From IMG/VR virus record IMGVR_UViG_2887127144_000001: a DNA stretch of 64,000 nucleotides. One strand, written 5' to 3'. This DNA is from a virus (lineage: Duplodnaviria > Caudoviricetes). The notes beneath the pieces were generated by a model. It did no database searches. It was not told where the DNA came from and saw nothing but the letters and a program-made list of their open reading frames with translations. A program made the position numbers and the translations under genes. Positions 1 through 64,000 of this stretch are shown here, one piece after another; position 1 is the first letter of the stretch, and every line of letters begins with the position of its first letter.

Positions 1-195
1 TTACTTTCCAATCGGGCATCCCCGCTCGATCCATTCGGTCACCTCGGCCAGTCGCCAGCGGGTATTCCGCCCGATCCGCACGGGCTGGGGGACTTTCCCG
101 CCGGAGAGCAGCCGCCACAGGGTGCGTTCGCTGACCTGCATGAGTTTGGCCAGCTCCTCGGCGGTGATCAGCCTGGGTGTCGTGTCGGTGCTCAT
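1..195 (-). CDS. AlpA/excisionase-family helix-turn-helix protein
   Basis: MSTDTTPRLITAEELAKLMQVSERTLWRLLSGGKVPQPVRIGRNTRWRLAEVTEWI is the typical AlpA/Xis winged-HTH pattern; ATG at 195 overlaps the upstream stop. Confidence 0.85.
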   Translation of the reverse strand: MSTDTTPRLITAEELAKLMQVSERTLWRLLSGGKVPQPVRIGRNTRWRLAEVTEWIERGCPIGK

Positions 196-788
196 CGCTC
201 GCGCTCCTTTTCCTTTACCAGCTCCGATTCGTGTCTCTCGACCCCCAGCCCCTTGCCGTCCAGGATGTTCTGGAGTCGTTCCTGGGGCGTCTGCCACCGC
301 TGCTCGATCTCGGGCAGCACTCTGTCCATATCCTCCGAACTCACTGCCGGAAGTTCTGGAGCGAGGTGTCTCACGGCGTCTGCCCCATCGGCCACCCGCT
401 GCCCGTAGGTCGCCGCGTCAGTCTCGCCGTAGTCTCGGACGCGGGCCGCGTGCTCGTCGGAGCGGATCTCTGCGGCCAGGGCCTTGATCTCCTCGGCGGA
501 GGGATAACTCTCTTCGATCCCATCCATCCAGAGGTCGGGCTCGTCGCCTTCCAGAACGCGTCTGATGACGCCCTCTCTTTGCGACTCGGTGAAACCCCTC
601 CAGTCGATCGCCACCGTCAGTGCATCGGGTCGCTGGCTTTCGCTCAGGTCGTCCCAGAAGTGGTATCCGCCTTCCTGCCCGGGGGCTGCCTGGATGACTC
701 GTCCCTCAGCGATAGAGACGACGTACAGGCCGGCCGTGAGGATCTCGATGGCGCTGGTGACCCGGTCCATCTGCTCGCGTGTCGGCAC
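192..788 (-). CDS. Hypothetical protein with charged C-terminal tail (KEKERER)
   Basis: 198-aa ORF coupled to the excisionase gene; shares a W-xD-x-E...DW-x-G segment with ORF 1967-2299. Confidence 0.7.
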   Translation of the reverse strand: MPTREQMDRVTSAIEILTAGLYVVSIAEGRVIQAAPGQEGGYHFWDDLSESQRPDALTVAIDWRGFTESQREGVIRRVLEGDEPDLWMDGIEESYPSAEEIKALAAEIRSDEHAARVRDYGETDAATYGQRVADGADAVRHLAPELPAVSSEDMDRVLPEIEQRWQTPQERLQNILDGKGLGVERHESELVKEKERER

Positions 789-840
789 GGTTATGTCCCC
801 CTGCCCACAATGGGATTGTCAATCTCCCCGCTATCCGAAG

Positions 841-1533
841 TTAATGCTTGCTCGAACCCTTCGGCGCTGTCAGCGCAACCTCGGGCGTCCAGCCTTTCGT
901 GATTCGACGCTTAAAGGTTTCTGGCAATACGGCACAACGCCTATCCCGCGACCAATCGACCATCAGTTTCGACTCGCCAAAGATAGTTAGAATCCGTAGA
1001 TTGTCACTGTTTCTTCGCTGCTCAACGTAACTCACCCACCTGCAGTTGGATGGCTCGTAGTCGCCCCGTCTGTCAGGGTAACGATCTATCGTCAAGTCGT
1101 CGCGATAACCACTGGCAAGCGCCCAATCACGAAACGCTCCGTAGTTCTGGAGCCACTCCTGGCAGACTGCAATCCCCCTTCCTCCGTAGTACGGATAACA
1201 GGGCTGGTTGGGATCGCAGCAACGGCGCTTCATGTTCTCCCAGATTCTGTATAGACGTTTGTGATTGCCTTTGGGCGAATCCCCATGCGTGCGATTATTC
1301 TCAGCGACTTGGCACGATCTGCACCGAGTAGACCTTCCCTTTAGGAGGTTCCTAACTGTGACCTTGCACATCCTTCCGCAATCACAGACACAGTCAATTC
1401 TGGCGTGCCAGAAGCTATCCCCGCGTGATCCTGGGGGCAGTTCGAGAACCGTCCACTCGCCAAATCGTTGTCCGACTTCAATATAAGGGGATTTGCGCTT
1501 GATTGTGCTTGAACCAAAATCATTGGTATGCAT
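841..1533 (-). CDS. Phage-type HNH-like homing endonuclease
   Basis: GQRFGEWTV, CVCDCG, RLYRIWENMKRRC, YGGRGIAVCQEW and LTIDR...GDYEPSNCRW motifs; lower GC than its neighbours. Start chosen at ATG 1533. Confidence 0.8.
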   Translation of the reverse strand: MHTNDFGSSTIKRKSPYIEVGQRFGEWTVLELPPGSRGDSFWHARIDCVCDCGRMCKVTVRNLLKGRSTRCRSCQVAENNRTHGDSPKGNHKRLYRIWENMKRRCCDPNQPCYPYYGGRGIAVCQEWLQNYGAFRDWALASGYRDDLTIDRYPDRRGDYEPSNCRWVSYVEQRRNSDNLRILTIFGESKLMVDWSRDRRCAVLPETFKRRITKGWTPEVALTAPKGSSKH

Positions 1534-1603
1534 AATTTGTTCTCCAATCTCGACAATTGGGAGCCTAGCCCGAAACGCCTGTAGGCGCAAGGGCTAGGTT
1601 CAT

Positions 1604-1789
1604 TCAACGCCTTGGGTTAATCTGCGTTGCCTTCTCCAATTCTTCCCGGATCGCCGCGTACATCTCGCGCAAGCACTCGCTAACTTCCTCCTGCCGCAAC
1701 AACGGCTCAACGATTGATGTGCACCTCTGGGCCAATTTGATGCAAAGAGCGTGAAGCGAGGCGTCAGTTGACTGATGGCTTTGCAGCAT
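1604..1789 (-). CDS. Small hypothetical protein
   Basis: 61-aa helical ORF in the leftward operon. Confidence 0.5.
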   Translation of the reverse strand: MLQSHQSTDASLHALCIKLAQRCTSIVEPLLRQEEVSECLREMYAAIREELEKATQINPRR

Positions 1790-1970
1790 GGACAGCCCCC
1801 GGTAATCGCCGCCTCGCTTCCTTCACGGCTTCGAGGCAGGCGTAGGTTATGAAGGAGATCAGCTCCGGCGTGGTGGCGGTCGGGCTCGTCTGGATCATCT
1901 CGACGATCAGGATGGCGGCGGCCAGGGAGCAGTCGTACTCGATCGCTTCGGGGTCATCGGGCGGTTTCAT
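1764..1970 (-). CDS. Small hypothetical protein (MKPPDDPEAIEY...)
   Basis: ATG at 1970 overlaps the stop of 1967-2299, with GGAGG upstream. Confidence 0.55.
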   Translation of the reverse strand: MKPPDDPEAIEYDCSLAAAILIVEMIQTSPTATTPELISFITYACLEAVKEARRRLPGAVHAAKPSVN

Positions 1971-2299
1971 CGCTCCCTCCCGCCGCGCTCGCGGATCCTC
2001 TCGACGGTCCTGTCCTCCTCCTGCGTGGCCATGCCGATCAACCGGTTGCGCTGGGAGTCGCTGATCTTCCCGGGGTCGATCTCGGACAGCAGGATGTGGG
2101 CCTGGTCGCGGTTCGAGACGCCGGACCAGTCCACCGCGTCCTGGAGGATCGCGAGCTTGCTGCGCTCCGGCATGTCCTGCCACGGCCGCTCCTCGATCCG
2201 GTAGTTCTTTTCTTGACCGACCACGGCCGGGTAGTTGCCCTCCTTGATCCGCAGGATGTGGTCGAAAGCCTCCTTGAGTCGCTTCTCGTCGCTCGGCAT
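1967..2299 (-). CDS. Hypothetical protein with charged C-terminal tail (RERGGRER)
   Basis: 110-aa ORF with RBS; internal similarity to ORF 192-788. Confidence 0.7.
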   Translation of the reverse strand: MPSDEKRLKEAFDHILRIKEGNYPAVVGQEKNYRIEERPWQDMPERSKLAILQDAVDWSGVSNRDQAHILLSEIDPGKISDSQRNRLIGMATQEEDRTVERIRERGGRER

Positions 2300-2341
2300 G
2301 GCTCGCTCCGATCGGATGTGGGGCGTCCCTGCCCCGGTCGG

Positions 2342-2521
2342 TCATTTCCTGAGGTGCTTGAGGCCGAACAGGGTCGCCCTGCCGAGCCCGCGTGCGGCCC
2401 GGCCCATGTTGTCCTGGCCCATCTGGTTGAACTTGAAGACCGTGTCGGGGCGGGTGGCGAGCATCCAAGCCCAGAAGACGAACCAGGCGAAGAGGAACGC
2501 GCCGCCGATAACCTGTTCCAT
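2342..2521 (-). CDS. Small membrane protein (MEQVIGGAFLFAWFVFWAWMLATRPD...LRK)
   Basis: Hand translation, 59 aa, below the ORF-track cutoff; AAGGAG RBS; N-terminal hydrophobic helix. Confidence 0.65.
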   Translation of the reverse strand: MEQVIGGAFLFAWFVFWAWMLATRPDTVFKFNQMGQDNMGRAARGLGRATLFGLKHLRK

Positions 2522-2649
2522 CGGGATCTCCTTGCGAATGATCGTTTGTCGCGCTAATGTCCATCCGCCGGCGCGGTGGGATGACGACCCAACGCCTTGC
2601 CTCGTCAGCGGGCGGCCGCCCGGCGGAACCTAACTCCGGCCTGGCCGGG

Positions 2650-2859
2650 TCATTTCCGCAGCATCTTTCCGATGGTCAGTCCGGCCTTCACGGCACCGCC
2701 CGCCATCCTGGACATCCGCTCGAGCTGCGCCCTCTTCGCCTCCTCGTGCTGCTTGGCGATGAAGGCCATGTCCTGGGTGCGGAACGTCCACATGTAGAGG
2801 TACCAGGCGATGAGCAGGCCGCAGAACACGATGCAGGCGGCCCAGAGCAGTTCGTTCAT
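2650..2859 (-). CDS. Small membrane protein (MNELLWAACIVFCGLLIAWYLYMW...LRK)
   Basis: AAGGAG RBS; N-terminal TM helix; same layout as 2342-2521. Confidence 0.65.
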   Translation of the reverse strand: MNELLWAACIVFCGLLIAWYLYMWTFRTQDMAFIAKQHEEAKRAQLERMSRMAGGAVKAGLTIGKMLRK

Positions 2860-2981
2860 GCGAAGCTCCTTGATGCTTGGTGTGAAAGGCGCTATCGTCT
2901 GTTCGTCAGCTCCGCGCAAGTAGCGCGTGGAGCCTCGGTGGCCGGGGCCTGAACCTTGCGGTCGCAGCCCCGGCCGCCCCA

Positions 2982-3389
2982 TCACATCTCCCGCCCCATG
3001 TCCCGGTCCTGCTGCTGCGAGGGGGGCGTCGGCTGGCTCCGGGCGTCCAGGAGGTCCTGGAGGCTGAAGTCGCGGGCAGTGGCGCCGATGTCCCTGAGGC
3101 CGCCCATCTCCTGCGTGACGATCTGGGGAGTCGGATTGCCGAGGACGCCCGGCTCCTCCATCGGCTTGATGTTGCTGTCGGGAAAGGCGGCCAGGGCCTG
3201 CGTGAGCTCGTGGGCGCCGAGGCGCCCCATCGCCGCCAAATGCCCCTCGCCGAGCTTCTTGCCCGCGGGCTCCTCCTGCCCCGCACCCGGAATGTTCGCC
3301 ATGTCGTTCATGGCGTGGCGAACCACCGTCTGATCCGTCTCGAACTTGTCGCGTCCGGCCAGGATGTCCTCGAACTTCGCTGCAGACAT
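2982..3389 (-). CDS. Hypothetical protein, C-terminus QQQDRDMGREM
   Basis: GGAGG RBS before ATG 3389; lies directly downstream of the coupling protein. Confidence 0.7.
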   Translation of the reverse strand: MSAAKFEDILAGRDKFETDQTVVRHAMNDMANIPGAGQEEPAGKKLGEGHLAAMGRLGAHELTQALAAFPDSNIKPMEEPGVLGNPTPQIVTQEMGGLRDIGATARDFSLQDLLDARSQPTPPSQQQDRDMGREM

Positions 3390-3436
3390 CTCGATGCCTC
3401 CCTCGGTTGGCCCGGCTTGAGCCGGGGGTTGTGGTG

Positions 3437-5173
3437 CTACATCCCCGCCATCGCAAGCCCCGCTGCTGCCGCTGTCGCCAGCAGGAGGATCGCCGTCAGC
3501 CACACCTCCGCCATCCGGAGGAGGTGGCTTCGTCGCCCGTTTCCCGGGCTGAGTTCCTCGAAGTACCGCGTCAGCGTGGTCTGGATCGGCGGCACGCCAG
3601 GGGTGAAGGTGATCGCCGTCCGTGCCGGCAGCGCCACGACCTCCTCCGGCTTGAGAAGCTTTCTGGCCTGCTGCGACCAGTTCGCGTTGCTGCCCCAGGA
3701 CTCGGTCAGGCTCGTGCTCGGCTCCGGGCTGTTGACCTGCCGCGAGCCGCCGTTGTTCGTCCCGCCGGAGTCCACGACGATGGTCGACTCGCCCAGCCGG
3801 GAGCTCACGAACTCCGAGGTCTGCTGGTCGTTGACGCCGAAGAAGACCTGCGTGGTATTCGAGATAAGTGTGGTGTCGCCACCCTCGCCCCAGCACTTTC
3901 GGAGCTGCCCCATCGACTGGTAATAGAACTGGAGGCGCACGCCGTAGCCGCGATACTTGTCCACCGCGTCGTCGAGGCAGTCCATGCGCCCCAGGCTCGC
4001 GGCCTCGTCGAGGATGAAGTCCACCGCGTTCTGCTCCTGGAGGCCCCCATCCACGACCGCCCGCAGGGCCGCACCGACCCACAGCCGCAGCAACCCGGCC
4101 TGGGGCGAGATCTGCTTGGGCGGCAGGACCAGGTAGAGCGTCATCCTCCCCTTGCGTAGGTCGGACAGGTCGAAGCTGCTGGACCTCGTGCTCGCTGCGA
4201 TGGCGGGCGTGTCGAGGAAGTTCATGAACCGGTTCGCCGTGCTCAGGACCGACCCGAGTTCCTTGTCCTTGAAGTTCGTGAGCTGGTTGCCGAGGCGGGC
4301 CACCATGCCCTCGTGGCCGGTCTCATTGCGCAGGACTTGGACGATCGCCTCTCGCTTGGCCGGGTCGGTCAGGAGCGTCCTCACGGCCTGCAGCGACCGG
4401 TTCTCGTCCCGCCCGTACAGCGTTACGGCGACGATGATGGCGGTGATCCAGAGTTCGGCGCTGTCGTTCCAGTACGGGTCCTTCTCCTCGCCCGTCCTGA
4501 TGACCATGGCGTTCGCGAGCGCCCGGCATTCGTCGATGAGCTGTGGCGACTTCGGATCGATCGAGTCGAGGGGGTTGAAGGTGTCGGGGCTCTGCGTGAC
4601 GACTGTGAACGGATCGAGCACCACGGTCTTGTGGCCGAACCTCTCCTGGCGATGCCTGGCGGTGATCTGGTAGTTCTCGCCCTTGAAGTCAATGACGACC
4701 ATCGACCGGGGGCTGTTGAGCAGGTGCGGGATGACGCAAGAGACTCCCTTGCCCACGCCGGTCGGGGCGAAGACCGCGATGTGGACGGCGTTCGAGAGGC
4801 GCACCAGGGCTGATTCCTGCCTGCCCCGCTGGAGCTTCCTCATCGAGTAGACGAACCGCTCGCACGCGACGCCGGCCGGGACACGCCTGTCGAACAGCCC
4901 ATTGAGCGATTCGAAGAATCCCCTCTTGGGCAGGGCGATCCGCCCGATGAGCAGGCCCGGCTTGTCGGACAGCAGCCCGGCTCGCTCCAGGTCGTCCGCG
5001 TCCGCCCATCGGGCCGTGCCGTGGCTGGTGAGCCGGACGACCTTGCGCCCGCCGAGATACACGACGGCAGCGGCGCCGACGATCAGGATCGCGGGGTATC
5101 GGAGCATGAAGGCGAAGCCGAGGGCGGCGATGCCGAGGATCCCGGCGATGAGGAGGGCGCGACAGAGTCGCAT
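3437..5173 (-). CDS. virD4: Type IV coupling protein, VirD4/TraG family
   Basis: N-terminal TM helices, HGTARWA motif, Walker A APTGVGKG, DFKGE, Walker B FILDEAASLG, QSMGQL. Confidence 0.92.
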   Translation of the reverse strand: MRLCRALLIAGILGIAALGFAFMLRYPAILIVGAAAVVYLGGRKVVRLTSHGTARWADADDLERAGLLSDKPGLLIGRIALPKRGFFESLNGLFDRRVPAGVACERFVYSMRKLQRGRQESALVRLSNAVHIAVFAPTGVGKGVSCVIPHLLNSPRSMVVIDFKGENYQITARHRQERFGHKTVVLDPFTVVTQSPDTFNPLDSIDPKSPQLIDECRALANAMVIRTGEEKDPYWNDSAELWITAIIVAVTLYGRDENRSLQAVRTLLTDPAKREAIVQVLRNETGHEGMVARLGNQLTNFKDKELGSVLSTANRFMNFLDTPAIAASTRSSSFDLSDLRKGRMTLYLVLPPKQISPQAGLLRLWVGAALRAVVDGGLQEQNAVDFILDEAASLGRMDCLDDAVDKYRGYGVRLQFYYQSMGQLRKCWGEGGDTTLISNTTQVFFGVNDQQTSEFVSSRLGESTIVVDSGGTNNGGSRQVNSPEPSTSLTESWGSNANWSQQARKLLKPEEVVALPARTAITFTPGVPPIQTTLTRYFEELSPGNGRRSHLLRMAEVWLTAILLLATAAAAGLAMAGM

Positions 5174-5466
5174 GGCTGGTTCTCCTGATTGGGACGACGA
5201 CGAGCGAGGGCGGCAAGGAACGCCACAAGGGCAGCGCCTCCGGACAGCACCGTGAACCGCTGCATCCACTGGGCATTACGAACGGCTAGGATCTGCTCTT
5301 GGCTGGGCTTTGCCTTGAGCGGGTTGGGCTGGTCGAAGAAGTCGAGGTTGCCCTCGATCTCCTCCGCCGCCCGTGGGACGCTGCTGGCCTTGTCGATGAG
5401 GGCGACCGACCGCTGGTAGCAGCACACCGCGCAGACCGTGAGCGCGGCGGCGATGATGAGCCGCAT
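5083..5466 (-). CDS. Hypothetical membrane protein upstream of virD4
   Basis: GGAGG RBS; hydrophobic N-terminus and a second TM segment; overlaps the virD4 start. Confidence 0.6.
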   Translation of the reverse strand: MRLIIAAALTVCAVCCYQRSVALIDKASSVPRAAEEIEGNLDFFDQPNPLKAKPSQEQILAVRNAQWMQRFTVLSGGAALVAFLAALARRRPNQENQPCDSVAPSSSPGSSASPPSASPSCSDTPRS

Positions 5467-5654
5467 AGGCACCTCCGAAAGTTGTTGACCGAATGGGCGA
5501 GGCGTGGCAGGGTTCGAGAGCTGCGGCGGCGTGGATGGACACGCTTGCAAGGACAGGGCGTCGCGTTCACGGCGTAACCTGAGACCGGAATCAAGCCCGG
5601 CCCGCAGCAACGCCCCCCGCCACATGGCGCACCCGCCTCGCAAGGGGCGGGTTA

Positions 5655-6443
5655 TCACCCAGCCTTCGCCTTGTCCCTGCACACAGCCTGAAGCGTTTTG
5701 GCGTCGAGGCCCTGGTCGCGGCCCTTCCGCATTTCCTTTTGCGCTTCCTGCACGGCCTCGATGGCCTCATCCAGCGTCATGTCGTCGCCGGAGATCGTGA
5801 CCGTGGTTCCGTTGGTCAGGGCGATCTTGATCTTGCTGGCTCGAACTGCGGGCGCTGCGCTGGCTCGCTTCTTCCGCCCCTGCTGCTCCAGCATGTCGCG
5901 GCTGGCGCCTGACAGCTTTAGGGCCAGGAGCGCGGGCTGGTCATCCGGCGGCAGCTTGCTGATCGCGTAGATGTCGCTAATGCCCAGCTTGCCCTCTCGC
6001 AGCGCCTCCTGCGCCTCGGGGATGCACCGCGATGGCGAGAGCAGCCGCGTCACCGTGGACGGGTCGAGGTGCAGATGCTCGGCCAGCTCCTTGCCCTGCC
6101 AGCCGTTCAGCTCCAGCAGCTCCCGGCACGCCTGCCACTTCTCGTAGGGCGTCAGGTCGGAGCGGTGGATGTTCTCGGTCAGCTGCATCCCACGCACCTG
6201 CGCTGTGGACAGCTCCCCGTCCACGACGATGACCTGGAGCGATTCGAGGCCGACCAAGGCGGCGGCCCGGTATCGCCTGTGCCCGGCGATGATCGTCCCG
6301 TCCGGCCGCGCCAGCACTGGCTGAAGCTGCCGCTCCCGAAGCGACTCGCCGAGGAGCCGCAGTTCACATTCGTCGTAGGTCTGCCTGGCCTGCCCCGTGT
6401 CGGGCTTGAAGAAGGCCAGCGGCTTGATCTCGAGTTTCGGCAT
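5655..6443 (-). CDS. parB: ParB/RepB/Spo0J family protein
   Basis: LQPVLARPDGTIIAGHRRYRAA (GxRR arginine patch), ENIHRSDLTPYE, central HTH. No parA in the window. Confidence 0.9.
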   Translation of the reverse strand: MPKLEIKPLAFFKPDTGQARQTYDECELRLLGESLRERQLQPVLARPDGTIIAGHRRYRAAALVGLESLQVIVVDGELSTAQVRGMQLTENIHRSDLTPYEKWQACRELLELNGWQGKELAEHLHLDPSTVTRLLSPSRCIPEAQEALREGKLGISDIYAISKLPPDDQPALLALKLSGASRDMLEQQGRKKRASAAPAVRASKIKIALTNGTTVTISGDDMTLDEAIEAVQEAQKEMRKGRDQGLDAKTLQAVCRDKAKAG

Positions 6444-6613
6444 GGCCGCCTCGTAAATGCCTGTTATGCAAGACGTTAGGAGAACGGATTGCAGGATTTA
6501 CAAATGGCGCGCCAAACCCTGCGCGACACAAAAAGAATGTCGCAAGGGATTTAAACAGAGCGAGTTGCGTTAACCGGACTCGCAGCGTCCGGTATTTATG
6601 GATGCGTGCGCCC

Positions 6614-6671
6614 GGCAAAGATTACCCGGTAAAGTTTGCCGGTGAGATGATGTGAATGGGTAAAGCTTACC
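6614..6671. promoter_or_regulatory. Three copies of the near-palindrome GGYAAAGNTTRCC (candidate parS or operator sites)
   Basis: ggcaaagattacc 6614-6626, ggtaaagtttgcc 6628-6640, ggtaaagcttacc 6659-6671, in the divergent intergenic region upstream of parB. Confidence 0.5.
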
Positions 6672-7048
6672 CAAAAACAGCACCTATGAACGGAGTATCC
6701 CCCCGGAAAGCTGAAACCCGAGCTTTTTCGGATGGTCTCCATGGCTGGTACTGTACCGATGAGCGCTATTGCGGGCAAGGGGGCGGTCAGCGACACGTCG
6801 CTCTGCCCGCCCGATCTGGGGCAGCAGTCTGAACACTCAAAGCAATCCCCACCAGCTCCAGGCCCCGACCGACGCCTATTCTTGGCACGATGAACCCGCC
6901 GCCGGGATGCGCAAGCAGAGAATCGGCTCCCCCCGAGGGTCTCCCCCAATTCTCTGCTTGCCCACCGCCGAGGCTTCCCGTCCAAGGCGGGTTCTGTGGG
7001 CGTGCCGTAAGGCTCGATGGTCGAGCCTGTAACTAGAAGGAGAATGTT

Positions 7049-7246
7049 ATGACTGATTCCAAACCCATCGCCATCATCCGCCAGACCACGACTGTCTCTA
7101 TCGCTTTCGCCGAGAAGCCCTCGGAAGAACGCCGCCGACAGCTGCGTGACGCTGGCTATCGCTACGAGAACGGCAACTGGTTCCGTAGCGAGCCGCATAG
7201 CCAGATGGCTACCGAGGAACTGGTTGCGCAAGTCCTCGCGGCGTAG
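7049..7246 (+). CDS. Small hypothetical protein
   Basis: AAGGAG RBS; FAEKPSEERRRQLRDAGYRY resembles short plasmid-type domains; followed by a hairpin at 7257-7281. Confidence 0.65.
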   Translation: MTDSKPIAIIRQTTTVSIAFAEKPSEERRRQLRDAGYRYENGNWFRSEPHSQMATEELVAQVLAA

Positions 7247-7311
7247 TAACAACGAAGGGGTGCAGCCGGAAACTGCACCCCTCAATTAACCGCTAAATGG
7301 AGTTAGCGATT

Positions 7312-9108
7312 ATGGATTCTGTTTACAACAGTCCCATCCCTCTGGCAATATCCCCTGACGAACTGATCGTCGACAACTTCGCTGGTGGCGGCGGCGCGTC
7401 GCTCGGCATCGGCATGGCCCTTGGCCGGTCACCGGACATCGCCATCAACCACGACCAGGAAGCGATCGCGATGCACGCCGCGAACCATCCAGAGACGAAG
7501 CACTACTGCGAGGACGTCTGGCACGTCGACCCCGTCGAGGCCTGCGCCGGTCGCCCGGTCGGCCTCGCTTGGTTCAGCCCGGACTGCAAGCACTTCTCGA
7601 AGGCCAAGGGCGGCAAGCCCGTCAGCAAAAAGATCCGCGGCCTCGCCTGGGTCGTGATCCGGTGGGCGAAGGCCGTCAAGCCGCGCGTCATCATCCTGGA
7701 GAACGTCGAGGAGTTTCAGGACTGGGGACCGGTCCTCCCCAACGGCCAGCCGTGCCCATTGCGGAAGGGCTTAACTTTCCGCCGCTGGAAGTCCCAGCTC
7801 GAAAACCTTGGGTACCGCGTCGAGCTGAAAGTCCTTCGGGCGTCGGACTTCGGCACACCCACAATTCGCAAGCGGCTATTCATGGTCGCCCGCTGTGACG
7901 GACTGCCGATCCGTTGGCCTGAGCCTACGCACGCAGATCCCAAGAAGATCCAGCAAGACCTGTTCAGCATCAACCTTAAGCCCTGGCGGACCGCCGCCGA
8001 GTGCATCGACTGGTCGCTGCCGTGCCCGAGCATCTTCGATCGAGACCGTCCACTGGCGGAGAACACGCTCCGCCGGATCGCCGCTGGTATCCGCCGGTTC
8101 GTCATCGAGGCGAGCGAGCCGTTCATCGTCAACCTGACCCATCACGGCAGCGACCGCGTCGAATCGCTCGATGAGCCGTTTCGAACCGTGACGGGGGCGA
8201 ACCGCGGCGAGAAGGCGCTGGTGACGCCGTTCATCGCGCGAACCGCGCACGGCGACGTCGACAAGAACGGCAAGCGTCGGGGCAAAGGTCAGCATTCGGT
8301 AGGCGAGCCGCTCCATACGGTGACCGCGTCCGGCGACTATGCCATTTGCACACCGTTCCTTGCCGGCGTCGGTGGCCGGGCCGGTCAGTCCCCAGAGCGC
8401 TCGCCGGACATGCCCTATCAGACGATCACGGCGAAAGCGGATGCCGCTCTCGTATCCCCTATACTCGTCGGCACTGGCGGACCGGCCTACTCGGCAAAGC
8501 CCCGCCCTGCCGGGCAGCCCATCCACACGATGACGACAGACTCGCGGGCGGCCCTCGTGTCCGCGTTTCTTGCCCAGCACAACAGCGAGCGAGGGGACGG
8601 CGTGAAGGCGGGCCGTAAGGCAACCGAGCCTGTGAGCACGATCACGTCGTCCGGATCCCACCAGCAGGTAGTGACGTCCCACCTGCTCAAGCTCTACGGG
8701 ACTTGCAGGGACGGCCAGCCGGTGACCGAGCCGGTCTCGACGATCCGGGCCGAGGGGACCCACCTCGCGGAGGTCCGGGCCTTCCTGATCAAATACTTCG
8801 GCACCGACCAAGACCCGAGGCTCGAGGAACCATTGCATACCGTCACCAGCAAGGACCGATTCGGCCTGGTCACCGTCCGGGGCGAGGACTATGTGATCGT
8901 GGATATCGGCCTTCGGATGCTGACCCCGCCCGAACTCTACCGGGCGCAGGGCTTCCCCGAGCACTACCTGATCAGCCCGGTCATCGGCGGCAAGCGGCTC
9001 AGCAAGACCGCCCAGGTCCGGATGTGCGGCAACTCGGTCTGCCCGCCGATCGCGGCCGCGGTTGCGAGGGCGCAATTTGAAACCGCTCCTCTGGCGAGGG
9101 CGGCATGA
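7312..9108 (+). CDS. DNA (cytosine-5) methyltransferase, phage type
   Basis: Motif I DNFAGGGGAS, motif IV SPDC, motif VI ENVEEF, motif VIII RKRLF, motif X GNSVCP. Start 7312 chosen from the GGAG RBS (in-frame 7297 is possible). Confidence 0.93.
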   Translation: MDSVYNSPIPLAISPDELIVDNFAGGGGASLGIGMALGRSPDIAINHDQEAIAMHAANHPETKHYCEDVWHVDPVEACAGRPVGLAWFSPDCKHFSKAKGGKPVSKKIRGLAWVVIRWAKAVKPRVIILENVEEFQDWGPVLPNGQPCPLRKGLTFRRWKSQLENLGYRVELKVLRASDFGTPTIRKRLFMVARCDGLPIRWPEPTHADPKKIQQDLFSINLKPWRTAAECIDWSLPCPSIFDRDRPLAENTLRRIAAGIRRFVIEASEPFIVNLTHHGSDRVESLDEPFRTVTGANRGEKALVTPFIARTAHGDVDKNGKRRGKGQHSVGEPLHTVTASGDYAICTPFLAGVGGRAGQSPERSPDMPYQTITAKADAALVSPILVGTGGPAYSAKPRPAGQPIHTMTTDSRAALVSAFLAQHNSERGDGVKAGRKATEPVSTITSSGSHQQVVTSHLLKLYGTCRDGQPVTEPVSTIRAEGTHLAEVRAFLIKYFGTDQDPRLEEPLHTVTSKDRFGLVTVRGEDYVIVDIGLRMLTPPELYRAQGFPEHYLISPVIGGKRLSKTAQVRMCGNSVCPPIAAAVARAQFETAPLARAA

Positions 9109-10136
9109 CGATCACCATCCTCACCGGCTGCTGCCTCTCCCTGCTTGCGACGCTTCCCGACCAGTCGGTTCATACCTGCGTGACAAGTCCGCCGTATTGG
9201 GGACTGCGGGACTACGGCATCACCGGTCAGTTTGGTCTTGAGCAGACGCCTGCTGAGTTCATCCAGCACATGGTCCGCGTGTTCCGCGACGTGCGGCGGG
9301 TGCTGCGGGATAACGGCACTCTCTGGCTGAATATCGGGGACAGCTATGCCGGACACTCTGGAGGCAATCAAGGAAAGAATGGTTGGCGGTCTGACCGCAC
9401 TTTCACAGCCCGCGTGGCGGATAAGTTTGGGTCAGGCTTAAAGCCCAAGGACCTCGTCGGTATCCCGTGGCGCCTCGCGTTCGCCCTCCAGGACGACGGC
9501 TGGTTCCTTCGCAGCGACATCATCTGGTCGAAGCCGAACCCGATGCCCGAGAGCGTGACTGATCGGCCGACGAAGTCGCACGAGTACCTTTTCCTCCTGA
9601 CCAAGAGCGAGCGGTATTACTATGACCGCGAGGCCATCGCCGAGCCGTGCCGCTGGAATCCTGGCGACACCAAGATGCCGGATGGATGGGATACCGGTCC
9701 AGGGGCCCATGGTCGTTATCACCGAGCCGGCCGCGAGCAAGGTGTTCGAATCAAGCGAAGCGGCAATAAAGAGCGGAAGTCCGGTTCTGCGCGTGGCTGC
9801 CCAGAAGGGACAGGGGCGAACGTGTGCGGGTCAGTACCGTGGGAAGGAACGACCCGGAACAAGCGGTCCGTTTGGACGGTAGCGACCAAGCCCTTCTCCG
9901 ACGCCCACTTTGCCACCTACCCTCCTGAGCTGATCGAACCATGCGTCCTCGCAGGCAGCCCCATCGGAGGCACCGTTCTCGACCCATTCTTCGGTGCAGG
10001 AACGACTGGCTTGGTCGCTGACCGCCACGGGCGGCACTGCATCGGAATAGAACTCAACCCGGACTACGTGCAGATCGCCGAGCGGCGGCTTCGAAAGGAC
10101 GCGGGAATGTTCGCCGACATCGTCGTCGCGGCGTGA
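9105..10136 (+). CDS. DNA amino-methyltransferase (N4-C/N6-A, beta class)
   Basis: TSPPYW catalytic motif precedes the SAM-binding motif LDPFFGAGTT; HFATYP; ATGA overlap with the C5 MTase. Confidence 0.92.
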   Translation: MTITILTGCCLSLLATLPDQSVHTCVTSPPYWGLRDYGITGQFGLEQTPAEFIQHMVRVFRDVRRVLRDNGTLWLNIGDSYAGHSGGNQGKNGWRSDRTFTARVADKFGSGLKPKDLVGIPWRLAFALQDDGWFLRSDIIWSKPNPMPESVTDRPTKSHEYLFLLTKSERYYYDREAIAEPCRWNPGDTKMPDGWDTGPGAHGRYHRAGREQGVRIKRSGNKERKSGSARGCPEGTGANVCGSVPWEGTTRNKRSVWTVATKPFSDAHFATYPPELIEPCVLAGSPIGGTVLDPFFGAGTTGLVADRHGRHCIGIELNPDYVQIAERRLRKDAGMFADIVVAA

Positions 10137-10158
10137 TCATCGACAACCCATTGCGTGC

Positions 10159-10890
10159 TTATAATTCAAGCCGACCTGATGCGGTTTTAAGCATTTCGAC
10201 GACAGTCGTCGACAGCGTTTCAACAGTGTGGCCAGCAGGCATTGCCATTTCGCCCTCACCCAAAAGATGGTCAGCGAGGATTAGCATCAAGCCCCGCCAG
10301 TTGGTATTTGTATCGCTATGAAGGTCCATGAGTGACAGAAGGTGTCCAGGGGTGGCAGCCGGGATGAACATTTCCTTCGATACAGCCACCTGCCCATTCG
10401 ATGCACCTTGGCCAATAGCTGCCAGCAGATTGGTCGATGCAGTCCGCACAGTGTGGTGTCGGTCGATAATACTCTGAGCGATGCCAGCTATTATGTAAAT
10501 GTCTGTGAAGTTGTACTGGACCGAGACATTCTGACCGTTGACCGTGAGCTGCATCAGGACGACCGCCCCCTCCACTCCTGGCGAAGCAGCGGGCTCATAC
10601 CCAAAGCGCTCCCAGTTCCTAGGAACCGGCCTCAGCACGTATTTCTTAATGTCATCCCAGCGTTTCTTCTTAGAGGTGTTCAGTAAAGTTTTGAGCTGCA
10701 GGCGAACGACTCGGTCTGCGTCATCTAGGATCGCATCAAAACCATCATGATCGACGTCCGAATAATACGACCGCAGGTGATAGCCTCTCTCGGCAGCCGC
10801 CACTTTGGTGTCGTACAAGAGTCGGCAGTTGAAAATCTCCTCTCGCGCGTGACTGTTCCCAGACTCCTGGAGGTATTCGACCAGAGGCAT
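10159..10890 (-). CDS. Putative PD-(D/E)xK nuclease-fold protein
   Basis: DVDHDGFDAIL...RLQLKT matches the D-x-G-x-D...QxK pattern of restriction-endonuclease-like folds; lower GC; convergent on the MTases. Confidence 0.55.
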   Translation of the reverse strand: MPLVEYLQESGNSHAREEIFNCRLLYDTKVAAAERGYHLRSYYSDVDHDGFDAILDDADRVVRLQLKTLLNTSKKKRWDDIKKYVLRPVPRNWERFGYEPAASPGVEGAVVLMQLTVNGQNVSVQYNFTDIYIIAGIAQSIIDRHHTVRTASTNLLAAIGQGASNGQVAVSKEMFIPAATPGHLLSLMDLHSDTNTNWRGLMLILADHLLGEGEMAMPAGHTVETLSTTVVEMLKTASGRLEL

Positions 10891-11175
10891 CCGACTGCTC
10901 CAATCAGGGAAGGTTAGGGATCGCCCTGGAGTCCTTCCATTCTACTTGATCCTTCGGCCGGATAAAGCGGGTGCTTGGGCTCGCCCTTGTCCTCTACTTT
11001 CCGGTCCCACCCCGCTCATGTGGCCTTTGGACGGGGAAGCTGAAGCCGCAGTCGGCCGGGTCAATCCTGCAGCGGGACCCTGCCCCCTTCGGTTGACCCG
11101 GCCGCCTCTGGCGGCTTCGGGGCGCTCCCGTAAGGCCCGATAGGCGGGCCGGAAACCGAAGAGAAGGAGAACACC

Positions 11176-11442
11176 ATGTCCACCCCCGCCCACAAACTCC
11201 GCGATGGCTGCCTGCAGGCCGTGATCTGGCGAAACCACGGCGAACGTGGCACCTACTACACGGTCAACGTGGCTCGCAGCTACCGCCAGGGCGACGAAAC
11301 CTGGAAGGAGACCGACTCGCTCAACGCCGACGACCTGCTGGCCATGGCCGAGCTGCTCCGCGAGGCTTATGCCTGGATCAAGACGCAAAAGCGGGCCGAC
11401 GCCAAAGGGCTGCGGGAACGCGATGGCGTGACTGCGAAGTAG
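11176..11442 (+). CDS. Conserved-looking small protein, possibly ssDNA-binding
   Basis: AAGGAG RBS; beta-rich pattern AVIWRN...YTVNVARSYRQGDETWKETDSL followed by a helix. Confidence 0.7.
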   Translation: MSTPAHKLRDGCLQAVIWRNHGERGTYYTVNVARSYRQGDETWKETDSLNADDLLAMAELLREAYAWIKTQKRADAKGLRERDGVTAK

Positions 11443-11449
11443 CGGAACC

Positions 11450-11474
11450 GGGGCGGCTTCGTGCCGCCCCTTTA
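11450..11474 (+). terminator. Intrinsic terminator-like hairpin
   Basis: ggggcggc-ttcgt-gccgcccc followed by ttt; a related hairpin lies at ~11694-11723. Confidence 0.55.
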
Positions 11475-11488
11475 TCATGGAGGATGCT

Positions 11489-11686
11489 ATGTCACCGAAA
11501 TTCAGCCTGGAAGAGTGCCTGAAACGCTATTTGTACGACCTCAATGCACGCCTGTACCTGGAATCCACTTCGCCGCCGGTGCCGGAAAGCCACAAGGAAT
11601 GGCTGGCCGAAATTGTGACTCAACAGGAGGATATCCGTTGCGTCCAATACTGGCTGGCGCGGGTGCAGTCTGGGGAAGTGATCTGA
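11489..11686 (+). CDS. Small hypothetical protein
   Basis: GGAGG RBS; bracketed by two similar hairpins. Confidence 0.55.
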   Translation: MSPKFSLEECLKRYLYDLNARLYLESTSPPVPESHKEWLAEIVTQQEDIRCVQYWLARVQSGEVI

Positions 11687-11726
11687 GCGGAGCGGGGGCG
11701 GCTCCTTCGGGGGCCGCCCCTTTCGT

Positions 11727-11755
11727 TTGACATCTCCGCAGGGCCGCGCTACTGT
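11727..11755 (+). promoter_or_regulatory. Sigma70-like promoter
   Basis: TTGACA-17 nt-TACTGT upstream of ORF 11865. Confidence 0.55.
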
Positions 11756-11864
11756 CCCCTCGCTGCGGCGGCGTTCGCGCGACGACCACGGTCCCGGGAG
11801 GCCGCCCCCTGAGGCCGGTGGTTAATCAGCCCGGCCCGCAGCACCTCGATCAGCAAGGAGGCCT

Positions 11865-12383
11865 ATGCCGAGAAAGTCCAGAGCCAAGAAAGCCCAGCCA
11901 GAATCCCCCGCCACCGAGCCCACGCCTATCGCCGCCGTTCTCGAAGAATCTCCTGCCATGGAGGCCATCCGGGCGAGCCGCGAGGCCAAGGAGCGGATCG
12001 AGCAGGAATACCCCTTGCCCGATCCCGCCCTCCAGCTCCCCGCGCCGGAGCCCAAGCAGGCCGAGCCGCAGGCCCCCGCCAAGCCCCGCTGGACCGACCG
12101 CTTCAAGTCCATGCGGAGCTACCCGCAGGAGGGCGTGCGGATGGTCGAGTCCCTCGACCACAGCCGCGTCGGGATAGCCTTCGACAACGACAAGCCGCCG
12201 ACTTCGGATGAGAAGCTCGCCATGCAGTTCCCCGACGAAAGTCGCAGGGATCACGGCTTCGCCTATGACAAGAAGCCGAAGGTCTGGGAGCAAGCGGCAT
12301 CCCCCGAAAGCCGTGACGCCGCGATCAAGCTGGCGGACACGATCGCCCAGCGTCGCCGGGAAGAGTCCGAGCGTGAGCGCTAA
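11865..12383 (+). CDS. Hypothetical protein with charged C-terminal tail (REESERER)
   Basis: AGGAGG RBS, 172 aa. Confidence 0.7.
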   Translation: MPRKSRAKKAQPESPATEPTPIAAVLEESPAMEAIRASREAKERIEQEYPLPDPALQLPAPEPKQAEPQAPAKPRWTDRFKSMRSYPQEGVRMVESLDHSRVGIAFDNDKPPTSDEKLAMQFPDESRRDHGFAYDKKPKVWEQAASPESRDAAIKLADTIAQRRREESERER

Positions 12384-12657
12384 GCCCGCCACCGGGCGAG
12401 ACTTCCAGCCCTGCCCGGAGAAGCCCATCGTCTTCGGGCCAGGGGGCGTCCCTGAAGCCCGAGAACGGCTGCTCTTCGAGAAGGTCACCGAGCTCGCCTT
12501 CTCCCAGAACGAGACCTGCCGCGTCAGCCGCGAGCGGGACTCCCTGGCCAAGGCCCTCGAGCAGATCGCAGCCGGGCATGTGCAGGAACCGCGGCAATTC
12601 GCCAGCGAGATCCTCGCCAGACTGGCGAGCGGTAGCCTCCGGAAGGTGGGCGCATGA
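12373..12657 (+). CDS. Hypothetical protein
   Basis: GTG start overlaps the upstream stop; coupled to the next gene. Confidence 0.55.
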   Translation: MSAKPATGRDFQPCPEKPIVFGPGGVPEARERLLFEKVTELAFSQNETCRVSRERDSLAKALEQIAAGHVQEPRQFASEILARLASGSLRKVGA

Positions 12658-12893
12658 CCTGGCAGAACCGCATCAAGGGCATCCAGGTCGGCGACACCGT
12701 CCGCTACTCACGAACCTGGCTCCAGTCCACCGGCACAATCACCGGCGACCTGCCTCGGGCCAAGGGCATCGTCACGGCCATCAAGGACCTCGGCAGCACG
12801 AAGATCGCCACCATCGAATGGGACAAGCCGGACATCCCGGAGCGGGTGAACGTCGCCAATCTCTCGAAGGTGAAGCAGCGCGAGGTTGAGTGA
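12654..12893 (+). CDS. Small hypothetical protein (SH3/KOW-like beta pattern)
   Basis: IQVGDTVRY...GIVTAI...ATIEWD pattern; ATGA overlap. Confidence 0.6.
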   Translation: MTWQNRIKGIQVGDTVRYSRTWLQSTGTITGDLPRAKGIVTAIKDLGSTKIATIEWDKPDIPERVNVANLSKVKQREVE

Positions 12894-13162
12894 CCCGAGG
12901 CTCCGCAGGCGGGCGGGAGACGCTCAGGAGGCACGGGGTCGAGCACTTCCGCGAGATCGGACGCAAAGGCTTCCAGAGCTTTACAGACCGCTACTTCCAA
13001 GGTGACCGGCAGCAGGCCGGTGACTGGCTCAGGACGCGGGCCCATTAGCGGCGGATCGAGTCGTTCGTGGAGCGGGAGCTTGCCCGCAGGCTCGAAAACG
13101 GTGAGCGGACGGTCTGCGAGGAATTGCCCGTGCTCAGTGAGCCGGGCGAGGTTCCTTTTTAA

Positions 13163-14233
13163 TCATGTAATTTCATCGTGATCCCCGGATTGCCCGCGAA
13201 CGACGTGGACATTCTCGCAACCCGCCTTTTCCAACAGTTGCTCCACCTTGCCCTCGTATCCCGGCGCGGACTCGGGACTGACCACAACTTCAAGAATCGC
13301 GCCGGCCAGCTTCATCGGAAGGTTGAATCCGGGAACTTTCTTGCTCCTGACATCCTTGGAGACCCGCTTGATCTCCTCCGCCTTCGGAACACTAGCCTCC
13401 ATAATTGCTTCGACGCGTTCTCGGTGGAACTCAGGTCCCTCATTCGTGAAAGGGCCCCAAGCTTTCCTGAAGTAAGCGATCGCTTCCTCCTCGGAACTGA
13501 AAGCCAACCGCTCGTTCATATTGATGGTCACTGTTTTTGAGACGGTGAAGTTGATCTTTGCCAGCGCTGGGGACCTGGCGGAGAACCTGACTTCCCTTTG
13601 GTGCTTATACTTGCTTCGAACGAGCGAGAGGATGCCTTTGGCTCCGTCGTTCAGCGTGAAGTAAACGCCATGGCTCACATAGCCGACCTGGCAGACATCC
13701 GGGCGAGATGCTTCAGGTAGGTTTTGCGCACCAAGCAGGGCCTCCTTGACCAGGCCGACCGTGGACCGTACAGCTACGCCATCCTTACCTTGCTTCTTTG
13801 AATGGCGTCCCGAGAATCGCCACATCTTCGGATCCACGTTCTCGTTCATTTGCCAGCACGAGGCTCCGTAGAGGTCAGCGGTAGCCTCTATGGCGTCGTA
13901 AAGGTGCGCATTGCTGACCGAGAGGTAGAGTTCACGGAGAGCAGCCGCTTCCTTCTTCTTCAGACCCTTCTTCTTGATCACCTTCTCGATGTACTTCTCT
14001 CTCTGCCTACTCCGGGCGGGGAGCTTGCCCTCGAAGCGGTCCTTGAATGACCATGGGTATCCGAACCAGAGTTGACCAGGAGGCTGGGGCTTTTCACTGC
14101 TCGGAGCGCTAATACCCCAGTCGGCATGGGCTGTGAACGGATCAAGCAACGTGGCAAACTTCGCGGCGTTCATGTAACGCCAAATCACGGTTTCCGGCTC
14201 GGGGGACTTGGGATCCGTACTCGCCACGGTCAT
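13163..14233 (-). CDS. DUF2971-like protein (divergent)
   Basis: IWRYMNAAKF, LWF...FKDRFEG, SCW...MW, GVAVRST, VGY and YKHQREVRF follow the DUF2971 motif order. Confidence 0.6.
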   Translation of the reverse strand: MTVASTDPKSPEPETVIWRYMNAAKFATLLDPFTAHADWGISAPSSEKPQPPGQLWFGYPWSFKDRFEGKLPARSRQREKYIEKVIKKKGLKKKEAAALRELYLSVSNAHLYDAIEATADLYGASCWQMNENVDPKMWRFSGRHSKKQGKDGVAVRSTVGLVKEALLGAQNLPEASRPDVCQVGYVSHGVYFTLNDGAKGILSLVRSKYKHQREVRFSARSPALAKINFTVSKTVTINMNERLAFSSEEEAIAYFRKAWGPFTNEGPEFHRERVEAIMEASVPKAEEIKRVSKDVRSKKVPGFNLPMKLAGAILEVVVSPESAPGYEGKVEQLLEKAGCENVHVVRGQSGDHDEIT

Positions 14234-14877
14234 CGGCTCTCTCCGCCTTGGGTGCCGTGCCTGTCTTTGTTCATGCGGTAGAGCGCGATGAAGGGGAAGC
14301 CTGCGGGCACAGACTGTCCCGCTACTTCGAAGGTGGCGCCACGGGCGTCGAGGACGGTCCGCTCGATCACGTCACCCAACCCTTCGATCGCGATCCCGAC
14401 GTCCCTGGTCGGTGAGAAGGAAGCCCCAGAACCCAACCCTACCCCGCCTCGCTTCTTGATCAGAGGGTCACGAGTGGCCGCGGGCAAGCGGTTCAGAATC
14501 TGGTGGGCAGTGAGCCAGGCGTGGCTCCCATTCGTGTCCACTGCATCCTGGACAACTTGGAGCACCTCTTGCTGAAGTGGCGTCATCGCTGATGGCTCCT
14601 TGAGCGCGTAGAACTCCAGCATCGTCGAGCCAGCCGCCTCGACGATCCGCTCGATCGTAACTAGGCCCGGATTCGCGGTTTCTCCTCGAACGATCTTCCA
14701 CACGGCCTGCCGGTCGAGCCCGGCGGCTTTGGCGAGGTCTACGACATTGAGGCCCTTCAGCGCCAGCAGCGAACGGATACGCTGGGCGGGGGTCAGCCTT
14801 ATTTCCTCGATGGGGTTGCTTCTCCAGCGGGACGCGAGTCGGCTTCGACCTGAATGGTACGGACCGTCCTGATCCAC
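14230..14877 (-). CDS. XRE/Cro-type HTH protein with an extra C-terminal domain (start uncertain)
   Basis: RIRSLLALKGLNVVDLAKAAGLDRQAVWKIVRGETANPGLVTIERIVEAAG; internal AAGGAG-ATG at 14586. Confidence 0.65.
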   Translation of the reverse strand: MDQDGPYHSGRSRLASRWRSNPIEEIRLTPAQRIRSLLALKGLNVVDLAKAAGLDRQAVWKIVRGETANPGLVTIERIVEAAGSTMLEFYALKEPSAMTPLQQEVLQVVQDAVDTNGSHAWLTAHQILNRLPAATRDPLIKKRGGVGLGSGASFSPTRDVGIAIEGLGDVIERTVLDARGATFEVAGQSVPAGFPFIALYRMNKDRHGTQGGESR

Positions 14878-15185
14878 GTCAACAATAGTCCCTCTGGATT
14901 TTCTTCGCGTCTCCCCTCCGGGGCCGGGCCATCCCGGGGTGCGCTTCGCTCCCGTCGCTACGCGACCTGGCGCCCTCCCTGTCCCTGACGTGGGAAGAAG
15001 GGGCCTAACGCCCCTCGCTGCGTCAAGGACCTCGCAAGTCGCCTTCGCATCTTCCGCGCGCTGCACGCTTGTGCAGACGCTCGGCGATCCTTGACTGCGC
15101 ACACCCCCGCTGAGGGCTTTTCCTTCGTTCCGGTTGAATGCGCGCGGCATTCAACCAGACCTTTTCAACGAAGGAGACCACTACC

Positions 15186-15995
15186 ATGACCACCACCCTC
15201 GCGACCCTCTCCAACGAGCAGCTCCGCCGCTCCGCCCCTTCCATCTTCGCCTCCACCCCTTGGCATCGCATGAGCGACCGCTACCGCTTCGTGCCGACGA
15301 TCGAGGTCGTGGACATGCTGCGCGACCGGGGGTTCATGCCCGTCCGCGCCCAGCAGAGCCGATCCCGCATCGAGGGCAAGGGCGACTTCACCAAGCACCT
15401 GATCCGCTTCCGCCACGATAGCCTGCTCGACTCGCCCCGCGTAGGCGAGGAGATCCCGGAGCTCGTGCTGGTCAACAGCCACGACGGAACCTCGTCGTAT
15501 CAACTCATGGCGGGGATTTTCCGCCTGGTCTGCTCGAACGGCCTGGTCGTCCAGTCGGCCGACTTCGGCAGCATCCGGGTTCACCACTCCGGCGGCTCCG
15601 ATTTCCACCAGCGGGTGATCGACGCCACCTACCAGATCGTGGAGGAGGCACCCCGCACGATGGCCGCCATCGAGGAATGGAAGGGGATCACCCTGACCCG
15701 CCCGCAGCAGCTGGCCCTCGCGGACGCCGCCATGGAGATCAAGCCGAACGCCAGCATCCGCCCCGCTCACCTGCTGACTGCCCGGCGGAGCGAGGACTAC
15801 ACCGACCAGGATGGCCGCCGAGACCTCTGGCGCACGACGAACGTCTTGCAGGAGAATCTCCTCCGGGGTGGCCTGGCCGGGCACAACGCGAACGGACGCC
15901 GGGTCCGCACCCGCCCCATCAAGAGCGTGTCGGAGGACGTGCGTGTGAACCGTGCCCTCTGGAGGCTGGCCGAGAGGATGGCCGAGCTGGTTTGA
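15186..15995 (+). CDS. DUF932 (YubP/YafZ-like) protein of plasmid/ICE leading regions
   Basis: APSIFA...SDRYRFVPT, FTKHLIRFR, LVNSHDGTSSYQLMAGIFRLVCSNGLVV, DLWRTTNVLQEN, NRALW. Confidence 0.9.
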   Translation: MTTTLATLSNEQLRRSAPSIFASTPWHRMSDRYRFVPTIEVVDMLRDRGFMPVRAQQSRSRIEGKGDFTKHLIRFRHDSLLDSPRVGEEIPELVLVNSHDGTSSYQLMAGIFRLVCSNGLVVQSADFGSIRVHHSGGSDFHQRVIDATYQIVEEAPRTMAAIEEWKGITLTRPQQLALADAAMEIKPNASIRPAHLLTARRSEDYTDQDGRRDLWRTTNVLQENLLRGGLAGHNANGRRVRTRPIKSVSEDVRVNRALWRLAERMAELV

Positions 15996-16050
15996 GACTG
16001 GCGAGGGGGTGGCAGGGATGCCGCCCCCTTCCTTCCTCGGAGTTACGACC

Positions 16051-16323
16051 ATGATCTGGCGCTTCGTCGGCCCCAACCGCGAGGGGGAGCTTGAAGACCA
16101 CGAAATCACCGCATCGAGCCTTCCCGAAGCGATCGAGGCGCTCAAGGCAACGCACTGGAAGCCTGGCCTGTGCTGCTCGTATGCGGTCTGGCACGACTAC
16201 GCACTCGTGGCCCACGTCTATGAGGGCCTGATGCTGGACACCGGGAAATATGACCTGTACTGGGTGCGGGTTCCGCCGTCGATCCTCCCCGCAACCTGGC
16301 CGCGGAACCCGAGCGATAACTGA
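16051..16323 (+). CDS. Hypothetical protein, paralog of 16349-16594
   Basis: GGAG RBS; RF-x-x-PN-x-x-G...AVW...V-x-EG is shared with the next ORF. Confidence 0.6.
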   Translation: MIWRFVGPNREGELEDHEITASSLPEAIEALKATHWKPGLCCSYAVWHDYALVAHVYEGLMLDTGKYDLYWVRVPPSILPATWPRNPSDN

Positions 16324-16348
16324 GGCCTCCCTTCACCGGAGCATTCCC

Positions 16349-16594
16349 ATGCCCTTCCGCTTCATCCGCCCGAACTCTGACGGCACTCTGACCGACGTCA
16401 CGGTCGTGGCTTCGGACCTGGTGACCGCGTTCCATCAGTTCATGCATCATCATCCCAGCCTCAGGGGCTGGTTCGCCGTGTGGTGCGGCGTGCGACTCGC
16501 CGGGTATGTCCACGAGGGAGAAAATCACCTCGTTCTGACCGACCTCAAGTCAGAGCCGCCCAGCTACGCGAACCCGTTTGCTTGTGGGGATTGA
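16349..16594 (+). CDS. Hypothetical protein, paralog of 16051-16323
   Basis: GGAG RBS; shared motif as above. Confidence 0.6.
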   Translation: MPFRFIRPNSDGTLTDVTVVASDLVTAFHQFMHHHPSLRGWFAVWCGVRLAGYVHEGENHLVLTDLKSEPPSYANPFACGD

Positions 16595-16666
16595 ACAGGA
16601 GGAGGTGCGGGAGAGGAGGCCCGCCCCGCAGGCCGCGAGGCTCGCTTCGCTCGCCAGCGTGATCAA

Positions 16667-16720
16667 CACAACGTGTAAATAATCGCTTGACCGAAGGATC
16701 AGGCTGCGCTACACGTTGTG
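16667..16720 (+). promoter_or_regulatory. Promoter flanked by an 11-bp inverted repeat (operator)
   Basis: cacaacgtgta 16667-16677 and tacacgttgtg 16710-16720 flank TTGACC (16687-16692)-17 nt-TACACG. Confidence 0.55.
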
Positions 16721-16745
16721 ACGTAACCAGCAAGGAGGCTGCAAC

Positions 16746-17231
16746 GTGGATACCATCGAATATTACACCCAAGATAAAACCCAGTGGGGACGCGGCGATT
16801 GGGAAAGCGAACCCGACAAAAAGCAGTGGCTGGACCAGGCCACAGGCTACCCTTGCCTGATCGTTCGAGGACCTCTCGGCGCGCTCTGCGGCTACGTCGG
16901 CGTCTCGAAGGACCACCCACATTTCGGTAAGGACTACGAGGTTCCGAACGTCGAGGTTCACGGTGGCCTGACCTTCGCCGGAGCCTGCCAGCCAAATGCC
17001 GACGAAGCCCGCCACATCTGCCATAAAGTGGATGGCGAGGACCATGTCTGGTGGTTCGGCTTTGACTGTGCCCACTACCGGGACTATGTGCCGGGGATGA
17101 GGTCGATCCGCCGCGAGGCTGAAATGGTTGATCCCTTTGGGGGCTTCGAGAGATACAGGAACCTCGCCTATGTGACCGGAGAGGTCGAGTCGCTCGCCCA
17201 GCAACTCAAGTCGCTGGCGGTCGCCGCATGA
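16746..17231 (+). CDS. Phage-type hypothetical protein
   Basis: AGGAGG RBS; GALCGYVGV, VHGGLTF and WWFGFDCAH motifs familiar from phage early genes. Confidence 0.75.
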   Translation: MDTIEYYTQDKTQWGRGDWESEPDKKQWLDQATGYPCLIVRGPLGALCGYVGVSKDHPHFGKDYEVPNVEVHGGLTFAGACQPNADEARHICHKVDGEDHVWWFGFDCAHYRDYVPGMRSIRREAEMVDPFGGFERYRNLAYVTGEVESLAQQLKSLAVAA

Positions 17232-17416
17232 CCCCCGAGGAACTCAAGCCCATCGTCGCAGCGTGGGGCGGGCCGGAGAAGTTCGCCAAGCTGATCGACG
17301 TGAAGGAGCGAACCGTTAAGGCATGGCTATACGGGGAGCGCGGCATCAAGCCGCCCGTCGCCAAGCTGATACGGAGCCTGAAACTACCGAAACCAAGGAA
17401 GGAACTCAGTGAATGA
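17228..17416 (+). CDS. Small Cro-like HTH protein
   Basis: GGPEKFAKLIDVKERTVKAWLYGERGI. Confidence 0.7.
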   Translation: MTPEELKPIVAAWGGPEKFAKLIDVKERTVKAWLYGERGIKPPVAKLIRSLKLPKPRKELSE

Positions 17417-17778
17417 GCGACATAGTTATCAAAGGCGACGCCATCGAAGCCATCATGGCAGCAGCAGCGATCAAAGTGTTCAAGGACAAAATCGAAGGCT
17501 GGCAAACGCCGCTTGGACCGATCATTGAGGACGCCTTCAAGCTTCACTCCGAAGCCATTCGCAAGGCGGTTTACACGGCAACAGCAGAGTGCGTCAACTC
17601 GCCAGACTTTGCCAAGCAGCTTGTCCACCAGCTCAACCACAAGCTGGCGAACTTGGTGATCAATAAATGTAGCGGATTGGTAGAAAAGTCCTTCAACAAC
17701 TTGATGAGAGATGAGGTTCTGAGAACCCGGCTGCAAACCGCAGTGATCGAGATCATCGAAAAGGAATCGGGTGCATGA
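17413..17778 (+). CDS. Hypothetical protein
   Basis: ATGA-coupled 121-aa helical ORF, lower GC. Confidence 0.65.
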   Translation: MSDIVIKGDAIEAIMAAAAIKVFKDKIEGWQTPLGPIIEDAFKLHSEAIRKAVYTATAECVNSPDFAKQLVHQLNHKLANLVINKCSGLVEKSFNNLMRDEVLRTRLQTAVIEIIEKESGA

Positions 17779-18017
17779 ACACCGAGGCAACCCTCTGGCA
17801 GCCGATCGAGACCGCGCCCAAGACCGCCCTGAAGCGGATCGACCTGCTCGACGCCGGCAAGCGCCGCGTGCCCGACTGCTACTGGTCTCGGCATCACCAG
17901 AAATGGCGCTCGAAGCACTTCGACCAGTACGGGCAGCGGCTGAAGATCCGCCGCCCCACGCACTGGATGTTCGTGCCGAAGCCGCCGAAGGCCGAGACGG
18001 CAGCGGGGATCCTGTGA
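17775..18017 (+). CDS. Phage hypothetical protein (WQPIETAPK...PTHWM type)
   Basis: N-terminal WQPIETAPK and C-terminal PTHWM-x-x-P-x-PP motifs (DUF551-like). Confidence 0.7.
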   Translation: MNTEATLWQPIETAPKTALKRIDLLDAGKRRVPDCYWSRHHQKWRSKHFDQYGQRLKIRRPTHWMFVPKPPKAETAAGIL

Positions 18018-18181
18018 TCTGCCACGTCTGCGAAGGCTCCGGCTGCCACATGCTTATCCGCAACTGGAAGCCGGAATACTGGCCGTGCCCCTGCTGCCGG
18101 TACGCGGGCGTGACGGTGATGTACGGCCCGGCAACCATTGGACGAGCGAGGCTCGTAAGAACGCAACAGAAGGAGAGATAG
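18014..18181 (+). CDS. Small Cys-rich (zinc-finger-like) protein
   Basis: CHVCEGSG...CPCC; GTGA overlap. Confidence 0.45.
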   Translation: MICHVCEGSGCHMLIRNWKPEYWPCPCCRYAGVTVMYGPATIGRARLVRTQQKER

Positions 18182-18184
18182 ACC

Positions 18185-18604
18185 ATGGAAGGAAAGAAAC
18201 AAGATGTCGGGCTGACCGCCCCCACTTTTCAAGAGCGAGTTGGAGCCTGGATGGACGCCTGCTTCGGGCCCGTGATCTCCGCCGACAAGGTGGAGAGGAA
18301 CCACCGCTTCCTTGAGGAAGCTCTGGAACTGGTTCAAGCCTGCGGAGCTACGCGCGAGGAGTGCCTGCAACTCGTGGACTATGTTTTCGGACGCCCGGTC
18401 GGCGAGCCGAAGCAGGAGTCGGGCGGGGTCTCCGTCACGCACGCCGCCCTCTGTCTGGCAAACGGCATCGAAGTGCACGAGGCGGCAGAAGTCGAGCTTA
18501 GCCGGGTCTGGACGAAGATCGAGCAGATCCGGGCGAAGCAGGCGGCAAAGCCGAGGGGCTCGGTGCTCCCGATCTCGCCGAGCTACAGCGGCGCGGAAGG
18601 GTGA
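18185..18604 (+). CDS. MazG-like (all-alpha NTP pyrophosphatase fold) phage protein
   Basis: RFLEEALELVQ and QESGGV...LCLANGI resemble the EExxE/ExGD helices of the MazG-like family; the GD position is degenerate. Confidence 0.55.
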   Translation: MEGKKQDVGLTAPTFQERVGAWMDACFGPVISADKVERNHRFLEEALELVQACGATREECLQLVDYVFGRPVGEPKQESGGVSVTHAALCLANGIEVHEAAEVELSRVWTKIEQIRAKQAAKPRGSVLPISPSYSGAEG

Positions 18605-18611
18605 GGCGGTC

Positions 18612-19136
18612 ATGGGATGGGGAGATTGCGGCACCGACAGCAAGGGAAGGCCGATCGGCTACGTTCACGCGGCGACTTGCGACCATCCCGGATGCGACGC
18701 GAAGATCGACCGGGGACTGGCTTACGCTTGCGGCGGAATGCACGGGACTGGCGAAGGCGGCTGCGAGGGGTACTTCTGCGAGAAGCACCGCTACCATGTC
18801 GAGGACCCGTTCGGTTGGGTCGGCAGGCAGGAGGGCTTCGCTGTGCTGTGCGAGGCCTGCAAAAATGAACACAACGCCTACCTCGTCGAAGACCTGATCG
18901 AGGAACTGAAAGAACTTCGCGAGGGTCAGATCATGGCGCCCACCGACGCCCAACTCGCACGCCTGCGCGAGACGCTCCGCCCGACCATCGAGGAATGGGC
19001 TCGCGACTACGGCCTGCCGATGGGCAAAGAGCACGCCCAGCTCGAGAACCGTCTGGTGGCCGCGCTGCTTGCAATGCACGAGAGCGGGACGATAACGATT
19101 AACAGCAAGGCCGAGGGGCCGGAAGGAAGAGTATGA
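18612..19136 (+). CDS. Cys/His-rich phage hypothetical protein
   Basis: CDHPGCDAKIDRGLAYACGG...CEGYFCEKH. Confidence 0.7.
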   Translation: MGWGDCGTDSKGRPIGYVHAATCDHPGCDAKIDRGLAYACGGMHGTGEGGCEGYFCEKHRYHVEDPFGWVGRQEGFAVLCEACKNEHNAYLVEDLIEELKELREGQIMAPTDAQLARLRETLRPTIEEWARDYGLPMGKEHAQLENRLVAALLAMHESGTITINSKAEGPEGRV

Positions 19137-19306
19137 GAATAGGATTTGTGGAAGGATTATGGGTGGGTATGGCAGCGACGCTAATCCTGCTGATTTTGGT
19201 CGCAAAGACTTCGATGTGGATTTTGGATGATGCGTGTGCCCGCCAAGGTTGGAAGGGCGAGTCCTGCCAGTGCCGGAAGCTCGAAAAGGCGAAGGTGCAG
19301 CCATGA
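19133..19306 (+). CDS. Small membrane protein (MRIGFVEGLWVGMAATLILLILVA...)
   Basis: Hand translation, 57 aa, with ATGA overlaps on both sides. Confidence 0.55.
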   Translation: MRIGFVEGLWVGMAATLILLILVAKTSMWILDDACARQGWKGESCQCRKLEKAKVQP

Positions 19307-19656
19307 CCGCCCCCGACCTCCCCGCCCGCCTCGGTGCCGTTATCCGGCAGCGGCGCGTCCTGCTCGGGCTCTCGCAGCCCGCCCTCGCCAAGCGGGTCGG
19401 GGTGACCTTCCAGCAGGTCCAGAAGTACGAGAAGGGCACGAACCAGCCGACGTTTTGCCGCCTGGTCGACCTGGCGAACGCCCTCGGCACCACCGTAGGC
19501 GACCTGGCCGCGTCCGCCCTGCGTGGGGATGCCGGGGCCCAGGACGGACTTTCCGACCGCGAGACGCTGGAGCTGATGAAGTGGCTCGCCAGCCTCAGCC
19601 CGAACCAGCGGCGGGCCGTGCGGCAGCTGGTGGACGTCATGGCGGGGGCTGCGTGA
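19303..19656 (+). CDS. XRE-family transcriptional regulator
   Basis: IRQRRVLLGLSQPALAKRVGVTFQQVQKYEKGTN HTH. Confidence 0.88.
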   Translation: MTAPDLPARLGAVIRQRRVLLGLSQPALAKRVGVTFQQVQKYEKGTNQPTFCRLVDLANALGTTVGDLAASALRGDAGAQDGLSDRETLELMKWLASLSPNQRRAVRQLVDVMAGAA

Positions 19657-19868
19657 ACGCCGGGCAGAACGACCCCCTCATGCCGGAGAACGAGCTGGTC
19701 GCCAAGGCCAAGCTCGACATCCGGGACGGCCGCATCCATTACCGTCTCTACCAGCAGGACGGAACCATGCAGCCGATGGACTGCCCCGATACGCCGAGCA
19801 ACCGGCTATGCGTGTCCTGGATTCAGGCACACGACCGCTACACGCCAGGCGGTGCAAATGCGGCGTAA
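19653..19868 (+). CDS. Hypothetical protein
   Basis: GTGA-coupled ORF. Confidence 0.5.
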   Translation: MNAGQNDPLMPENELVAKAKLDIRDGRIHYRLYQQDGTMQPMDCPDTPSNRLCVSWIQAHDRYTPGGANAA

Positions 19869-19904
19869 ACGATTAATCAAAGGGCTGAGGCCCGAAGGAG
19901 GAGT

Positions 19905-20060
19905 ATGGAAGAGAAGAAGGTTTTGCCGTTGAACGAACTGCTCGACACGCTGAGCGAGAAGCAAGCCACGTTCATCCTCAACGCTTTGGTGACCGCTGGT
20001 TATGTGAGCCGTGAGCTGCTGGAAGACGCGATCAAGCTGTCGCGCTGGGTCAAGCCATGA
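19905..20060 (+). CDS. Small hypothetical protein (MEEKKVLPLNELLDTL...)
   Basis: AGGAGG RBS; hand translation, 51 aa. Confidence 0.55.
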   Translation: MEEKKVLPLNELLDTLSEKQATFILNALVTAGYVSRELLEDAIKLSRWVKP

Positions 20061-20584
20061 CCGCGGCCCCGAGCATGTCGCTCCTGAAGCGAGCTGCAGA
20101 CCGCCTGATTCGGCCCTTCTACCGGGATCCAGACTTTTACATCGGCGGCAAGGAGGACCCGTACCTGCTCCGCTGGTGGGTCATCCCACGGAACCGCTTC
20201 TTCAACATCTACCTGCACAAGTTCCTGCGGGACGACGACGACCGCGCGCTTCATGACCATCCCTGGGTCAGCCTGAGCATCATCCTGAAGGGCGGGTACA
20301 TCGAGCACACCGCAACCGAAGTTCGGCGACGCTATGCAGGCAGCATTGTCTTCCGAAGGGCGAAGCACGCCCACCGGATTGAGCTGCTCCGCAATCATCG
20401 CTGCCCGGTCGTGCCACCTGGCGACGAGCCCGCCTACTTCCGGCTAAAGCCCGCCTGGACGTTGTTCGTCACCGGTCCCCGCATCCGCGAATGGGGCTTC
20501 CACTGCCCGCAAGGCTGGCGGCATTGGCGAGAGTTCACCAGCCCGGTTGATAGCGGGAACGTCGGGAAGGGCTGCGAGCCATGA
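20057..20584 (+). CDS. Cupin-like phage protein
   Basis: LHDHPW-x-S-x-SIILKGGY-x-E, HRIEL and WTLFVTGP...WGF metal-binding cupin pattern. Confidence 0.7.
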   Translation: MTAAPSMSLLKRAADRLIRPFYRDPDFYIGGKEDPYLLRWWVIPRNRFFNIYLHKFLRDDDDRALHDHPWVSLSIILKGGYIEHTATEVRRRYAGSIVFRRAKHAHRIELLRNHRCPVVPPGDEPAYFRLKPAWTLFVTGPRIREWGFHCPQGWRHWREFTSPVDSGNVGKGCEP

Positions 20585-20862
20585 CGCCCTATGAACTGCG
20601 ACTGGCCTGCGAGGAGCGAATCCAGCAGTGGGAGCGCGACAACTGGGCAGCCGCTGAGTATCCTCACATCTACCTCACGCTGCCCTGGCTGGCGACTGGC
20701 GAGAACACCCGTCTGGCAAAGACGAAGGGCCCCATGTCGGAGTTCATCGCCAACGTAGTCGCAGGCCGTGGCACCACGGCTGCGTTCGATGCCCGCAAGG
20801 TGCTGGCTTACCTCGAACGCCATGCTGCTCCCCCTCCGCCCTCAGCCCCGCACGGCCTTTGA
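20581..20862 (+). CDS. Hypothetical protein
   Basis: ATGA-coupled 93-aa ORF. Confidence 0.55.
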   Translation: MTPYELRLACEERIQQWERDNWAAAEYPHIYLTLPWLATGENTRLAKTKGPMSEFIANVVAGRGTTAAFDARKVLAYLERHAAPPPPSAPHGL

Positions 20863-21029
20863 TGTGGTGATGCTGAGGCCGGAGCCATGCCGGGGCAAGG
20901 AAAAAAGACCGCTTTCCGCAAGCGGAAGCCTTCGGCTTTTTGTCCTTGCACGGCACAGCGCCACCGGCCTCGGGCGCACACACAGAAAGGCCCGATGAGC
21001 GGGCAAGAATCAGAGAAAGGAAGCTCGTT

Positions 21030-21377
21030 ATGACAACTCAAATTGCACAGCCTTCTCCAGCTCCTTGGAGCTACGAGTACAGCCCTTACACGGTCCGCAA
21101 CCCCGGCACTCACGGAGACAAGCAGGTGGGCGATGATATCCCCGCTTTCGAGATCTTCGACGCCGAGGGCAACAAGGTCTTCGACACGAATGAGGATACA
21201 CCTGGTGAATTACAGGAGGCGAACGCCCGCTTGGGCTCCGCCGCTCCGAAACTGCTGAAGGCATTGGTCCGCTGCGCCGAGCTGCTTGCTGATCACGACG
21301 ATTCCGAAGGCGAGGAAGGCGAAGCGTATCGTGATGCATTGGCCGCCATCGCTGAGGCGACCGGGAGGGCAGAATGA
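21030..21377 (+). CDS. Hypothetical protein with ANARL-x-x-AAPKLL motif
   Basis: AAGGA RBS; SPAPW N-terminus; EANARLGSAAPKLLKAL...AIAEATG. Confidence 0.7.
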   Translation: MTTQIAQPSPAPWSYEYSPYTVRNPGTHGDKQVGDDIPAFEIFDAEGNKVFDTNEDTPGELQEANARLGSAAPKLLKALVRCAELLADHDDSEGEEGEAYRDALAAIAEATGRAE

Positions 21378-21730
21378 CCAAGTACAACGTCCACATCTAC
21401 AGGGAAATGAAGCTTTACTTCCCCGGTATCGAGGCCGAGAGCCCTCAAGCAGCCGCCGATCTGGCAGCCAAGATGGATACCGCTGACGCTGATGACATCG
21501 TAAGTTGCGACGGTATCGACCTGGCCGCATTGGTCGATGTGGATGGCGACGATAACTTTGAACAAAGCGTCACTATCGCCTTCGAGCCGCAGCGCATGCT
21601 GGATGCAGCGCCGAGACTGCTCGCAGCGCTAAGTGAAATAGTCCGAGTGTACGCGGAGTATCCAGATGAGACTGCCCGGCAAATCGCCGAATCCGCCATA
21701 GCAGAAGCCACCGGCAAGGAGGCCGCATGA
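21374..21730 (+). CDS. Hypothetical protein with AAPRLLAAL...AIAEATG motif
   Basis: ATGA-coupled. Confidence 0.7.
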   Translation: MTKYNVHIYREMKLYFPGIEAESPQAAADLAAKMDTADADDIVSCDGIDLAALVDVDGDDNFEQSVTIAFEPQRMLDAAPRLLAALSEIVRVYAEYPDETARQIAESAIAEATGKEAA

Positions 21731-22332
21731 ACGTCATCGCCATCAAGCTCACCACCCCGGACGAGATCCGCACCGCCTGCGACATGGCTGTCCTGATGGG
21801 CGAGGAGCAGTTCCAGGTCATGTACAAGCCCGACCAGGCCGAGGACGACGACTACATCGGCGTCGACCTGGGCGAGTTCTCCCAAGCAAGGAGCGACGAC
21901 TACTTCCTCGTCGAGTTCCTCGAAGGCCGCCACTCCTGGGAGATGTGGGTCTACGAGTTGAGGCCTGCGGCCGTGGCCGATTCCGCCACGGCGAGCCTTC
22001 CTCCCGGCCCCTACCACTTCGAGCCTGGCGAAACCGCCGACACCTACCGCATCTTCGCGGCTGGCGAAGACAGGCCGATGGTCGAGATGATCTACATCGG
22101 CGGGGCGGAGGACTTCGCGGCCACAGCCAAGGCGCTGGCCCGGCTGTTTGCGGCAGGGCCGAAGCTGGTGCAATCGCTCCGGACCCTCGCTGAGCAGGCC
22201 GACGAGGATTGCCCACACGAATATCGGAGCAGGCATTTTGTCGAGGCTTTGGCAGACGCCAATGATGCCATCGTCGGGGCGACCATCGGACAGCCCAGCC
22301 AGCCTACCCCACCTCCCTCTCGATCTCCTTGA
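21727..22332 (+). CDS. Hypothetical protein with ARLFAAGPKL motif
   Basis: ATGA-coupled, 201 aa. Confidence 0.7.
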   Translation: MNVIAIKLTTPDEIRTACDMAVLMGEEQFQVMYKPDQAEDDDYIGVDLGEFSQARSDDYFLVEFLEGRHSWEMWVYELRPAAVADSATASLPPGPYHFEPGETADTYRIFAAGEDRPMVEMIYIGGAEDFAATAKALARLFAAGPKLVQSLRTLAEQADEDCPHEYRSRHFVEALADANDAIVGATIGQPSQPTPPPSRSP

Positions 22333-22753
22333 TCTGGATGCTCGTGATCAGAGCCTCGCCTTCGGCCCCTGCCGCGAACCCCCGGTCGCTCAGCCTGACC
22401 CACGGCATCCGATGCTGGTGGATCAGGTCGTAGAGCCGCCAGAGGTTGAGCCCTCCGATCGTAACCTCCCAGATCTTCGAGCCCACGAACCGCAGGCGGA
22501 TGATCTGGCCCTCCTTCTCGGCCCTGAACTCGCTGTGGCTGTCGAGCTGCACAAACTGGAAGCTCACGCAGCCCTTCGCCCCCAGCAGGCAATGCAGGGC
22601 GTAGACGGCCTTGTTCGCCGCCCTCGCGTGCGCCTGGTACGGGGCGTCCAGGGCGGGCAGCTCGGTTTCGCCCGCGTCGTCGACTGCCGGAACATCCGGC
22701 TTGGGGACCAGGCCATTCGGCCCGCCCTTCAGGATTCTATCGAGTTCGGACAT
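22304..22753 (-). CDS. Relaxase-linked hypothetical protein
   Basis: AAGGAG RBS inside the relaxase 3' end; 149 aa. Confidence 0.7.
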   Translation of the reverse strand: MSELDRILKGGPNGLVPKPDVPAVDDAGETELPALDAPYQAHARAANKAVYALHCLLGAKGCVSFQFVQLDSHSEFRAEKEGQIIRLRFVGSKIWEVTIGGLNLWRLYDLIHQHRMPWVRLSDRGFAAGAEGEALITSIQIKEIEREVG

Positions 22754-25475
22754 AGGCTCTCTCCTTCTCTCGCTGCACTGCAATAACAGTCGCAGCCTTC
22801 TCGCGCAACTGGGCAAATGCGAGCCGCATCCGCTCCGCGAGCGTGCGGACCCGCCGCCTCGGCTTCATCGGCACGGGAGCGCGGCGCAGCAGTTCCGTCG
22901 CCGACTTCCGCGGATCCGCCCTCTGGATGGCCTCGCGCAGCTCGGCCGGCGTCAGGTCGCTGTAGACCGTCGCCTGCTCCCGGCCCCGCGACACTGAGAC
23001 GTAGAACTGCTCCGCGCCCATCGCCGGGCGGGACTCGTGGCCCATGGCGATCAGCACGCGGTCGACCGTCTTGCCCTGGCTCGCGTGCGAGGTGGTGACG
23101 TAGCCGTGGGCCAGGTGGCCGAAGTCACGCCCCACGACCCAGCCGTTCTCCAGCACGATGTCGTCGTCCTTCGTGAAGCCCTTGACCCGATACATCGCTC
23201 CGTTGTTCAGCTTGTGCTTACCGTCCTTCGTCTTCCCGTTGGCGGTGACGCGGATCTGGTCCCCGGCGGCCAGCTCGATGGACGACGGCGTGTAGACCGA
23301 GAAGTGCGACGGCTTGGCGAAGTGGGCACCGGGCTTCCAGTCGAGCACCCGGACGCGGTCCCCGGCCCGGAAGGTGCCCGAGTTCCGGTGGAACTGCATG
23401 ACCTCGCCGCCCTCGTACCGCCCCAGGTCGCCCCGCTCGGCCTCCGTCCAGCCAAGGGGCACCAGCACCCCGACCTGCTTACCCTCGCTGGCGATTGCGC
23501 CCCGCTGCTTGAGCCGGGCCCGGATCTCCGCGGTGATCTCCCCGCCCTCCGCATGGGTCGGGGCGACGACCAGGACGGACTTCCGGGAATCGAGGGCCGC
23601 CAGGTAGTCCTCGACCAGCGTGGCATCGTCCTGGGCCTCCTTGACCCAGCCCAGGCCTTCGAGCTGGTCGTACCCGCCGAGGAGGTCGCCCTTGGCCAGT
23701 GACGCCACGGCGGCCTTGTAGCGGCCCTTCTGGCGGCGGATATCCTTCAGCTCCGCCACGGGCAGTCCGGCGAACTCCTCGAGCACCCGGAGCGTGGCTC
23801 CGCGCTCGACCGATCCGTGTTGCTTCCGGTCGCCCTGGAGCACGACGCGGGCACCGAGCCGCTCGGCGGCGTCGAAGACCTCCCGCACCTGCCGCATGCC
23901 CAGCAGCCCGGCCTCGTCCACCCAGATGACGCCGTCCCGAGCCTCCTCCTGGAACCTCTCGTCGATCAGGAACCGGGCCACGGTGTTGGCCTCCTGGAAG
24001 CCCTCCTTGCGGAGCACGGCCCGGCTGGCCTCGGCAGAGGGGGCCAGCACGACCACCGGGCGATCCAGCCCCTCGATGGTCGCCTTCATCGTGTGGGTCT
24101 TGCCAGTCCCGGCGGCCCCGCGGATCAGGATGACGCGGTCGGGCGAGTTCCAGACGTGGCGGGCGATGGCGGCCTGGTCGGGGGAGAGGTCAGTTCTCGG
24201 TTGCGCGAGCGGTGAGGTTGTGGCAGGATGCCTTTGGGATGCAGTAGTGGGAGCTTGAGGGTCGCAACCTGGGCTGTCCACACGGAGGGTCAAGAACTCC
24301 TGCATCCCAACCCCCATCGGCCGACACGTCCCCCGCCCGTTGCGGGCGAACCCGATCACCCGCTGCTCCTCGGCGTGCACCAGCCGGGTCGTGGCCTCCC
24401 CGTCCTTCGTGAGCAGGCCCTGCCGCTTCGCCTCCTCCTGAACCAGCTCCGGCGTGACCGAGCCGACGCCGTGGCGGATGGCCGTCTCGTAGAGCCTCTT
24501 CTCGTCCACCACGCTCCTGCGCTCGAACAGGTGGCCGATGGCGAACTCGACGGCCGCCTTCACGTCCCCCTCGTACCCCGCCTTGCCGACCAGCCCGGCA
24601 AGCTGCTGGCGCTCCGCGTCAGTCAGGCGGCTGACCCAGTAGCGGTTGAGGTCGTCGGCCCGCTCCTTGACCTTGCCCAGCCGGGTGGTCGCCCCGAGCG
24701 TGTTCCGGCCCTCGGGGCTGGTGATGCCCAGCTTCTCGGCGACCTGGTCGATGTACGCACGACGGCGGCTGAACTTCCTGACCAGCTCGTCGGAGATGCC
24801 CGCGATCTCGAAGGCCTTGTCCTTCTTCCGCACGCCGTAGCCGAGCTGCCGGAGGTTTGACGCCAGCCGGTTGTGGTAGATGGCCTCGTAGTAGGGCGCG
24901 TCGTGCTTGATCTGCCCCATCTCGGCGGCCTTCCACTTGCCCTCGGCCTGGTCCTCGGTGGCGTTGAAGACGACCACGTGGTCGTGAAGGCTCATGTCGG
25001 GCATGGCGTCCTGCCCGCTGACCCGCGTGTCTCGGTGCGTCACGCGGAAGGCGACCATGTTGCCGGTGATCCTGTCCTCGTTCTTTCCACCGGCCCGGAC
25101 GCGACCGCGCATGTCCGCCTCGACATAGCCCATGGCATGGGCCACCGCCTCGCGGTGAGCCCACTCGATACGGTCGTCACCTCGGTTGCCTGGCCCAGCC
25201 AACTCCCGCGCGATGCCCACCGACTTCGTGCTGTTAAAGTTCAAGTCGATGCCGACCCGCCTGCCGTCTCGGGTGTAGGTCGTCAGCGGCTGGCCGGTGA
25301 GCGGGTTCACATTGTCGCAGAGCAGCTCGAAGTCTTCCTTCCGAGCGGGCCCCACAAGCCCGAGAACCTCAGCGCCCTTGCCCAGCCAGTCGCCTTGCGA
25401 CTGCGCGTAGTAGTCCGACGCCTGGTAGTAGGCCTTCGCGGCAGCAGCATCGGTAATCCAGTGTGTTCGCAGCAC
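22737..25475 (-). CDS. trwC: MOBF (TrwC/TraI-type) conjugative relaxase-helicase
   Basis: N-terminal AKAYY...DYY tyrosines, W-x-GKGA, HRDTR and DMSLHDHVVVFN (HUH histidines), FSRRR; C-terminal RecD-like helicase GAAGTGKT, VDEAG, GDRKQH, YVTTSHASQGKT. Confidence 0.95.
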   Translation of the reverse strand: MLRTHWITDAAAAKAYYQASDYYAQSQGDWLGKGAEVLGLVGPARKEDFELLCDNVNPLTGQPLTTYTRDGRRVGIDLNFNSTKSVGIARELAGPGNRGDDRIEWAHREAVAHAMGYVEADMRGRVRAGGKNEDRITGNMVAFRVTHRDTRVSGQDAMPDMSLHDHVVVFNATEDQAEGKWKAAEMGQIKHDAPYYEAIYHNRLASNLRQLGYGVRKKDKAFEIAGISDELVRKFSRRRAYIDQVAEKLGITSPEGRNTLGATTRLGKVKERADDLNRYWVSRLTDAERQQLAGLVGKAGYEGDVKAAVEFAIGHLFERRSVVDEKRLYETAIRHGVGSVTPELVQEEAKRQGLLTKDGEATTRLVHAEEQRVIGFARNGRGTCRPMGVGMQEFLTLRVDSPGCDPQAPTTASQRHPATTSPLAQPRTDLSPDQAAIARHVWNSPDRVILIRGAAGTGKTHTMKATIEGLDRPVVVLAPSAEASRAVLRKEGFQEANTVARFLIDERFQEEARDGVIWVDEAGLLGMRQVREVFDAAERLGARVVLQGDRKQHGSVERGATLRVLEEFAGLPVAELKDIRRQKGRYKAAVASLAKGDLLGGYDQLEGLGWVKEAQDDATLVEDYLAALDSRKSVLVVAPTHAEGGEITAEIRARLKQRGAIASEGKQVGVLVPLGWTEAERGDLGRYEGGEVMQFHRNSGTFRAGDRVRVLDWKPGAHFAKPSHFSVYTPSSIELAAGDQIRVTANGKTKDGKHKLNNGAMYRVKGFTKDDDIVLENGWVVGRDFGHLAHGYVTTSHASQGKTVDRVLIAMGHESRPAMGAEQFYVSVSRGREQATVYSDLTPAELREAIQRADPRKSATELLRRAPVPMKPRRRVRTLAERMRLAFAQLREKAATVIAVQREKERAYVRTR

Positions 25476-25481
25476 GCTGGA

Positions 25482-25509
25482 ATAATAGGGCTGGACAAGC
25501 GCGTGTCAA
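25482..25509 (-). promoter_or_regulatory. Sigma70-like promoter of the relaxase gene, probably leaderless
   Basis: Minus strand TTGACA (25509-25504)-16 nt-TATTAT (25487-25482), 6 nt before the GTG start; no Shine-Dalgarno. Confidence 0.55.
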
Positions 25510-25813
25510 TTAATGCTATGGGCGATTCGGCAAGCCGACCGGGCTGCTATGGGGTTCGCTTGCGCTCCCGTCGCGAGCGACCGGCTGGCGCCGCCCTCCG
25601 CATCCCTATCGCAATCGGCGAGAGATGGAGGCCAACGGGGCGCTGCAATGCCACGGCCCGGCCTTAATGCGGTCAAGGGTTTCACGAGCGGCTGCGCCGC
25701 CCTTGACCGCAGTCCGGGCCGCGGCGAAGGGGCATCCATTCGGCAGTAGGGCGAGGCATCGAGCAAGCTCGTGCCTTCCCTACTACCTCAACCATTAACA
25801 GAAAGGGAATCTC

Positions 25814-26134
25814 ATGAGCACCAAGCAGCTTGGCATACAGGAAATCCAGAGAATCGCGAAGGAGTTAGGCGATCGTCTGGAGCAAGTAAGTAACCGAATG
25901 CCGTTGGGACGCAGGTTAAGGGACAAGGCCGATCGAATCAGAACCCTCGCCAAGACACTGGACGTGATAGCCAAGACGCCCAACGCCGCCGTGAACCGCG
26001 AGGCCCTCGACGCGTGGCTTGCAGAACTCCGTGAGGCCCATGCGGCGCTCAAGGCATGGTGCAAGCGGATGCTCCGCCTCGATGACCTTCAGGCCGACGA
26101 GGACGAAAGCGATTGGGACGAGATCCCGTTCTGA
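25814..26134 (+). CDS. Hypothetical helical protein with acidic DEIPF tail
   Basis: 106 aa, RBS present; ends DEDESDWDEIPF, an SSB-like interaction tail. Confidence 0.65.
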   Translation: MSTKQLGIQEIQRIAKELGDRLEQVSNRMPLGRRLRDKADRIRTLAKTLDVIAKTPNAAVNREALDAWLAELREAHAALKAWCKRMLRLDDLQADEDESDWDEIPF

Positions 26135-26170
26135 GGGGGCGGGGCCGGGTGAGAATCCGGCCCCTCTCCT
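26135..26170. terminator. Hairpin between the convergent ICE and phage operons
   Basis: ggggccgg...ccggcccc stem directly after the 25814-26134 stop. Confidence 0.5.
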
Positions 26171-26285
26171 GAGTCGGTCAACTGAGCCGGGCGGGCAAGC
26201 CGCGGTGAAATCCCGTGAGATTCGGCTTCACACATCTCTCCTGTGGGTTGCCCCCAGGTGATGGAACGGAGCAAGCTAACGGAGA

Positions 26286-26441
26286 TCACCGAAAGTTTAG
26301 CTGCCAAAGCTCATCGTCCTGCGCCGGCAGCGTAGCGTCGGTATAGATCGCCTCCGGCGATTCCTGATGCCAGGCAGCGTATCCGACCACGCCCCAGAAC
26401 AGGGCAAGGGCGAGCAGCGACCAGATCAGCCCCCAGTTCAT
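26286..26441 (-). CDS. Small membrane protein (MNWGLIWSLLALALFWGVVGYAAW...)
   Basis: Hand translation, 51 aa; last gene of the leftward phage operon. Confidence 0.55.
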   Translation of the reverse strand: MNWGLIWSLLALALFWGVVGYAAWHQESPEAIYTDATLPAQDDELWQLNFR

Positions 26442-26447
26442 CGGCAA

Positions 26448-26621
26448 TCAATCCTTCGGTTGGCCGCAGTAGATACACACCCCGTCTTGTGTGACGCAAA
26501 CAGTGTGGCGGATTTCGCCGTAACGCTTGCTGCCGTCTGGGTAGGTATATTCGGTCTGGTAGAATCCTGGCATGACCACCCTGACGCGGGCGTCAATCAC
26601 GGTTGCTTTGTAGACGGCCAT
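26448..26621 (-). CDS. Small hypothetical protein (MAVYKATVIDARV...CIYCGQPKD)
   Basis: Hand translation, 57 aa, TGATG coupling. Confidence 0.5.
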   Translation of the reverse strand: MAVYKATVIDARVRVVMPGFYQTEYTYPDGSKRYGEIRHTVCVTQDGVCIYCGQPKD

Positions 26622-27496
26622 CACTCCCCCATCTCCCGCTCAAGGGCGGCGAGGGCGGTTTTCACCATCCGCCAGTTGCCAGTTTCTATCCCGCGTTGCA
26701 GGCCAGCCCTGACCTGCACCAAACTCTCGCGCTTTTCCTGTGTCATGGCTGGGCGGGTAAGTTGCTGGCGAAGCCTTCCAACCTCAGCCCTTTCAGACCA
26801 GAATCTGTCGTACCAGTCATTCCCAGAATTTTGGGTTGGCCGCTGGCATCCCTCGTAAAGCCCCTCCATGTAGGCTTGATGCAGGAATGCCTCTATTGCA
26901 GATGGCGCACCTTTAATGGCCTCCACGGAATCGGTTAGATTCACACGAAGCGCCCATCTTTCTGCCATATTTTCAAGGCAGCGAATTGCCTCATCAATCA
27001 CCGGCTCCTGCGCTGGTGCGAGGGTGGGGAGGAGGGCTGCGACTACCGAGTTGGTTATCGCCTCTATGCCGCCTTCGGTTAGGATGTCAGGCGTAGAGAG
27101 CGCGGCATGCACCGAGTCACCGAGATGCTTCTTAATGGCAGCGCGGTAGTTTTGATGCCCTACGCGTACCGCCTCCCGAATCTTCTCCACCGCATCGGGC
27201 GCTACCATTTTCATGGCGTCAGGATTATGGTCTGTGGCAGCCTGTCCAGCAGATAGCACTTTTGCATGTTCCGCCTGCAACTTCTCGTACATTACAAGAA
27301 GCTGCGCATACATGGCCGATGGCACCGCATCGGGCTGTGGCGCGGGGCGGGTGCGCTCGTATTCGCCACGCCCACACCATGCGTCATAGGCTTGCGGGTG
27401 CTCAAGGAATAAAGGCGTTCCGCGCTTCTTCATCCATTTCTCAAACGCCTCGCGCTCACTCAGCGCCTCTGCGGGGGTGGTGTTTGTGGGGGTCAT
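26621..27496 (-). CDS. Mosaic phage early hypothetical protein
   Basis: EREAFEKW...AWCGR motif typical of lambdoid accessory early genes; lower GC. Confidence 0.65.
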   Translation of the reverse strand: MTPTNTTPAEALSEREAFEKWMKKRGTPLFLEHPQAYDAWCGRGEYERTRPAPQPDAVPSAMYAQLLVMYEKLQAEHAKVLSAGQAATDHNPDAMKMVAPDAVEKIREAVRVGHQNYRAAIKKHLGDSVHAALSTPDILTEGGIEAITNSVVAALLPTLAPAQEPVIDEAIRCLENMAERWALRVNLTDSVEAIKGAPSAIEAFLHQAYMEGLYEGCQRPTQNSGNDWYDRFWSERAEVGRLRQQLTRPAMTQEKRESLVQVRAGLQRGIETGNWRMVKTALAALEREMGE

Positions 27497-27744
27497 GCTT
27501 CATCCTTGATGTGCTTGGGTTGCTCGTCTCGCCGCTCGTAGGCCAGATACGGTTTGCCGATGGCTCGTATCCGGTCGTGGTGGATTCCGCACTGCCGCTT
27601 GGACAGGCTGGCCTCCCCGCGAGGTTGGATGTCGTACTGCCACGGGTTGCAGCGATGCACGCCCATGACCTTGCCCCGGCCTTCGTAGTTGCCCCGGTGG
27701 TCGAACACCATGACCTCTTGGCCGTGGGTGTAAGGTTCGGCCAT
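27493..27744 (-). CDS. Hypothetical protein
   Basis: Coupled ORF starting MAEPYTHGQEVMVF. Confidence 0.6.
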   Translation of the reverse strand: MAEPYTHGQEVMVFDHRGNYEGRGKVMGVHRCNPWQYDIQPRGEASLSKRQCGIHHDRIRAIGKPYLAYERRDEQPKHIKDEA

Positions 27745-28043
27745 CACCACCACCTCTTGTAGCTGTCGATGTTCTCCGGCGTGATGTTCCACACCTCGGC
27801 GATGACCTCGGCCCGTTCGTGGCTGTCGTAGATGACGTAGCCGTTCTTGCGGAGGACGACCGGCTCGGCGGGCTGATACACCTCAGACGGCCTCTTCACC
27901 GGCGCGGACGGTAGGCCATGCTTCGCCATCACGACGCTCATAGCCATGGACGCCAAGCCGGCGGCTATCAGGCCGTGGATGCCGGCGGAGAGCGGGGTGA
28001 GGCCCCGGTATGGACTGTCGAAGAGGCAAAGGAGCTTATTCAT
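27744..28043 (-). CDS. Hypothetical membrane-anchored protein
   Basis: 99 aa with one hydrophobic segment. Confidence 0.6.
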   Translation of the reverse strand: MNKLLCLFDSPYRGLTPLSAGIHGLIAAGLASMAMSVVMAKHGLPSAPVKRPSEVYQPAEPVVLRKNGYVIYDSHERAEVIAEVWNITPENIDSYKRWW

Positions 28044-28449
28044 GGTCGAATCCTTTCGTTGCGGGGTTGGTCGGGATGGGGCGGAGCGTGTCGCGCAGCA
28101 GCTTGCTGCCGTCGATTGGCTTCGGGCGAAATGTATCGAACAGCCGCTCGGCTTCGGCGGCGATCAGCTTGTCGCTGTCCACAGGGGTGACGCTGAAGGT
28201 GTGGGTCGGGCACAGCTCCTCCAGCTCTGTCAGCGCGTGGTCGAACTCGTGGGCCATGCCTTCGGAGACCTGCTCCATGATGCAGGCCAGCTCGCGCTCG
28301 TGGTACGAAACCCGGTCCTTGATCGCTGCGTCCACCACGGCCTTCAGGACGTTGTGCCAGTGGCGGTGCGCCCGCTGCAGCTCACCATCGGCCTCCTCGA
28401 CGCGGTGCTCGGGGGTGTACTCGATGTTGTCTCCTTTTCGTGCTGACAT
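28036..28449 (-). CDS. Hypothetical protein, first gene of the leftward operon
   Basis: ATG at 28449 with AAGG upstream. Confidence 0.65.
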   Translation of the reverse strand: MSARKGDNIEYTPEHRVEEADGELQRAHRHWHNVLKAVVDAAIKDRVSYHERELACIMEQVSEGMAHEFDHALTELEELCPTHTFSVTPVDSDKLIAAEAERLFDTFRPKPIDGSKLLRDTLRPIPTNPATKGFDHE

Positions 28450-28546
28450 GACGCTAACCTTTTTGTTGACTTGATGGAAACACCATGCCACAACTGGAAT
28501 AGCAGCGCAAGCACTATTTACGCGATGTAAACAACGAAGTGACAAC

Positions 28547-28717
28547 ATGCTGAACGACAAGAATTTTATGTCCGTAGCCGAGGCCGCTGAGGCGCTTGGC
28601 ATAACCCGCCAGTGGCTTCACAAGCTGGTCAAGGCCGGGAAGGCCCCGGCACATATCCAGGTTGCCGGGCGGACCATCTTCGACCGAGCGGACGTCGAAC
28701 GGCACGCCAAGAAGTAA
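28547..28717 (+). CDS. MerR/Xis-like (HTH_17) DNA-binding protein
   Basis: Hand translation MLNDKNFMSVAEAAEALGITRQWLHKLVKAGKAPAHIQVAGRTIFDRADVE; first gene of the divergent rightward operon. Confidence 0.8.
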   Translation: MLNDKNFMSVAEAAEALGITRQWLHKLVKAGKAPAHIQVAGRTIFDRADVERHAKK

Positions 28718-28738
28718 CCATTGACAGGGAGAAACCAC

Positions 28739-28909
28739 ATGAAATTCCAGATCACCCCCACGAAGAAGGGCCACACTATCGAACTGCTGGACGGGAACGG
28801 CAAGCCGATCATGAGCGGCACGCGCCGCTATGCCCGCGCCCGCGATGCCGAGCGGGCCGTCGAGCGCATCCAGGAGCGGGCGATGTTCGCCCCCGTGGAG
28901 GTCGCGTGA
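28739..28909 (+). CDS. YegP/DUF1508-like small protein
   Basis: MKFQI...LLDGNGKPIMSG-x-x-Y...AERAVERIQ pattern. Confidence 0.55.
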   Translation: MKFQITPTKKGHTIELLDGNGKPIMSGTRRYARARDAERAVERIQERAMFAPVEVA

Positions 28910-29043
28910 ACGCCCTCGGGTTCACCTGCGGCCTGCTGCTGCTCTCGCATCACGTAGGCTATCCTCTGGCGACGTCCAGCTGGTGGCTGTGCTTCGTCGG
29001 AGTGCTCCTCGGCACGTCATCCTCGTCGGGGAGGTCGAAATGA
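28906..29043 (+). CDS. Small membrane protein
   Basis: GTGA-coupled, two hydrophobic stretches. Confidence 0.4.
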   Translation: MNALGFTCGLLLLSHHVGYPLATSSWWLCFVGVLLGTSSSSGRSK

Positions 29044-29228
29044 AGATCGATTTGCTCACGCTCACCAGGCAGAAGTACTCCCAACGGCACCCGGAGCGCG
29101 ATACGCGCCAGATGCCGGTAGATGACACCCTCTTGGCTGCCCTTGAGGCCGTCGAGGAGCAGCTTGAACGCCTCCGGACGCGGCAGGAACGCCTGGAGGC
29201 CAAGCTGAACGCACGGGACGCGGAGTAG
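29040..29228 (+). CDS. Small coiled-coil protein
   Basis: GGAGG RBS, heptad-rich C-terminus. Confidence 0.6.
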   Translation: MKIDLLTLTRQKYSQRHPERDTRQMPVDDTLLAALEAVEEQLERLRTRQERLEAKLNARDAE

Positions 29229-29231
29229 GCC

Positions 29232-29843
29232 ATGCTGCACCACGCGTACCTCATCAAGGGATGGCTCCTCGACAAGGACCCGCCCGCGGCCGTGACCGAG
29301 GCACTGGAGGCGATTATCGGCTCTCTCGGCCGTGAGACGGCTCCCGAGCAGGCTATTCCGGTTCTGCCGATCCCCACTCAGCCACCTGCCCCGGCTCCTG
29401 ACACTGCCGATGAACAGCAGGAGCAGGCCGGCAGCGAACCCAAGGACGACCATGAGCCACCGGCTCCCGCCAGGAAGAAGCACAACATGTCCCCCGAGGC
29501 CCGCGAGGCCGCCCGGCAGCGAATGATCGCCATGCAGGCCCGGAAGCGGGCCGAGCGTGAGGCCGCCACAAGGGAACATCAGCCTGTCTTTACGAAAGAG
29601 GAGCTCCGCATCACCGTTCCCGCACCCAGGCGGAAGACCAGCTTGTCGGACGGCGACTGGCCCGAGATCAAGCGGATGCTCGCCGAAGGCCGGAGCCGAG
29701 CTGCGATCGCCAGCGATTACGACGAAGACCCCGAGGACCTCGACTTCTTCATCTCCTCCTGCCAGCGCCGGGAGGCAAGAACACCGGGGGAAGCCCTCGC
29801 GCCCCTGCCGGGAGCGGCGGCGGGCGCAGCGAGGCGGACATGA
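29232..29843 (+). CDS. Hypothetical protein with C-terminal HTH-like segment
   Basis: EIKRMLAEGRSRAAIASDY. Confidence 0.65.
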   Translation: MLHHAYLIKGWLLDKDPPAAVTEALEAIIGSLGRETAPEQAIPVLPIPTQPPAPAPDTADEQQEQAGSEPKDDHEPPAPARKKHNMSPEAREAARQRMIAMQARKRAEREAATREHQPVFTKEELRITVPAPRRKTSLSDGDWPEIKRMLAEGRSRAAIASDYDEDPEDLDFFISSCQRREARTPGEALAPLPGAAAGAARRT

Positions 29844-30286
29844 TCGCGGCTTTCATCCAGGAGCGCGGGGTGACGGTCTGCCCGCCGAGGACAGGGGATT
29901 GGACGCATAAGGCTACCGCCAATGGTCACGATACGCCGGATTGCTCTCTCTTCCGCGAGAGCAACACCAGCAGGACACCGGAGCAGAAGCTGGCGGTCGC
30001 AAAGATCCTCACGATGCTTCAGGACTTGGCCGGAAAGTCGCATGTCGGCGCGAGCGAGAGGGGCATAATCCGCTGGGACGCTGAACGCTGGTTCTTCGAG
30101 AAGTCTGACTTGGATCTCTGGTGCGAGATGGCCGGTCTTGAGGTACACGTCGTGCGGGCGAAGGCCCGTGACATTCTGCAGAACGGCTGGCCGCAGTGGC
30201 GTGCTGAGGCGGGAAAGGGGGCGCGCTACGAGGAGCGCAAAGCCTACCGGATCGGCCGCAAGCGCCGGAAGGCAGGCCTCGCATGA
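29840..30286 (+). CDS. Hypothetical phage protein
   Basis: ATGA-coupled, 148 aa. Confidence 0.65.
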   Translation: MIAAFIQERGVTVCPPRTGDWTHKATANGHDTPDCSLFRESNTSRTPEQKLAVAKILTMLQDLAGKSHVGASERGIIRWDAERWFFEKSDLDLWCEMAGLEVHVVRAKARDILQNGWPQWRAEAGKGARYEERKAYRIGRKRRKAGLA

Positions 30287-30323
30287 AGCAGCCCCCTATC
30301 GCCGTTGACCGGAGGGCAAGCTG

Positions 30324-30710
30324 ATGGCCCGCGAGATCGACTGGTCGCCCGAACTCCACGACCCCGTCCTGATCCGGCTTCGGAAGGGACGCAAGCTCAG
30401 CATCGAGGCCTGCGCCGAGGAGATGCGGTTCAGCTACAGCACCATCCGTCGGCACGCCCACCGCCTCGGACTTATGCCGACCCTCAAGCCGAACCTGCCA
30501 TCCGAGCCGCCTCCGCCGAAAAACGAGAAGCCCAACCCCATGGCCGTGGCCCAGTTCTGGCTCGGCACACGCCTCGAAGAGCGACCGGCCGGGTACTTCC
30601 TGGACCGGCAGCCAGCCGGCCTCGATACGATTATGCGCGAGGCGAACCGCGTGGCCATGGCCAGCGGCGCCGAGCCGCTGCTCTACAAGGACAGCTGGCG
30701 GCCATGCTGA
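30324..30710 (+). CDS. HTH protein with GcrA-like N-terminus
   Basis: DWSPE...LIRLRKGRKLSIEACAEEMRFSYSTIRRHAHRLGL resembles the GcrA N-terminal W-T-x-E...S-x-x-x-IA...HRLGL pattern. Confidence 0.5.
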   Translation: MAREIDWSPELHDPVLIRLRKGRKLSIEACAEEMRFSYSTIRRHAHRLGLMPTLKPNLPSEPPPPKNEKPNPMAVAQFWLGTRLEERPAGYFLDRQPAGLDTIMREANRVAMASGAEPLLYKDSWRPC

Positions 30711-30892
30711 TCACCCCGGGCTTTGCGATCGTCTACAACCGCACCTACGCCCTTCGGCAGGAATACGAGCTGGCCCGGAAAGAATACGACGAGGTCTTCG
30801 ACCTGCCCTACGACGCCCCGGACCGTCGCGAACGATTCCAGGCCGCCCGGGAGCGGATCGACCGAGCCAGGGGGCTGCTCGCCAGTGCGTAG
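30704..30892 (+). CDS. Small hypothetical protein
   Basis: Overlapping start, helical. Confidence 0.5.
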   Translation: MLITPGFAIVYNRTYALRQEYELARKEYDEVFDLPYDAPDRRERFQAARERIDRARGLLASA

Positions 30893-31058
30893 TAAGCCCG
30901 AGGAGCCAGCCGACGACGCGGAGCGGACCGGTTTGCCGATCCAGCCGGTCGACACCTACACGGACGAGCTCGGACGGAAGATCACGATCTATCCCACTCG
31001 CTACGCCGAGGGAAGCGGCGTCCAGCCATTCACGGCCAAACCGAGGCGTCGTGAGTAG
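30885..31058 (+). CDS. Small hypothetical protein
   Basis: GTG start overlaps the upstream stop. Confidence 0.45.
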   Translation: MRSKPEEPADDAERTGLPIQPVDTYTDELGRKITIYPTRYAEGSGVQPFTAKPRRRE

Positions 31059-31413
31059 CGAGTCGGTAATCGTCGCCCAATGCCTCGAATGGCTCGCGCT
31101 CCATCGCGTGTTCGCATGGTGCAACAACACCGGAGCTGGCAGAATCGATGGCCGCTGGATCAGATACGGTCATCCGGGAAGCGGCGACATCCTCGGAATC
31201 CTGCCCAGTGGCTTGTTCCTCTCCGTCGAGTGCAAGACCCCCACTGGCAGACAGGCCAAGCAGCAGAAACTGTTCCAGAAGATGATCGAGCGGAACTGCG
31301 GCGTGTATATCCTTGCACGCAACGCCGCCGACCTAGAACGGCACCTCATCGAACACCCACGATTCGCAACCTTCGGCCTGAACCTCGGCGGGCGGAATGG
31401 CCTCGGCAAGTGA
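31051..31413 (+). CDS. VRR-NUC domain nuclease (resolvase-like)
   Basis: GSGDILGIL...FLSVECKTPTGR...QQKLF PD-(D/E)xK pattern. Confidence 0.8.
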   Translation: MSSESVIVAQCLEWLALHRVFAWCNNTGAGRIDGRWIRYGHPGSGDILGILPSGLFLSVECKTPTGRQAKQQKLFQKMIERNCGVYILARNAADLERHLIEHPRFATFGLNLGGRNGLGK

Positions 31414-31533
31414 GCACACCCCGCCGCTCCAGTGCTGGCATGTGCGGCAGGATCGCCGGACATCAATACGTTCGAGAAAAGTCAATAAAGTCCTCAACGC
31501 CTGCAGCATCTCCTGCCTCAGCTTCGGGTCCAT
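31333..31533 (-). CDS. Small Cys-rich protein with DEVPF tail
   Basis: CRTCQHW...C...GCESWVFDEVPF, a typical neighbour of this helicase type. Confidence 0.6.
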   Translation of the reverse strand: MDPKLRQEMLQALRTLLTFLERIDVRRSCRTCQHWSGGVCSLAEAIPPAEVQAEGCESWVFDEVPF

Positions 31534-33148
31534 TAACCGTGAATCCTGTAAGGTCATAGCCAGTAATCTCCCAGTACTTATCTTGCTGCTTCACACGAAT
31601 GCCGAACGGCTTTCGCAGCACGTCGGCATAATATAGGGCCGTCTCAATATGGTCGGGTGGCTCGATGCCGGACCGCCGCTTCCACCAACCGATCGCCTTC
31701 GCCCTCGCGAAGCCCGGCGGGTGCTGGAGGCAGATCCACTCGCGATAGGTCTGAAGGCCGCATCGGTACTCGACCCTAAGGCTCGGAATCTTCCCTTCCT
31801 TTGCATGCTTGTGATAGCTGACCGACTCGACCCTGACCCACTCGCCAAGGTCGGGCGGAGGCGGTGGCTCAAGAACCATAACCTCGGCCGTGCTCGCCTC
31901 GGTCCCGTGACTAACCCGCTCTGGCCGGGTGAACGGGCGGCCGCAGTCGGCGCACTCCAACGTGCCTAGGGGGGATGCCATCCGGCAGTCTGGGCAAACC
32001 AGGCAGGTTCTCTCGTGGGACTCACGAGGCCCTCTACTGCCTGCCGCGCGCGGCGGCTTGAGCTGGGTGATTGGCCCGTGGTAGTCGATGTTCCCGGCGT
32101 AATCAAGGACGAGGCAGTTCAGTTTACCGGGGTGCAGCCGCATCCCCCGGCCGAGGATCTGGTAGTAGAGACCGGGCGACAGGGTTTTCCTCAGCAGAAC
32201 GAGCAGGTCGATGTTCGGGGCGTCGAAGCCGGTCGTGTGCACCCCGAGCGACACCAGGGCCCGCAACTTCCCAGCCTTGAAGTCGGCGTGCGCGGCGTCC
32301 CGCTCGTCGTCGGGCGTGTCGCCGTGCACGAACCTGGCGGTGATGCCACGAGCGAGGAGAGCAGCCTCGACGTGCTCCCCGTGGGTTCGGCCCGCAACGA
32401 ACACGAGCCATGATTTGCGGTCCGAGGCCAGCGAGAACACCTCGTCCAGCGCGGCCTGAGTCAGCTCCTCCTTGTCCACCGCGGCTTCCTGCTGGCGGTT
32501 GTTGAGTTCGCCACCTTCGATCGCCACCCCGGTCAGATCGGCCTGGATCAGCGAGGGGCGGCTCTTCAGCGGGCTGATGTGCCCGGCGTCCAGAAGCTCG
32601 GTCAGGCTCACCTCGGCCGCGATGTCGGTGAACAACCGGTCTTTCCCCTCGTGCAGCATCCCGGTCTTTAGGCGGTATGCCGTTGCCGTGAGGCCCACGA
32701 CCTTGAGCCGCGGGTTGGTCTGCTTCAGCCCTTCGAGGAACGTGCGGTACATGGAATCCGAGTCGGGCGAAAGCAGATGGCACTCGTCGATCAGCACCAG
32801 GTCCCGCCAGCCGAAGAGGTGGGACTTGCGGTAGACGGACTGGATGCCGGCCACCGTGATGGGATCTCGGCTGCGTTTCTGACGGAGCCCGGCGCTGTAT
32901 AGCCCGGCCGGAGCCTGCGGCCAGAAGGCCGTGATCTTGCCGAAGTTCTGTGCGAGCAGCTCCTTAACATGCGACAGGATCATCAGCCGCTGGTCCGGCC
33001 AGGCCTGGAGGATCACCTTACATAGAGCACCGATGATCACGGACTTCCCTGCCCCGGTCGGTAGGACGAGGAGCGGATTGCCTGTGTTGTGCTCGAAATA
33101 CTCGAACAGCCCGTCTATCACACGCTGCTGGTAATCTCGGAGCTGCAT
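31463..33148 (-). CDS. SF2 DEAD/DEAH-box helicase (RadD/YejH-like) with zinc finger
   Basis: MQLRDYQ, LPTGAGKS, DECH, LTAT, TTGFDAP, QILGRGMR, CPDC...CADC. Real start is ATG 33148. Confidence 0.93.
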   Translation of the reverse strand: MQLRDYQQRVIDGLFEYFEHNTGNPLLVLPTGAGKSVIIGALCKVILQAWPDQRLMILSHVKELLAQNFGKITAFWPQAPAGLYSAGLRQKRSRDPITVAGIQSVYRKSHLFGWRDLVLIDECHLLSPDSDSMYRTFLEGLKQTNPRLKVVGLTATAYRLKTGMLHEGKDRLFTDIAAEVSLTELLDAGHISPLKSRPSLIQADLTGVAIEGGELNNRQQEAAVDKEELTQAALDEVFSLASDRKSWLVFVAGRTHGEHVEAALLARGITARFVHGDTPDDERDAAHADFKAGKLRALVSLGVHTTGFDAPNIDLLVLLRKTLSPGLYYQILGRGMRLHPGKLNCLVLDYAGNIDYHGPITQLKPPRAAGSRGPRESHERTCLVCPDCRMASPLGTLECADCGRPFTRPERVSHGTEASTAEVMVLEPPPPPDLGEWVRVESVSYHKHAKEGKIPSLRVEYRCGLQTYREWICLQHPPGFARAKAIGWWKRRSGIEPPDHIETALYYADVLRKPFGIRVKQQDKYWEITGYDLTGFTVNGPEAEAGDAAGVEDFIDFSRTY

Positions 33149-33654
33149 CAGTCCTCGACCTTGATGCGCTTGGCCTTCTTGACCTTCTCCGGCAGGTGCT
33201 TGGCGGGCAGCACCCGCTGGTACTCGCCCGACTGCTGGACCATGACGCGGTCGCCCTCCTTGATGCCCTCGATCTCCTTCTCGAAGGTCTGGACGATGGT
33301 CAGGATCTCGCCGTTCTCCAGGGCGACGGTGAACTCGACCCCGTCGTAGTCCTGGATGGCCTGCTCGACCATGTGCCCGGCGATGCCGGCCACCAGTGCG
33401 CCGGCGATCATGCCGCCGAGGGAGCCTCCGCCGTTGCCGATGTACGAGCCGCCGAGGGCGCCACCTGCGGCCCCGGCCAACGCGCCGGTCCCGGTGTTCC
33501 TGCCCTGGACCTGCACGAGGCGATAGGAGACGACGGTGCCGAACATGACGCGGGTCGCCTTGCCGACGTCCGGGTATCCGTAGCGGTTCTGGCCGGGGTG
33601 CTGGCAAGCGGTCAATAGAGTTAACGCTAAACACATTGCAATCATTCTGTTCAT
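33148..33654 (-). CDS. SlyB-like glycine-zipper outer-membrane lipoprotein
   Basis: Lipobox LLTAC, GTVVS-x-R-x-V, GALAGAAGGALGGSYIG glycine zipper, GVEFTV-x-LENG-x-x-LTIVQ, GDRV. Confidence 0.8.
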   Translation of the reverse strand: MNRMIAMCLALTLLTACQHPGQNRYGYPDVGKATRVMFGTVVSYRLVQVQGRNTGTGALAGAAGGALGGSYIGNGGGSLGGMIAGALVAGIAGHMVEQAIQDYDGVEFTVALENGEILTIVQTFEKEIEGIKEGDRVMVQQSGEYQRVLPAKHLPEKVKKAKRIKVED

Positions 33655-33671
33655 GGTTATTCTCCTTACGA

Positions 33672-34406
33672 TTAATATCTTTGATGGCAGGCTTCGTGGA
33701 AGTCGCACATTTTGCATTTGAAGTACTCCGGCCGCTCCGAGAGGCGGGCCGGAGGCGATCCCGCCGACAGGATTCGCTGGGCCTTGGCAAGTAGCGCCCT
33801 GGCCATTGTCGGATTTGCCTCGGTGCGGCAGGCGTTGTGATCCCGACCGCCGGGCGTGCAAACCGTCAGGAAGTGGCGGGTCAGGTCGAGCAGCTCCATG
33901 TAGACGACGGCCTGGGCGTAATACACCGGGTCCCAGGCTTGGAGCGTCAGCTTCTCCCCAAGCGAGGACTTCAGCTTCCCGAACTCGTCGAACTTCTTCT
34001 GGCCGACCTGCTTGTGTTCCCAGACGTGGGGTGTCTCGGGTGACTGCAAGAGGCCACGGATCACGCCGTCGACGTGCCAGCCAAACCTTCCCTCGAACAA
34101 GGTTCCCCCGATCTGTCCTCCCGTCTGATCGTCCTCCGTCCAAAGCTCCACGCCGGGCACCATTCGTAGCCGCTCGGCCATGATGGCTTCGCCCCGGTGG
34201 CCGTCATCGAATCGCTTGATGCTGGCTGCGTTGAATGGCTTGCGCGGGACCTCGGGCCGGATCGAGTACCATAGCTTTCGCTCGCACTCGTCGCCGATGG
34301 CCGACGCCCCGAGATAGGAGCGGCGAGGCTCCAACGCCTTACGCCGCTCCAGTTCCCGGTCGATCGCCGCGAGCGTGGGGTCGCACACTTCGGGGATCAG
34401 CGCCAT
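33672..34406 (-). CDS. Cas4-like PD-(D/E)xK exonuclease
   Basis: YLGASAIGDECERKLWY, HVDG, WEHK, Q-x-x-x-Y, C-terminal CKMCDFHEAC. Confidence 0.85.
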   Translation of the reverse strand: MALIPEVCDPTLAAIDRELERRKALEPRRSYLGASAIGDECERKLWYSIRPEVPRKPFNAASIKRFDDGHRGEAIMAERLRMVPGVELWTEDDQTGGQIGGTLFEGRFGWHVDGVIRGLLQSPETPHVWEHKQVGQKKFDEFGKLKSSLGEKLTLQAWDPVYYAQAVVYMELLDLTRHFLTVCTPGGRDHNACRTEANPTMARALLAKAQRILSAGSPPARLSERPEYFKCKMCDFHEACHQRY

Positions 34407-34409
34407 GGG

Positions 34410-34925
34410 CTACTTACGGGCCCAGGCGGGGGCCGCCTTCGCTCCTGCGGAGGCCGACCCGGTAGGTGCACCGACAGCGCTGGAAACCCCTTCGCTGCCA
34501 ACAGCCTCGAAGCCCTTGATGACATTTCGGGGGTTGTAGCCTTCCTTCCGCTCGACATCGACCTTGATCATCAGCGGCTTGTTATGCAGCTCGCTGGAGT
34601 CCTTGACTTTCAGCTTGCCGACCGCATGGCAGACCGCAGATAGCTCACGCTGGCCGATTTCCTGGGCCTGCGGGTTCGTGTTGACAATGTTGAGGTTCGA
34701 GAAGATCAGGGCATCTTTGTGATCGCCCTCGATGACGCGGAAGCTCAGGGTCAGGAGGCGGTCATTCGCCTCCGGCCCACCGTACTGCGTGGCCTCCTGC
34801 GCCTTCTTGGTGGGTTTCACGTCGCTGGCCTCGATGATCGCCTTGTACCAGCCGGGGGGCACCACTTCGCGTGGCTTGGAGGGTTCTACCTGGGAAGCGT
34901 CGAATTCAGCACCTAAGTAAGCCAT
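34410..34925 (-). CDS. DUF669-type phage single-stranded DNA-binding protein
   Basis: VPPGWYKAIIEASDVKPTK, LNIVNTNPQAQEIGQRELSAVC, DSSELHNKPL, PAWARK tail. Confidence 0.8.
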   Translation of the reverse strand: MAYLGAEFDASQVEPSKPREVVPPGWYKAIIEASDVKPTKKAQEATQYGGPEANDRLLTLSFRVIEGDHKDALIFSNLNIVNTNPQAQEIGQRELSAVCHAVGKLKVKDSSELHNKPLMIKVDVERKEGYNPRNVIKGFEAVGSEGVSSAVGAPTGSASAGAKAAPAWARK

Positions 34926-35010
34926 AAGTCTTTCCTTTCGTAAGTTGATTGATGGTTGTCGGCTTGAGCGGGGAGCCACCCCAATGGCGGGGGTCAGGCC
35001 GCCATGTTCC

Positions 35011-35781
35011 TTATGCTGCCTCGGCAGACGGTTCCGAGATGGCGTTGGTCATTGCGTCGTTGAACGCTGCCCAAGAGAACGGAAGCTCCGGCGGCAACCC
35101 GTATCGATTGCCTGCCATGAAGGCGGGGCTCTCGACGGTATGCAGCACGCGGTCGCCCGCGCGGCCCTTCGTTACCTTCTTCTTGAAGCCAACGTCCTTT
35201 GCGTCTATGTATACGTCCTGGTTGGCGAACAGAAGGCAGTCCGACCACTCGGTGAGGATCGCGGCCGACTTTGCATGAAGCTTAAGCATGTGTCGGTCGT
35301 AGGAGTCGGTGAGCGGGTTATCGTAGCGTTTCACCTGGTCGTGGGCGATCAGAAGCACGGCCATCCCCTTGTCGTTGCGCAGGGCGGTCAAGCCATCGAA
35401 GAGTTGCTTCCACAGGTTGACGGCAGCCACATAGCCGGCCCCGTAGCCGATGTCCTCGATGGACTTCTTCCCGGCCTCGGCGGCGACCTGCTGGAAGATC
35501 AGCGCCTCAAGCCAGTCGGCGGAGTCGATAACAACCGTGGAGAACGGGTGCTCCTGAGTGTAGAGTGCCTCGACCGCACCGATCACGTCGCTGTAGGAGG
35601 TGAGTTTGTCTTTCGTGACGCGGGCGACATTGAGCGCCCCAGAGCCGCCTTCGATGTCGAGCACGATGGCGCCCTCGATGTCGGCGGCGAAGGTCGTCTT
35701 GCCGATCTTCGGGGGCCCGTAGAGGACGAGGCGGGGGGGGAGAATGACGCGGGAGGGTTTGATCTCGGAGAGGTTTAGCAT
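35011..35781 (-). CDS. AAA_24 (Sak4-like) phage recombination ATPase
   Basis: YGPPKIGKTT, LDIEGG, VVIDSADWLE, LIAH, AGNRYGLP. Confidence 0.85.
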   Translation of the reverse strand: MLNLSEIKPSRVILPPRLVLYGPPKIGKTTFAADIEGAIVLDIEGGSGALNVARVTKDKLTSYSDVIGAVEALYTQEHPFSTVVIDSADWLEALIFQQVAAEAGKKSIEDIGYGAGYVAAVNLWKQLFDGLTALRNDKGMAVLLIAHDQVKRYDNPLTDSYDRHMLKLHAKSAAILTEWSDCLLFANQDVYIDAKDVGFKKKVTKGRAGDRVLHTVESPAFMAGNRYGLPPELPFSWAAFNDAMTNAISEPSAEAA

Positions 35782-35808
35782 TAGTGAGTCCTTTCACACT
35801 TAGAGTTG

Positions 35809-36204
35809 TTACGCGGCTTCTTTTACGCTGAACGCCGGCTTCTTCGGCTTCAGCGTCAGGGCGGGCTGGATCTTCTGGTAAGCCTCCGGCACGTTGTCGC
35901 GCAGGTATCCGATCGCCTTACCGTCCGGCTTCCATACGCCGGTGAACGGAAACGGCACGGATGCGTCCCAGTCCTGATAGGCAGCTGTGATCCGCTCCTG
36001 CGACCATTCCTCGCTGTAACCGGTGGCGATCTTCATGCCCGTCGGCAGTGTGTGCGTGCCCTTCTCCGGTAGCTCGCTCTCGACAAGTTCGTAGATCTGG
36101 GATTCGATCGCGATTCGGCGTGCGTTGGCGTCTGTCTCTTGCTGTTTCGCTTCTTTCCACGCGGCAGTAAGCAGCGCGAGCTTCTTGTCGGCGTCTTGGT
36201 CCAT
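35809..36204 (-). CDS. Phage hypothetical protein of the recombination module
   Basis: AAGGA RBS; coiled N-terminus; LTLKPKKPAFSV end. Confidence 0.75.
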   Translation of the reverse strand: MDQDADKKLALLTAAWKEAKQQETDANARRIAIESQIYELVESELPEKGTHTLPTGMKIATGYSEEWSQERITAAYQDWDASVPFPFTGVWKPDGKAIGYLRDNVPEAYQKIQPALTLKPKKPAFSVKEAA

Positions 36205-36302
36205 AGGTCGTTCCTTCAGTTGGTTGTTGCATGAATAAATGAGTTGGTGTATTGATACCTAATAGCTTCTACGCTAACTGTCAACCGAAAAATGAGGTCC
36301 CA

Positions 36303-36464
36303 ATGGAGGAAGAAACAATCAGCAGCAAAACAGAGTCCTATTACCTTCCGTCCGACGTGTCAGCCTGGATCGAGCAGCAAGCGAAAGCGGAGAATCGCTC
36401 AGCAAGCAATTTCTTAACGACCCTGATACGGAAGATTCGCGACAGCGGCGGTAACGCAGCATGA
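36303..36464 (+). CDS. Ribbon-helix-helix (Arc-like) regulator
   Basis: SYYLPSDVSAWIEQQAKAENRSASNFLTTLIR; sits at the divergent promoter region, coupled to the primase. Confidence 0.7.
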   Translation: MEEETISSKTESYYLPSDVSAWIEQQAKAENRSASNFLTTLIRKIRDSGGNAA

Positions 36465-38638
36465 CACGCAGTCCCTTTCAGGCCGCCGCACCGGCCATGC
36501 GTGCACATGGCTATTCCGTCATCCCGCTCGCGCCCACCCAGAAGTACCCGACGATCGAGCGTTGGAGTGAATACTGCTCCCGCCTTCCGACGGACGAGGA
36601 GCACACTCGCTGGATGGGCTGGGTGGCCTCGAACATCGGGTTATGCCTGGGCTCCGCCTCCGGCGTCATGGCGCTCGACTTCGACGACGACGTCGACGGA
36701 CTTCACGAGCGCATCCTGGCGATCGTGCCCGACTCCCCGGTCAAGAAGCGGGGCGCCAAGGGGTTCACGGCTTTCTACCGGTACGGCGGGCAGCGTAGCC
36801 AAGGGCTCAGCCTGCGTGGAACCCGTGTGCTCGACGTGCTCTCCGACGGCCGCCAGACCGTCCTGCCGCCCTCCCTGCATCCGTCCGGCGGGGCCTACGA
36901 ATGGATGACCCCGAGAACGCTCGCCGACCTCTCTCCGGATGACCTCCCCGAGATCCCAGCCGCCGCGATGCAGGCGGTGGGGGCGCTGTTCCGCTCGGAA
37001 CCGGCCCGTCCGGCTTCCAGGCCCTTCCTCCAGGACCCCTACCGCGAGACCGACCTGGCCGAGGTCGCCGATGCCTTACGCTGCATTCCGGCCGACGACT
37101 ACGACGTCTGGATCAGGATGGGGATGGCGCTCAGGCAGCACCTGGGCGACCGAGGCATGGCCCTCTGGGATCAATGGTCCTCGACCAGCTCGAAATACGA
37201 CGCCCGGGAGATCCCGAAGCGATGGAGGAGCTTCAACCGGGCTGACATCACGATCGCCAGCCTCTTCTATACGGCCATGGATCACGGCTACATCCCCCCG
37301 AGGCGGATGCCCGAGCGGCCCGAGTTGCCGGCGGTGGTCATCGAGGAGGGAGGGAACCTGCGCCCTTTCGCCAGCGGCCGCGCGGCCCAGCCATCGGTCG
37401 ACGCGGCCATCCTGAACCCTCCGGGTTTGGTCGGTAGGGTCGCCCGCTGGATCAACGACACGAGCATCTATCCCCAGCCCATGCTCGCCGTGGCGGCGGC
37501 GATCACCGCGGCCGGGGTCGCGATGAGCCACAAGGTCCAGTCGCCGACGCGATTGCGGACGAACTTCTACACGATGGGCCTGGCGCCCAGCGGCGCGGGC
37601 AAGGACCATGCTCGCGACTGCGTCACGACCCTGCTATGCCGCGCCGGGCTGGAAGGTCTCATCGGGGGCACACCGGCGAGCGGCGCGGGGCTACTGACGG
37701 CCCTGCGGGAAGGTGGCGGGCGCTGCCTGGTGCTCTGGGACGAGTTCGGGCGTGTGCTGAAGAACCTGACCCACAAGAACGCGGGGAGCCATCAGCGGGA
37801 CATCCTGACCTACCTGATCGAGCTATTCAGCTCATCGAAGAGCATGTACGCCGGGGTCCAGTACGCCAACCACGACGGCAAGATGAAGCGGACACCGATC
37901 GACCAGCCCTGCCTGTCGGTCTACGCGACCACGGTGCCCGAGCGCTTCTTCCAGACGCTGACCTCGGACGACGCGATTGACGGCTTCCTGGCTCGCTGGC
38001 TGGTCCTGGAGAGCAAGGAATACACGCTGAAGCCGGCCAAACCCGCAGGCAACGTGAACGACCCCCCGGAGGAGATCCTCGCCGAGCTGCGGCGGTGGAA
38101 GGATGCCCCTAGCAACTACGACCCCCGCGGCAACGTCGATGGGGTGCTCCGGATCAGTCCGATGGTGGTCAGCTATTCGGAGGAGGCGGAGAAGATCATC
38201 GGGGAGTACAGCGAGACCATGCGACGCCGGGCCGCAGAGGAATCGGCGGCACGCAGCGGCCTGTCTGCCATCTACGCCCGCTCGGCCGAGCACGCCATCA
38301 AGCTGGCCCTGGTCGCCCATGAGGGGGACACGATCGGGGCCGAGGCGATGAGCTGGGGCATCGCCATGGCCGACCACTGCGCGGCCTACATGGCCGAAGC
38401 CGTGAAGGCCAACGTCGCGGAAAGCGACCACGAGCGGAACCTCAACAGGGTCCTGCAGGTCATCCGCGACGGCAAGGGAGCCTGGGTCGAGAACCGCACG
38501 CTACTCCTGCGCACCCGCAACCTCAAGTTCAGGGAGCGAAACGAGATAATCGCGGACCTGGTCGAGTCGGGCGAGATCGAGCGTGAGGAGGTCGAGGGCA
38601 AGACCAAACGCTCTTACCGCTTCCGCGCGGTACGATAG
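36461..38638 (+). CDS. Bifunctional primase-polymerase with PriCT-2 and DUF3987-like ATPase domains
   Basis: GYSVIPL, NIGL, ALDFD, VLPPSLHPSG (Prim-Pol); DYDVWIRMGMAL...WDQWS (PriCT-2); APSGAGKD, WDEFG, DGFLAR. Confidence 0.9.
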   Translation: MTRSPFQAAAPAMRAHGYSVIPLAPTQKYPTIERWSEYCSRLPTDEEHTRWMGWVASNIGLCLGSASGVMALDFDDDVDGLHERILAIVPDSPVKKRGAKGFTAFYRYGGQRSQGLSLRGTRVLDVLSDGRQTVLPPSLHPSGGAYEWMTPRTLADLSPDDLPEIPAAAMQAVGALFRSEPARPASRPFLQDPYRETDLAEVADALRCIPADDYDVWIRMGMALRQHLGDRGMALWDQWSSTSSKYDAREIPKRWRSFNRADITIASLFYTAMDHGYIPPRRMPERPELPAVVIEEGGNLRPFASGRAAQPSVDAAILNPPGLVGRVARWINDTSIYPQPMLAVAAAITAAGVAMSHKVQSPTRLRTNFYTMGLAPSGAGKDHARDCVTTLLCRAGLEGLIGGTPASGAGLLTALREGGGRCLVLWDEFGRVLKNLTHKNAGSHQRDILTYLIELFSSSKSMYAGVQYANHDGKMKRTPIDQPCLSVYATTVPERFFQTLTSDDAIDGFLARWLVLESKEYTLKPAKPAGNVNDPPEEILAELRRWKDAPSNYDPRGNVDGVLRISPMVVSYSEEAEKIIGEYSETMRRRAAEESAARSGLSAIYARSAEHAIKLALVAHEGDTIGAEAMSWGIAMADHCAAYMAEAVKANVAESDHERNLNRVLQVIRDGKGAWVENRTLLLRTRNLKFRERNEIIADLVESGEIEREEVEGKTKRSYRFRAVR

Positions 38639-38729
38639 CCCCCGACGCGGGCTAGACGCCACGAACCCGGCAGCCCCGTGGCGTGTCGGCTATAAGTTTC
38701 GATGATCAAACGGGTTCGGAGCCCCCCCC

Positions 38730-40130
38730 GTGGACATCCTCACGCCTGTGGTCCCCGAGGACCGGCAGCACCCCAACTTCCGCATGCTGACGAGCATCGA
38801 GCTCTCCGGCCCTGAACGGGCCGTGCTTCAGGGCTGGGCGGATGGATTTCGTGACCGGGACGGCAAGTTCGCGAAGGAATTCCAGACGACCTACAATTCC
38901 AGCTTCTGGGAGCTCTACCTGTTCGCGGCCTTCAGGGAGCTGGGCTGCGATGTCGACCAGAGCCACTCGTCGCCGGATTTTGTCCTGAGGACCCCGGTCG
39001 GTGAAATCGTCGCAGAGGCCACGATCGCCTCGCATGCGGAGGGGTACGCCCCGGAGTGGGAGCGCCCGGATCCCGAGGCAAGGCTCGACGTCAACCGCGA
39101 GGAGCTCATCACGCTGGCCACGATCCGCCTGGCGAACGCGGTCACGTCGAAGCACCGGAAGTACTTTGCCTCCTATGCGACGCTACCTCACGTCGCCGGC
39201 AAGCCGTATGTGATCTGCGTGGCCCCGTTCGAGCAGCCCTTCTTCTTCATGCAGAACGACCTGGCGCTCCGGAGGGTCCTGTACGGCTTCGACCAGCACA
39301 TCTTCATCGACGACAAGGGGACCGGGGCGAGGCTGGTGCTCGGGGTGGCGACGCGCGACAGCGTCACGAAGGACAACGGGTCGCAGGTGCCACTGGGGCT
39401 ATTCACACGCCCAGGCATGGAGGACGTCAGCGCCGTCATCTTCAGCAACACAGCGACCTTCACCAAGGTTCAAGCCCTTGCGAGCGAGGGTTCGTACCCG
39501 GTCATCTTTCTGGCGAGCCGATACAATGCGGCCGGGATCGAGCCTCACCTGATCCGCCTGCCGCGCCCCCACTACCAGGAGACGTTGCTCGACGGCCTTC
39601 ACGTCTGCCTCAACCCGTTCGCTACCCGGCCCCTCGACCCCGGCTGGTTGCTAGAACGAGGGGCGGCGCTTCACACCTATGACCCGGCGACCAAAGAATA
39701 CTCGGGGCTTGGGCCAGACGGATTCCTGATCCAGCACGGCAGCTTTTCGGCGTTGCGACCGGGCATGGCGCGGGGCTTCGCGAGGGAGCCCAAGCCCCCG
39801 GATTCGTTCAAGCGGCCGAGCCTACCCGATTTCCCCGAGGGTCAGTTGGTGGCCGTTGGCGGTCAGGTAATGAGCTTCGTCGACCACCACCTCGGCCATT
39901 ATCGCGGCTGGACCGTCATGGTCGCCCGCGACCGAGGGGACAACGACTGGGGAGCCCAAGCGTTCGAGGGGCTATATCGGTCGCTTGCCGAGTGCCAGAG
40001 CGTGCCGAAGGAGATGCGATACCTGCCGGCGGCGGACTGGCGGGCGACCCGAGATGAGGCGTTCGAGGACATGAAGCGACGGATCGACCGCGAAGTCGCC
40101 CGTTCGCGGGAATCGAGACAGGCCGACTGA
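38730..40130 (+). CDS. Hypothetical moron protein with a PD-(D/E)xK-like N-terminal motif
   Basis: DRDGKFAKEFQTTYNSSFWELYL...SPDF...VAEAT; 466 aa; sits between the primase and the origin. Confidence 0.7.
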   Translation: MDILTPVVPEDRQHPNFRMLTSIELSGPERAVLQGWADGFRDRDGKFAKEFQTTYNSSFWELYLFAAFRELGCDVDQSHSSPDFVLRTPVGEIVAEATIASHAEGYAPEWERPDPEARLDVNREELITLATIRLANAVTSKHRKYFASYATLPHVAGKPYVICVAPFEQPFFFMQNDLALRRVLYGFDQHIFIDDKGTGARLVLGVATRDSVTKDNGSQVPLGLFTRPGMEDVSAVIFSNTATFTKVQALASEGSYPVIFLASRYNAAGIEPHLIRLPRPHYQETLLDGLHVCLNPFATRPLDPGWLLERGAALHTYDPATKEYSGLGPDGFLIQHGSFSALRPGMARGFAREPKPPDSFKRPSLPDFPEGQLVAVGGQVMSFVDHHLGHYRGWTVMVARDRGDNDWGAQAFEGLYRSLAECQSVPKEMRYLPAADWRATRDEAFEDMKRRIDREVARSRESRQAD

Positions 40131-40149
40131 GATAAGTAACAATGATCGA

Positions 40150-40420
40150 GATAAATCGCACGGCTCCTTGCGATTTATTCGAGGACGCCGTTCCCTTAAA
40201 TTTCAATATATTATTGTAATATGATTATATAAATAATAAATAAGTAACATAAATCACATGGTATCTCTTGCCCTCCTCTTCTACAGTAGGGATGTGCTAT
40301 AGGGTGTACTGCTGCGATTTATTCTGGCGACGTCCGGCTGGCAGCGAGATTTACTAGCAATGTCATCAGGTTAGAGCGACAAGATAAATCGCTGCGACTT
40401 TTTCGGCCTGCGATTTATCT
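40150..40420. repeat. Putative phage replication origin: ATAAATCGC iterons plus AT-rich tract
   Basis: ATAAATCGC or its complement at 40151, 40169, 40313, 40382 and 40409 (two inverted pairs and a single copy); very AT-rich 40196-40260. Confidence 0.7.
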
Positions 40421-40508
40421 CCCCTCCCCGCAACAGCTCCCCATAAAGAACCCGCTTGCGCACCACTTCATTTCGTGGCAGTGTTTGGCAAACCAGCTAG
40501 GGGGGGCT

Positions 40509-41009
40509 ATGCGGGGGCACATCATCACCTGGGAACGGGCGGCCAAGGGCGACCTTCACATCACGCAGGACGCCGCAGGGTTCATGTCACGGGCGTCCGT
40601 GATCGACAACAGCATCATCAGCAGGCTGCACGAGAAGCGGATCCTCGGATGGAAGCACATCGAGGCCGCAGCGACCTACTCCCTGTGGCAGCACGCCTTC
40701 AAGCGCCCCTTTTACGCCGAGCCCCGCAAGCTCTACATGATCGAGATCGCCGGCGGCCAGTCGAACGGCAAGAAGGACGAGGGCAGCTACCGGAAGCTCC
40801 TCCGCAGGCTTACGCGGCTCGACCAGTACATCGTCGACACGGCGATCACCGGCGACTACGTCGAGCCCGTGACCGAGCAGGAGGTGATCCGCCAGGCCCA
40901 CACGAACAAGCAGGTGGTGCATGCCTTCGACCTGCTGTGCGAGGCCATCCGGCAGGTGAAGGAGGAGATCGAGCGGGATGAAGATAACGCTTGCGCAACG
41001 GATAATTAA
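40509..41009 (+). CDS. Hypothetical protein in the late-regulator (Q-like) position
   Basis: Immediately upstream of a promoter/terminator pair and terS; the role is inferred from position only. Confidence 0.6.
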   Translation: MRGHIITWERAAKGDLHITQDAAGFMSRASVIDNSIISRLHEKRILGWKHIEAAATYSLWQHAFKRPFYAEPRKLYMIEIAGGQSNGKKDEGSYRKLLRRLTRLDQYIVDTAITGDYVEPVTEQEVIRQAHTNKQVVHAFDLLCEAIRQVKEEIERDEDNACATDN

Positions 41010-41081
41010 CTGCTATCCTTAGAATTAAGCCACGCCACAGGTGCGTCCAGAATTTACCGCCCGCGTTCAGCGGGCTTTTTT
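40991..41081 (+). promoter_or_regulatory. Putative late promoter followed by an intrinsic terminator (pR'/tR'-like)
   Basis: TTGCGC-17 nt-TATCCT at 40991-41019; hairpin gcccgc-gttca-gcgggc plus T6 at 41059-41081, 10 nt before terS. Confidence 0.55.
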
Positions 41082-41090
41082 ATTGCCCAC

Positions 41091-41636
41091 ATGTCCGAGA
41101 CCCTTACCCCGAAACAGGAAAAGTTCGCGCAGAAGTTCGTCGAGATCGACAACGCCAGCGAGTCATATCGCTTTGCGTATGACGCCGAAAACATGAGCGA
41201 CGAAGCAATCGCGGTTGAGGCTTGCCGCCTTCGAGACAACCCTAAGGTGGCCCTAAGAATTGAAGAGCTTAGGAAATACCAGCTCAAGCGGCACGAAGCG
41301 ACCGCGGATCGCGTCATCGCCGAGCTGGCCCGTCTGGCCTTCCTGGATATCCGCAAGGCCTTCGATGAAGAAGGCAACTTGAAGCCGATCCACGAGCTGG
41401 ATGACGACACCGCGGCCGCCATCTCCGGCCTCGAGGTCGAGACCCTCTTCGAGGGCAAGGGGTCGGAACGTGAGGCGGTAGGCCGCCTGCACAAGATCAA
41501 GCTCAGCGACAAGAAAGGGGCGTTGGACAGCCTGGCGAAGACGCTCGGCATCGCCCCCGACAAGCTGATCGTGATGAACCAGCCCCTGCCCGAGGAGGAT
41601 CGGGCACTGCTTGACGAGTACACGAAGGCCAAGTGA
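41091..41636 (+). CDS. terS: Terminase small subunit
   Basis: LTPKQEKFAQKFV...NASESYRFAY, RL-x-x-NPKV, TADRVIAELARLAFLDIR, KIKLSDKKGAL. Confidence 0.9.
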   Translation: MSETLTPKQEKFAQKFVEIDNASESYRFAYDAENMSDEAIAVEACRLRDNPKVALRIEELRKYQLKRHEATADRVIAELARLAFLDIRKAFDEEGNLKPIHELDDDTAAAISGLEVETLFEGKGSEREAVGRLHKIKLSDKKGALDSLAKTLGIAPDKLIVMNQPLPEEDRALLDEYTKAK

Positions 41637-43026
41637 CCAGGAGGCGTTCGACGCCCTCCTGCGCCATCGGCTGTCCGCGTTCACGCGAAAGGCATTCGCG
41701 ACCGTAGATCCGGGGGCGACCTACAGCCACAACTGGCACATCGACCTTATCGCCGAGTACCTGGAGGCATGCACCAGGCGCGAGATCAAGCGGCTGATCA
41801 TCAACATCCCGCCCCGCTACATGAAGTCGATATCGGTCACGGTGGCGTGGCCGGCATGGCTCCTAGGCAGAGACCCGAGCGAGCGCATCCTCGCGGCGTC
41901 CTACGCCGAAGTGCTCTCCCTGAAGCACAGCATGGACTGCCGCCTGGTGATGCAGTCGGACTGGTACCGGCGCATCTTCCCCGGGCTTCAGCTCACCGGG
42001 GACCAGAACGAGAAACGCAAATTCGTCACGACGGCGCGGGGCCATCGCTTCGCCACCTCAGTCGGCGCCTCGGTCATCGGCGAGGGCGGGCGGTTCCTGA
42101 TCGTGGATGACCCGCTCAATGCCCAGCAGGCATTGTCCGACACCCAACGCGAGGCCGCGAACACCTGGTTCGACCAGGGGTTCTCGACCCGCCTCGACGA
42201 CAAGGAGAACGGCGTCATCGTCGTGGTGATGCAGAGGCTCCACGCCGACGACCTATCCGGCCACCTGCTGGCGAAGGGCGGCTGGGAGCACCTGTGCATC
42301 CCCGGCATAGCCGAGGTCCGCACGGTCGTTGATTTCGGGCGGGTGAAAGTCATCCGGGAACCGGGCGACGTGCTTCATCCGGCCCGCGAGAGCCGGCAGG
42401 CTATCGAGCGGCAGAAGACCGAGATGGGTTCCTACGCCTTCGCCGGGCAGTACCAGCAACGTCCCGCGCCTGCGGACGGCGGCATCTTCAAGGCCGGCTG
42501 GTTCAGACGCTACGAGAAGCCCCTGGAGACTTACGAGCAGATCATCCAGAGCTGGGACACGGCGAGCAAGCCGGGCCAGCTCAACGACCCGAGCTGCTGC
42601 CTGACCTTCGGTGTCAGGAAAGACGGCTTCGACCTGCTGCAGGCGGTTGTTCGCCGCCTCGAGTACCCGGACCTGAAGGCCCTCGTGCTCAAGCAGGCCG
42701 TCGACTGGAACCCGAACGCCATCCTGATCGAGGACAAGTCGTCCGGTCAGGCGCTCCTGCAAGACCTTCGACGGGAGACGAAGCTGCCGCTGATCGGGAT
42801 CAATCCCGAGAAGGACAAGATCACCCGGGCTTCGGCCGTCTCCGCCATGGTGGAGGCTGGCAAGCTGGCCCTGCCTACGCAGGCACCATGGCTAACCGAT
42901 TTCGAGATGGAACTGATGACCTTCCCCAACGCTCCGCATGACGACCAAGTGGACGGGCTGAGCCAGTTCTTGAACTGGATGCGGGAGCGCCAGCACGCCC
43001 CCGAGATCCGCATCCGCAGGCTCTAG
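41611..43026 (+). CDS. terL: Terminase large subunit
   Basis: INIPPRYMKS, IVDDP, MQRLH-x-DD, QYQQRP, SWDTA, IEDKSSG, HDDQVD nuclease motif. Confidence 0.93.
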   Translation: MTSTRRPSDQEAFDALLRHRLSAFTRKAFATVDPGATYSHNWHIDLIAEYLEACTRREIKRLIINIPPRYMKSISVTVAWPAWLLGRDPSERILAASYAEVLSLKHSMDCRLVMQSDWYRRIFPGLQLTGDQNEKRKFVTTARGHRFATSVGASVIGEGGRFLIVDDPLNAQQALSDTQREAANTWFDQGFSTRLDDKENGVIVVVMQRLHADDLSGHLLAKGGWEHLCIPGIAEVRTVVDFGRVKVIREPGDVLHPARESRQAIERQKTEMGSYAFAGQYQQRPAPADGGIFKAGWFRRYEKPLETYEQIIQSWDTASKPGQLNDPSCCLTFGVRKDGFDLLQAVVRRLEYPDLKALVLKQAVDWNPNAILIEDKSSGQALLQDLRRETKLPLIGINPEKDKITRASAVSAMVEAGKLALPTQAPWLTDFEMELMTFPNAPHDDQVDGLSQFLNWMRERQHAPEIRIRRL

Positions 43027-44385
43027 ATGGTCTGGCCCTTCCGCCGCAAGGACGTGGCGCCCCCGCCCGGCCGTAAGAACGCGACCTACTTCTTCTCGCT
43101 CGGCCTCGGCAAGGCCGGGCTCACCGGAGCCGGATATGACAAGCTCGCGAGCGAGGGCTACGCCCAGTGCGTGGTGGCCTACGCCTGCATCAACCTGAAG
43201 GCGACTGCGGTCGCCTCGGTGGACCTCCAGCTCTACCGGCGCGGCAAGAAGGGCAAGCTGGCGAAGGTTGAGGCGCACGAGCTGCTCAGGCTGCTGGAGA
43301 ACCCGAACCCGACCCAGTCGGGCCGCGAGTTCATGCGGCACCTGACAAGCTACCAGCAACTCTGCGGCAACGCCTACATCTTCGGCAACGGCATCGACCC
43401 GGCGAAGCGCACCGGCAAGCCGCCCCGGGAACTTCAGCTGCTGAACCCGGGCAAGATGCGGATCGAGCCGGGGACGGGTCTGTTCCCGAAGCAGTACGAA
43501 TACCGCTCGGCCCAGAACGTGGCCACCACCTTCCCGGTGGAACAGATCACGGGCCGCTCGGCGATCCTGCACCTGAAGTCGTTCAATCCGCTCAACGCCT
43601 GGTACGGCATGAGCCCGCTGGAGGCGGCCGCCCTCGGCGTGGACATCCACAACGACGGCCAGCGCTGGAACAAGCGGCTGATCGAGAACGGGGCCCGCCC
43701 CTCTGGCGCCCTGGTGGTCAAGGGCGGCGAGGGCCATCCGGCAACGCTCTCGGACGATCAGTACCTCCGCGTCAAGCAGATGATCGACGAGCAGTTCAGC
43801 GGCCCGGCCAACGCAGGCCGACCGATGCTCCTCGAGGGCGGGCTGGAATGGAAGGAGATGAGCCTGAACCCCAAGGACATGGAGTTCTTGGAGGGCAAGC
43901 ACTCCGCCGCCCGCGACATCGCCCTGGCCTACGGGGTGCCGCCGCAGCTTCTCGGCATCCCGGGCGACTCGACCTATTCGAATTACTCCGAGGCCCGCAC
44001 CGCCTTCTGGACGGACACCGTCCTACCGGAGCTGGGCTGGACGCTCGACGCCCTGAACCGCTGGCTGACGCCGCTCTACGGCGAGGATCTCTACGTCTGG
44101 TACGACGAGGAGATGATCCCCGCGCTGGAGACCCGGCGCAAGGAGAAGGCCGAGCGGATCAACGCCGCGAGCTACATGACGATCAACGAGAAGCGCCGGG
44201 CGATGGGCCTGGACGACGTCGAGGGCGGGGACGTGATCTTCGTGCCCAGCACGAACGTGCCTCTGGAACTGGCCGGTCAGATAGACCTGCCCGAGCCGGG
44301 GAGCCAGGCTGACCAGGGCGGAGAGCCCGCGACGGACGCCCCGGAAGACGACACGGACGATCCGGAAGACGACGAGGCCGAGTGA
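43027..44385 (+). CDS. Portal protein, HK97 family
   Basis: LLENPNPTQS, GNAY, YGMSPL, NGARPSG, LLEGGLEWKEMSLNPKDMEF, YGVPPQLLG, TYSNYSEA, TINEKR. Confidence 0.95.
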   Translation: MVWPFRRKDVAPPPGRKNATYFFSLGLGKAGLTGAGYDKLASEGYAQCVVAYACINLKATAVASVDLQLYRRGKKGKLAKVEAHELLRLLENPNPTQSGREFMRHLTSYQQLCGNAYIFGNGIDPAKRTGKPPRELQLLNPGKMRIEPGTGLFPKQYEYRSAQNVATTFPVEQITGRSAILHLKSFNPLNAWYGMSPLEAAALGVDIHNDGQRWNKRLIENGARPSGALVVKGGEGHPATLSDDQYLRVKQMIDEQFSGPANAGRPMLLEGGLEWKEMSLNPKDMEFLEGKHSAARDIALAYGVPPQLLGIPGDSTYSNYSEARTAFWTDTVLPELGWTLDALNRWLTPLYGEDLYVWYDEEMIPALETRRKEKAERINAASYMTINEKRRAMGLDDVEGGDVIFVPSTNVPLELAGQIDLPEPGSQADQGGEPATDAPEDDTDDPEDDEAE

Positions 44386-45131
44386 CCGACCGCCGCCTCG
44401 CCCTCCGCGCCTGGCTACTCGCGATGAGTCGGCTCGAAGTCCAGCTCCGCGTCGAGCAGGCCCGCGCCCGCAACGCGATGATCCGGGCGGCGGCCAGGGC
44501 CTACGAGAAGAACGGCCACCCACCGTCCCATGTCTTCCTCGCCCATCGGGTGAGGGTGAAGGGCGTGCTGGACGATCACTACCGCCGCACCATCCCCCTC
44601 TTCGGGCAGATGGCACTGAAGCAGGTCAAGTCCCGCCGCATCGAGCGGAAGGCCGCCCAGACCATCTACGAGGCGCTGGTTGCCGAATGGATCGGTCGCG
44701 AGGCACTGCGCAAGGCGACGCTGATCGCGGACACCGACCGCGACGACGTCCTCGGCGCCATCGAAGGCGGCATGGCCGAGGGGATCGGCACGGAGGAAAT
44801 AGGGAGGAGGATACGGAAGGTCGCGCAGATGACACCGTATCGGGCCGCCACGGTCGCCCGCACGGAGACGCACGCCGCCGCCACGTTCGGCAGCATCGAG
44901 AGTGTCCGGCAGGCAGAGCGCGACCTGGGCGTGGTCATGGTCAAGGAATGGCTGGCCACGAAGGACGACCGCACCCGCCCGGAGCACCTTGCTGCGGACG
45001 GGCAGAAGGTCGGCATGGACGAGAAATTCACCGTCGGCGGCGAGCTGATGGACCGGCCGGGGGATTCGAGCGCGAGTGCGGAGAACGTCATCGCGTGCCG
45101 GTGTGCGCTGGTTTATGAGGAGAAAAGTTAG
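44382..45131 (+). CDS. Head morphogenesis (SPP1 gp7/Mu F-like) minor head protein
   Basis: RAATVARTET, KEWLATKDDRTRPEH, DGQ, IACRC. Confidence 0.88.
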   Translation: MTDRRLALRAWLLAMSRLEVQLRVEQARARNAMIRAAARAYEKNGHPPSHVFLAHRVRVKGVLDDHYRRTIPLFGQMALKQVKSRRIERKAAQTIYEALVAEWIGREALRKATLIADTDRDDVLGAIEGGMAEGIGTEEIGRRIRKVAQMTPYRAATVARTETHAAATFGSIESVRQAERDLGVVMVKEWLATKDDRTRPEHLAADGQKVGMDEKFTVGGELMDRPGDSSASAENVIACRCALVYEEKS

Positions 45132-45508
45132 TGATTCCAGTCAAACAGAGCAAGCTCTACGCGAAAGACGGCATCCACAACGGGAATTGCTTTGCTGCCT
45201 GCCTTGCCTCACTGCTTGAGATTCCTCTATGGATGGTCCCGCCCTTCGATGACATGTTCGGGCGGAGCGATTGGCGTCCGCGTGTTGACGAGTGGCTGCT
45301 ACAGCTTTTCAAGCTCAAGCTAGTGCGCTGGGACGCAGGCGATGACCCGGTGGAATTCCCCGATTTCTACATCGCCAGCGGCATGTCCGCTCGTGGCGTG
45401 CAGCACTCGGTCATCTACAGCAATGGCGTGATGGTGCACGACCCGCACTACAGCGACAGCGGCATCGCCGAGGTGGATTGGGTTTGGTATCTGGCACCGG
45501 CCGCATGA
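45131..45508 (+). CDS. Papain-fold (C39-like) peptidase-like protein
   Basis: Q...GNCFAACLASLL, HSVIY and HDP give a Cys-His-Asp order. Confidence 0.55.
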   Translation: MIPVKQSKLYAKDGIHNGNCFAACLASLLEIPLWMVPPFDDMFGRSDWRPRVDEWLLQLFKLKLVRWDAGDDPVEFPDFYIASGMSARGVQHSVIYSNGVMVHDPHYSDSGIAEVDWVWYLAPAA

Positions 45509-45723
45509 CCGACCGCATCCGCTCCCAGCACGGCAACGTCATCGCCGCCGACTTCCGGCCGCGCGTGGGCGAAATCACGGTAGGAATCGAGTTCCGCTCC
45601 GAAACGCTCTACTGCGACGACCACATCATCCTGACCCGAGCGACCGCCTTCATGGATGGCGAGGTCATCGCGGTCATGCACTTCGCCGGGAATCTGCAGA
45701 CCGGCACCATCGTAACGCTGTAA
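45505..45723 (+). CDS. Small hypothetical protein
   Basis: ATGA-coupled; GNVIAADF motif. Confidence 0.55.
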   Translation: MTDRIRSQHGNVIAADFRPRVGEITVGIEFRSETLYCDDHIILTRATAFMDGEVIAVMHFAGNLQTGTIVTL

Positions 45724-45738
45724 CAACTGGGAACCCAT

Positions 45739-46383
45739 ATGGACAAGGAAGTCTCCTACTTCGCCTTCACCGAATTCAAGGCGGACGACGAAACCCGCAC
45801 TATCGAAGGTTGGGCGTCCATCTACGACTACGTCGACTCGCAGAAGGACATCGTCGTCCGCGGGGCGTTCGCCAAGTCGCTCAAGAGCGGCAAGCCGGCC
45901 ATGCTCTGGCAGCACCGCCAGGACTCCCCGATCGGCGTTTGGGACGTGGCCGAGGAAACCGACAAGGGCCTGCTCGTGCGGGGGCGCATCCTCGACACGA
46001 CCTTGGGAAACGATGCCTACAAGCTGGCCAAGGCCGGCGCCATCAAGGGCCTCTCCATCGGGTACACGGCCAAGCGTCAGGAGTTCGACCGTGATAAGGG
46101 CACGCGCAAGCTGCTCGAGGTGGACCTCTGGGAGGTGTCGCTCGTCACCTTCCCGGCCAACGACCGGGCCAAGCTGACCAGAGTCAAATCGGACGACGGC
46201 GCGTTCATGACCGAGCGCGACTTCGAGGAATTCCTGCGGGACGCAGGAGGTTTGAGCCACAAGGAGGCCAAGATCGTGGTCTCCGAGGGCTACAAGGCTT
46301 TGCTGAAGCACCGGGACGGTGGGGCGGAGGAGCAGACGGTATTGCGCGAATTGCGCGACGTATTAACCAACTTTAGGATTTAG
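45739..46383 (+). CDS. Prohead protease, HK97 family
   Basis: IEGWAS, GAFAKSL, MLWQH, GLSIGY, EVSLVTFPAN. Confidence 0.95.
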   Translation: MDKEVSYFAFTEFKADDETRTIEGWASIYDYVDSQKDIVVRGAFAKSLKSGKPAMLWQHRQDSPIGVWDVAEETDKGLLVRGRILDTTLGNDAYKLAKAGAIKGLSIGYTAKRQEFDRDKGTRKLLEVDLWEVSLVTFPANDRAKLTRVKSDDGAFMTERDFEEFLRDAGGLSHKEAKIVVSEGYKALLKHRDGGAEEQTVLRELRDVLTNFRI

Positions 46384-46387
46384 CAAC

Positions 46388-47707
46388 ATGAGTGAGATTG
46401 TAATTAACGAGGTCAAGGAAGCCCTCAAGGGCATGGAGACCAAATTCTCGACCGCAATGAACGGCTTCGACGCCTTCAAGTCCGAAATCGCCCCGAAGCT
46501 CAGCAAGCTCGACAGCCTGGACGAGGCTAAGTTCAGCAAGATTTCCGAAACCATCGCCAACGCGGTCGAGGAAAGCCAGAAGCTGAACCTCAAGCTCAAA
46601 GCGGCTGAAGAAGCCATCGAGACCAAGACCAAGGCCCTCGAAACCGAACTGGCAGATGTGAAGACCGCCTTCAACCGCCAGGCCGCCTCCGGCGGCGGCG
46701 ACGGCGATAAGGAAGCGAAAGCACAGCTCACCAAGCTGTTTAATCAGTTCGCCCGCTCGAAGAAGTCCCAGAACCAGGACTTCCACGAGTATCTGGAATC
46801 GGTCGACGCCCCGGCCGAGGTGAAGGCCCTGTCGGTCGGCAGCGACCCTGACGGCGGCTACCTGGTCATGCCGGAGTTCGGCGGGATCATCCAGACGAAG
46901 GTGTTCGAGTCGACCCCGCTGCGCCAGCTGGCCAGCGTGATCACCATCAACACCGACTCCTACGAGTACGTGCTGGATAACGGCGAGGCCGACGGCGAGT
47001 GGGTGGGCGAAACCTCCTCGGGTTCGACCGAAACCACCCCGACCCTGGGCAAGAAGTCGATCGTCGTGCACGAGCTGGCGGCCAAGCCGAAGGCCACGCA
47101 GAAGATGATCGACGACGGCATCGTGGACATCGAAGCATGGCTGGCCGGCAAGGTGGGCGACATCTTCGCTCGCAAGCAGGCCACCGCGTTCGTGTCCGGC
47201 AACGGCGTCGGCAAGCCCCGCGGCATCCTGACCTACACCGCAGGCACCGACATCGCCCAGGAGCAGGTCGAGCAGGTCGTGTCCGGTTCGGCCAGCACCG
47301 TCACCTACGACGGCATGGTCGACCTGCAGAACGCGCTGAAGGAGCCCTACCAGGCGAACGCGGCGTGGCTCTACAAGCGCTCCACCAACGCGGCGATCCT
47401 GAAGATCAAGGACCTGGAAGGTCGCCCGATCTTCAACATGACCTACGACAAGAACGCGGGCCTGCGCCCGACGCTCCTGGGTCAGCCCGCCTACTTCGGC
47501 AACGACATGCCGGCGATCGCGAGCAACGCTCTGCCCCTGGCCTACGCCGACTTCAAGCGTGCCTACCAGATCGTGGATCGCATCGGCATCCGCGTGCTGC
47601 GTGACCCGTATACCGCCAAGCCGTTCGTGATGTTCTACAGCACGACCCGCGTCGGCGGTGCGGTGATCAACCACGAGGCGATCAAGCTGCAGAAGATCAG
47701 CACCTAA
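46388..47707 (+). CDS. Major capsid protein, HK97 fold
   Basis: Coiled-coil delta domain, DGGYLV-x-PE, WVGET, F-x-x-GNGVGKPRGIL, DFKRAYQIVDR, LRDPYTAKPFV, RVGG. Confidence 0.96.
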   Translation: MSEIVINEVKEALKGMETKFSTAMNGFDAFKSEIAPKLSKLDSLDEAKFSKISETIANAVEESQKLNLKLKAAEEAIETKTKALETELADVKTAFNRQAASGGGDGDKEAKAQLTKLFNQFARSKKSQNQDFHEYLESVDAPAEVKALSVGSDPDGGYLVMPEFGGIIQTKVFESTPLRQLASVITINTDSYEYVLDNGEADGEWVGETSSGSTETTPTLGKKSIVVHELAAKPKATQKMIDDGIVDIEAWLAGKVGDIFARKQATAFVSGNGVGKPRGILTYTAGTDIAQEQVEQVVSGSASTVTYDGMVDLQNALKEPYQANAAWLYKRSTNAAILKIKDLEGRPIFNMTYDKNAGLRPTLLGQPAYFGNDMPAIASNALPLAYADFKRAYQIVDRIGIRVLRDPYTAKPFVMFYSTTRVGGAVINHEAIKLQKIST

Positions 47708-47780
47708 GCCACCTCCTCCGGACGGCCGGCGCTAACTCGTCGGCCGTCGCACTCCCCACATTCGCAAGAAAGGAATCACC

Positions 47781-48221
47781 ATGCGTGACATTACTTCCAA
47801 CTTCCTCGTGAAACGGGCCATCAGCCCCGTTTCTGTGTCGGACAACACCGCCCAGGTATCGCAGATCATCGATCGCCAGGGGTTCGACTCCCTCATGTTC
47901 GCAATCGCCATCGGCTCGGTCGCCGATGCCGACGTCACCTTCACCACGTTACTCGAAGAATCGGACAACTCCGACCTCTCGAGCGGCAATGCGGTGGCCG
48001 ATGCTGACATGACGAGCCAGACCTACGGCACTGCCCCCGAAACCGCCGCGTCGTTCCAGTTCGACGACGACAACGAGGTGCGCAAGATCGGCTATCTCGG
48101 CAACAAGCGCTACGTGCGGCTGACCATCACCCCGGCCAATAACGCCTCGGCAGCTCTCTTGGCCGCCGTTGCGATCCTCGGCCACGCGGGTCAGAAGCCG
48201 GTGACGCAGTCCGCGTCCTAA
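47781..48221 (+). CDS. Virion protein after the capsid gene (possible decoration protein)
   Basis: IIDRQGFDS...LEESD...GYLGNKRYVRL jelly-roll-like pattern; position. Confidence 0.7.
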   Translation: MRDITSNFLVKRAISPVSVSDNTAQVSQIIDRQGFDSLMFAIAIGSVADADVTFTTLLEESDNSDLSSGNAVADADMTSQTYGTAPETAASFQFDDDNEVRKIGYLGNKRYVRLTITPANNASAALLAAVAILGHAGQKPVTQSAS

Positions 48222-48273
48222 CCACCTTGGGGGGGGGCTCGGGCCTCCCCCGCACTTTCTTATGGAGCGATAA

Positions 48274-48654
48274 ATGAAGCAGAAAGTCAAAATGCTGAAG
48301 ACCCTGGCAGGCGTAGACGAGGGGAAAGTTTACCCCGAGACCTACCGCGAAGGTCAGGAATACGCGGTCGGCGAAGATCTGCTCCGCTGTTTCGTCGACC
48401 TCGGCGGCGTGGAGCTGGTCGATGCTCCGACCTCGACCGGCAAGGCTCACAGCCGCGAGACGAAGGTCGGAGGCCCCGATGAGACCAAGCCCTTCGACAT
48501 CACGAAACTCAACAAAAAGCAGATCGTGCAGTTCGCCAAGGACAACTTCAACCTGGAGCTGAACGAGGAAGACAAAAAAGACGACCTGCTCGCCGCCATC
48601 GAACTGGCCGCGGAGCAGAGCAAGAGCCAGAGCGAAGAAGCTCCCGCCGAGTAA
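48274..48654 (+). CDS. Hypothetical protein with C-terminal Rho-N/HeH-like helix pair
   Basis: LNKKQIVQFAK...KKDDLLAAI; position typical of small head-associated genes. Confidence 0.65.
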   Translation: MKQKVKMLKTLAGVDEGKVYPETYREGQEYAVGEDLLRCFVDLGGVELVDAPTSTGKAHSRETKVGGPDETKPFDITKLNKKQIVQFAKDNFNLELNEEDKKDDLLAAIELAAEQSKSQSEEAPAE

Positions 48655-48657
48655 ACC

Positions 48658-49305
48658 GTGCTCCGTCAGTCCCTCGCCCTCGTCACCCCTCCGGCCAGCG
48701 AGCCCGTTTCGCTGTCCGAGGCCAAGGCGTGGGCGAGGATCGACGGCAGCGACGACGACGCGACCCTTACGGCGCTCATCACCGCCGCCCGTCTGGCCGC
48801 CGAGCAGTACCTCCGCCGCTCGCTGATCACCCAGACCTGGAAGCTAACCCTCGACCTGTGCGGCGCCAGGGGCTCCGAGCCGTGGTGGGACGGCGTCGTG
48901 GACGGGCCGCTCAATTCCCTCTATGGCGGCCTGCCCAACACGATTCCCCTTCCCAGGGGGCCGGTCTCCGCCATCTCCTCGGTCGTAACCTACGACCTGG
49001 ACAACTCTTCCGCGACCTATTCCGCCAGCAACTACCGCCTGGACAACTCCGGCGACCGCCTGATCCTGAACTACGGGGCCATCTGGCCCGCGAACATCCG
49101 CCCGAAGGCCGGGTGCGAGATCACCTACACCGCCGGGTACGGTTCGGCTGCCACTGCCGTCCCCCAGCCGATCAAGCAGGGCATCCTGATCCACGTCGCG
49201 AGCCTCTACGAGCAGCGTGGCAACTGCGAGGACGCCATGGCCCTGCCGCCCGGAACCGCCATGCTCTACTCGCCTTACCGGATCATGGGGGATCGCCTTG
49301 GCTGA
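48658..49305 (+). CDS. Head-tail connector (gp6-like adaptor)
   Basis: PPASEPVSLSEAK-x-x-x-RID...LITAAR-x-x-AE...LITQTW, YTAGYG, PIKQGIL...LYEQR. Confidence 0.9.
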   Translation: MLRQSLALVTPPASEPVSLSEAKAWARIDGSDDDATLTALITAARLAAEQYLRRSLITQTWKLTLDLCGARGSEPWWDGVVDGPLNSLYGGLPNTIPLPRGPVSAISSVVTYDLDNSSATYSASNYRLDNSGDRLILNYGAIWPANIRPKAGCEITYTAGYGSAATAVPQPIKQGILIHVASLYEQRGNCEDAMALPPGTAMLYSPYRIMGDRLG

Positions 49306-51016
49306 ATGCTGCGCGTCGATCGTCAACAGCCTGAGCAAGCGGGTAGCCATCCAGCGCGTCCAGTACCAGGCCGACGGGCAGGGAGGCTTCGAGGAAAGTT
49401 GGGCGGACGTCGCCACGGTGTACGCCTCCATCGTGCCGCTGAAGTCCTACGAGCGCTACCAGGCCATGCAGCTCGCGGTGCCGATCACCCACAAGGTGGT
49501 CATGCGCTACAACCCGGACGTGGACGAGACGACCCGGCTGCGGTACGGCGAGCGGATCTTCACCGTTAAGGAGGTGATCAACCACGAGGAGCAGAACCGC
49601 TTCCTGTTCCTGAAGGTCATCGAGACAGACGTCATCGACAGCAACACCGACCCCGTGGTGGCCATCAACTCGCTGACCGACGAACTCGGCCAGCTCATTA
49701 CCGACGAGCTTGACAACCCGATCGACATCACCCCCAACCCGGTGCCGATCATCACTAGCGCGAGCAATTACACCGTTACCGAAGGAGTTACACTCACCTT
49801 TGCCGTAGCGGCCGATGGTCCGGTCACCTGGAGCATCGAGGGCGCGGACGAAACCCGATTCACCCTGGTCGGTAACGTCATCACCCTGCCGTACCAGGAT
49901 TTCGAGACCCCGACCGACGCCGACGGCGACAACGTCTACGAGCTCACCGTCCGGGCCACCAACGCCCAGGGCAACTCGACCGCGCAGGCCGTTCGGGTCA
50001 CGGTCACGAACCTGATCGACGACATCACGCCGGACGCCTTCGTATTCCCGGACGTGCTGACGCCGCTGCGCGACACGCCCTTCACGACAGAGACCATCAC
50101 CCTCTCGGGCATGAACGTGCCCGCTAACCTGACGATTACCAACGGCCTGTATTCGCTTAACGGTGGAGAATTCACGAGCGCCCCGGCCGTCGTGTTCACG
50201 GGGGATACCATCGCCCTGCGTGCCACCTCGTCGTCGGACGGCACACCGGTGGTGGCAACACTCACCGTGGGGACCTACTCAACGAACTTCGGCATCTACG
50301 ACGACCCGAACCCGCCCGTCACCTCAGGCCTTCGGCTGTGGCTCAGTTCCTCGGTCGCCGAATACATCGTCAGCTCTGGCGGACTGGTCAGCCAATGGAC
50401 GGATCGCAGCGGGAACGGGAACCACCTCACCCAGGGCACGGCGGTCAACCAGCCTACAACGGGCACCCGCACGCTCAACGGCCGCAATGCCCTCGACTTC
50501 GACGGCACAAACGACTTCATGCTCCTGCCGAGCGCACTGCACTCGATCCCCGGCGCGAACAACACCGTCTTCGTCGTGGCTCTGAGCGACACCGGGGCTG
50601 GCTCCGGTGGGGCCCAGGCTCTGCTACGTGGTGATACGACGAACTTCCAGATGCAGTTCAACCCCGGCAGCGCCCGCATCGAGAATCGGAACCACACCAG
50701 CACCAACGTCTTCACCACCGTAACAAAGAACGCCACGGCCAACATTTTCGCCCAGTGCCGGAACGGCTCTGCCCTGACCGCCTGCTTTAACACCACACAG
50801 ACCGTCAACGCCTCAGGCGCGAACAACGTGACCGTGACCGGCATCGGCCTGGGTGGCAGCGCGACCGGTACGCAACCGTTCAATGGCCTGATCGCCGAGG
50901 TGCTCGTCTACAACCGGGCGTTGACGCTGGCCGAGGCCAACCAGGTGGCGACTTTCCTGAAGGACAAGTGGAACGTGGCCAACTTCTCCGGCTCCTACGC
51001 CAGCGGCTTCGCCTGA
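49298..51016 (+). CDS. Head-closure (gp16-like) protein fused to cadherin-like and LamG-like domains
   Basis: First ~110 aa RVAIQ...DGQGG-x-x-ESW-x-DVATVYA...THKVVMRY...RIFTVKEVIN; then DFETPTDADGDNVYELTVRAT (cadherin-like) and LRLWL...VSQWTDRSGNGNH...IAEVLVYNRAL (LamG-like). No internal stop. Confidence 0.8.
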   Translation: MAECCASIVNSLSKRVAIQRVQYQADGQGGFEESWADVATVYASIVPLKSYERYQAMQLAVPITHKVVMRYNPDVDETTRLRYGERIFTVKEVINHEEQNRFLFLKVIETDVIDSNTDPVVAINSLTDELGQLITDELDNPIDITPNPVPIITSASNYTVTEGVTLTFAVAADGPVTWSIEGADETRFTLVGNVITLPYQDFETPTDADGDNVYELTVRATNAQGNSTAQAVRVTVTNLIDDITPDAFVFPDVLTPLRDTPFTTETITLSGMNVPANLTITNGLYSLNGGEFTSAPAVVFTGDTIALRATSSSDGTPVVATLTVGTYSTNFGIYDDPNPPVTSGLRLWLSSSVAEYIVSSGGLVSQWTDRSGNGNHLTQGTAVNQPTTGTRTLNGRNALDFDGTNDFMLLPSALHSIPGANNTVFVVALSDTGAGSGGAQALLRGDTTNFQMQFNPGSARIENRNHTSTNVFTTVTKNATANIFAQCRNGSALTACFNTTQTVNASGANNVTVTGIGLGGSATGTQPFNGLIAEVLVYNRALTLAEANQVATFLKDKWNVANFSGSYASGFA

Positions 51017-51043
51017 TAGCAACCAGAATGTAGAGGAATGTGA

Positions 51044-52600
51044 ATGCGGATTAACGAGTTGAACGGCGGCAATGCACTCGGCTTCGCCAAACTGATCGCG
51101 CCCAGTGCCCAGTTCCCCATCATTCAGGGCGGCGTGACCTACCCCATCGCACTTCAGGACGCCCTTCGCGCCGGCCAGTTCTACATCGACCCCCACGCCT
51201 TTGGTGCGAAGGGGGATGCAGTGGCAAACGTGGATGGGGTGATCACGAACGGCACGACCCTCACCTCCGCGACCTACCAGTTCACCGAGAAGGACGTGGG
51301 CAAGCTCTGCTTCATCAACTCCAGCGAGCGAACCATCACGTCCGTATCGAACGGCTCGGCCACACTGAGCGCCTCGGTATCCAACGCCAGCGCCGTGCGC
51401 TGGCTCATCGGCACGGACGATACGGCCGCGATCGAGGCGGCGATGGAGGCGGCACGGACTGTGGGCGTCACCATCCCCGACGGGAACACGTCCGAAACCT
51501 CCCGCTGGGGCAGCATCCCATTCGGCGGTTTGGTTCAGCTTCGCAGTAGGGGCTACCTCGTGCGCAACACCCAAGCCCGCTACGACGCTGGGAAGCTTGG
51601 CGCCATCACCGTCCCTCGCCGGTGCGGCCTGCGTGGGGCCGGCATGGGCCAGACGCACATCTACCTGGCCCCCGGCAACATCGGTCACGGCATCGCCAAC
51701 CGGGGTTCCTCGGTATCCGGCGGCGGCTGGGACGACTTCATGCAGCTCAGTGATTTCACACTGTTCGGAAACCACGACCTGCAGACCTCCGCCTGCCTGG
51801 ACGGCATCCATTACGAGGCCGCTTTCAACAACTACCTCAAGGTGGACAACTTCACCTGCATGTCGAACATCCGCGTCTACGAGCCACGCCGGCACGGCAT
51901 CTACATCAACGGTCGCGGCGAGATGGTCTACTTCAACCTCTTCGTGTACTCGGCGTTCCAGTACGGCGTGTTCATCGAGAACAACATGGACAGCCGCTTC
52001 TACTCGATCAACGCGGGCGGTTGTTCCCGAACCGGCATCCGCATCAACAAATCGGCGAACATCCACCTGACCAACTGCAAGTCGTTCTACAGCGGCAACA
52101 GTGGTGGAACGAATGCCGCCGACAGCGCCAACTTCGCGCTCATCGCGGACACATACCTCAACGGGCAGGTCATCATGACGGCCTGCGAAGCGCAGGAGTC
52201 CCGCGGTTCTGGCTTCTACATCACCAGCGGCCTGAACATCTTCAACGGTTGCCTCGCCGCCGATCCCAGTCGCGCCGCGTTGGTGGGAAGCAGCACCCCG
52301 CCGACCGTCCGTGCCGGATTCCACCTGGCGGACACGAACTCGGTACACGCGAACCCGAAGCACAACATCTTCAACGGATGCTACGTCCGCCCGGCCTTGA
52401 CCTTGAACTACGCTGACGCCGCCGCCACGGACATGTACTGCGGCACCCACGCCGTCTACATCGATGACGCGGGCAGGGCGAATCGCGGCGACATCTACAC
52501 CTTCGACCAAGCAGCCTACGACGCCTCGAAGCTCGGAGGGCCTGGCATCTCGAACGGTCGGAACACGGGGCTGCGCGTAGACGGCACGGCATTAACCTAA
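51044..52600 (+). CDS. Right-handed beta-helix (pectate-lyase-like) virion fibre or depolymerase
   Basis: FGAKGD and TDDTAAIEAA N-terminal motifs; repeated GI-x-I / G-x-x-I beta-helix rungs. Confidence 0.75.
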   Translation: MRINELNGGNALGFAKLIAPSAQFPIIQGGVTYPIALQDALRAGQFYIDPHAFGAKGDAVANVDGVITNGTTLTSATYQFTEKDVGKLCFINSSERTITSVSNGSATLSASVSNASAVRWLIGTDDTAAIEAAMEAARTVGVTIPDGNTSETSRWGSIPFGGLVQLRSRGYLVRNTQARYDAGKLGAITVPRRCGLRGAGMGQTHIYLAPGNIGHGIANRGSSVSGGGWDDFMQLSDFTLFGNHDLQTSACLDGIHYEAAFNNYLKVDNFTCMSNIRVYEPRRHGIYINGRGEMVYFNLFVYSAFQYGVFIENNMDSRFYSINAGGCSRTGIRINKSANIHLTNCKSFYSGNSGGTNAADSANFALIADTYLNGQVIMTACEAQESRGSGFYITSGLNIFNGCLAADPSRAALVGSSTPPTVRAGFHLADTNSVHANPKHNIFNGCYVRPALTLNYADAAATDMYCGTHAVYIDDAGRANRGDIYTFDQAAYDASKLGGPGISNGRNTGLRVDGTALT

Positions 52601-52618
52601 CGCGACGAGAGGCAGATC

Positions 52619-52963
52619 ATGTCGACCACCATTATCGGCGAGTACAAGACCGTAACCATCACCAATGGGCAACCTTCCACCGGCCCCATCGACCTATTGG
52701 GCAACCGCCTGATGGGTATCATCTGGCCCGCTGTCATGACGAATTCCGCGTTCAAGGTTCAGGTGTCCGGCAACGGCATCGATTTCGTTGACCTCAAGAC
52801 GACCGAGGCGGCCAGCGCCGACCTTTCAGTCACCGTCTCCGTCGGCGAGGCGATCCCGATCACGAATGCTGCGGTACTCGCTGGCTGGCGGTGGATTCAA
52901 CTCGTGGGCTCATCGAACGAACTCGGCGATCGCAGCCTGATCCTGGCGGTAAGGCCCGTTTAA
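52619..52963 (+). CDS. Small beta-sandwich virion protein
   Basis: VQVSGNGIDFVDL...WRWIQL jelly-roll-like pattern. Confidence 0.65.
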   Translation: MSTTIIGEYKTVTITNGQPSTGPIDLLGNRLMGIIWPAVMTNSAFKVQVSGNGIDFVDLKTTEAASADLSVTVSVGEAIPITNAAVLAGWRWIQLVGSSNELGDRSLILAVRPV

Positions 52964-54003
52964 TGGGGCGTCTGCTCACCCTCCTCAGTCCGCGTGGTAC
53001 GGGAGACACCACGGCCCCGAGCGGGTATGCAGTGGCGTTCACCACAGACCCGATCAGCGACGTCAACGCAGCGGCGGCCGCCTTTCAGATCACGCTGGCG
53101 GAGGTCGGGGCAACCTTCGATTACACGATCACCAGCTCCGGCGGCGGTACACCCGTGGCCGGCTCTGGAACTATCTCGACGGCTACGCAGAACGTGACCG
53201 GGGTGAACGTATCTGGTCTGAACGACGGCACACTTACCTTGTCGCTGACCCTAACCGATCTTTCAGGCAACACCGGGCTCGCTGCCACCGACACCGTGGT
53301 CAAGGCGTTCGCCCCCACCGACATTTCGAACATCGCCCTGTGGCTTGATGCGGCGGACACTAGCAGCATCACGGCATCGGGCGGTGCAGTGAGCCAGTGG
53401 AACGACAAGTCCGGGAACGCGCGCCACGCAACACAGGGCACACCGAGTAACAGGCCCACATCGGGCTCACGCACCCTCAACGGACTCAATGTCTTGGACT
53501 TCGTCCGCACCTCGCAGCACGTGCTTGAGCTCCCGTCTGGGATGTTCGGAGTATCGGCCGGACCGAACACGGTGATCATCGTCGCTTCAGCCGACGATAC
53601 CACTAACAACCACCGCCTATACCAGGGCAGCATCTCTGGTACGGTCGGGGTGTCCGTTCGATACGCCTCTACCACGACCATGGGGGTTCAGAACCGCACG
53701 ACCCTGACTCTCACAAACATCACTATTACGCGAAACACGAACCCTCATGTGTTCGGATTCCGCAGGTCGGGAACCTCGATAACGCCGTTCTATGACGGCA
53801 CGGAAGGTTCAACAGCCTCCACCGCTCAGGATGCAACACTCACGACGCTAGGCATCGGGCGCGATCCTGCGGCCACCACGGATAGTACGGACGGGCTGTT
53901 TGCCGAGGTTCTCGTATTCGCCAAGTCGCTTTCGAACGCCGAACTGAACAAGGTGGGCAACTACCTTGCCAGCAAGTGGGGCGTTACTTGGGCTGGGGTG
54001 TAG
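52963..54003 (+). CDS. Ig-like plus LamG-like virion adhesin
   Basis: VSGLNDGTLTLSLTLTDLSGN (Ig-like); ALWLDAAD...VSQWNDKSGN...FAEVLVF (LamG-like). Confidence 0.75.
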   Translation: MGRLLTLLSPRGTGDTTAPSGYAVAFTTDPISDVNAAAAAFQITLAEVGATFDYTITSSGGGTPVAGSGTISTATQNVTGVNVSGLNDGTLTLSLTLTDLSGNTGLAATDTVVKAFAPTDISNIALWLDAADTSSITASGGAVSQWNDKSGNARHATQGTPSNRPTSGSRTLNGLNVLDFVRTSQHVLELPSGMFGVSAGPNTVIIVASADDTTNNHRLYQGSISGTVGVSVRYASTTTMGVQNRTTLTLTNITITRNTNPHVFGFRRSGTSITPFYDGTEGSTASTAQDATLTTLGIGRDPAATTDSTDGLFAEVLVFAKSLSNAELNKVGNYLASKWGVTWAGV

Positions 54004-54007
54004 GCGG

Positions 54008-54460
54008 ATGGACTTTGAAGTGAAGGTGGAGGGTCTCGACCGCATCCAGAACGCTACGCAGGAGATGCAGCGATCTGTCGAGGCCGAACTGGTCAAGGGC
54101 CTATTCGCCTCCGCCAAGCGCGTCGAAGCCGAGGCCAAGCGGAGCATCACGGCGGGGGGGAAGACCGGTCGCGTCTACCGTCGCCGCACGGTCACCCACC
54201 AGGCTTCCGCTCCGGGCGAGGCCCCGGCATCCGACACCGGGCGGTTGGTCAACTCGATCAACTCCTCCGTCGAGGGGTTGGACGGCGTCGTCGTGGCCGG
54301 CGGCGGGCTGGTCAAGTATGCCCGCATGCTTGAGTTCGGAACCGCCAGGATGGCCGCCCGTCCCTTCATGTTCCCGGCCCTCGAAAAGAGCAAGGCCTGG
54401 ATCCGCGAGCGACTCGCTAAAGCCGTCCGCATCGCGGCGGCGAAGTCCGTGGGGCGCTGA
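54008..54460 (+). CDS. HK97 gp10-family tail completion protein
   Basis: ASAPGEAPASDTGRLVNSI, YARMLEFGTARMAARPFMFPA. Confidence 0.9.
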   Translation: MDFEVKVEGLDRIQNATQEMQRSVEAELVKGLFASAKRVEAEAKRSITAGGKTGRVYRRRTVTHQASAPGEAPASDTGRLVNSINSSVEGLDGVVVAGGGLVKYARMLEFGTARMAARPFMFPALEKSKAWIRERLAKAVRIAAAKSVGR

Positions 54461-54894
54461 TGCCAACACCGGATAACGCACTCCAGGCCGGCATCTACGC
54501 CCGGCTGACCGGCTACGCGCCGCTGACCACGGCGTTGCGCGGGCAGCGAGTGTTCGATTATGTCCAACCGAAACAGTCTGCCCCCTACGTCGTGATCGGC
54601 GACGACACCATCGGGGACTTCAGCACCAAGAACGGCAACGGCTGGGACTGCACGCTCACGATCCACGTCTGGGACTTCGAGAAGGCGGGCCGCAAGTCGG
54701 TCAAGGCACTGCTCGGGCACATTTACGACGCGCTACACCGGCAGGAGGCCAGCGTCAGCGTTTCGGGCTTCGCACTTATCGAGCTGCGCTTCGACGGCTT
54801 CCAGGCCACGTTCCAGGAGACCGCTATCGAGGGAGAGAACGACCACTACTACCACGGCGTCGCGCGGTATCGGGCGCTCGTGCAAGCAACTTAG
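54460..54894 (+). CDS. Tail terminator (DUF3168 family)
   Basis: ALQAGIYARL, VFDYV, PYVVIG, TIHVW, HGVARYRA. Confidence 0.88.
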   Translation: MPTPDNALQAGIYARLTGYAPLTTALRGQRVFDYVQPKQSAPYVVIGDDTIGDFSTKNGNGWDCTLTIHVWDFEKAGRKSVKALLGHIYDALHRQEASVSVSGFALIELRFDGFQATFQETAIEGENDHYYHGVARYRALVQAT

Positions 54895-54915
54895 AGCAAC
54901 ATCCAAGGAGGGATT

Positions 54916-55326
54916 ATGGCATTACAACGTGGCCGCGACATGGTCATCAAACTGGGTTCGGGGCCGTCCGCGCAGCTGATCGGGGGGCTGACCGAGACGT
55001 CCATCAGCATGAACGGCACCGTGATTGACGGCAGCACGAAAGACACCGAGGGCTGGCGAGAACTGGTGGAGGACGCAGCGCTCAAGTCGTTCAGCATCGC
55101 CTGCTCAGGCATGTTCAAGGACTCGACCACCGACGACCTGATGCGTCAGAAGGCGTTCGGCCAGACCATCGACACCTACACCCTGGTCTTCCCGAACGGC
55201 GACACCATCGTGTGCGACTTCCAGATCACCGGCTACAGCCGAGCCGGTTCGGTCGAGGGCGTGGAGACCTACAACTACACGCTCGAAAGCTCCGGCATCC
55301 CCGTATTCACCAAAGCCTCAATCTAA
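54916..55326 (+). CDS. Major tail tube protein (TP901-1/GTA-like)
   Basis: QRGRDMVIK, GWREL...SFSIACSGMF, FQIT-x-Y-x-x-AG, LESSG. Confidence 0.88.
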   Translation: MALQRGRDMVIKLGSGPSAQLIGGLTETSISMNGTVIDGSTKDTEGWRELVEDAALKSFSIACSGMFKDSTTDDLMRQKAFGQTIDTYTLVFPNGDTIVCDFQITGYSRAGSVEGVETYNYTLESSGIPVFTKASI

Positions 55327-55338
55327 AGGAGATAACCT

Positions 55339-55695
55339 ATGGGCACCCTGACTGTTCAATCCTGTGACCGCGACGGCCTGCAATACACCCTTGGCGCCGC
55401 AAGCACCTCGGACAACTTCGCCAACGACGGCAAGACGCTGCTGGTCTTCGTCAACGCCAACGCATCCTCGCGCACGTTGACCATCGCGGCCAACGACACC
55501 ACCAAGACCGGCTACGGCGACATCGACGTGCCGAACACGACCATCACCGTCCCCGGCTCCGGTACCAACGGCGGCCGCCTGATCGTGGGTTTCTTCCCCC
55601 AGGCCCGCTTCAACGACGTCGGCGGCCGCGTGAACTACACGCTCGACAACGCCACGGACATGTCCGTAGCCGCCGTCAGCGTGGCCTCCCAGTGA
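55339..55695 (+). CDS. Hypothetical virion protein
   Basis: AAGGAG RBS; beta-rich; FANDGKTLL-x-F-x-N motif. Confidence 0.65.
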   Translation: MGTLTVQSCDRDGLQYTLGAASTSDNFANDGKTLLVFVNANASSRTLTIAANDTTKTGYGDIDVPNTTITVPGSGTNGGRLIVGFFPQARFNDVGGRVNYTLDNATDMSVAAVSVASQ

Positions 55696-56114
55696 CGGCC
55701 TTCGAACCTGCCCGCCCTCGTTATGTCCTTCCCTTCGCCGGGAAGGACTACGAGCTCTTCGGCACCATGGAGGTGATCGAGGCCATCGAGTTCTCCATGA
55801 AGGAAAGCGTGCTGGACGTCTGCTTCCGCGTCATCGACATGGGCGTTACGGATACCGCGAGAGTCATAGCGGCTATCCTCTCGGCCAGCGGGCACAAGGA
55901 TCACTCGCCTCGTTCGGTGAGTCAGGCCCTCATGGACATGGGTGTGGCCGGGCAAGCGTTCACCGTGCTGAGAGCACATATCAGCTGCTTCCTGCAGATC
56001 ATCCTGCAGCCCCCCGAACTGCGCGAGGAGACCGCGAAGCGGATGGGGGAGGTGATGGGGAAGTTCGACGCCCGGACCGCTTCCCCTGGCGAGAATACCA
56101 GCAGTTCTGCCTAG
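55692..56114 (+). CDS. Tail assembly chaperone (gpG-like)
   Basis: Position between tail tube and tape measure; G-rich slippery sites near the 3' end. Confidence 0.7.
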   Translation: MTAFEPARPRYVLPFAGKDYELFGTMEVIEAIEFSMKESVLDVCFRVIDMGVTDTARVIAAILSASGHKDHSPRSVSQALMDMGVAGQAFTVLRAHISCFLQIILQPPELREETAKRMGEVMGKFDARTASPGENTSSSA

Positions 56115-56320
56115 GGGCGCTGCGCTGGCCGCCATCCGAGTTCTGGAAGGCCACGACGTGGGACGTGATGCGGGCGCAGAAGGGATACCTGGCGAGCAAG
56201 GGCGTAAAGACAGACCAGCCGCATCAGCACAAGCCCACTAGCGAGGACGTGAAGCGATGGAAGGCGTTGATTCGGGAGGCCGAGATTGAAGAAGCCAAGC
56301 ATAAGCAGGAAGCGAAATGA
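56045..56320 (+). CDS. Tail assembly chaperone extension (gpT-like), -1 frame
   Basis: The -1 frame is open to TGA 56318-56320 and reads ...FCLGALRWPPSEFWKATTWDV..., a typical gpT motif. Confidence 0.65.
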   Translation, partial: GGGDGEVRRPDRFPWREYQQFCLGALRWPPSEFWKATTWDVMRAQKGYLASKGVKTDQPHQHKPTSEDVKRWKALIREAEIEEAKHKQEAK

Positions 56321-58047
56321 CGGATATCGGTGAACTCGTAGTCAGGATCAAGGCCGACGCTGCTCAACTGGAGCGCGAGATCAAGAAGGCGAACGGCGTC
56401 GTCAAGAAGAGCGCAGGAGAGATGGAGCTTTCCGTCAGCAGCCTGCGTCGGCAGTTCATCGCACTGACCGCGGCCATCGGCGGAGCCCAGATCGTTCGGT
56501 CGATCATGACCTACGAGAAGCTGCAAGCGTCGCTCAAGACCGTGACGGGCTCCGCCGAGGCTGCCAGTCGGGCTTTCTCCCTGATCGAGGGCTTCGCTGC
56601 GACGACCCCGTTTTCGCTGGAGCAGGTAACTGCCGCATTCATCAAGCTGAAGGCCCTTGGCCTGACTCCTTCCGAGGAAGCGTTGCGCTCCTACGGGAAC
56701 ACCGCCTCCGCGATGGGCAAGTCTCTCAATCAGATGATCGAGGCCGTCGCCGACGCGACTACCGGTGAGTTTGAACGCCTGAAGGAGTTCGGGATTAAGA
56801 CCCGCCAGGAAGGCGACTCCGTGGTGTTCACCTTCCAGGGGATGTCGACCAAGGTCGGTAAGAATGCGGCGGAGATCGAAGGCTATCTCCGCAAGATCGG
56901 CGACGTGAACTTCGCCGGGGCGATGAAAGAGCAGGAGAACACGGTCAGCACCGCCCTGTCCAACATGGGGGACAGTTTCGGCAAGCTTGCCAAGCAGATC
57001 GGCGACGCCGGCCTCAGCGAGATCATCATCGCGATTGCTAACACGATCCGCTCAATGAACGAGGAGATGGCGGAGACGATCCGCCTGATGACTCAGATCA
57101 ATCAGGCAGGCACGGCGAACAATACTGCCTCTCCGATCGACCTTCAGGACAACTTCCCCACCACGACGGATCGGATGCGATTTGGCCAGCGCCCGAGGAG
57201 GGCATCGCAGGTCAGCGACACCCCATTCGGCCCTGAGTTTCAGCAGCCACGGTCCGCTTCCGTGGACGAGAAGGCGGTCGAGAGGATCAAGAAGGGGCGA
57301 GAGGCGCTGTCAGACTACAACCGCGCCCTCCGCGAGGAGCAAGTGCTTCTCGGCCTCTCTGGCCGCGACCGGGCTGCGCAGGAGTCGAGATTTCGCGTGG
57401 AGGAGATAGCCCGCAAAAGCGGCATCAAGCTCACAAATGAGCAGATCGAGGCGAACGCCGAACTCGCGGCCTCGAATTACGACCTGCAGGAGGCGCAGGA
57501 AAAAATGAAAGAATCTATGCGGGAGGCGGAGCAGATCCGCGCCCTGTTCTACGATCGCCTGACCAGCAGCCTGACCGACGTAGTGTTCCGCGCCAACAGC
57601 GCCCGCGACGCAATGCTCGGGTTCGCCGAATCCATCGCCCGCGCCGCCTTCGAGCGAAAGGTTGCCGGGCCGCTGGCAGATGCCCTAGTCGGCAGAAACG
57701 GCGGAACCGGCCTGTTGGACAGTGTCTTCGACAGCATTGGCGGCGCGTTCGGAGGCTTCTTCGCAGACGGTGGCCGCCCTCCAGTGGGCGTCCCGTCCAT
57801 CGTCGGTGAGCGCGGGCCGGAGCTATTCGTGCCTGATTCAGCCGGCACCGTCATCCCGAACCACTCGCTCGGCGGGCAGTCCGTGACCGTGTACCAGAGC
57901 TTCAACCTGAACCCGGGGGCCACCGAGCAGACCGTGGCCCAGCTCCGCAACCTGGTGCCGAGCATCATGGCCGAGACCAAGGCCGCGGTGTTCGCCGAAA
58001 TGCAGCGTGGCGGCACGGGTAGCAAGATCATCGGAGCGAGGAACTGA
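56317..58047 (+). CDS. Tail tape measure protein
   Basis: IGELVVRIKAD start, FAATTPFSLEQV, TGEFERLKEFG, FADGG-x-P...VGERGPELFVP. Confidence 0.92.
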   Translation: MTDIGELVVRIKADAAQLEREIKKANGVVKKSAGEMELSVSSLRRQFIALTAAIGGAQIVRSIMTYEKLQASLKTVTGSAEAASRAFSLIEGFAATTPFSLEQVTAAFIKLKALGLTPSEEALRSYGNTASAMGKSLNQMIEAVADATTGEFERLKEFGIKTRQEGDSVVFTFQGMSTKVGKNAAEIEGYLRKIGDVNFAGAMKEQENTVSTALSNMGDSFGKLAKQIGDAGLSEIIIAIANTIRSMNEEMAETIRLMTQINQAGTANNTASPIDLQDNFPTTTDRMRFGQRPRRASQVSDTPFGPEFQQPRSASVDEKAVERIKKGREALSDYNRALREEQVLLGLSGRDRAAQESRFRVEEIARKSGIKLTNEQIEANAELAASNYDLQEAQEKMKESMREAEQIRALFYDRLTSSLTDVVFRANSARDAMLGFAESIARAAFERKVAGPLADALVGRNGGTGLLDSVFDSIGGAFGGFFADGGRPPVGVPSIVGERGPELFVPDSAGTVIPNHSLGGQSVTVYQSFNLNPGATEQTVAQLRNLVPSIMAETKAAVFAEMQRGGTGSKIIGARN

Positions 58048-58652
58048 TGCCCATCGACATGCCCACCCTCCCAGGATTCAACGGCAGCCGCTTCGGTTTG
58101 GAGACAAATACCCAGCGGTTCGAGAGCCCCTTCACCCGCTCCGTGCAGCGAGTCGCCCTCGGCGGCTCCCGATGGATCGCGACCTACAGCCTCCCCCCGA
58201 TGAAGCGGGAGCGGGCCGCCGAGTGGCAGGCCTTCTTCCTGAATCTGGAGGGCGGGGCGAACACGTTCAACGCCTTCGACCCGGACGCAAGGCGTCCGCG
58301 AGGGGTGGCGACTGGCTCGCCGCTTGTGAAGGGCGGTTCCCAGACCGGCAGCACGCTGAACATCGACGGCGCGACCGCGAACATCCTGGCATGGCTCCGG
58401 CCCGGCGACTACTTCTCGGTGAACGGCGAGTTGAAGATGGTCACCGCCCCGGCGAACACGGACAGCAGCGGTGAGGCGACGATCAGCTTCAAGCCCGCCT
58501 TGCGGAACAGCCCCCCGGACAATACGCCCATCATTCTCGACAAGCCGACCTGCACCATGGCCCTGGTGGACGACCAGCAGGCCATCTGGGAGTGCGACGT
58601 GGTCGGTCTGTACCAGCCTAAGACGTTCTCGGCGATCGAGGTGTTTAGCTGA
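58047..58652 (+). CDS. Distal tail protein (Dit-like)
   Basis: FESPFT-x-x-x-Q, W-x-A-x-x-SLPP, AFF-x-x-L-x-G, GDYFSVNG, I-x-F-x-PALR; follows the tape measure gene. Confidence 0.8.
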   Translation: MPIDMPTLPGFNGSRFGLETNTQRFESPFTRSVQRVALGGSRWIATYSLPPMKRERAAEWQAFFLNLEGGANTFNAFDPDARRPRGVATGSPLVKGGSQTGSTLNIDGATANILAWLRPGDYFSVNGELKMVTAPANTDSSGEATISFKPALRNSPPDNTPIILDKPTCTMALVDDQQAIWECDVVGLYQPKTFSAIEVFS

Positions 58653-58920
58653 GGAACGGCTCTACTGGACCACTACGTGCCTGCCCATGAACAGGAGATG
58701 GAGGCCCGTTGCCCGGTCGTAGTAGATGACGAACAGCGGTCGGCCTTCCGAATCCGTTGCCCTCATCAAGTGGCACAGCTCGTGTCGTTTAACCCTGACG
58801 CAGCCGCCGAGATTCGCCTGATCGATGGCGGACTCCAGCGCAGCCTGCTGGGAAGGTCGATTCGATTCGGTCTCCATACGCCGTCAACCGTATCAGAAAC
58901 AACATAGCCGTCAACGATTT

Positions 58921-59835
58921 ATGACCGACACCCTGAACCTAGACCGCGCCATCCCGACCCTGACCGAGGAATTCGACCGCCTGCTCGAGTGGCGACGGGG
59001 CTGCACGCAGGTAGACGCCAAGCCGCTCCCGTTGAACGACCCCGGCTTCAATTGGGCCGCCGGATACGTCTGGAACCACCCGATCGTAGGCCCTGACGCG
59101 CCGAAGGAGAAGTGGCCCGCAAAGAAAGCCGCCTCCTACCCGGCGTGGACCTCGAACCTTGGCTCCGGCGCCGTGGATGTCTGTCCGAATGGCGACATGA
59201 TCCGCAGAATGGGCCGCAGCCTGGGGCCGTTCGACCTGTCGGGCAGCCAGGAACTTCTGGTATCGGCGAAGCCGCTGCCCGCCTACCTGGCCAAGACCGT
59301 TGGCCCCCAGGACCGGGTGAACGGCGCGGCCCCCGCCTACATGGGCGGGGCCTTCGTCAGCTTCCCCTACTCGCAGACCTTCGGCGTGTTCGAGATGCGG
59401 GCAAGGATCGCCAAAGGCAAGGGCCTCTGGCCTGCGTTCTGGCTGCTGCCGTGCGACCACTCCTGGCCGCCCGAGATCGACGTGATGGAGGTGCTCGGCA
59501 AGAGCCCCGAGACCGTCGTCTCGACCCTCCACTTCAAGGACCCGTCCGGCAAGCACAAGCAGGCGTCCGGGATCCTCAAGGGGGCTGACCTGAGCCTCGC
59601 AGTCCACGATTACGCCGTGGACTGGGGGCCGGAGGTCATCCGCTTCTACCTCGACGGCCGCCTGTTCTTCACCCATCCGACCCCTGCCTCCATGAAGAAG
59701 CCGCATTACCTGATCGTTGACCACGCCGTCGGCGGCCCGAAAAGCTGGCCAGGAGCGCCAGACGCGACCACCAAATTCCCCGCCCAGATGAGGATCTCCC
59801 ACATCCGCGCCTGGCAGCGGCCCGAGTACCTATGA
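58921..59835 (+). CDS. GH16 glycoside hydrolase (beta-glucanase/EPS depolymerase-like)
   Basis: FSQTFG-like YSQTFGVFEMRA, GLWPAFWLLP, catalytic EIDVME, HDYAVDW, FYLDG. Confidence 0.9.
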   Translation: MTDTLNLDRAIPTLTEEFDRLLEWRRGCTQVDAKPLPLNDPGFNWAAGYVWNHPIVGPDAPKEKWPAKKAASYPAWTSNLGSGAVDVCPNGDMIRRMGRSLGPFDLSGSQELLVSAKPLPAYLAKTVGPQDRVNGAAPAYMGGAFVSFPYSQTFGVFEMRARIAKGKGLWPAFWLLPCDHSWPPEIDVMEVLGKSPETVVSTLHFKDPSGKHKQASGILKGADLSLAVHDYAVDWGPEVIRFYLDGRLFFTHPTPASMKKPHYLIVDHAVGGPKSWPGAPDATTKFPAQMRISHIRAWQRPEYL

Positions 59836-60407
59836 CCGGAACCCGCGACGCAGCCACCGCCACCCTGACCGCCGCCGAGCAGGACCTCATCCTGCCCGTG
59901 CTGTTCGCCAAGCTGGAGTTCGACAGCGGCGACGTGCTGGCCCATTCCTGGCTGGGCGAGATCACCTGGGGAGGCGACACCTACCTCGGCATCGGCCAGT
60001 TCGGCGGGGTGAGCCCGGCGGGCGAGCCGAGCGACCTTTCTCGCTCCGGCCTGTCCCTGACGCTCTCGAACATCCCCGGTGCCATGGGGGCGCTCGTCCT
60101 GGGCGAGTACTACCAGCGCCGCCGGGCCACGCTGTATCTGGGCTACCTCGACCAGACGACGATGCAACTCGTGGACGACCCCGTGATCGTCTACCGCGGC
60201 CGCATGGACAACTCGCGCATCAAGCAGGACGGGAAGACCTTCACGGTGACGGTCAACGTCGAGAGCGCCTTCGCCGCGTGGGACAAGCCGCAGATCAGGC
60301 GGTTCAACAACGCCTATCAGCAGTCGGTGTACCCCGGCGACCGGGGCTTCGAGTTCGCGGAGCAGGCAGCGGATAAACAAGTAGTTTGGGGCGGGAAGCT
60401 GACGTGA
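59832..60407 (+). CDS. Baseplate hub / minor tail protein
   Basis: ITWGGDTYLGIG, LSLTLS, YRGRMD, QQSVYPGDRGFEF...VVWG. Confidence 0.8.
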   Translation: MTGTRDAATATLTAAEQDLILPVLFAKLEFDSGDVLAHSWLGEITWGGDTYLGIGQFGGVSPAGEPSDLSRSGLSLTLSNIPGAMGALVLGEYYQRRRATLYLGYLDQTTMQLVDDPVIVYRGRMDNSRIKQDGKTFTVTVNVESAFAAWDKPQIRRFNNAYQQSVYPGDRGFEFAEQAADKQVVWGGKLT

Positions 60408-60799
60408 GGAATGAGGGCTGGGAGGCAATTCTCGCCGAGCACATCGAGCAGGCGAGGAACAATGCATTTGAATGGGGCATGAACGACTGCGCCCTCTGGT
60501 CAGCCGACTGGGTCAGGAAGGCCACGGGCGAGGACTTCGCCTCGACCTGGCGCGGCCGGTACACGACCGAGACTGAGCTGAACGCCCTGCTGGCCGCGAT
60601 GGACATCGAGTCGCCGGGCGACATCGCCTCCGAGCACCTGCCCGAGATGGACGTGCCGTTCGCCCAGCGGGGCGACATCGTGCTGCACCCGCAAGGCTGC
60701 CTCGGCATCTGCAACGGCCTGGACAGCTACTTCCTTATGGAACAGGGCGTGACCCGCATCCGCACCCGCAACTGCGTCAAAGCCTGGGCGGTGCGCTGA
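60404..60799 (+). CDS. NlpC/P60-like tail tip assembly protein
   Basis: FEWGMNDCALW-x-ADWV, AQRGDIV; position before the tip protein. Confidence 0.78.
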   Translation: MRNEGWEAILAEHIEQARNNAFEWGMNDCALWSADWVRKATGEDFASTWRGRYTTETELNALLAAMDIESPGDIASEHLPEMDVPFAQRGDIVLHPQGCLGICNGLDSYFLMEQGVTRIRTRNCVKAWAVR

Positions 60800-63426
60800 T
60801 GGGTCCGGCTGTTCCCGTCGTCGCGGCCCTCGCCGGCGCGGCAGCATCCTCGGCCATCGGGGCGACCGCCATCGGCGGCGCTTTCACCGTGGGCCTCCTG
60901 AACGCGGGCATCGGCTTCAGCGCGGGTGGCGCCATCGCATTCACGGGGGCCATCGCGGGCTTTGCCGTGTCCACGGCGGTGAACGCCGTCGGCAGCCGCA
61001 TGGTCTCGAGCAAGCCCAAGCCGGGCGCGAACACCGCCCAGGAGGTTCGCGGCCAATCGGTCATGGTCCGCTCCTCGGTCGAGAGCCACAAGATCATCTA
61101 CGGCCAGACCCGCGTTTCCGGCCCCATCGTGCTGGTCACCACCACGAACAGCGGTCCCGATTCCACCGGCGCGACGGTGACGGCCGACAACCTGTTCCTG
61201 CACATGGTCATCCCTCTTGCCGGGCACGAGGTGGAGGAGATCGGCACCGTTTATCTGAACGACGTGGCTGTCAGCCTCGACGGCAACGGCTTCGTGCAGA
61301 CCGCCCCGTACCTGAAGGACGGCAAGTCCTACGTCCGCATCAAGAAATACCTGGGAACCGCCAGCCAGACGGCGGACCCGCTGCTTATGGCGGAAGTGTC
61401 GAGCTGGACCTCGGCCCACCGCCTGCAGGGCATCCCGTACCTCTACATTCGGATGCAGTGGAACCCGGACGTCTACCCGAACGGCACGCCCAACGTCAGC
61501 GCCGTGGTCAAGGGCAAGAAGGTCTACGACCCCCGCAGCGGGCTGACCGCCTGGACCGACAACTCCGCCCTGTGCGCCCGCGACTACCTCGCGTCCGATT
61601 ACGGCTTCAACGTCGACGCCGACGAGTTGAACGACGACTTCTTCGAGGCCGCCGCCAACGTCTGCGACGAATCCGTGGCCCTCAACGCCGGCGGCACCCA
61701 GAAGCGGTACACGACCAATGGCGTGATCGACACGGCGGCCTCCCCGCTCGACAACCTGAACGCTCTGGTCGCGGCCATGGCCGGTACGGTCACCTACGTC
61801 CAGGGCAAGTTCCGGGCCTACGCGGGCGCCTACGACGCCCCGGTCGGCGACATCGACCTGGACATGGTGGTGGACGGCATCGACGTGGTCGAGAGCCCGC
61901 CCCGCCAGGACCTGTTCAACCGCGTGCAGGGCACCTACGTCGACCCGAACAAGAACTGGCAGCCGACCGATTTCCCACCGGTCACGAACAGCCTGTACGA
62001 GACGCAGGACGGGGGCGAGGTCATCCCCCGCGACGTGGTGCTGACGCTCACCAACCACCCCGAGGCCGCCCAGCGCATCGCCAAGATCATCCTGGAGCAG
62101 GGACGCCAGGGCATCCAGGTTGAGCTGAAGCTCAAGCACAGCGCCCTGTCCTACGCCGTGTGGGACACCGTGACGCTCACCAACACCCCGCTCGGCTGGG
62201 AGAGCAAGGTCTTCCGCATCAGTAACTTGCAGACGGAGGGCATCGGTCCGATCACCCTGAGCCTCCAGGAGGAGAGCGCGGCCAGCTACGACTGGGCGGC
62301 CGGTCAGGCGTCCACCTACGACGCGGCCCCGGACACGAACCTGCCCAGCCCGTTCAACGTGGCACCGCCCGTGTCGCTGACCGTGACCGAGGACTTGTAC
62401 GTCACCCGCGAGGGGGACGGCGTGAAGGCGAAGGCCATCATGAGCTGGGTCGCCTCGCCGGACGCCTTCATCTATCTATACCAGCCCGAATACAAGCTCG
62501 CGTCCGATACCGAGTGGATCCCGCTACCGCGTACCCCTTCTACGACCGCCGAGGTGTTGGACATCGCGCCGGACATCTACAACTTCCGGGTCAAGGCGAT
62601 CAACACGCTGAACGCTTCGTCGGTGTACACCGAGACCACCAAACAGATCTCGGGCCTCGCGGCCCCGCCGACCGCCCCGCAGAACCTCTACTGGACGGCC
62701 ATCGGCGGGTTGGCCTACCTGAATTGGGCTCCGTCCCCCGACCTCGACGTGCGCATCGGCGGCAAGTACGTCTTCCGCTACTCGCCGGACACTTCGGACG
62801 GGTGGGCGAACAGCACCACCATCGGCAACGCCGTGCCGGGCAGTTCGTCGCAGGCTCTCCTGCCGCTCAAGACGGGCATATATCTGGTGAAGGCCGAGGA
62901 CTCAAGCGGCGTGCAGTCATCCACCACCTCCAGCGTCATCGTGACGCAGGACACGATTTACGCCCTGTCGGTCATTGCCACGTTGACCGAGGACCCCACG
63001 TTCGGCGGTTCGAAGACCAACTGCTCGGTCTCCGGTGGCGTTCTCTCGCTCACCGACACAACCCTGCCCGGGACGTACCTGTTCAGCAGCAAGATGGACC
63101 TCGGGAGCGTAAAGCGGGTGCGCCTCACTGCGAAGTTAAAGGCCGCCGTGGTGAACCCATCCGACTTGTTCGACAGCCGCTCCGGATTGTTCGACGACGC
63201 GGAAGGCAGTTTCGACGGTGACGACACCGCGTCCGCTGATGCCGTGGTGTTCGTGCGGTCAACGCAGACTGATCCCAACGGCAGCCCGACGTGGACGGCT
63301 TGGAACCGACTGGATTCCGGTGAGTTCGTGGCAAGAGGGTTCGACTTCAAGGTAGAGCTGGTGTCATACGACTCAGCGTTCAACATCGAGATCAGCGAAT
63401 TAGAAGCAGAAGCAGCGGAGTTGTAA
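60799..63426 (+). CDS. Tail tip / central fibre (gpJ-like) protein with FN3-like repeats
   Basis: IIYGQTRVSG, VKGKKVYDPR, NSALCARDYL, FNRVQGTYVDP, YNFRVKAIN. Confidence 0.88.
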   Translation: MGPAVPVVAALAGAAASSAIGATAIGGAFTVGLLNAGIGFSAGGAIAFTGAIAGFAVSTAVNAVGSRMVSSKPKPGANTAQEVRGQSVMVRSSVESHKIIYGQTRVSGPIVLVTTTNSGPDSTGATVTADNLFLHMVIPLAGHEVEEIGTVYLNDVAVSLDGNGFVQTAPYLKDGKSYVRIKKYLGTASQTADPLLMAEVSSWTSAHRLQGIPYLYIRMQWNPDVYPNGTPNVSAVVKGKKVYDPRSGLTAWTDNSALCARDYLASDYGFNVDADELNDDFFEAAANVCDESVALNAGGTQKRYTTNGVIDTAASPLDNLNALVAAMAGTVTYVQGKFRAYAGAYDAPVGDIDLDMVVDGIDVVESPPRQDLFNRVQGTYVDPNKNWQPTDFPPVTNSLYETQDGGEVIPRDVVLTLTNHPEAAQRIAKIILEQGRQGIQVELKLKHSALSYAVWDTVTLTNTPLGWESKVFRISNLQTEGIGPITLSLQEESAASYDWAAGQASTYDAAPDTNLPSPFNVAPPVSLTVTEDLYVTREGDGVKAKAIMSWVASPDAFIYLYQPEYKLASDTEWIPLPRTPSTTAEVLDIAPDIYNFRVKAINTLNASSVYTETTKQISGLAAPPTAPQNLYWTAIGGLAYLNWAPSPDLDVRIGGKYVFRYSPDTSDGWANSTTIGNAVPGSSSQALLPLKTGIYLVKAEDSSGVQSSTTSSVIVTQDTIYALSVIATLTEDPTFGGSKTNCSVSGGVLSLTDTTLPGTYLFSSKMDLGSVKRVRLTAKLKAAVVNPSDLFDSRSGLFDDAEGSFDGDDTASADAVVFVRSTQTDPNGSPTWTAWNRLDSGEFVARGFDFKVELVSYDSAFNIEISELEAEAAEL

Positions 63427-64000
63427 GTGTCCCAGCATGATTTGGTAATCGATAACGCCACGTTCCCGTCCGTCCGTTCCGATGTGAACAGCGCCCTCCA
63501 GGCCCTCGGCAGCACGAGCAAGGGCAACAGCCGCCCGGCCACACCGTATGCCGGGCAGTTATGGCTCGACGACAACACCCCGAGCGCCACCGTGTGGTCG
63601 CTCTACATGTACGACGGCAGCGACGACATCAAGCTGGGCGAGTTCGACAGTACGGCCAACAACTTCATGCCGTTCGTCAACGGCGTCTCCCTGACCTCGT
63701 TCCTCTCGGCCTACACCTTCCCCGGCACGGAGGCCAGCCTCGCGTCGGCGTCCACCACGAACCTCGGCTCAACCGGCGTGTTCGCCGTCTCGATCACTGG
63801 CACGACGACCATTAACTCGTTCGGCAGTTCCGCCAGCACCTCGGCCCCGCTTTATTTCATCCGGTTCACCGGCGCCCTGACCATCACCCACAACGCCACC
63901 AGCCTGATCCTGCCGGGCGGGGCGAATATCACCACCGCGGCTGGGGCCACGGCGACAATGCTTTACCTCGGCTCGGGAAACTGGCGGATGCTCTCCTACG
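63427..64000 (+). CDS. Tail fibre protein, N-terminal part (truncated by the window)
   Basis: Hand translation MSQHDLVIDNATFPSVRSDVNSALQAL...YAGQLWLD...ITGTTTINSFG...LILPGGANITTAAG; open to the window end. Confidence 0.75.
   Translation, partial: MSQHDLVIDNATFPSVRSDVNSALQALGSTSKGNSRPATPYAGQLWLDDNTPSATVWSLYMYDGSDDIKLGEFDSTANNFMPFVNGVSLTSFLSAYTFPGTEASLASASTTNLGSTGVFAVSITGTTTINSFGSSASTSAPLYFIRFTGALTITHNATSLILPGGANITTAAGATATMLYLGSGNWRMLSY

Follow-up and report, generated by a model that had tools for sequence, protein, structure and literature searches.

Phages and conjugative elements are usually seen as separate vehicles of gene flow, and in a recent view as cooperating neighbours, each with its own integrase. 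Mobilizable islands (IMEs) carry a relaxase and a coupling protein without mating-pair genes; to our knowledge, none of them contains a complete tailed-phage genome. Chimeras of a phage with a second mobile element are exemplified by the phage-plasmids P1, N15, and SSU5, which, in the parts of the literature drawn on here, exchange modules with both pools (PMC7969092, PMC10879196), and Phi1207.3 of Streptococcus pyogenes is a "conjugative prophage" that, in the portion of its report used here, is described as moving by conjugal transfer (PMC4260502). Phage-ICE tandems and nested Phage::ICE forms have also been described (Huang et al., Sci Adv 2026, PMC13651849); in the sections of that paper on which we rely, the tandems are attributed to site-specific accretion, are excised by phage-encoded integrases, and are held by the authors not to be hybrids.

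Here, we analyze a 64,000-nucleotide stretch of DNA (the window), the coordinates of which equal those of contig C1 of the source genome (G000, a draft of 80 contigs, 97.8% complete) minus 82. An earlier note had read it as a candidate phage-ICE hybrid, with a relaxase and a coupling protein next to an intact-looking siphovirus gene set, and this proximity on C1 is borne out by Pfam, by a structure-based alignment, and by matches to phage genes. We consider it likely that the window covers the leftmost two thirds of a single chimeric mobile element that is integrated in the genome and measures about 95.7 kb plus an unassembled gap (i.e., about 96 kb, not 64 kb). The MOBF-type, TrwC-like relaxase-helicase is encoded at 22737-25475 on the minus strand (Pfam TrwC, E = 1.7e-60, with AAA_30 helicase and UvrD_C_2 domains). 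An alignment with the TrwC structure 1omh (E = 4.5e-28) shows that the His triad (H..HxH motif) is conserved, as are both tyrosines near the N terminus, Y16 and Y22 matching those of TrwC; we take these residues to have the catalytic roles that they have in TrwC. The predicted protein thus combines the N-terminal relaxase fold, paired tyrosines, His triad, and C-terminal helicase that define the MOBF family. Directly downstream lies a conserved 170-residue ORF (22304-22816, minus strand) that matches no Pfam family and accompanies the relaxase in G108, G183, G021, G099, G119, G299, G406, G152, and G251. Upstream, the segment 25602-25787 (minus strand) is a candidate oriT, composed of the motif GCGATAGGGAT at 25602-25612 and two inverted repeats (25668-25679/25700-25711 and 25742-25751/25778-25787); ahead of the relaxase, G000, G108, G183, and L024 all conserve this motif and G099 part of it, and the segment may serve as an oriT.

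The type IV coupling protein (VirD4/TraG type; T4SS-DNA_transf, E = 4.7e-80, TrwB_AAD_bind, TraG-D_C) had been identified correctly but placed at 3437-5173; the gene spans 3437-5269 on the minus strand, 5173 being an alternative ATG, and has homologs at 47-53% amino acid identity in G108, G099, G183, G119, G299, and G060. Likewise, the AlpA/excisionase-family DNA-binding protein is present (98 residues; TIGR01764, 29.3 bits against a cut-off of 28.8), with its gene running over 1-297 of the minus strand and not 1-195. The remainder of this half encodes a ParB-like protein (5655-6443, minus strand; ParB_N, E = 4.5e-10, and HTH_ParB; 70% identical in G108), C5 and N6/N4 DNA methyltransferases with Pfam and PHROG matches (7297-10136, plus strand; phrog_116, E = 1.7e-103, and phrog_67, E = 5e-76), an HTH regulator on the minus strand and a DUF932 protein on the plus strand (14230-15995; HTH_3/HTH_26, and DUF932 at E = 1.2e-42, the latter kept at 53-57% identity in G108, G183, G119, and G021), and small plus-strand ORFs of phage-associated families (16746-20862; phrog_2164, E = 3e-33; phrog_8593, E = 1e-59; phrog_4786, E = 5e-61), among them a further HTH regulator (19234-19656, plus strand; HTH_3, E = 4.7e-13). 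The phage-type cassettes that the earlier note had seen inside the conjugative half contain these two methyltransferases and the small ORFs with their strong PHROG matches. Its description of this half as an ICE did not hold up. No match to the VirB4 profile PF03135 was obtained in G000, G021, or G060, none to PF12846 in G000, G108, G099, G119, or G183, and no VirB4 or mating-pair gene was found among the larger ORFs of the element that were scanned. The element has what an ICE has for integration and excision, together with relaxase and coupling protein, but not the mating-pair system of its own; with integrase, relaxase, candidate oriT, and coupling protein and no secretion system found, it is of the IME type. 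A conjugative route would consequently need an outside helper, or else a secretion system that escapes PF03135 and PF12846.

The single integrase that had been postulated to the left of the window was found on another contig, C66. This tyrosine integrase (C66:2735-3979; Phage_integrase, E = 2.8e-15; 79% identical to that of G108) lies beside a tmRNA gene (C66:4158-4525), and a 27-bp att copy at C66:4157-4183, an exact repeat of the tmRNA 3' end, recurs identically at C1 91491-91517. The search for integrase genes and an att pair outside the window suggested in the note thus yielded both, and the one pair encloses both halves. The match between the two copies has E = 2.7e-7, and their orientation (C66:4157-4183/C1:91517-91491) is as expected if the contig starts abut. 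No third copy is present at ≤6 mismatches in C1 1-120 kb or C66 1-20 kb; because there are only two, the unit measures about 95.7 kb plus the assembly gap, and its integration/excision module comprises the C66 integrase, the AlpA-type excisionase, and the att pair. We infer from gene order that C1 adjoins C66. The contig ends share no overlap in a contig-end overlap test; the join is favored by the order in G108, where homologs of the AlpA-type protein (78% identical, between backbone and integrase) and of a 116-residue ORF (74%) are followed by integrase and tmRNA, and by a 245-residue ORF of C66 with homologs in G099 and G183 between coupling protein and integrase. At the other end, past the window, C1 68539-74967 encodes a giant methylase-like/SNF2-helicase protein of 2142 residues with an intein, a backbone member also of the phage-less islands C8 and C24 of G000. 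In the phage-bearing loci examined, this gene is placed beyond the phage, so backbone genes flank the phage on both sides. The cargo past it consists of dinB, three tRNA genes, a nuclease, and defence-like genes; a 436-residue gene next to the tRNA cluster (C1 74968-76278) was considered as an integrase candidate and proved to encode a DinB-type polymerase. The integration site used in G021 corresponds to an unbroken stretch of G000 contig C80 and is not the one used here. When metagenome contigs from four runs (≤0.33 of words) were placed on C1 84000-103999, the host side was covered from about L003 7338 onward, the element side was almost uncovered, and none bridged an empty site, so that these contigs carry no weight in the argument.

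The siphovirus gene set is complete, occupies 31-68 kb, and belongs to a phage genome of ∼43 kb that lacks an integrase and is otherwise entire. It is preceded by leftward and rightward blocks of orphan ORFs in the position of an early region (26286-31413), which end with a VRR-NUC-like endonuclease (31051-31413; phrog_93, E = 4e-10) and are partly conserved beside the relaxase in G021, G099, G119, L024, and L077. The note had placed a leftward phage early operon up to 26286; the position stands, and the phage identity finds no family support, as the ORFs scanned in 26286-30710 match no Pfam family and gave one weak PHROG match (phrog_1103, E = 5.7e-4, at 28830-29228), so it is their location that earns them the label. 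The replication/recombination module follows (31463-40130; DEAD/SNF2 helicase, Cas4-like exonuclease, DUF669, AAA_24, DUF7173, primase-polymerase, and a phrog_8571 protein), with 72-95% identity in G108, L024, and L077. On the plus strand come packaging and head genes (41091-47707; TerS, TerL, portal, Mu-F-like protein, protease, and HK97-type capsid) and the connector and non-contractile tail genes (48658-64000, the last reaching window-equivalent 64647), which comprise adaptor, head completion with a lectin domain, tail completion, terminator, major tail, tape measure, and distal tail proteins; tail gene synteny is seen in G108, G099, G060, and contig C3 of G299. A lysozyme gene lies at C1 66473-67129. 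The genes for terminase, portal, capsid, protease, tail, and lysis are those of a prophage, but the phage has neither an integrase or transposase to itself nor att sites on its two sides; a gene transfer agent, in which the head-tail cluster has no replication, regulation, or small-terminase genes of its own, is a poor match, with the replication module, TerS, and lysozyme all present.

To count the linkage, we used 401 genomes of the class; 12 of them matched the relaxase at E ≤ 1e-150, at 13 loci in all. Eight loci (G000, G108, G099, G299:C3, G060, G119, G406, and G183) have phage structural genes upstream of the relaxase, two are undecided (G021 and G177), and in three (G152, G251, and G299:C4) no phage was found at the relaxase locus. 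The same linkage, a search for which the earlier note had proposed, occurs outside this sample in L024, L077, and the IMG/VR provirus G409, in which a portal (70%) and a relaxase (69%) share one 56.7-kb record; a helicase search of genome contigs returned a single locus, L024. DNA searches with both window halves against phage and plasmid collections gave only chance-size matches of 41-47 bp. The order of coupling protein, ParB, relaxase, 41-48 kb phage segment, and giant methylase-helicase gene is repeated in G108, G099, G119, and G183, and the fused order is found in two bacterial families and at two targets, tmRNA and tRNA-Ser. Colinearity with the G108 element extends over about 82 kb; a 22-bp exact repeat at the tmRNA marks the ends of that element, the copies 117.3 kb apart, and an additional degenerate att copy is seen about 0.8 kb inside its distal end. 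In G119, 60-bp repeats (95% identical) overlap tRNA-Ser and lie 90 kb apart. Repeats by the integrase of G099 were rejected as element ends, as they reflect a second, paralogous integrase at a distance of about 98 kb, and in G299:C4 the region from the giant gene to the relaxase looked like mixed cargo with an integrase rather than phage. In the relaxase tree, all ten phage-linked relaxases and that of G299:C4 form one group (support 84/83), and the phage-linked label changes twice under midpoint rooting, the labels of G021, L024, and L077 resting on early or replication genes only.

These data bear on whether the phage is merely a passenger, that is, a prophage that entered a mobilizable island, no longer has an integrase or att sites, and now travels along without cooperation while it decays, a history that we regard as unlikely. 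In five loci, relaxase and giant gene are 41-48 kb apart, a length expected of a self-contained phage genome, within units of 90-117 kb; a passenger prophage fits this mismatch at least as well as a virus of the whole unit. Nested Phage::ICE forms are in print, in the sections drawn on here (PMC13651849), phage-less relatives exist (C8, C24, G152, and G251), and G060 is riddled with IS copies and has no TerS, TerL, or portal, so the phage part does decay in some hosts. On the other hand, none of the eight phage-bearing loci keeps a tyrosine integrase (PF00589) between relaxase and giant gene, no serine recombinase is present in the phage segments of G000, G108, and G099, and no rve transposase in that of G000; G000 and G099 retain intact, full-length core phage genes; and phage-family genes are also dispersed over the relaxase half. 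The phage modules vary by locus, with HK97-type or P22-type heads, and at least three head/tail combinations occupy the same slot, a pattern that would call either for repeated insertion in the absence of an integrase or for continuing recombination with other phages.

The earlier note had also raised tandem accretion and misassembly, and the same fused order in other genomes argues against both. Successive integration of two independent elements at the same tmRNA hot spot has documented counterparts in Phage-ICE tandems, in the sections of the report used here (PMC13651849), and the site itself shows accretion in the extra degenerate copy of G108; we nevertheless find it highly improbable here. 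Two separate integrases and a shared att copy, the marks of such tandems, were not found (C1; G000 and G108): matches to PF00589, PF07508, and PF00239 are absent from all of C1, the sole rve match on C1 is at 104 kb, and no internal att copy turns up in G108 at ≤5 mismatches, as none does in G000 at ≤6. The junction at 25.4-26.7 kb is as clean as had been claimed, with no tRNA gene in the window (ARAGORN) and no exact repeat of >14 bp between C1 25400-26700 and the first 130 kb of C1. It holds a small conserved plus-strand ORF facing away from the relaxase (25814-26134), with homologs in G108 (45% identical), L024, and L077 and a weak, below-cut-off match to GemA (8e-4). Backbone genes on both sides of the phage and the same internal order in two families and at two targets point the same way, and the lack of an integrase in eight segments together with this recurrence makes simple accretion, like misassembly, unlikely. 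That the assembly joined unrelated pieces at 26.1-26.35 kb is scarcely credible even for an 80-contig draft, since the gene order over the junction is identical in G108, G021, L024, and L077 and partly kept in G099, G119, and G183.

For one chimeric element, we propose a layout that would start with the tmRNA gene and proximal att, the tyrosine integrase, and a few ORFs on C66; continue after the gap with the AlpA-type excisionase, coupling protein, ParB-like gene, methylases, regulators, and TrwC relaxase with candidate oriT; pass into an integrase-less 43-kb phage genome with early region, replication, packaging, head, tail, and lysis genes; and close with the giant methylase-helicase backbone gene, cargo, and the distal att copy. 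Integrase and AlpA would release the entire unit in circular form, and the relaxase would nick at the oriT. As the element has no type IV secretion system, the coupling protein would deliver the strand to one provided in trans. Particles may be produced by the phage module, and spread by both virions and conjugative mobilisation, as the earlier note had suggested, is conceivable. Because 96 kb probably exceeds one head, packaging of the whole unit looks unlikely, and virions holding part of the element would probably serve as a transducing device rather than as carriers of the whole genome. That these loci form a dual-route lineage of temperate phages, in which a module of relaxase, oriT, and coupling protein has been taken up for good under one shared integrase, so that one genome could exit the cell in particles or as a transferred strand, seems quite unlikely to us. 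On that reading, with no VirB4 detectable in the hosts, the relaxase might also serve the phage, for instance by rolling-circle copying from the oriT beside the early genes, which could give the concatemers needed by a headful terminase. Were both routes to work, the element could cross barriers that limit either alone, namely, phage receptor range and the cell contact of conjugation. The size mismatch between the 96-kb unit and its 43-kb phage segment raises the question of what particles carry, and the defined att pairs offer exact primer sites for excision.

Judged by its genes, the element resembles a mobilizable island fused with a prophage. With IMEs it shares integrase, excisionase, relaxase with (candidate) oriT, coupling protein, and the lack of a detectable VirB4. 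With temperate phages at ssrA/tRNA genes it shares the lambdoid order of att, int, xis, early, replication, packaging, head, tail, lysis, cargo, and att; here, however, xis and the early region are separated by about 25 kb with genes for relaxase, coupling protein, ParB, and methylases, and the unit is about twice as long as the phage segment within it. Phage-plasmids, as portrayed in the parts of the sources used here (PMC7969092, PMC10879196), are kept as plasmids, whereas this element is integrated in the chromosome at the tmRNA gene; Phi1207.3 is, in the corresponding portion of its report, a 52-kb prophage from a different phylum (PMC4260502). The likeness to the systems of Huang et al., to the extent of the sections drawn on here (PMC13651849), is that of a prophage and a conjugation-type integrative element in one co-transferable stretch, and their nested class has the phage inside an ICE as here it is inside an island. 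In contrast to those systems, the phage has given up its integrase and flanking att sites, one integrase serves the whole, and the conjugation part has no secretion system; the phage sits between island backbone genes, with exchange of its head and tail modules, and inheritance of the fusion extends across genera.

The stretch under study, bases 83-64082 of the 258-kb contig C1 of an 80-contig, 7.07-Mb draft genome (G000; ∼64% G+C), has only 82 bases of the contig to its left, and an end-overlap search found no sequence shared between the C1 ends and any other contig end of this genome. In a related genome, G108, the AlpA homolog (78% amino acid identity) is followed by a 116-residue ORF, a tyrosine integrase, and the tmRNA gene; in G000, the same 116-residue ORF (74% identity to G108) and integrase (79%) are found at the start of contig C66 (2309-3979), followed by the tmRNA gene (4158-4525). 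The final 27 bases of the tmRNA gene form an att repeat (C66 4157-4183) that occurs once elsewhere in the genome, as an exact second copy at C1 91491-91517, oriented as it should be were the two contigs adjacent at their starts. With six mismatches allowed, C1 1-120 kb and C66 1-20 kb contain no additional copy. Because this sole 27-bp pair links C66 and C1, the integrated unit would comprise 95,700 bp plus the gap, with a single integrase and a single att pair, and would enclose the relaxase module as well as the phage. The C1-C66 join that we infer here is supported by the G108 gene order and by homologs of a 245-residue C66 ORF located between coupling protein and integrase in two other genomes (G099 and G183). 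These results agree with the earlier suggestion of a single integrase to the left of the window, but place it on a separate contig.

The earlier note had also described an intact-looking siphovirus gene set beside a relaxase and a coupling protein, and packaging, head, tail, and lysis genes are indeed found. Replication genes run rightward from 31 kb (helicase, Cas4-like exonuclease, DUF669, AAA_24, and primase-polymerase), together with packaging and head genes (TerS, TerL, portal, Mu-F-like protein, protease, and HK97-type capsid), connector and tail genes (adaptor, tail completion, terminator, a 136-residue major tail protein, tape measure, and distal tail proteins), and a lysozyme gene beyond the window end. 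The head-completion protein carries a concanavalin/laminin-G-like lectin domain as a fusion, and the gene after it encodes a 518-residue β-helix protein (49217-52600); a glycosyl hydrolase 16 domain occurs in one of the tail proteins (58825-59835). The ORFs scanned at 26286-30710 lie where an early operon would be expected, but they match no Pfam family and only one PHROG, weakly (phrog_1103, E = 5.7e-4, at 28830-29228), so the label “early operon” is a reading from position. The junction was said to lack an integrase, a tRNA gene, or an att core, and this holds: the window contains no tRNA gene, C1 gives no match for a tyrosine integrase, a large serine recombinase, or a resolvase (its sole rve match is at 104 kb), and repeats shared by the junction zone and C1 1-130 kb do not exceed 14 bp.

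On the other side of the junction, the TrwC-type relaxase (22737-25475, minus strand) has a TrwC domain (1.7e-60) and, C-terminal to it, AAA_30 and UvrD-type helicase domains; its first 300 residues align with the TrwC relaxase-domain structure 1omh (E = 4.5e-28), and both N-terminal tyrosines and the histidine triad are present. Upstream of its gene is a 350-bp spacer with a 12-bp inverted repeat free of mismatches and the motif GCGATAGGGAT (25602-25612, minus strand), which is conserved in G000, G108, G183, and a metagenome-assembled contig (L024) and partly in G099. The VirD4/TraG-type coupling protein (4.7e-80) was correctly recognized, but its ORF spans 3437-5269 (minus strand), the previously given end at 5173 being an internal ATG; likewise, the AlpA-type excisionase gene is real but occupies 1-297 (minus strand) rather than 1-195. 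This half also holds a ParB-like gene, C5 and N6/N4 methyltransferases, HTH regulators, a DUF932 gene, and strong PHROG matches at the phage-type cassettes noted there before. In genome G021, the coupling-protein match is only a 57-residue remnant (C20 80703-80909) beside an intact relaxase (71% identity), and the coupling protein may have been lost. Judged by its genes, the element is not a full integrative and conjugative element (ICE), because VirB4 matches were absent from scans with PF03135 (G000, G021, and G060) and PF12846 (G000, G108, G099, G119, and G183) and no VirB4-like protein was seen among the element's larger ORFs scanned.

To the right of the phage, C1 68539-74967 (4540-10968 of stretch L002) encodes a 2142-residue giant protein with a weakly methylase-like N terminus, an intein, and an SNF2-type helicase C terminus. 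Two phage-less paralogous islands in G000, on C8 (128-159 kb) and C24 (5-26 kb), carry a coupling protein, ParB, the giant protein, and a relaxase (34%-35% identity to that in the window), with the giant gene between ParB and relaxase; because it is present there, the giant gene is a backbone gene, and the phage therefore has backbone on both sides. The intein (residues ∼927-1190) is similar to the gp41-1 intein (3.5e-7) and includes a LAGLIDADG domain, and the homolog in genome G060 matches its flanks but not the stretch itself. An ARAGORN call of a 70-nt tRNA-Leu(caa) within the giant ORF (C1 70945-71014; L002 6946-7015) is probably a false positive. Farther right lie a DinB-type polymerase, a nuclease, defense-like genes, and three tRNA genes (Phe, Tyr, and Met; C1 76240-76647, L002 12241-12648) with just 75%-91% identity to other G000 copies over aligned stretches; in G183, an array of 20 tRNA genes adjoins the giant gene (C1 6718288-6721012). 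The cargo between giant gene and distal att (C1 79651-87962; L002 15652 to L003 3963) looks like a defense-island set, with an SNase-type nuclease, an NOV_C/DUF3883 protein, an HNH_2 protein (90% identity to a G108 gene), and an ORC/CDC6-like ATPase.

Among 401 genomes of the class, 12 have a relaxase match at E ≤ 1e-150, at 13 loci. Phage structural genes lie upstream of the relaxase in 8 of the 13, and pooled queries found no phage at three (G152, G251, and contig C4 of G299); the remaining two fall in neither group, because the G021 contig stops 5.8 kb beyond its relaxase and G177 is fragmented. Outside this sample, the adjacency of relaxase and phage recurs on L024, in the IMG/VR provirus G409 (portal and relaxase in one record), and on a 143-kb IMG/VR contig, L077, the closest relative (relaxase 87% identical). 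In a midpoint-rooted relaxase tree, ten phage-linked sequences (three so labeled from early or replication genes only) and the G299 C4 sequence form one group (support 84/83), with those of G152, G251, C8, and C24, all phage-less, outside it; two label changes suffice. The gene content of these loci indicates that the fusion is not an accident of the G000 genome.

If the unit were a tandem of two elements joined by accretion, a second integrase or an internal att site would be expected; neither was found, and this reading is rejected. In all eight phage-bearing loci, PF00589 is absent between relaxase and giant gene, and the integrase invariably lies past the end with the coupling protein. A 22-bp exact tmRNA repeat, its copies 117.3 kb apart and none internal, delimits the G108 unit; a 60-bp repeat overlapping a tRNA-Ser gene, its copies 90 kb apart, delimits that of G119. 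A misassembly at the junction is excluded by gene order, since at least four other records keep the order across it. G108 and G099, from different families, are colinear with G000 throughout (coupling protein, ParB, relaxase, early genes, packaging, head, tail, lysis, and giant protein). G119, G406, and G183 keep backbone and slot with phage modules different from that of G000: a terminase, a DUF4055 portal, and a P22-type coat are found in G119 and G406, whose tail module is shared with G183. The relaxase-to-giant-gene distance is 41-48 kb in five loci. A 510-residue phage-segment protein of G183 (C1 6753938-6755470; L042 17938-19470) has an N-terminal Acb1 anti-CBASS domain (7.4e-44). A gene transfer agent is ruled out by the replication, TerS, and lysis genes.

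These genes suggest how the whole unit could function in excision, transfer, and particle formation. Excision of the entire unit by Int and AlpA would take place at the tmRNA repeats, the target of the relaxase would be a candidate oriT in the spacer upstream of its own gene, the coupling protein would depend on a co-resident element for a secretion system, and the phage module, whose gene set looks able to do so, would build particles. Against such a functional whole, the phage segment is sized like a self-contained phage genome, and in the G060 copy, which five IS copies interrupt, TerS, TerL, and portal are absent. There, one ORF pair (256 and 107 residues), presumably an IS element, is scattered in five copies (C1 5897623-5976676; L015-L019), one of them adjoining the Mu-F homolog at the site of the missing genes. 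Because the unit is about twice as long as its own phage segment, one head would probably take only part of it, unless the capsid exceeds the size suggested by the gene set.

Phage-ICE tandems, nested forms included, were described in 2026 (PMC13651849); in the parts of that paper compared, they are of accretion origin, use phage integrases, and are explicitly called not hybrids. A full-text literature search returned no description of a phage that lacks an integrase and is fixed within an island with relaxase and coupling protein. Closest to it came the “conjugative prophage” Phi1207.3, phage-plasmids, and a 2026 preprint on prophage-carrying megaplasmids.
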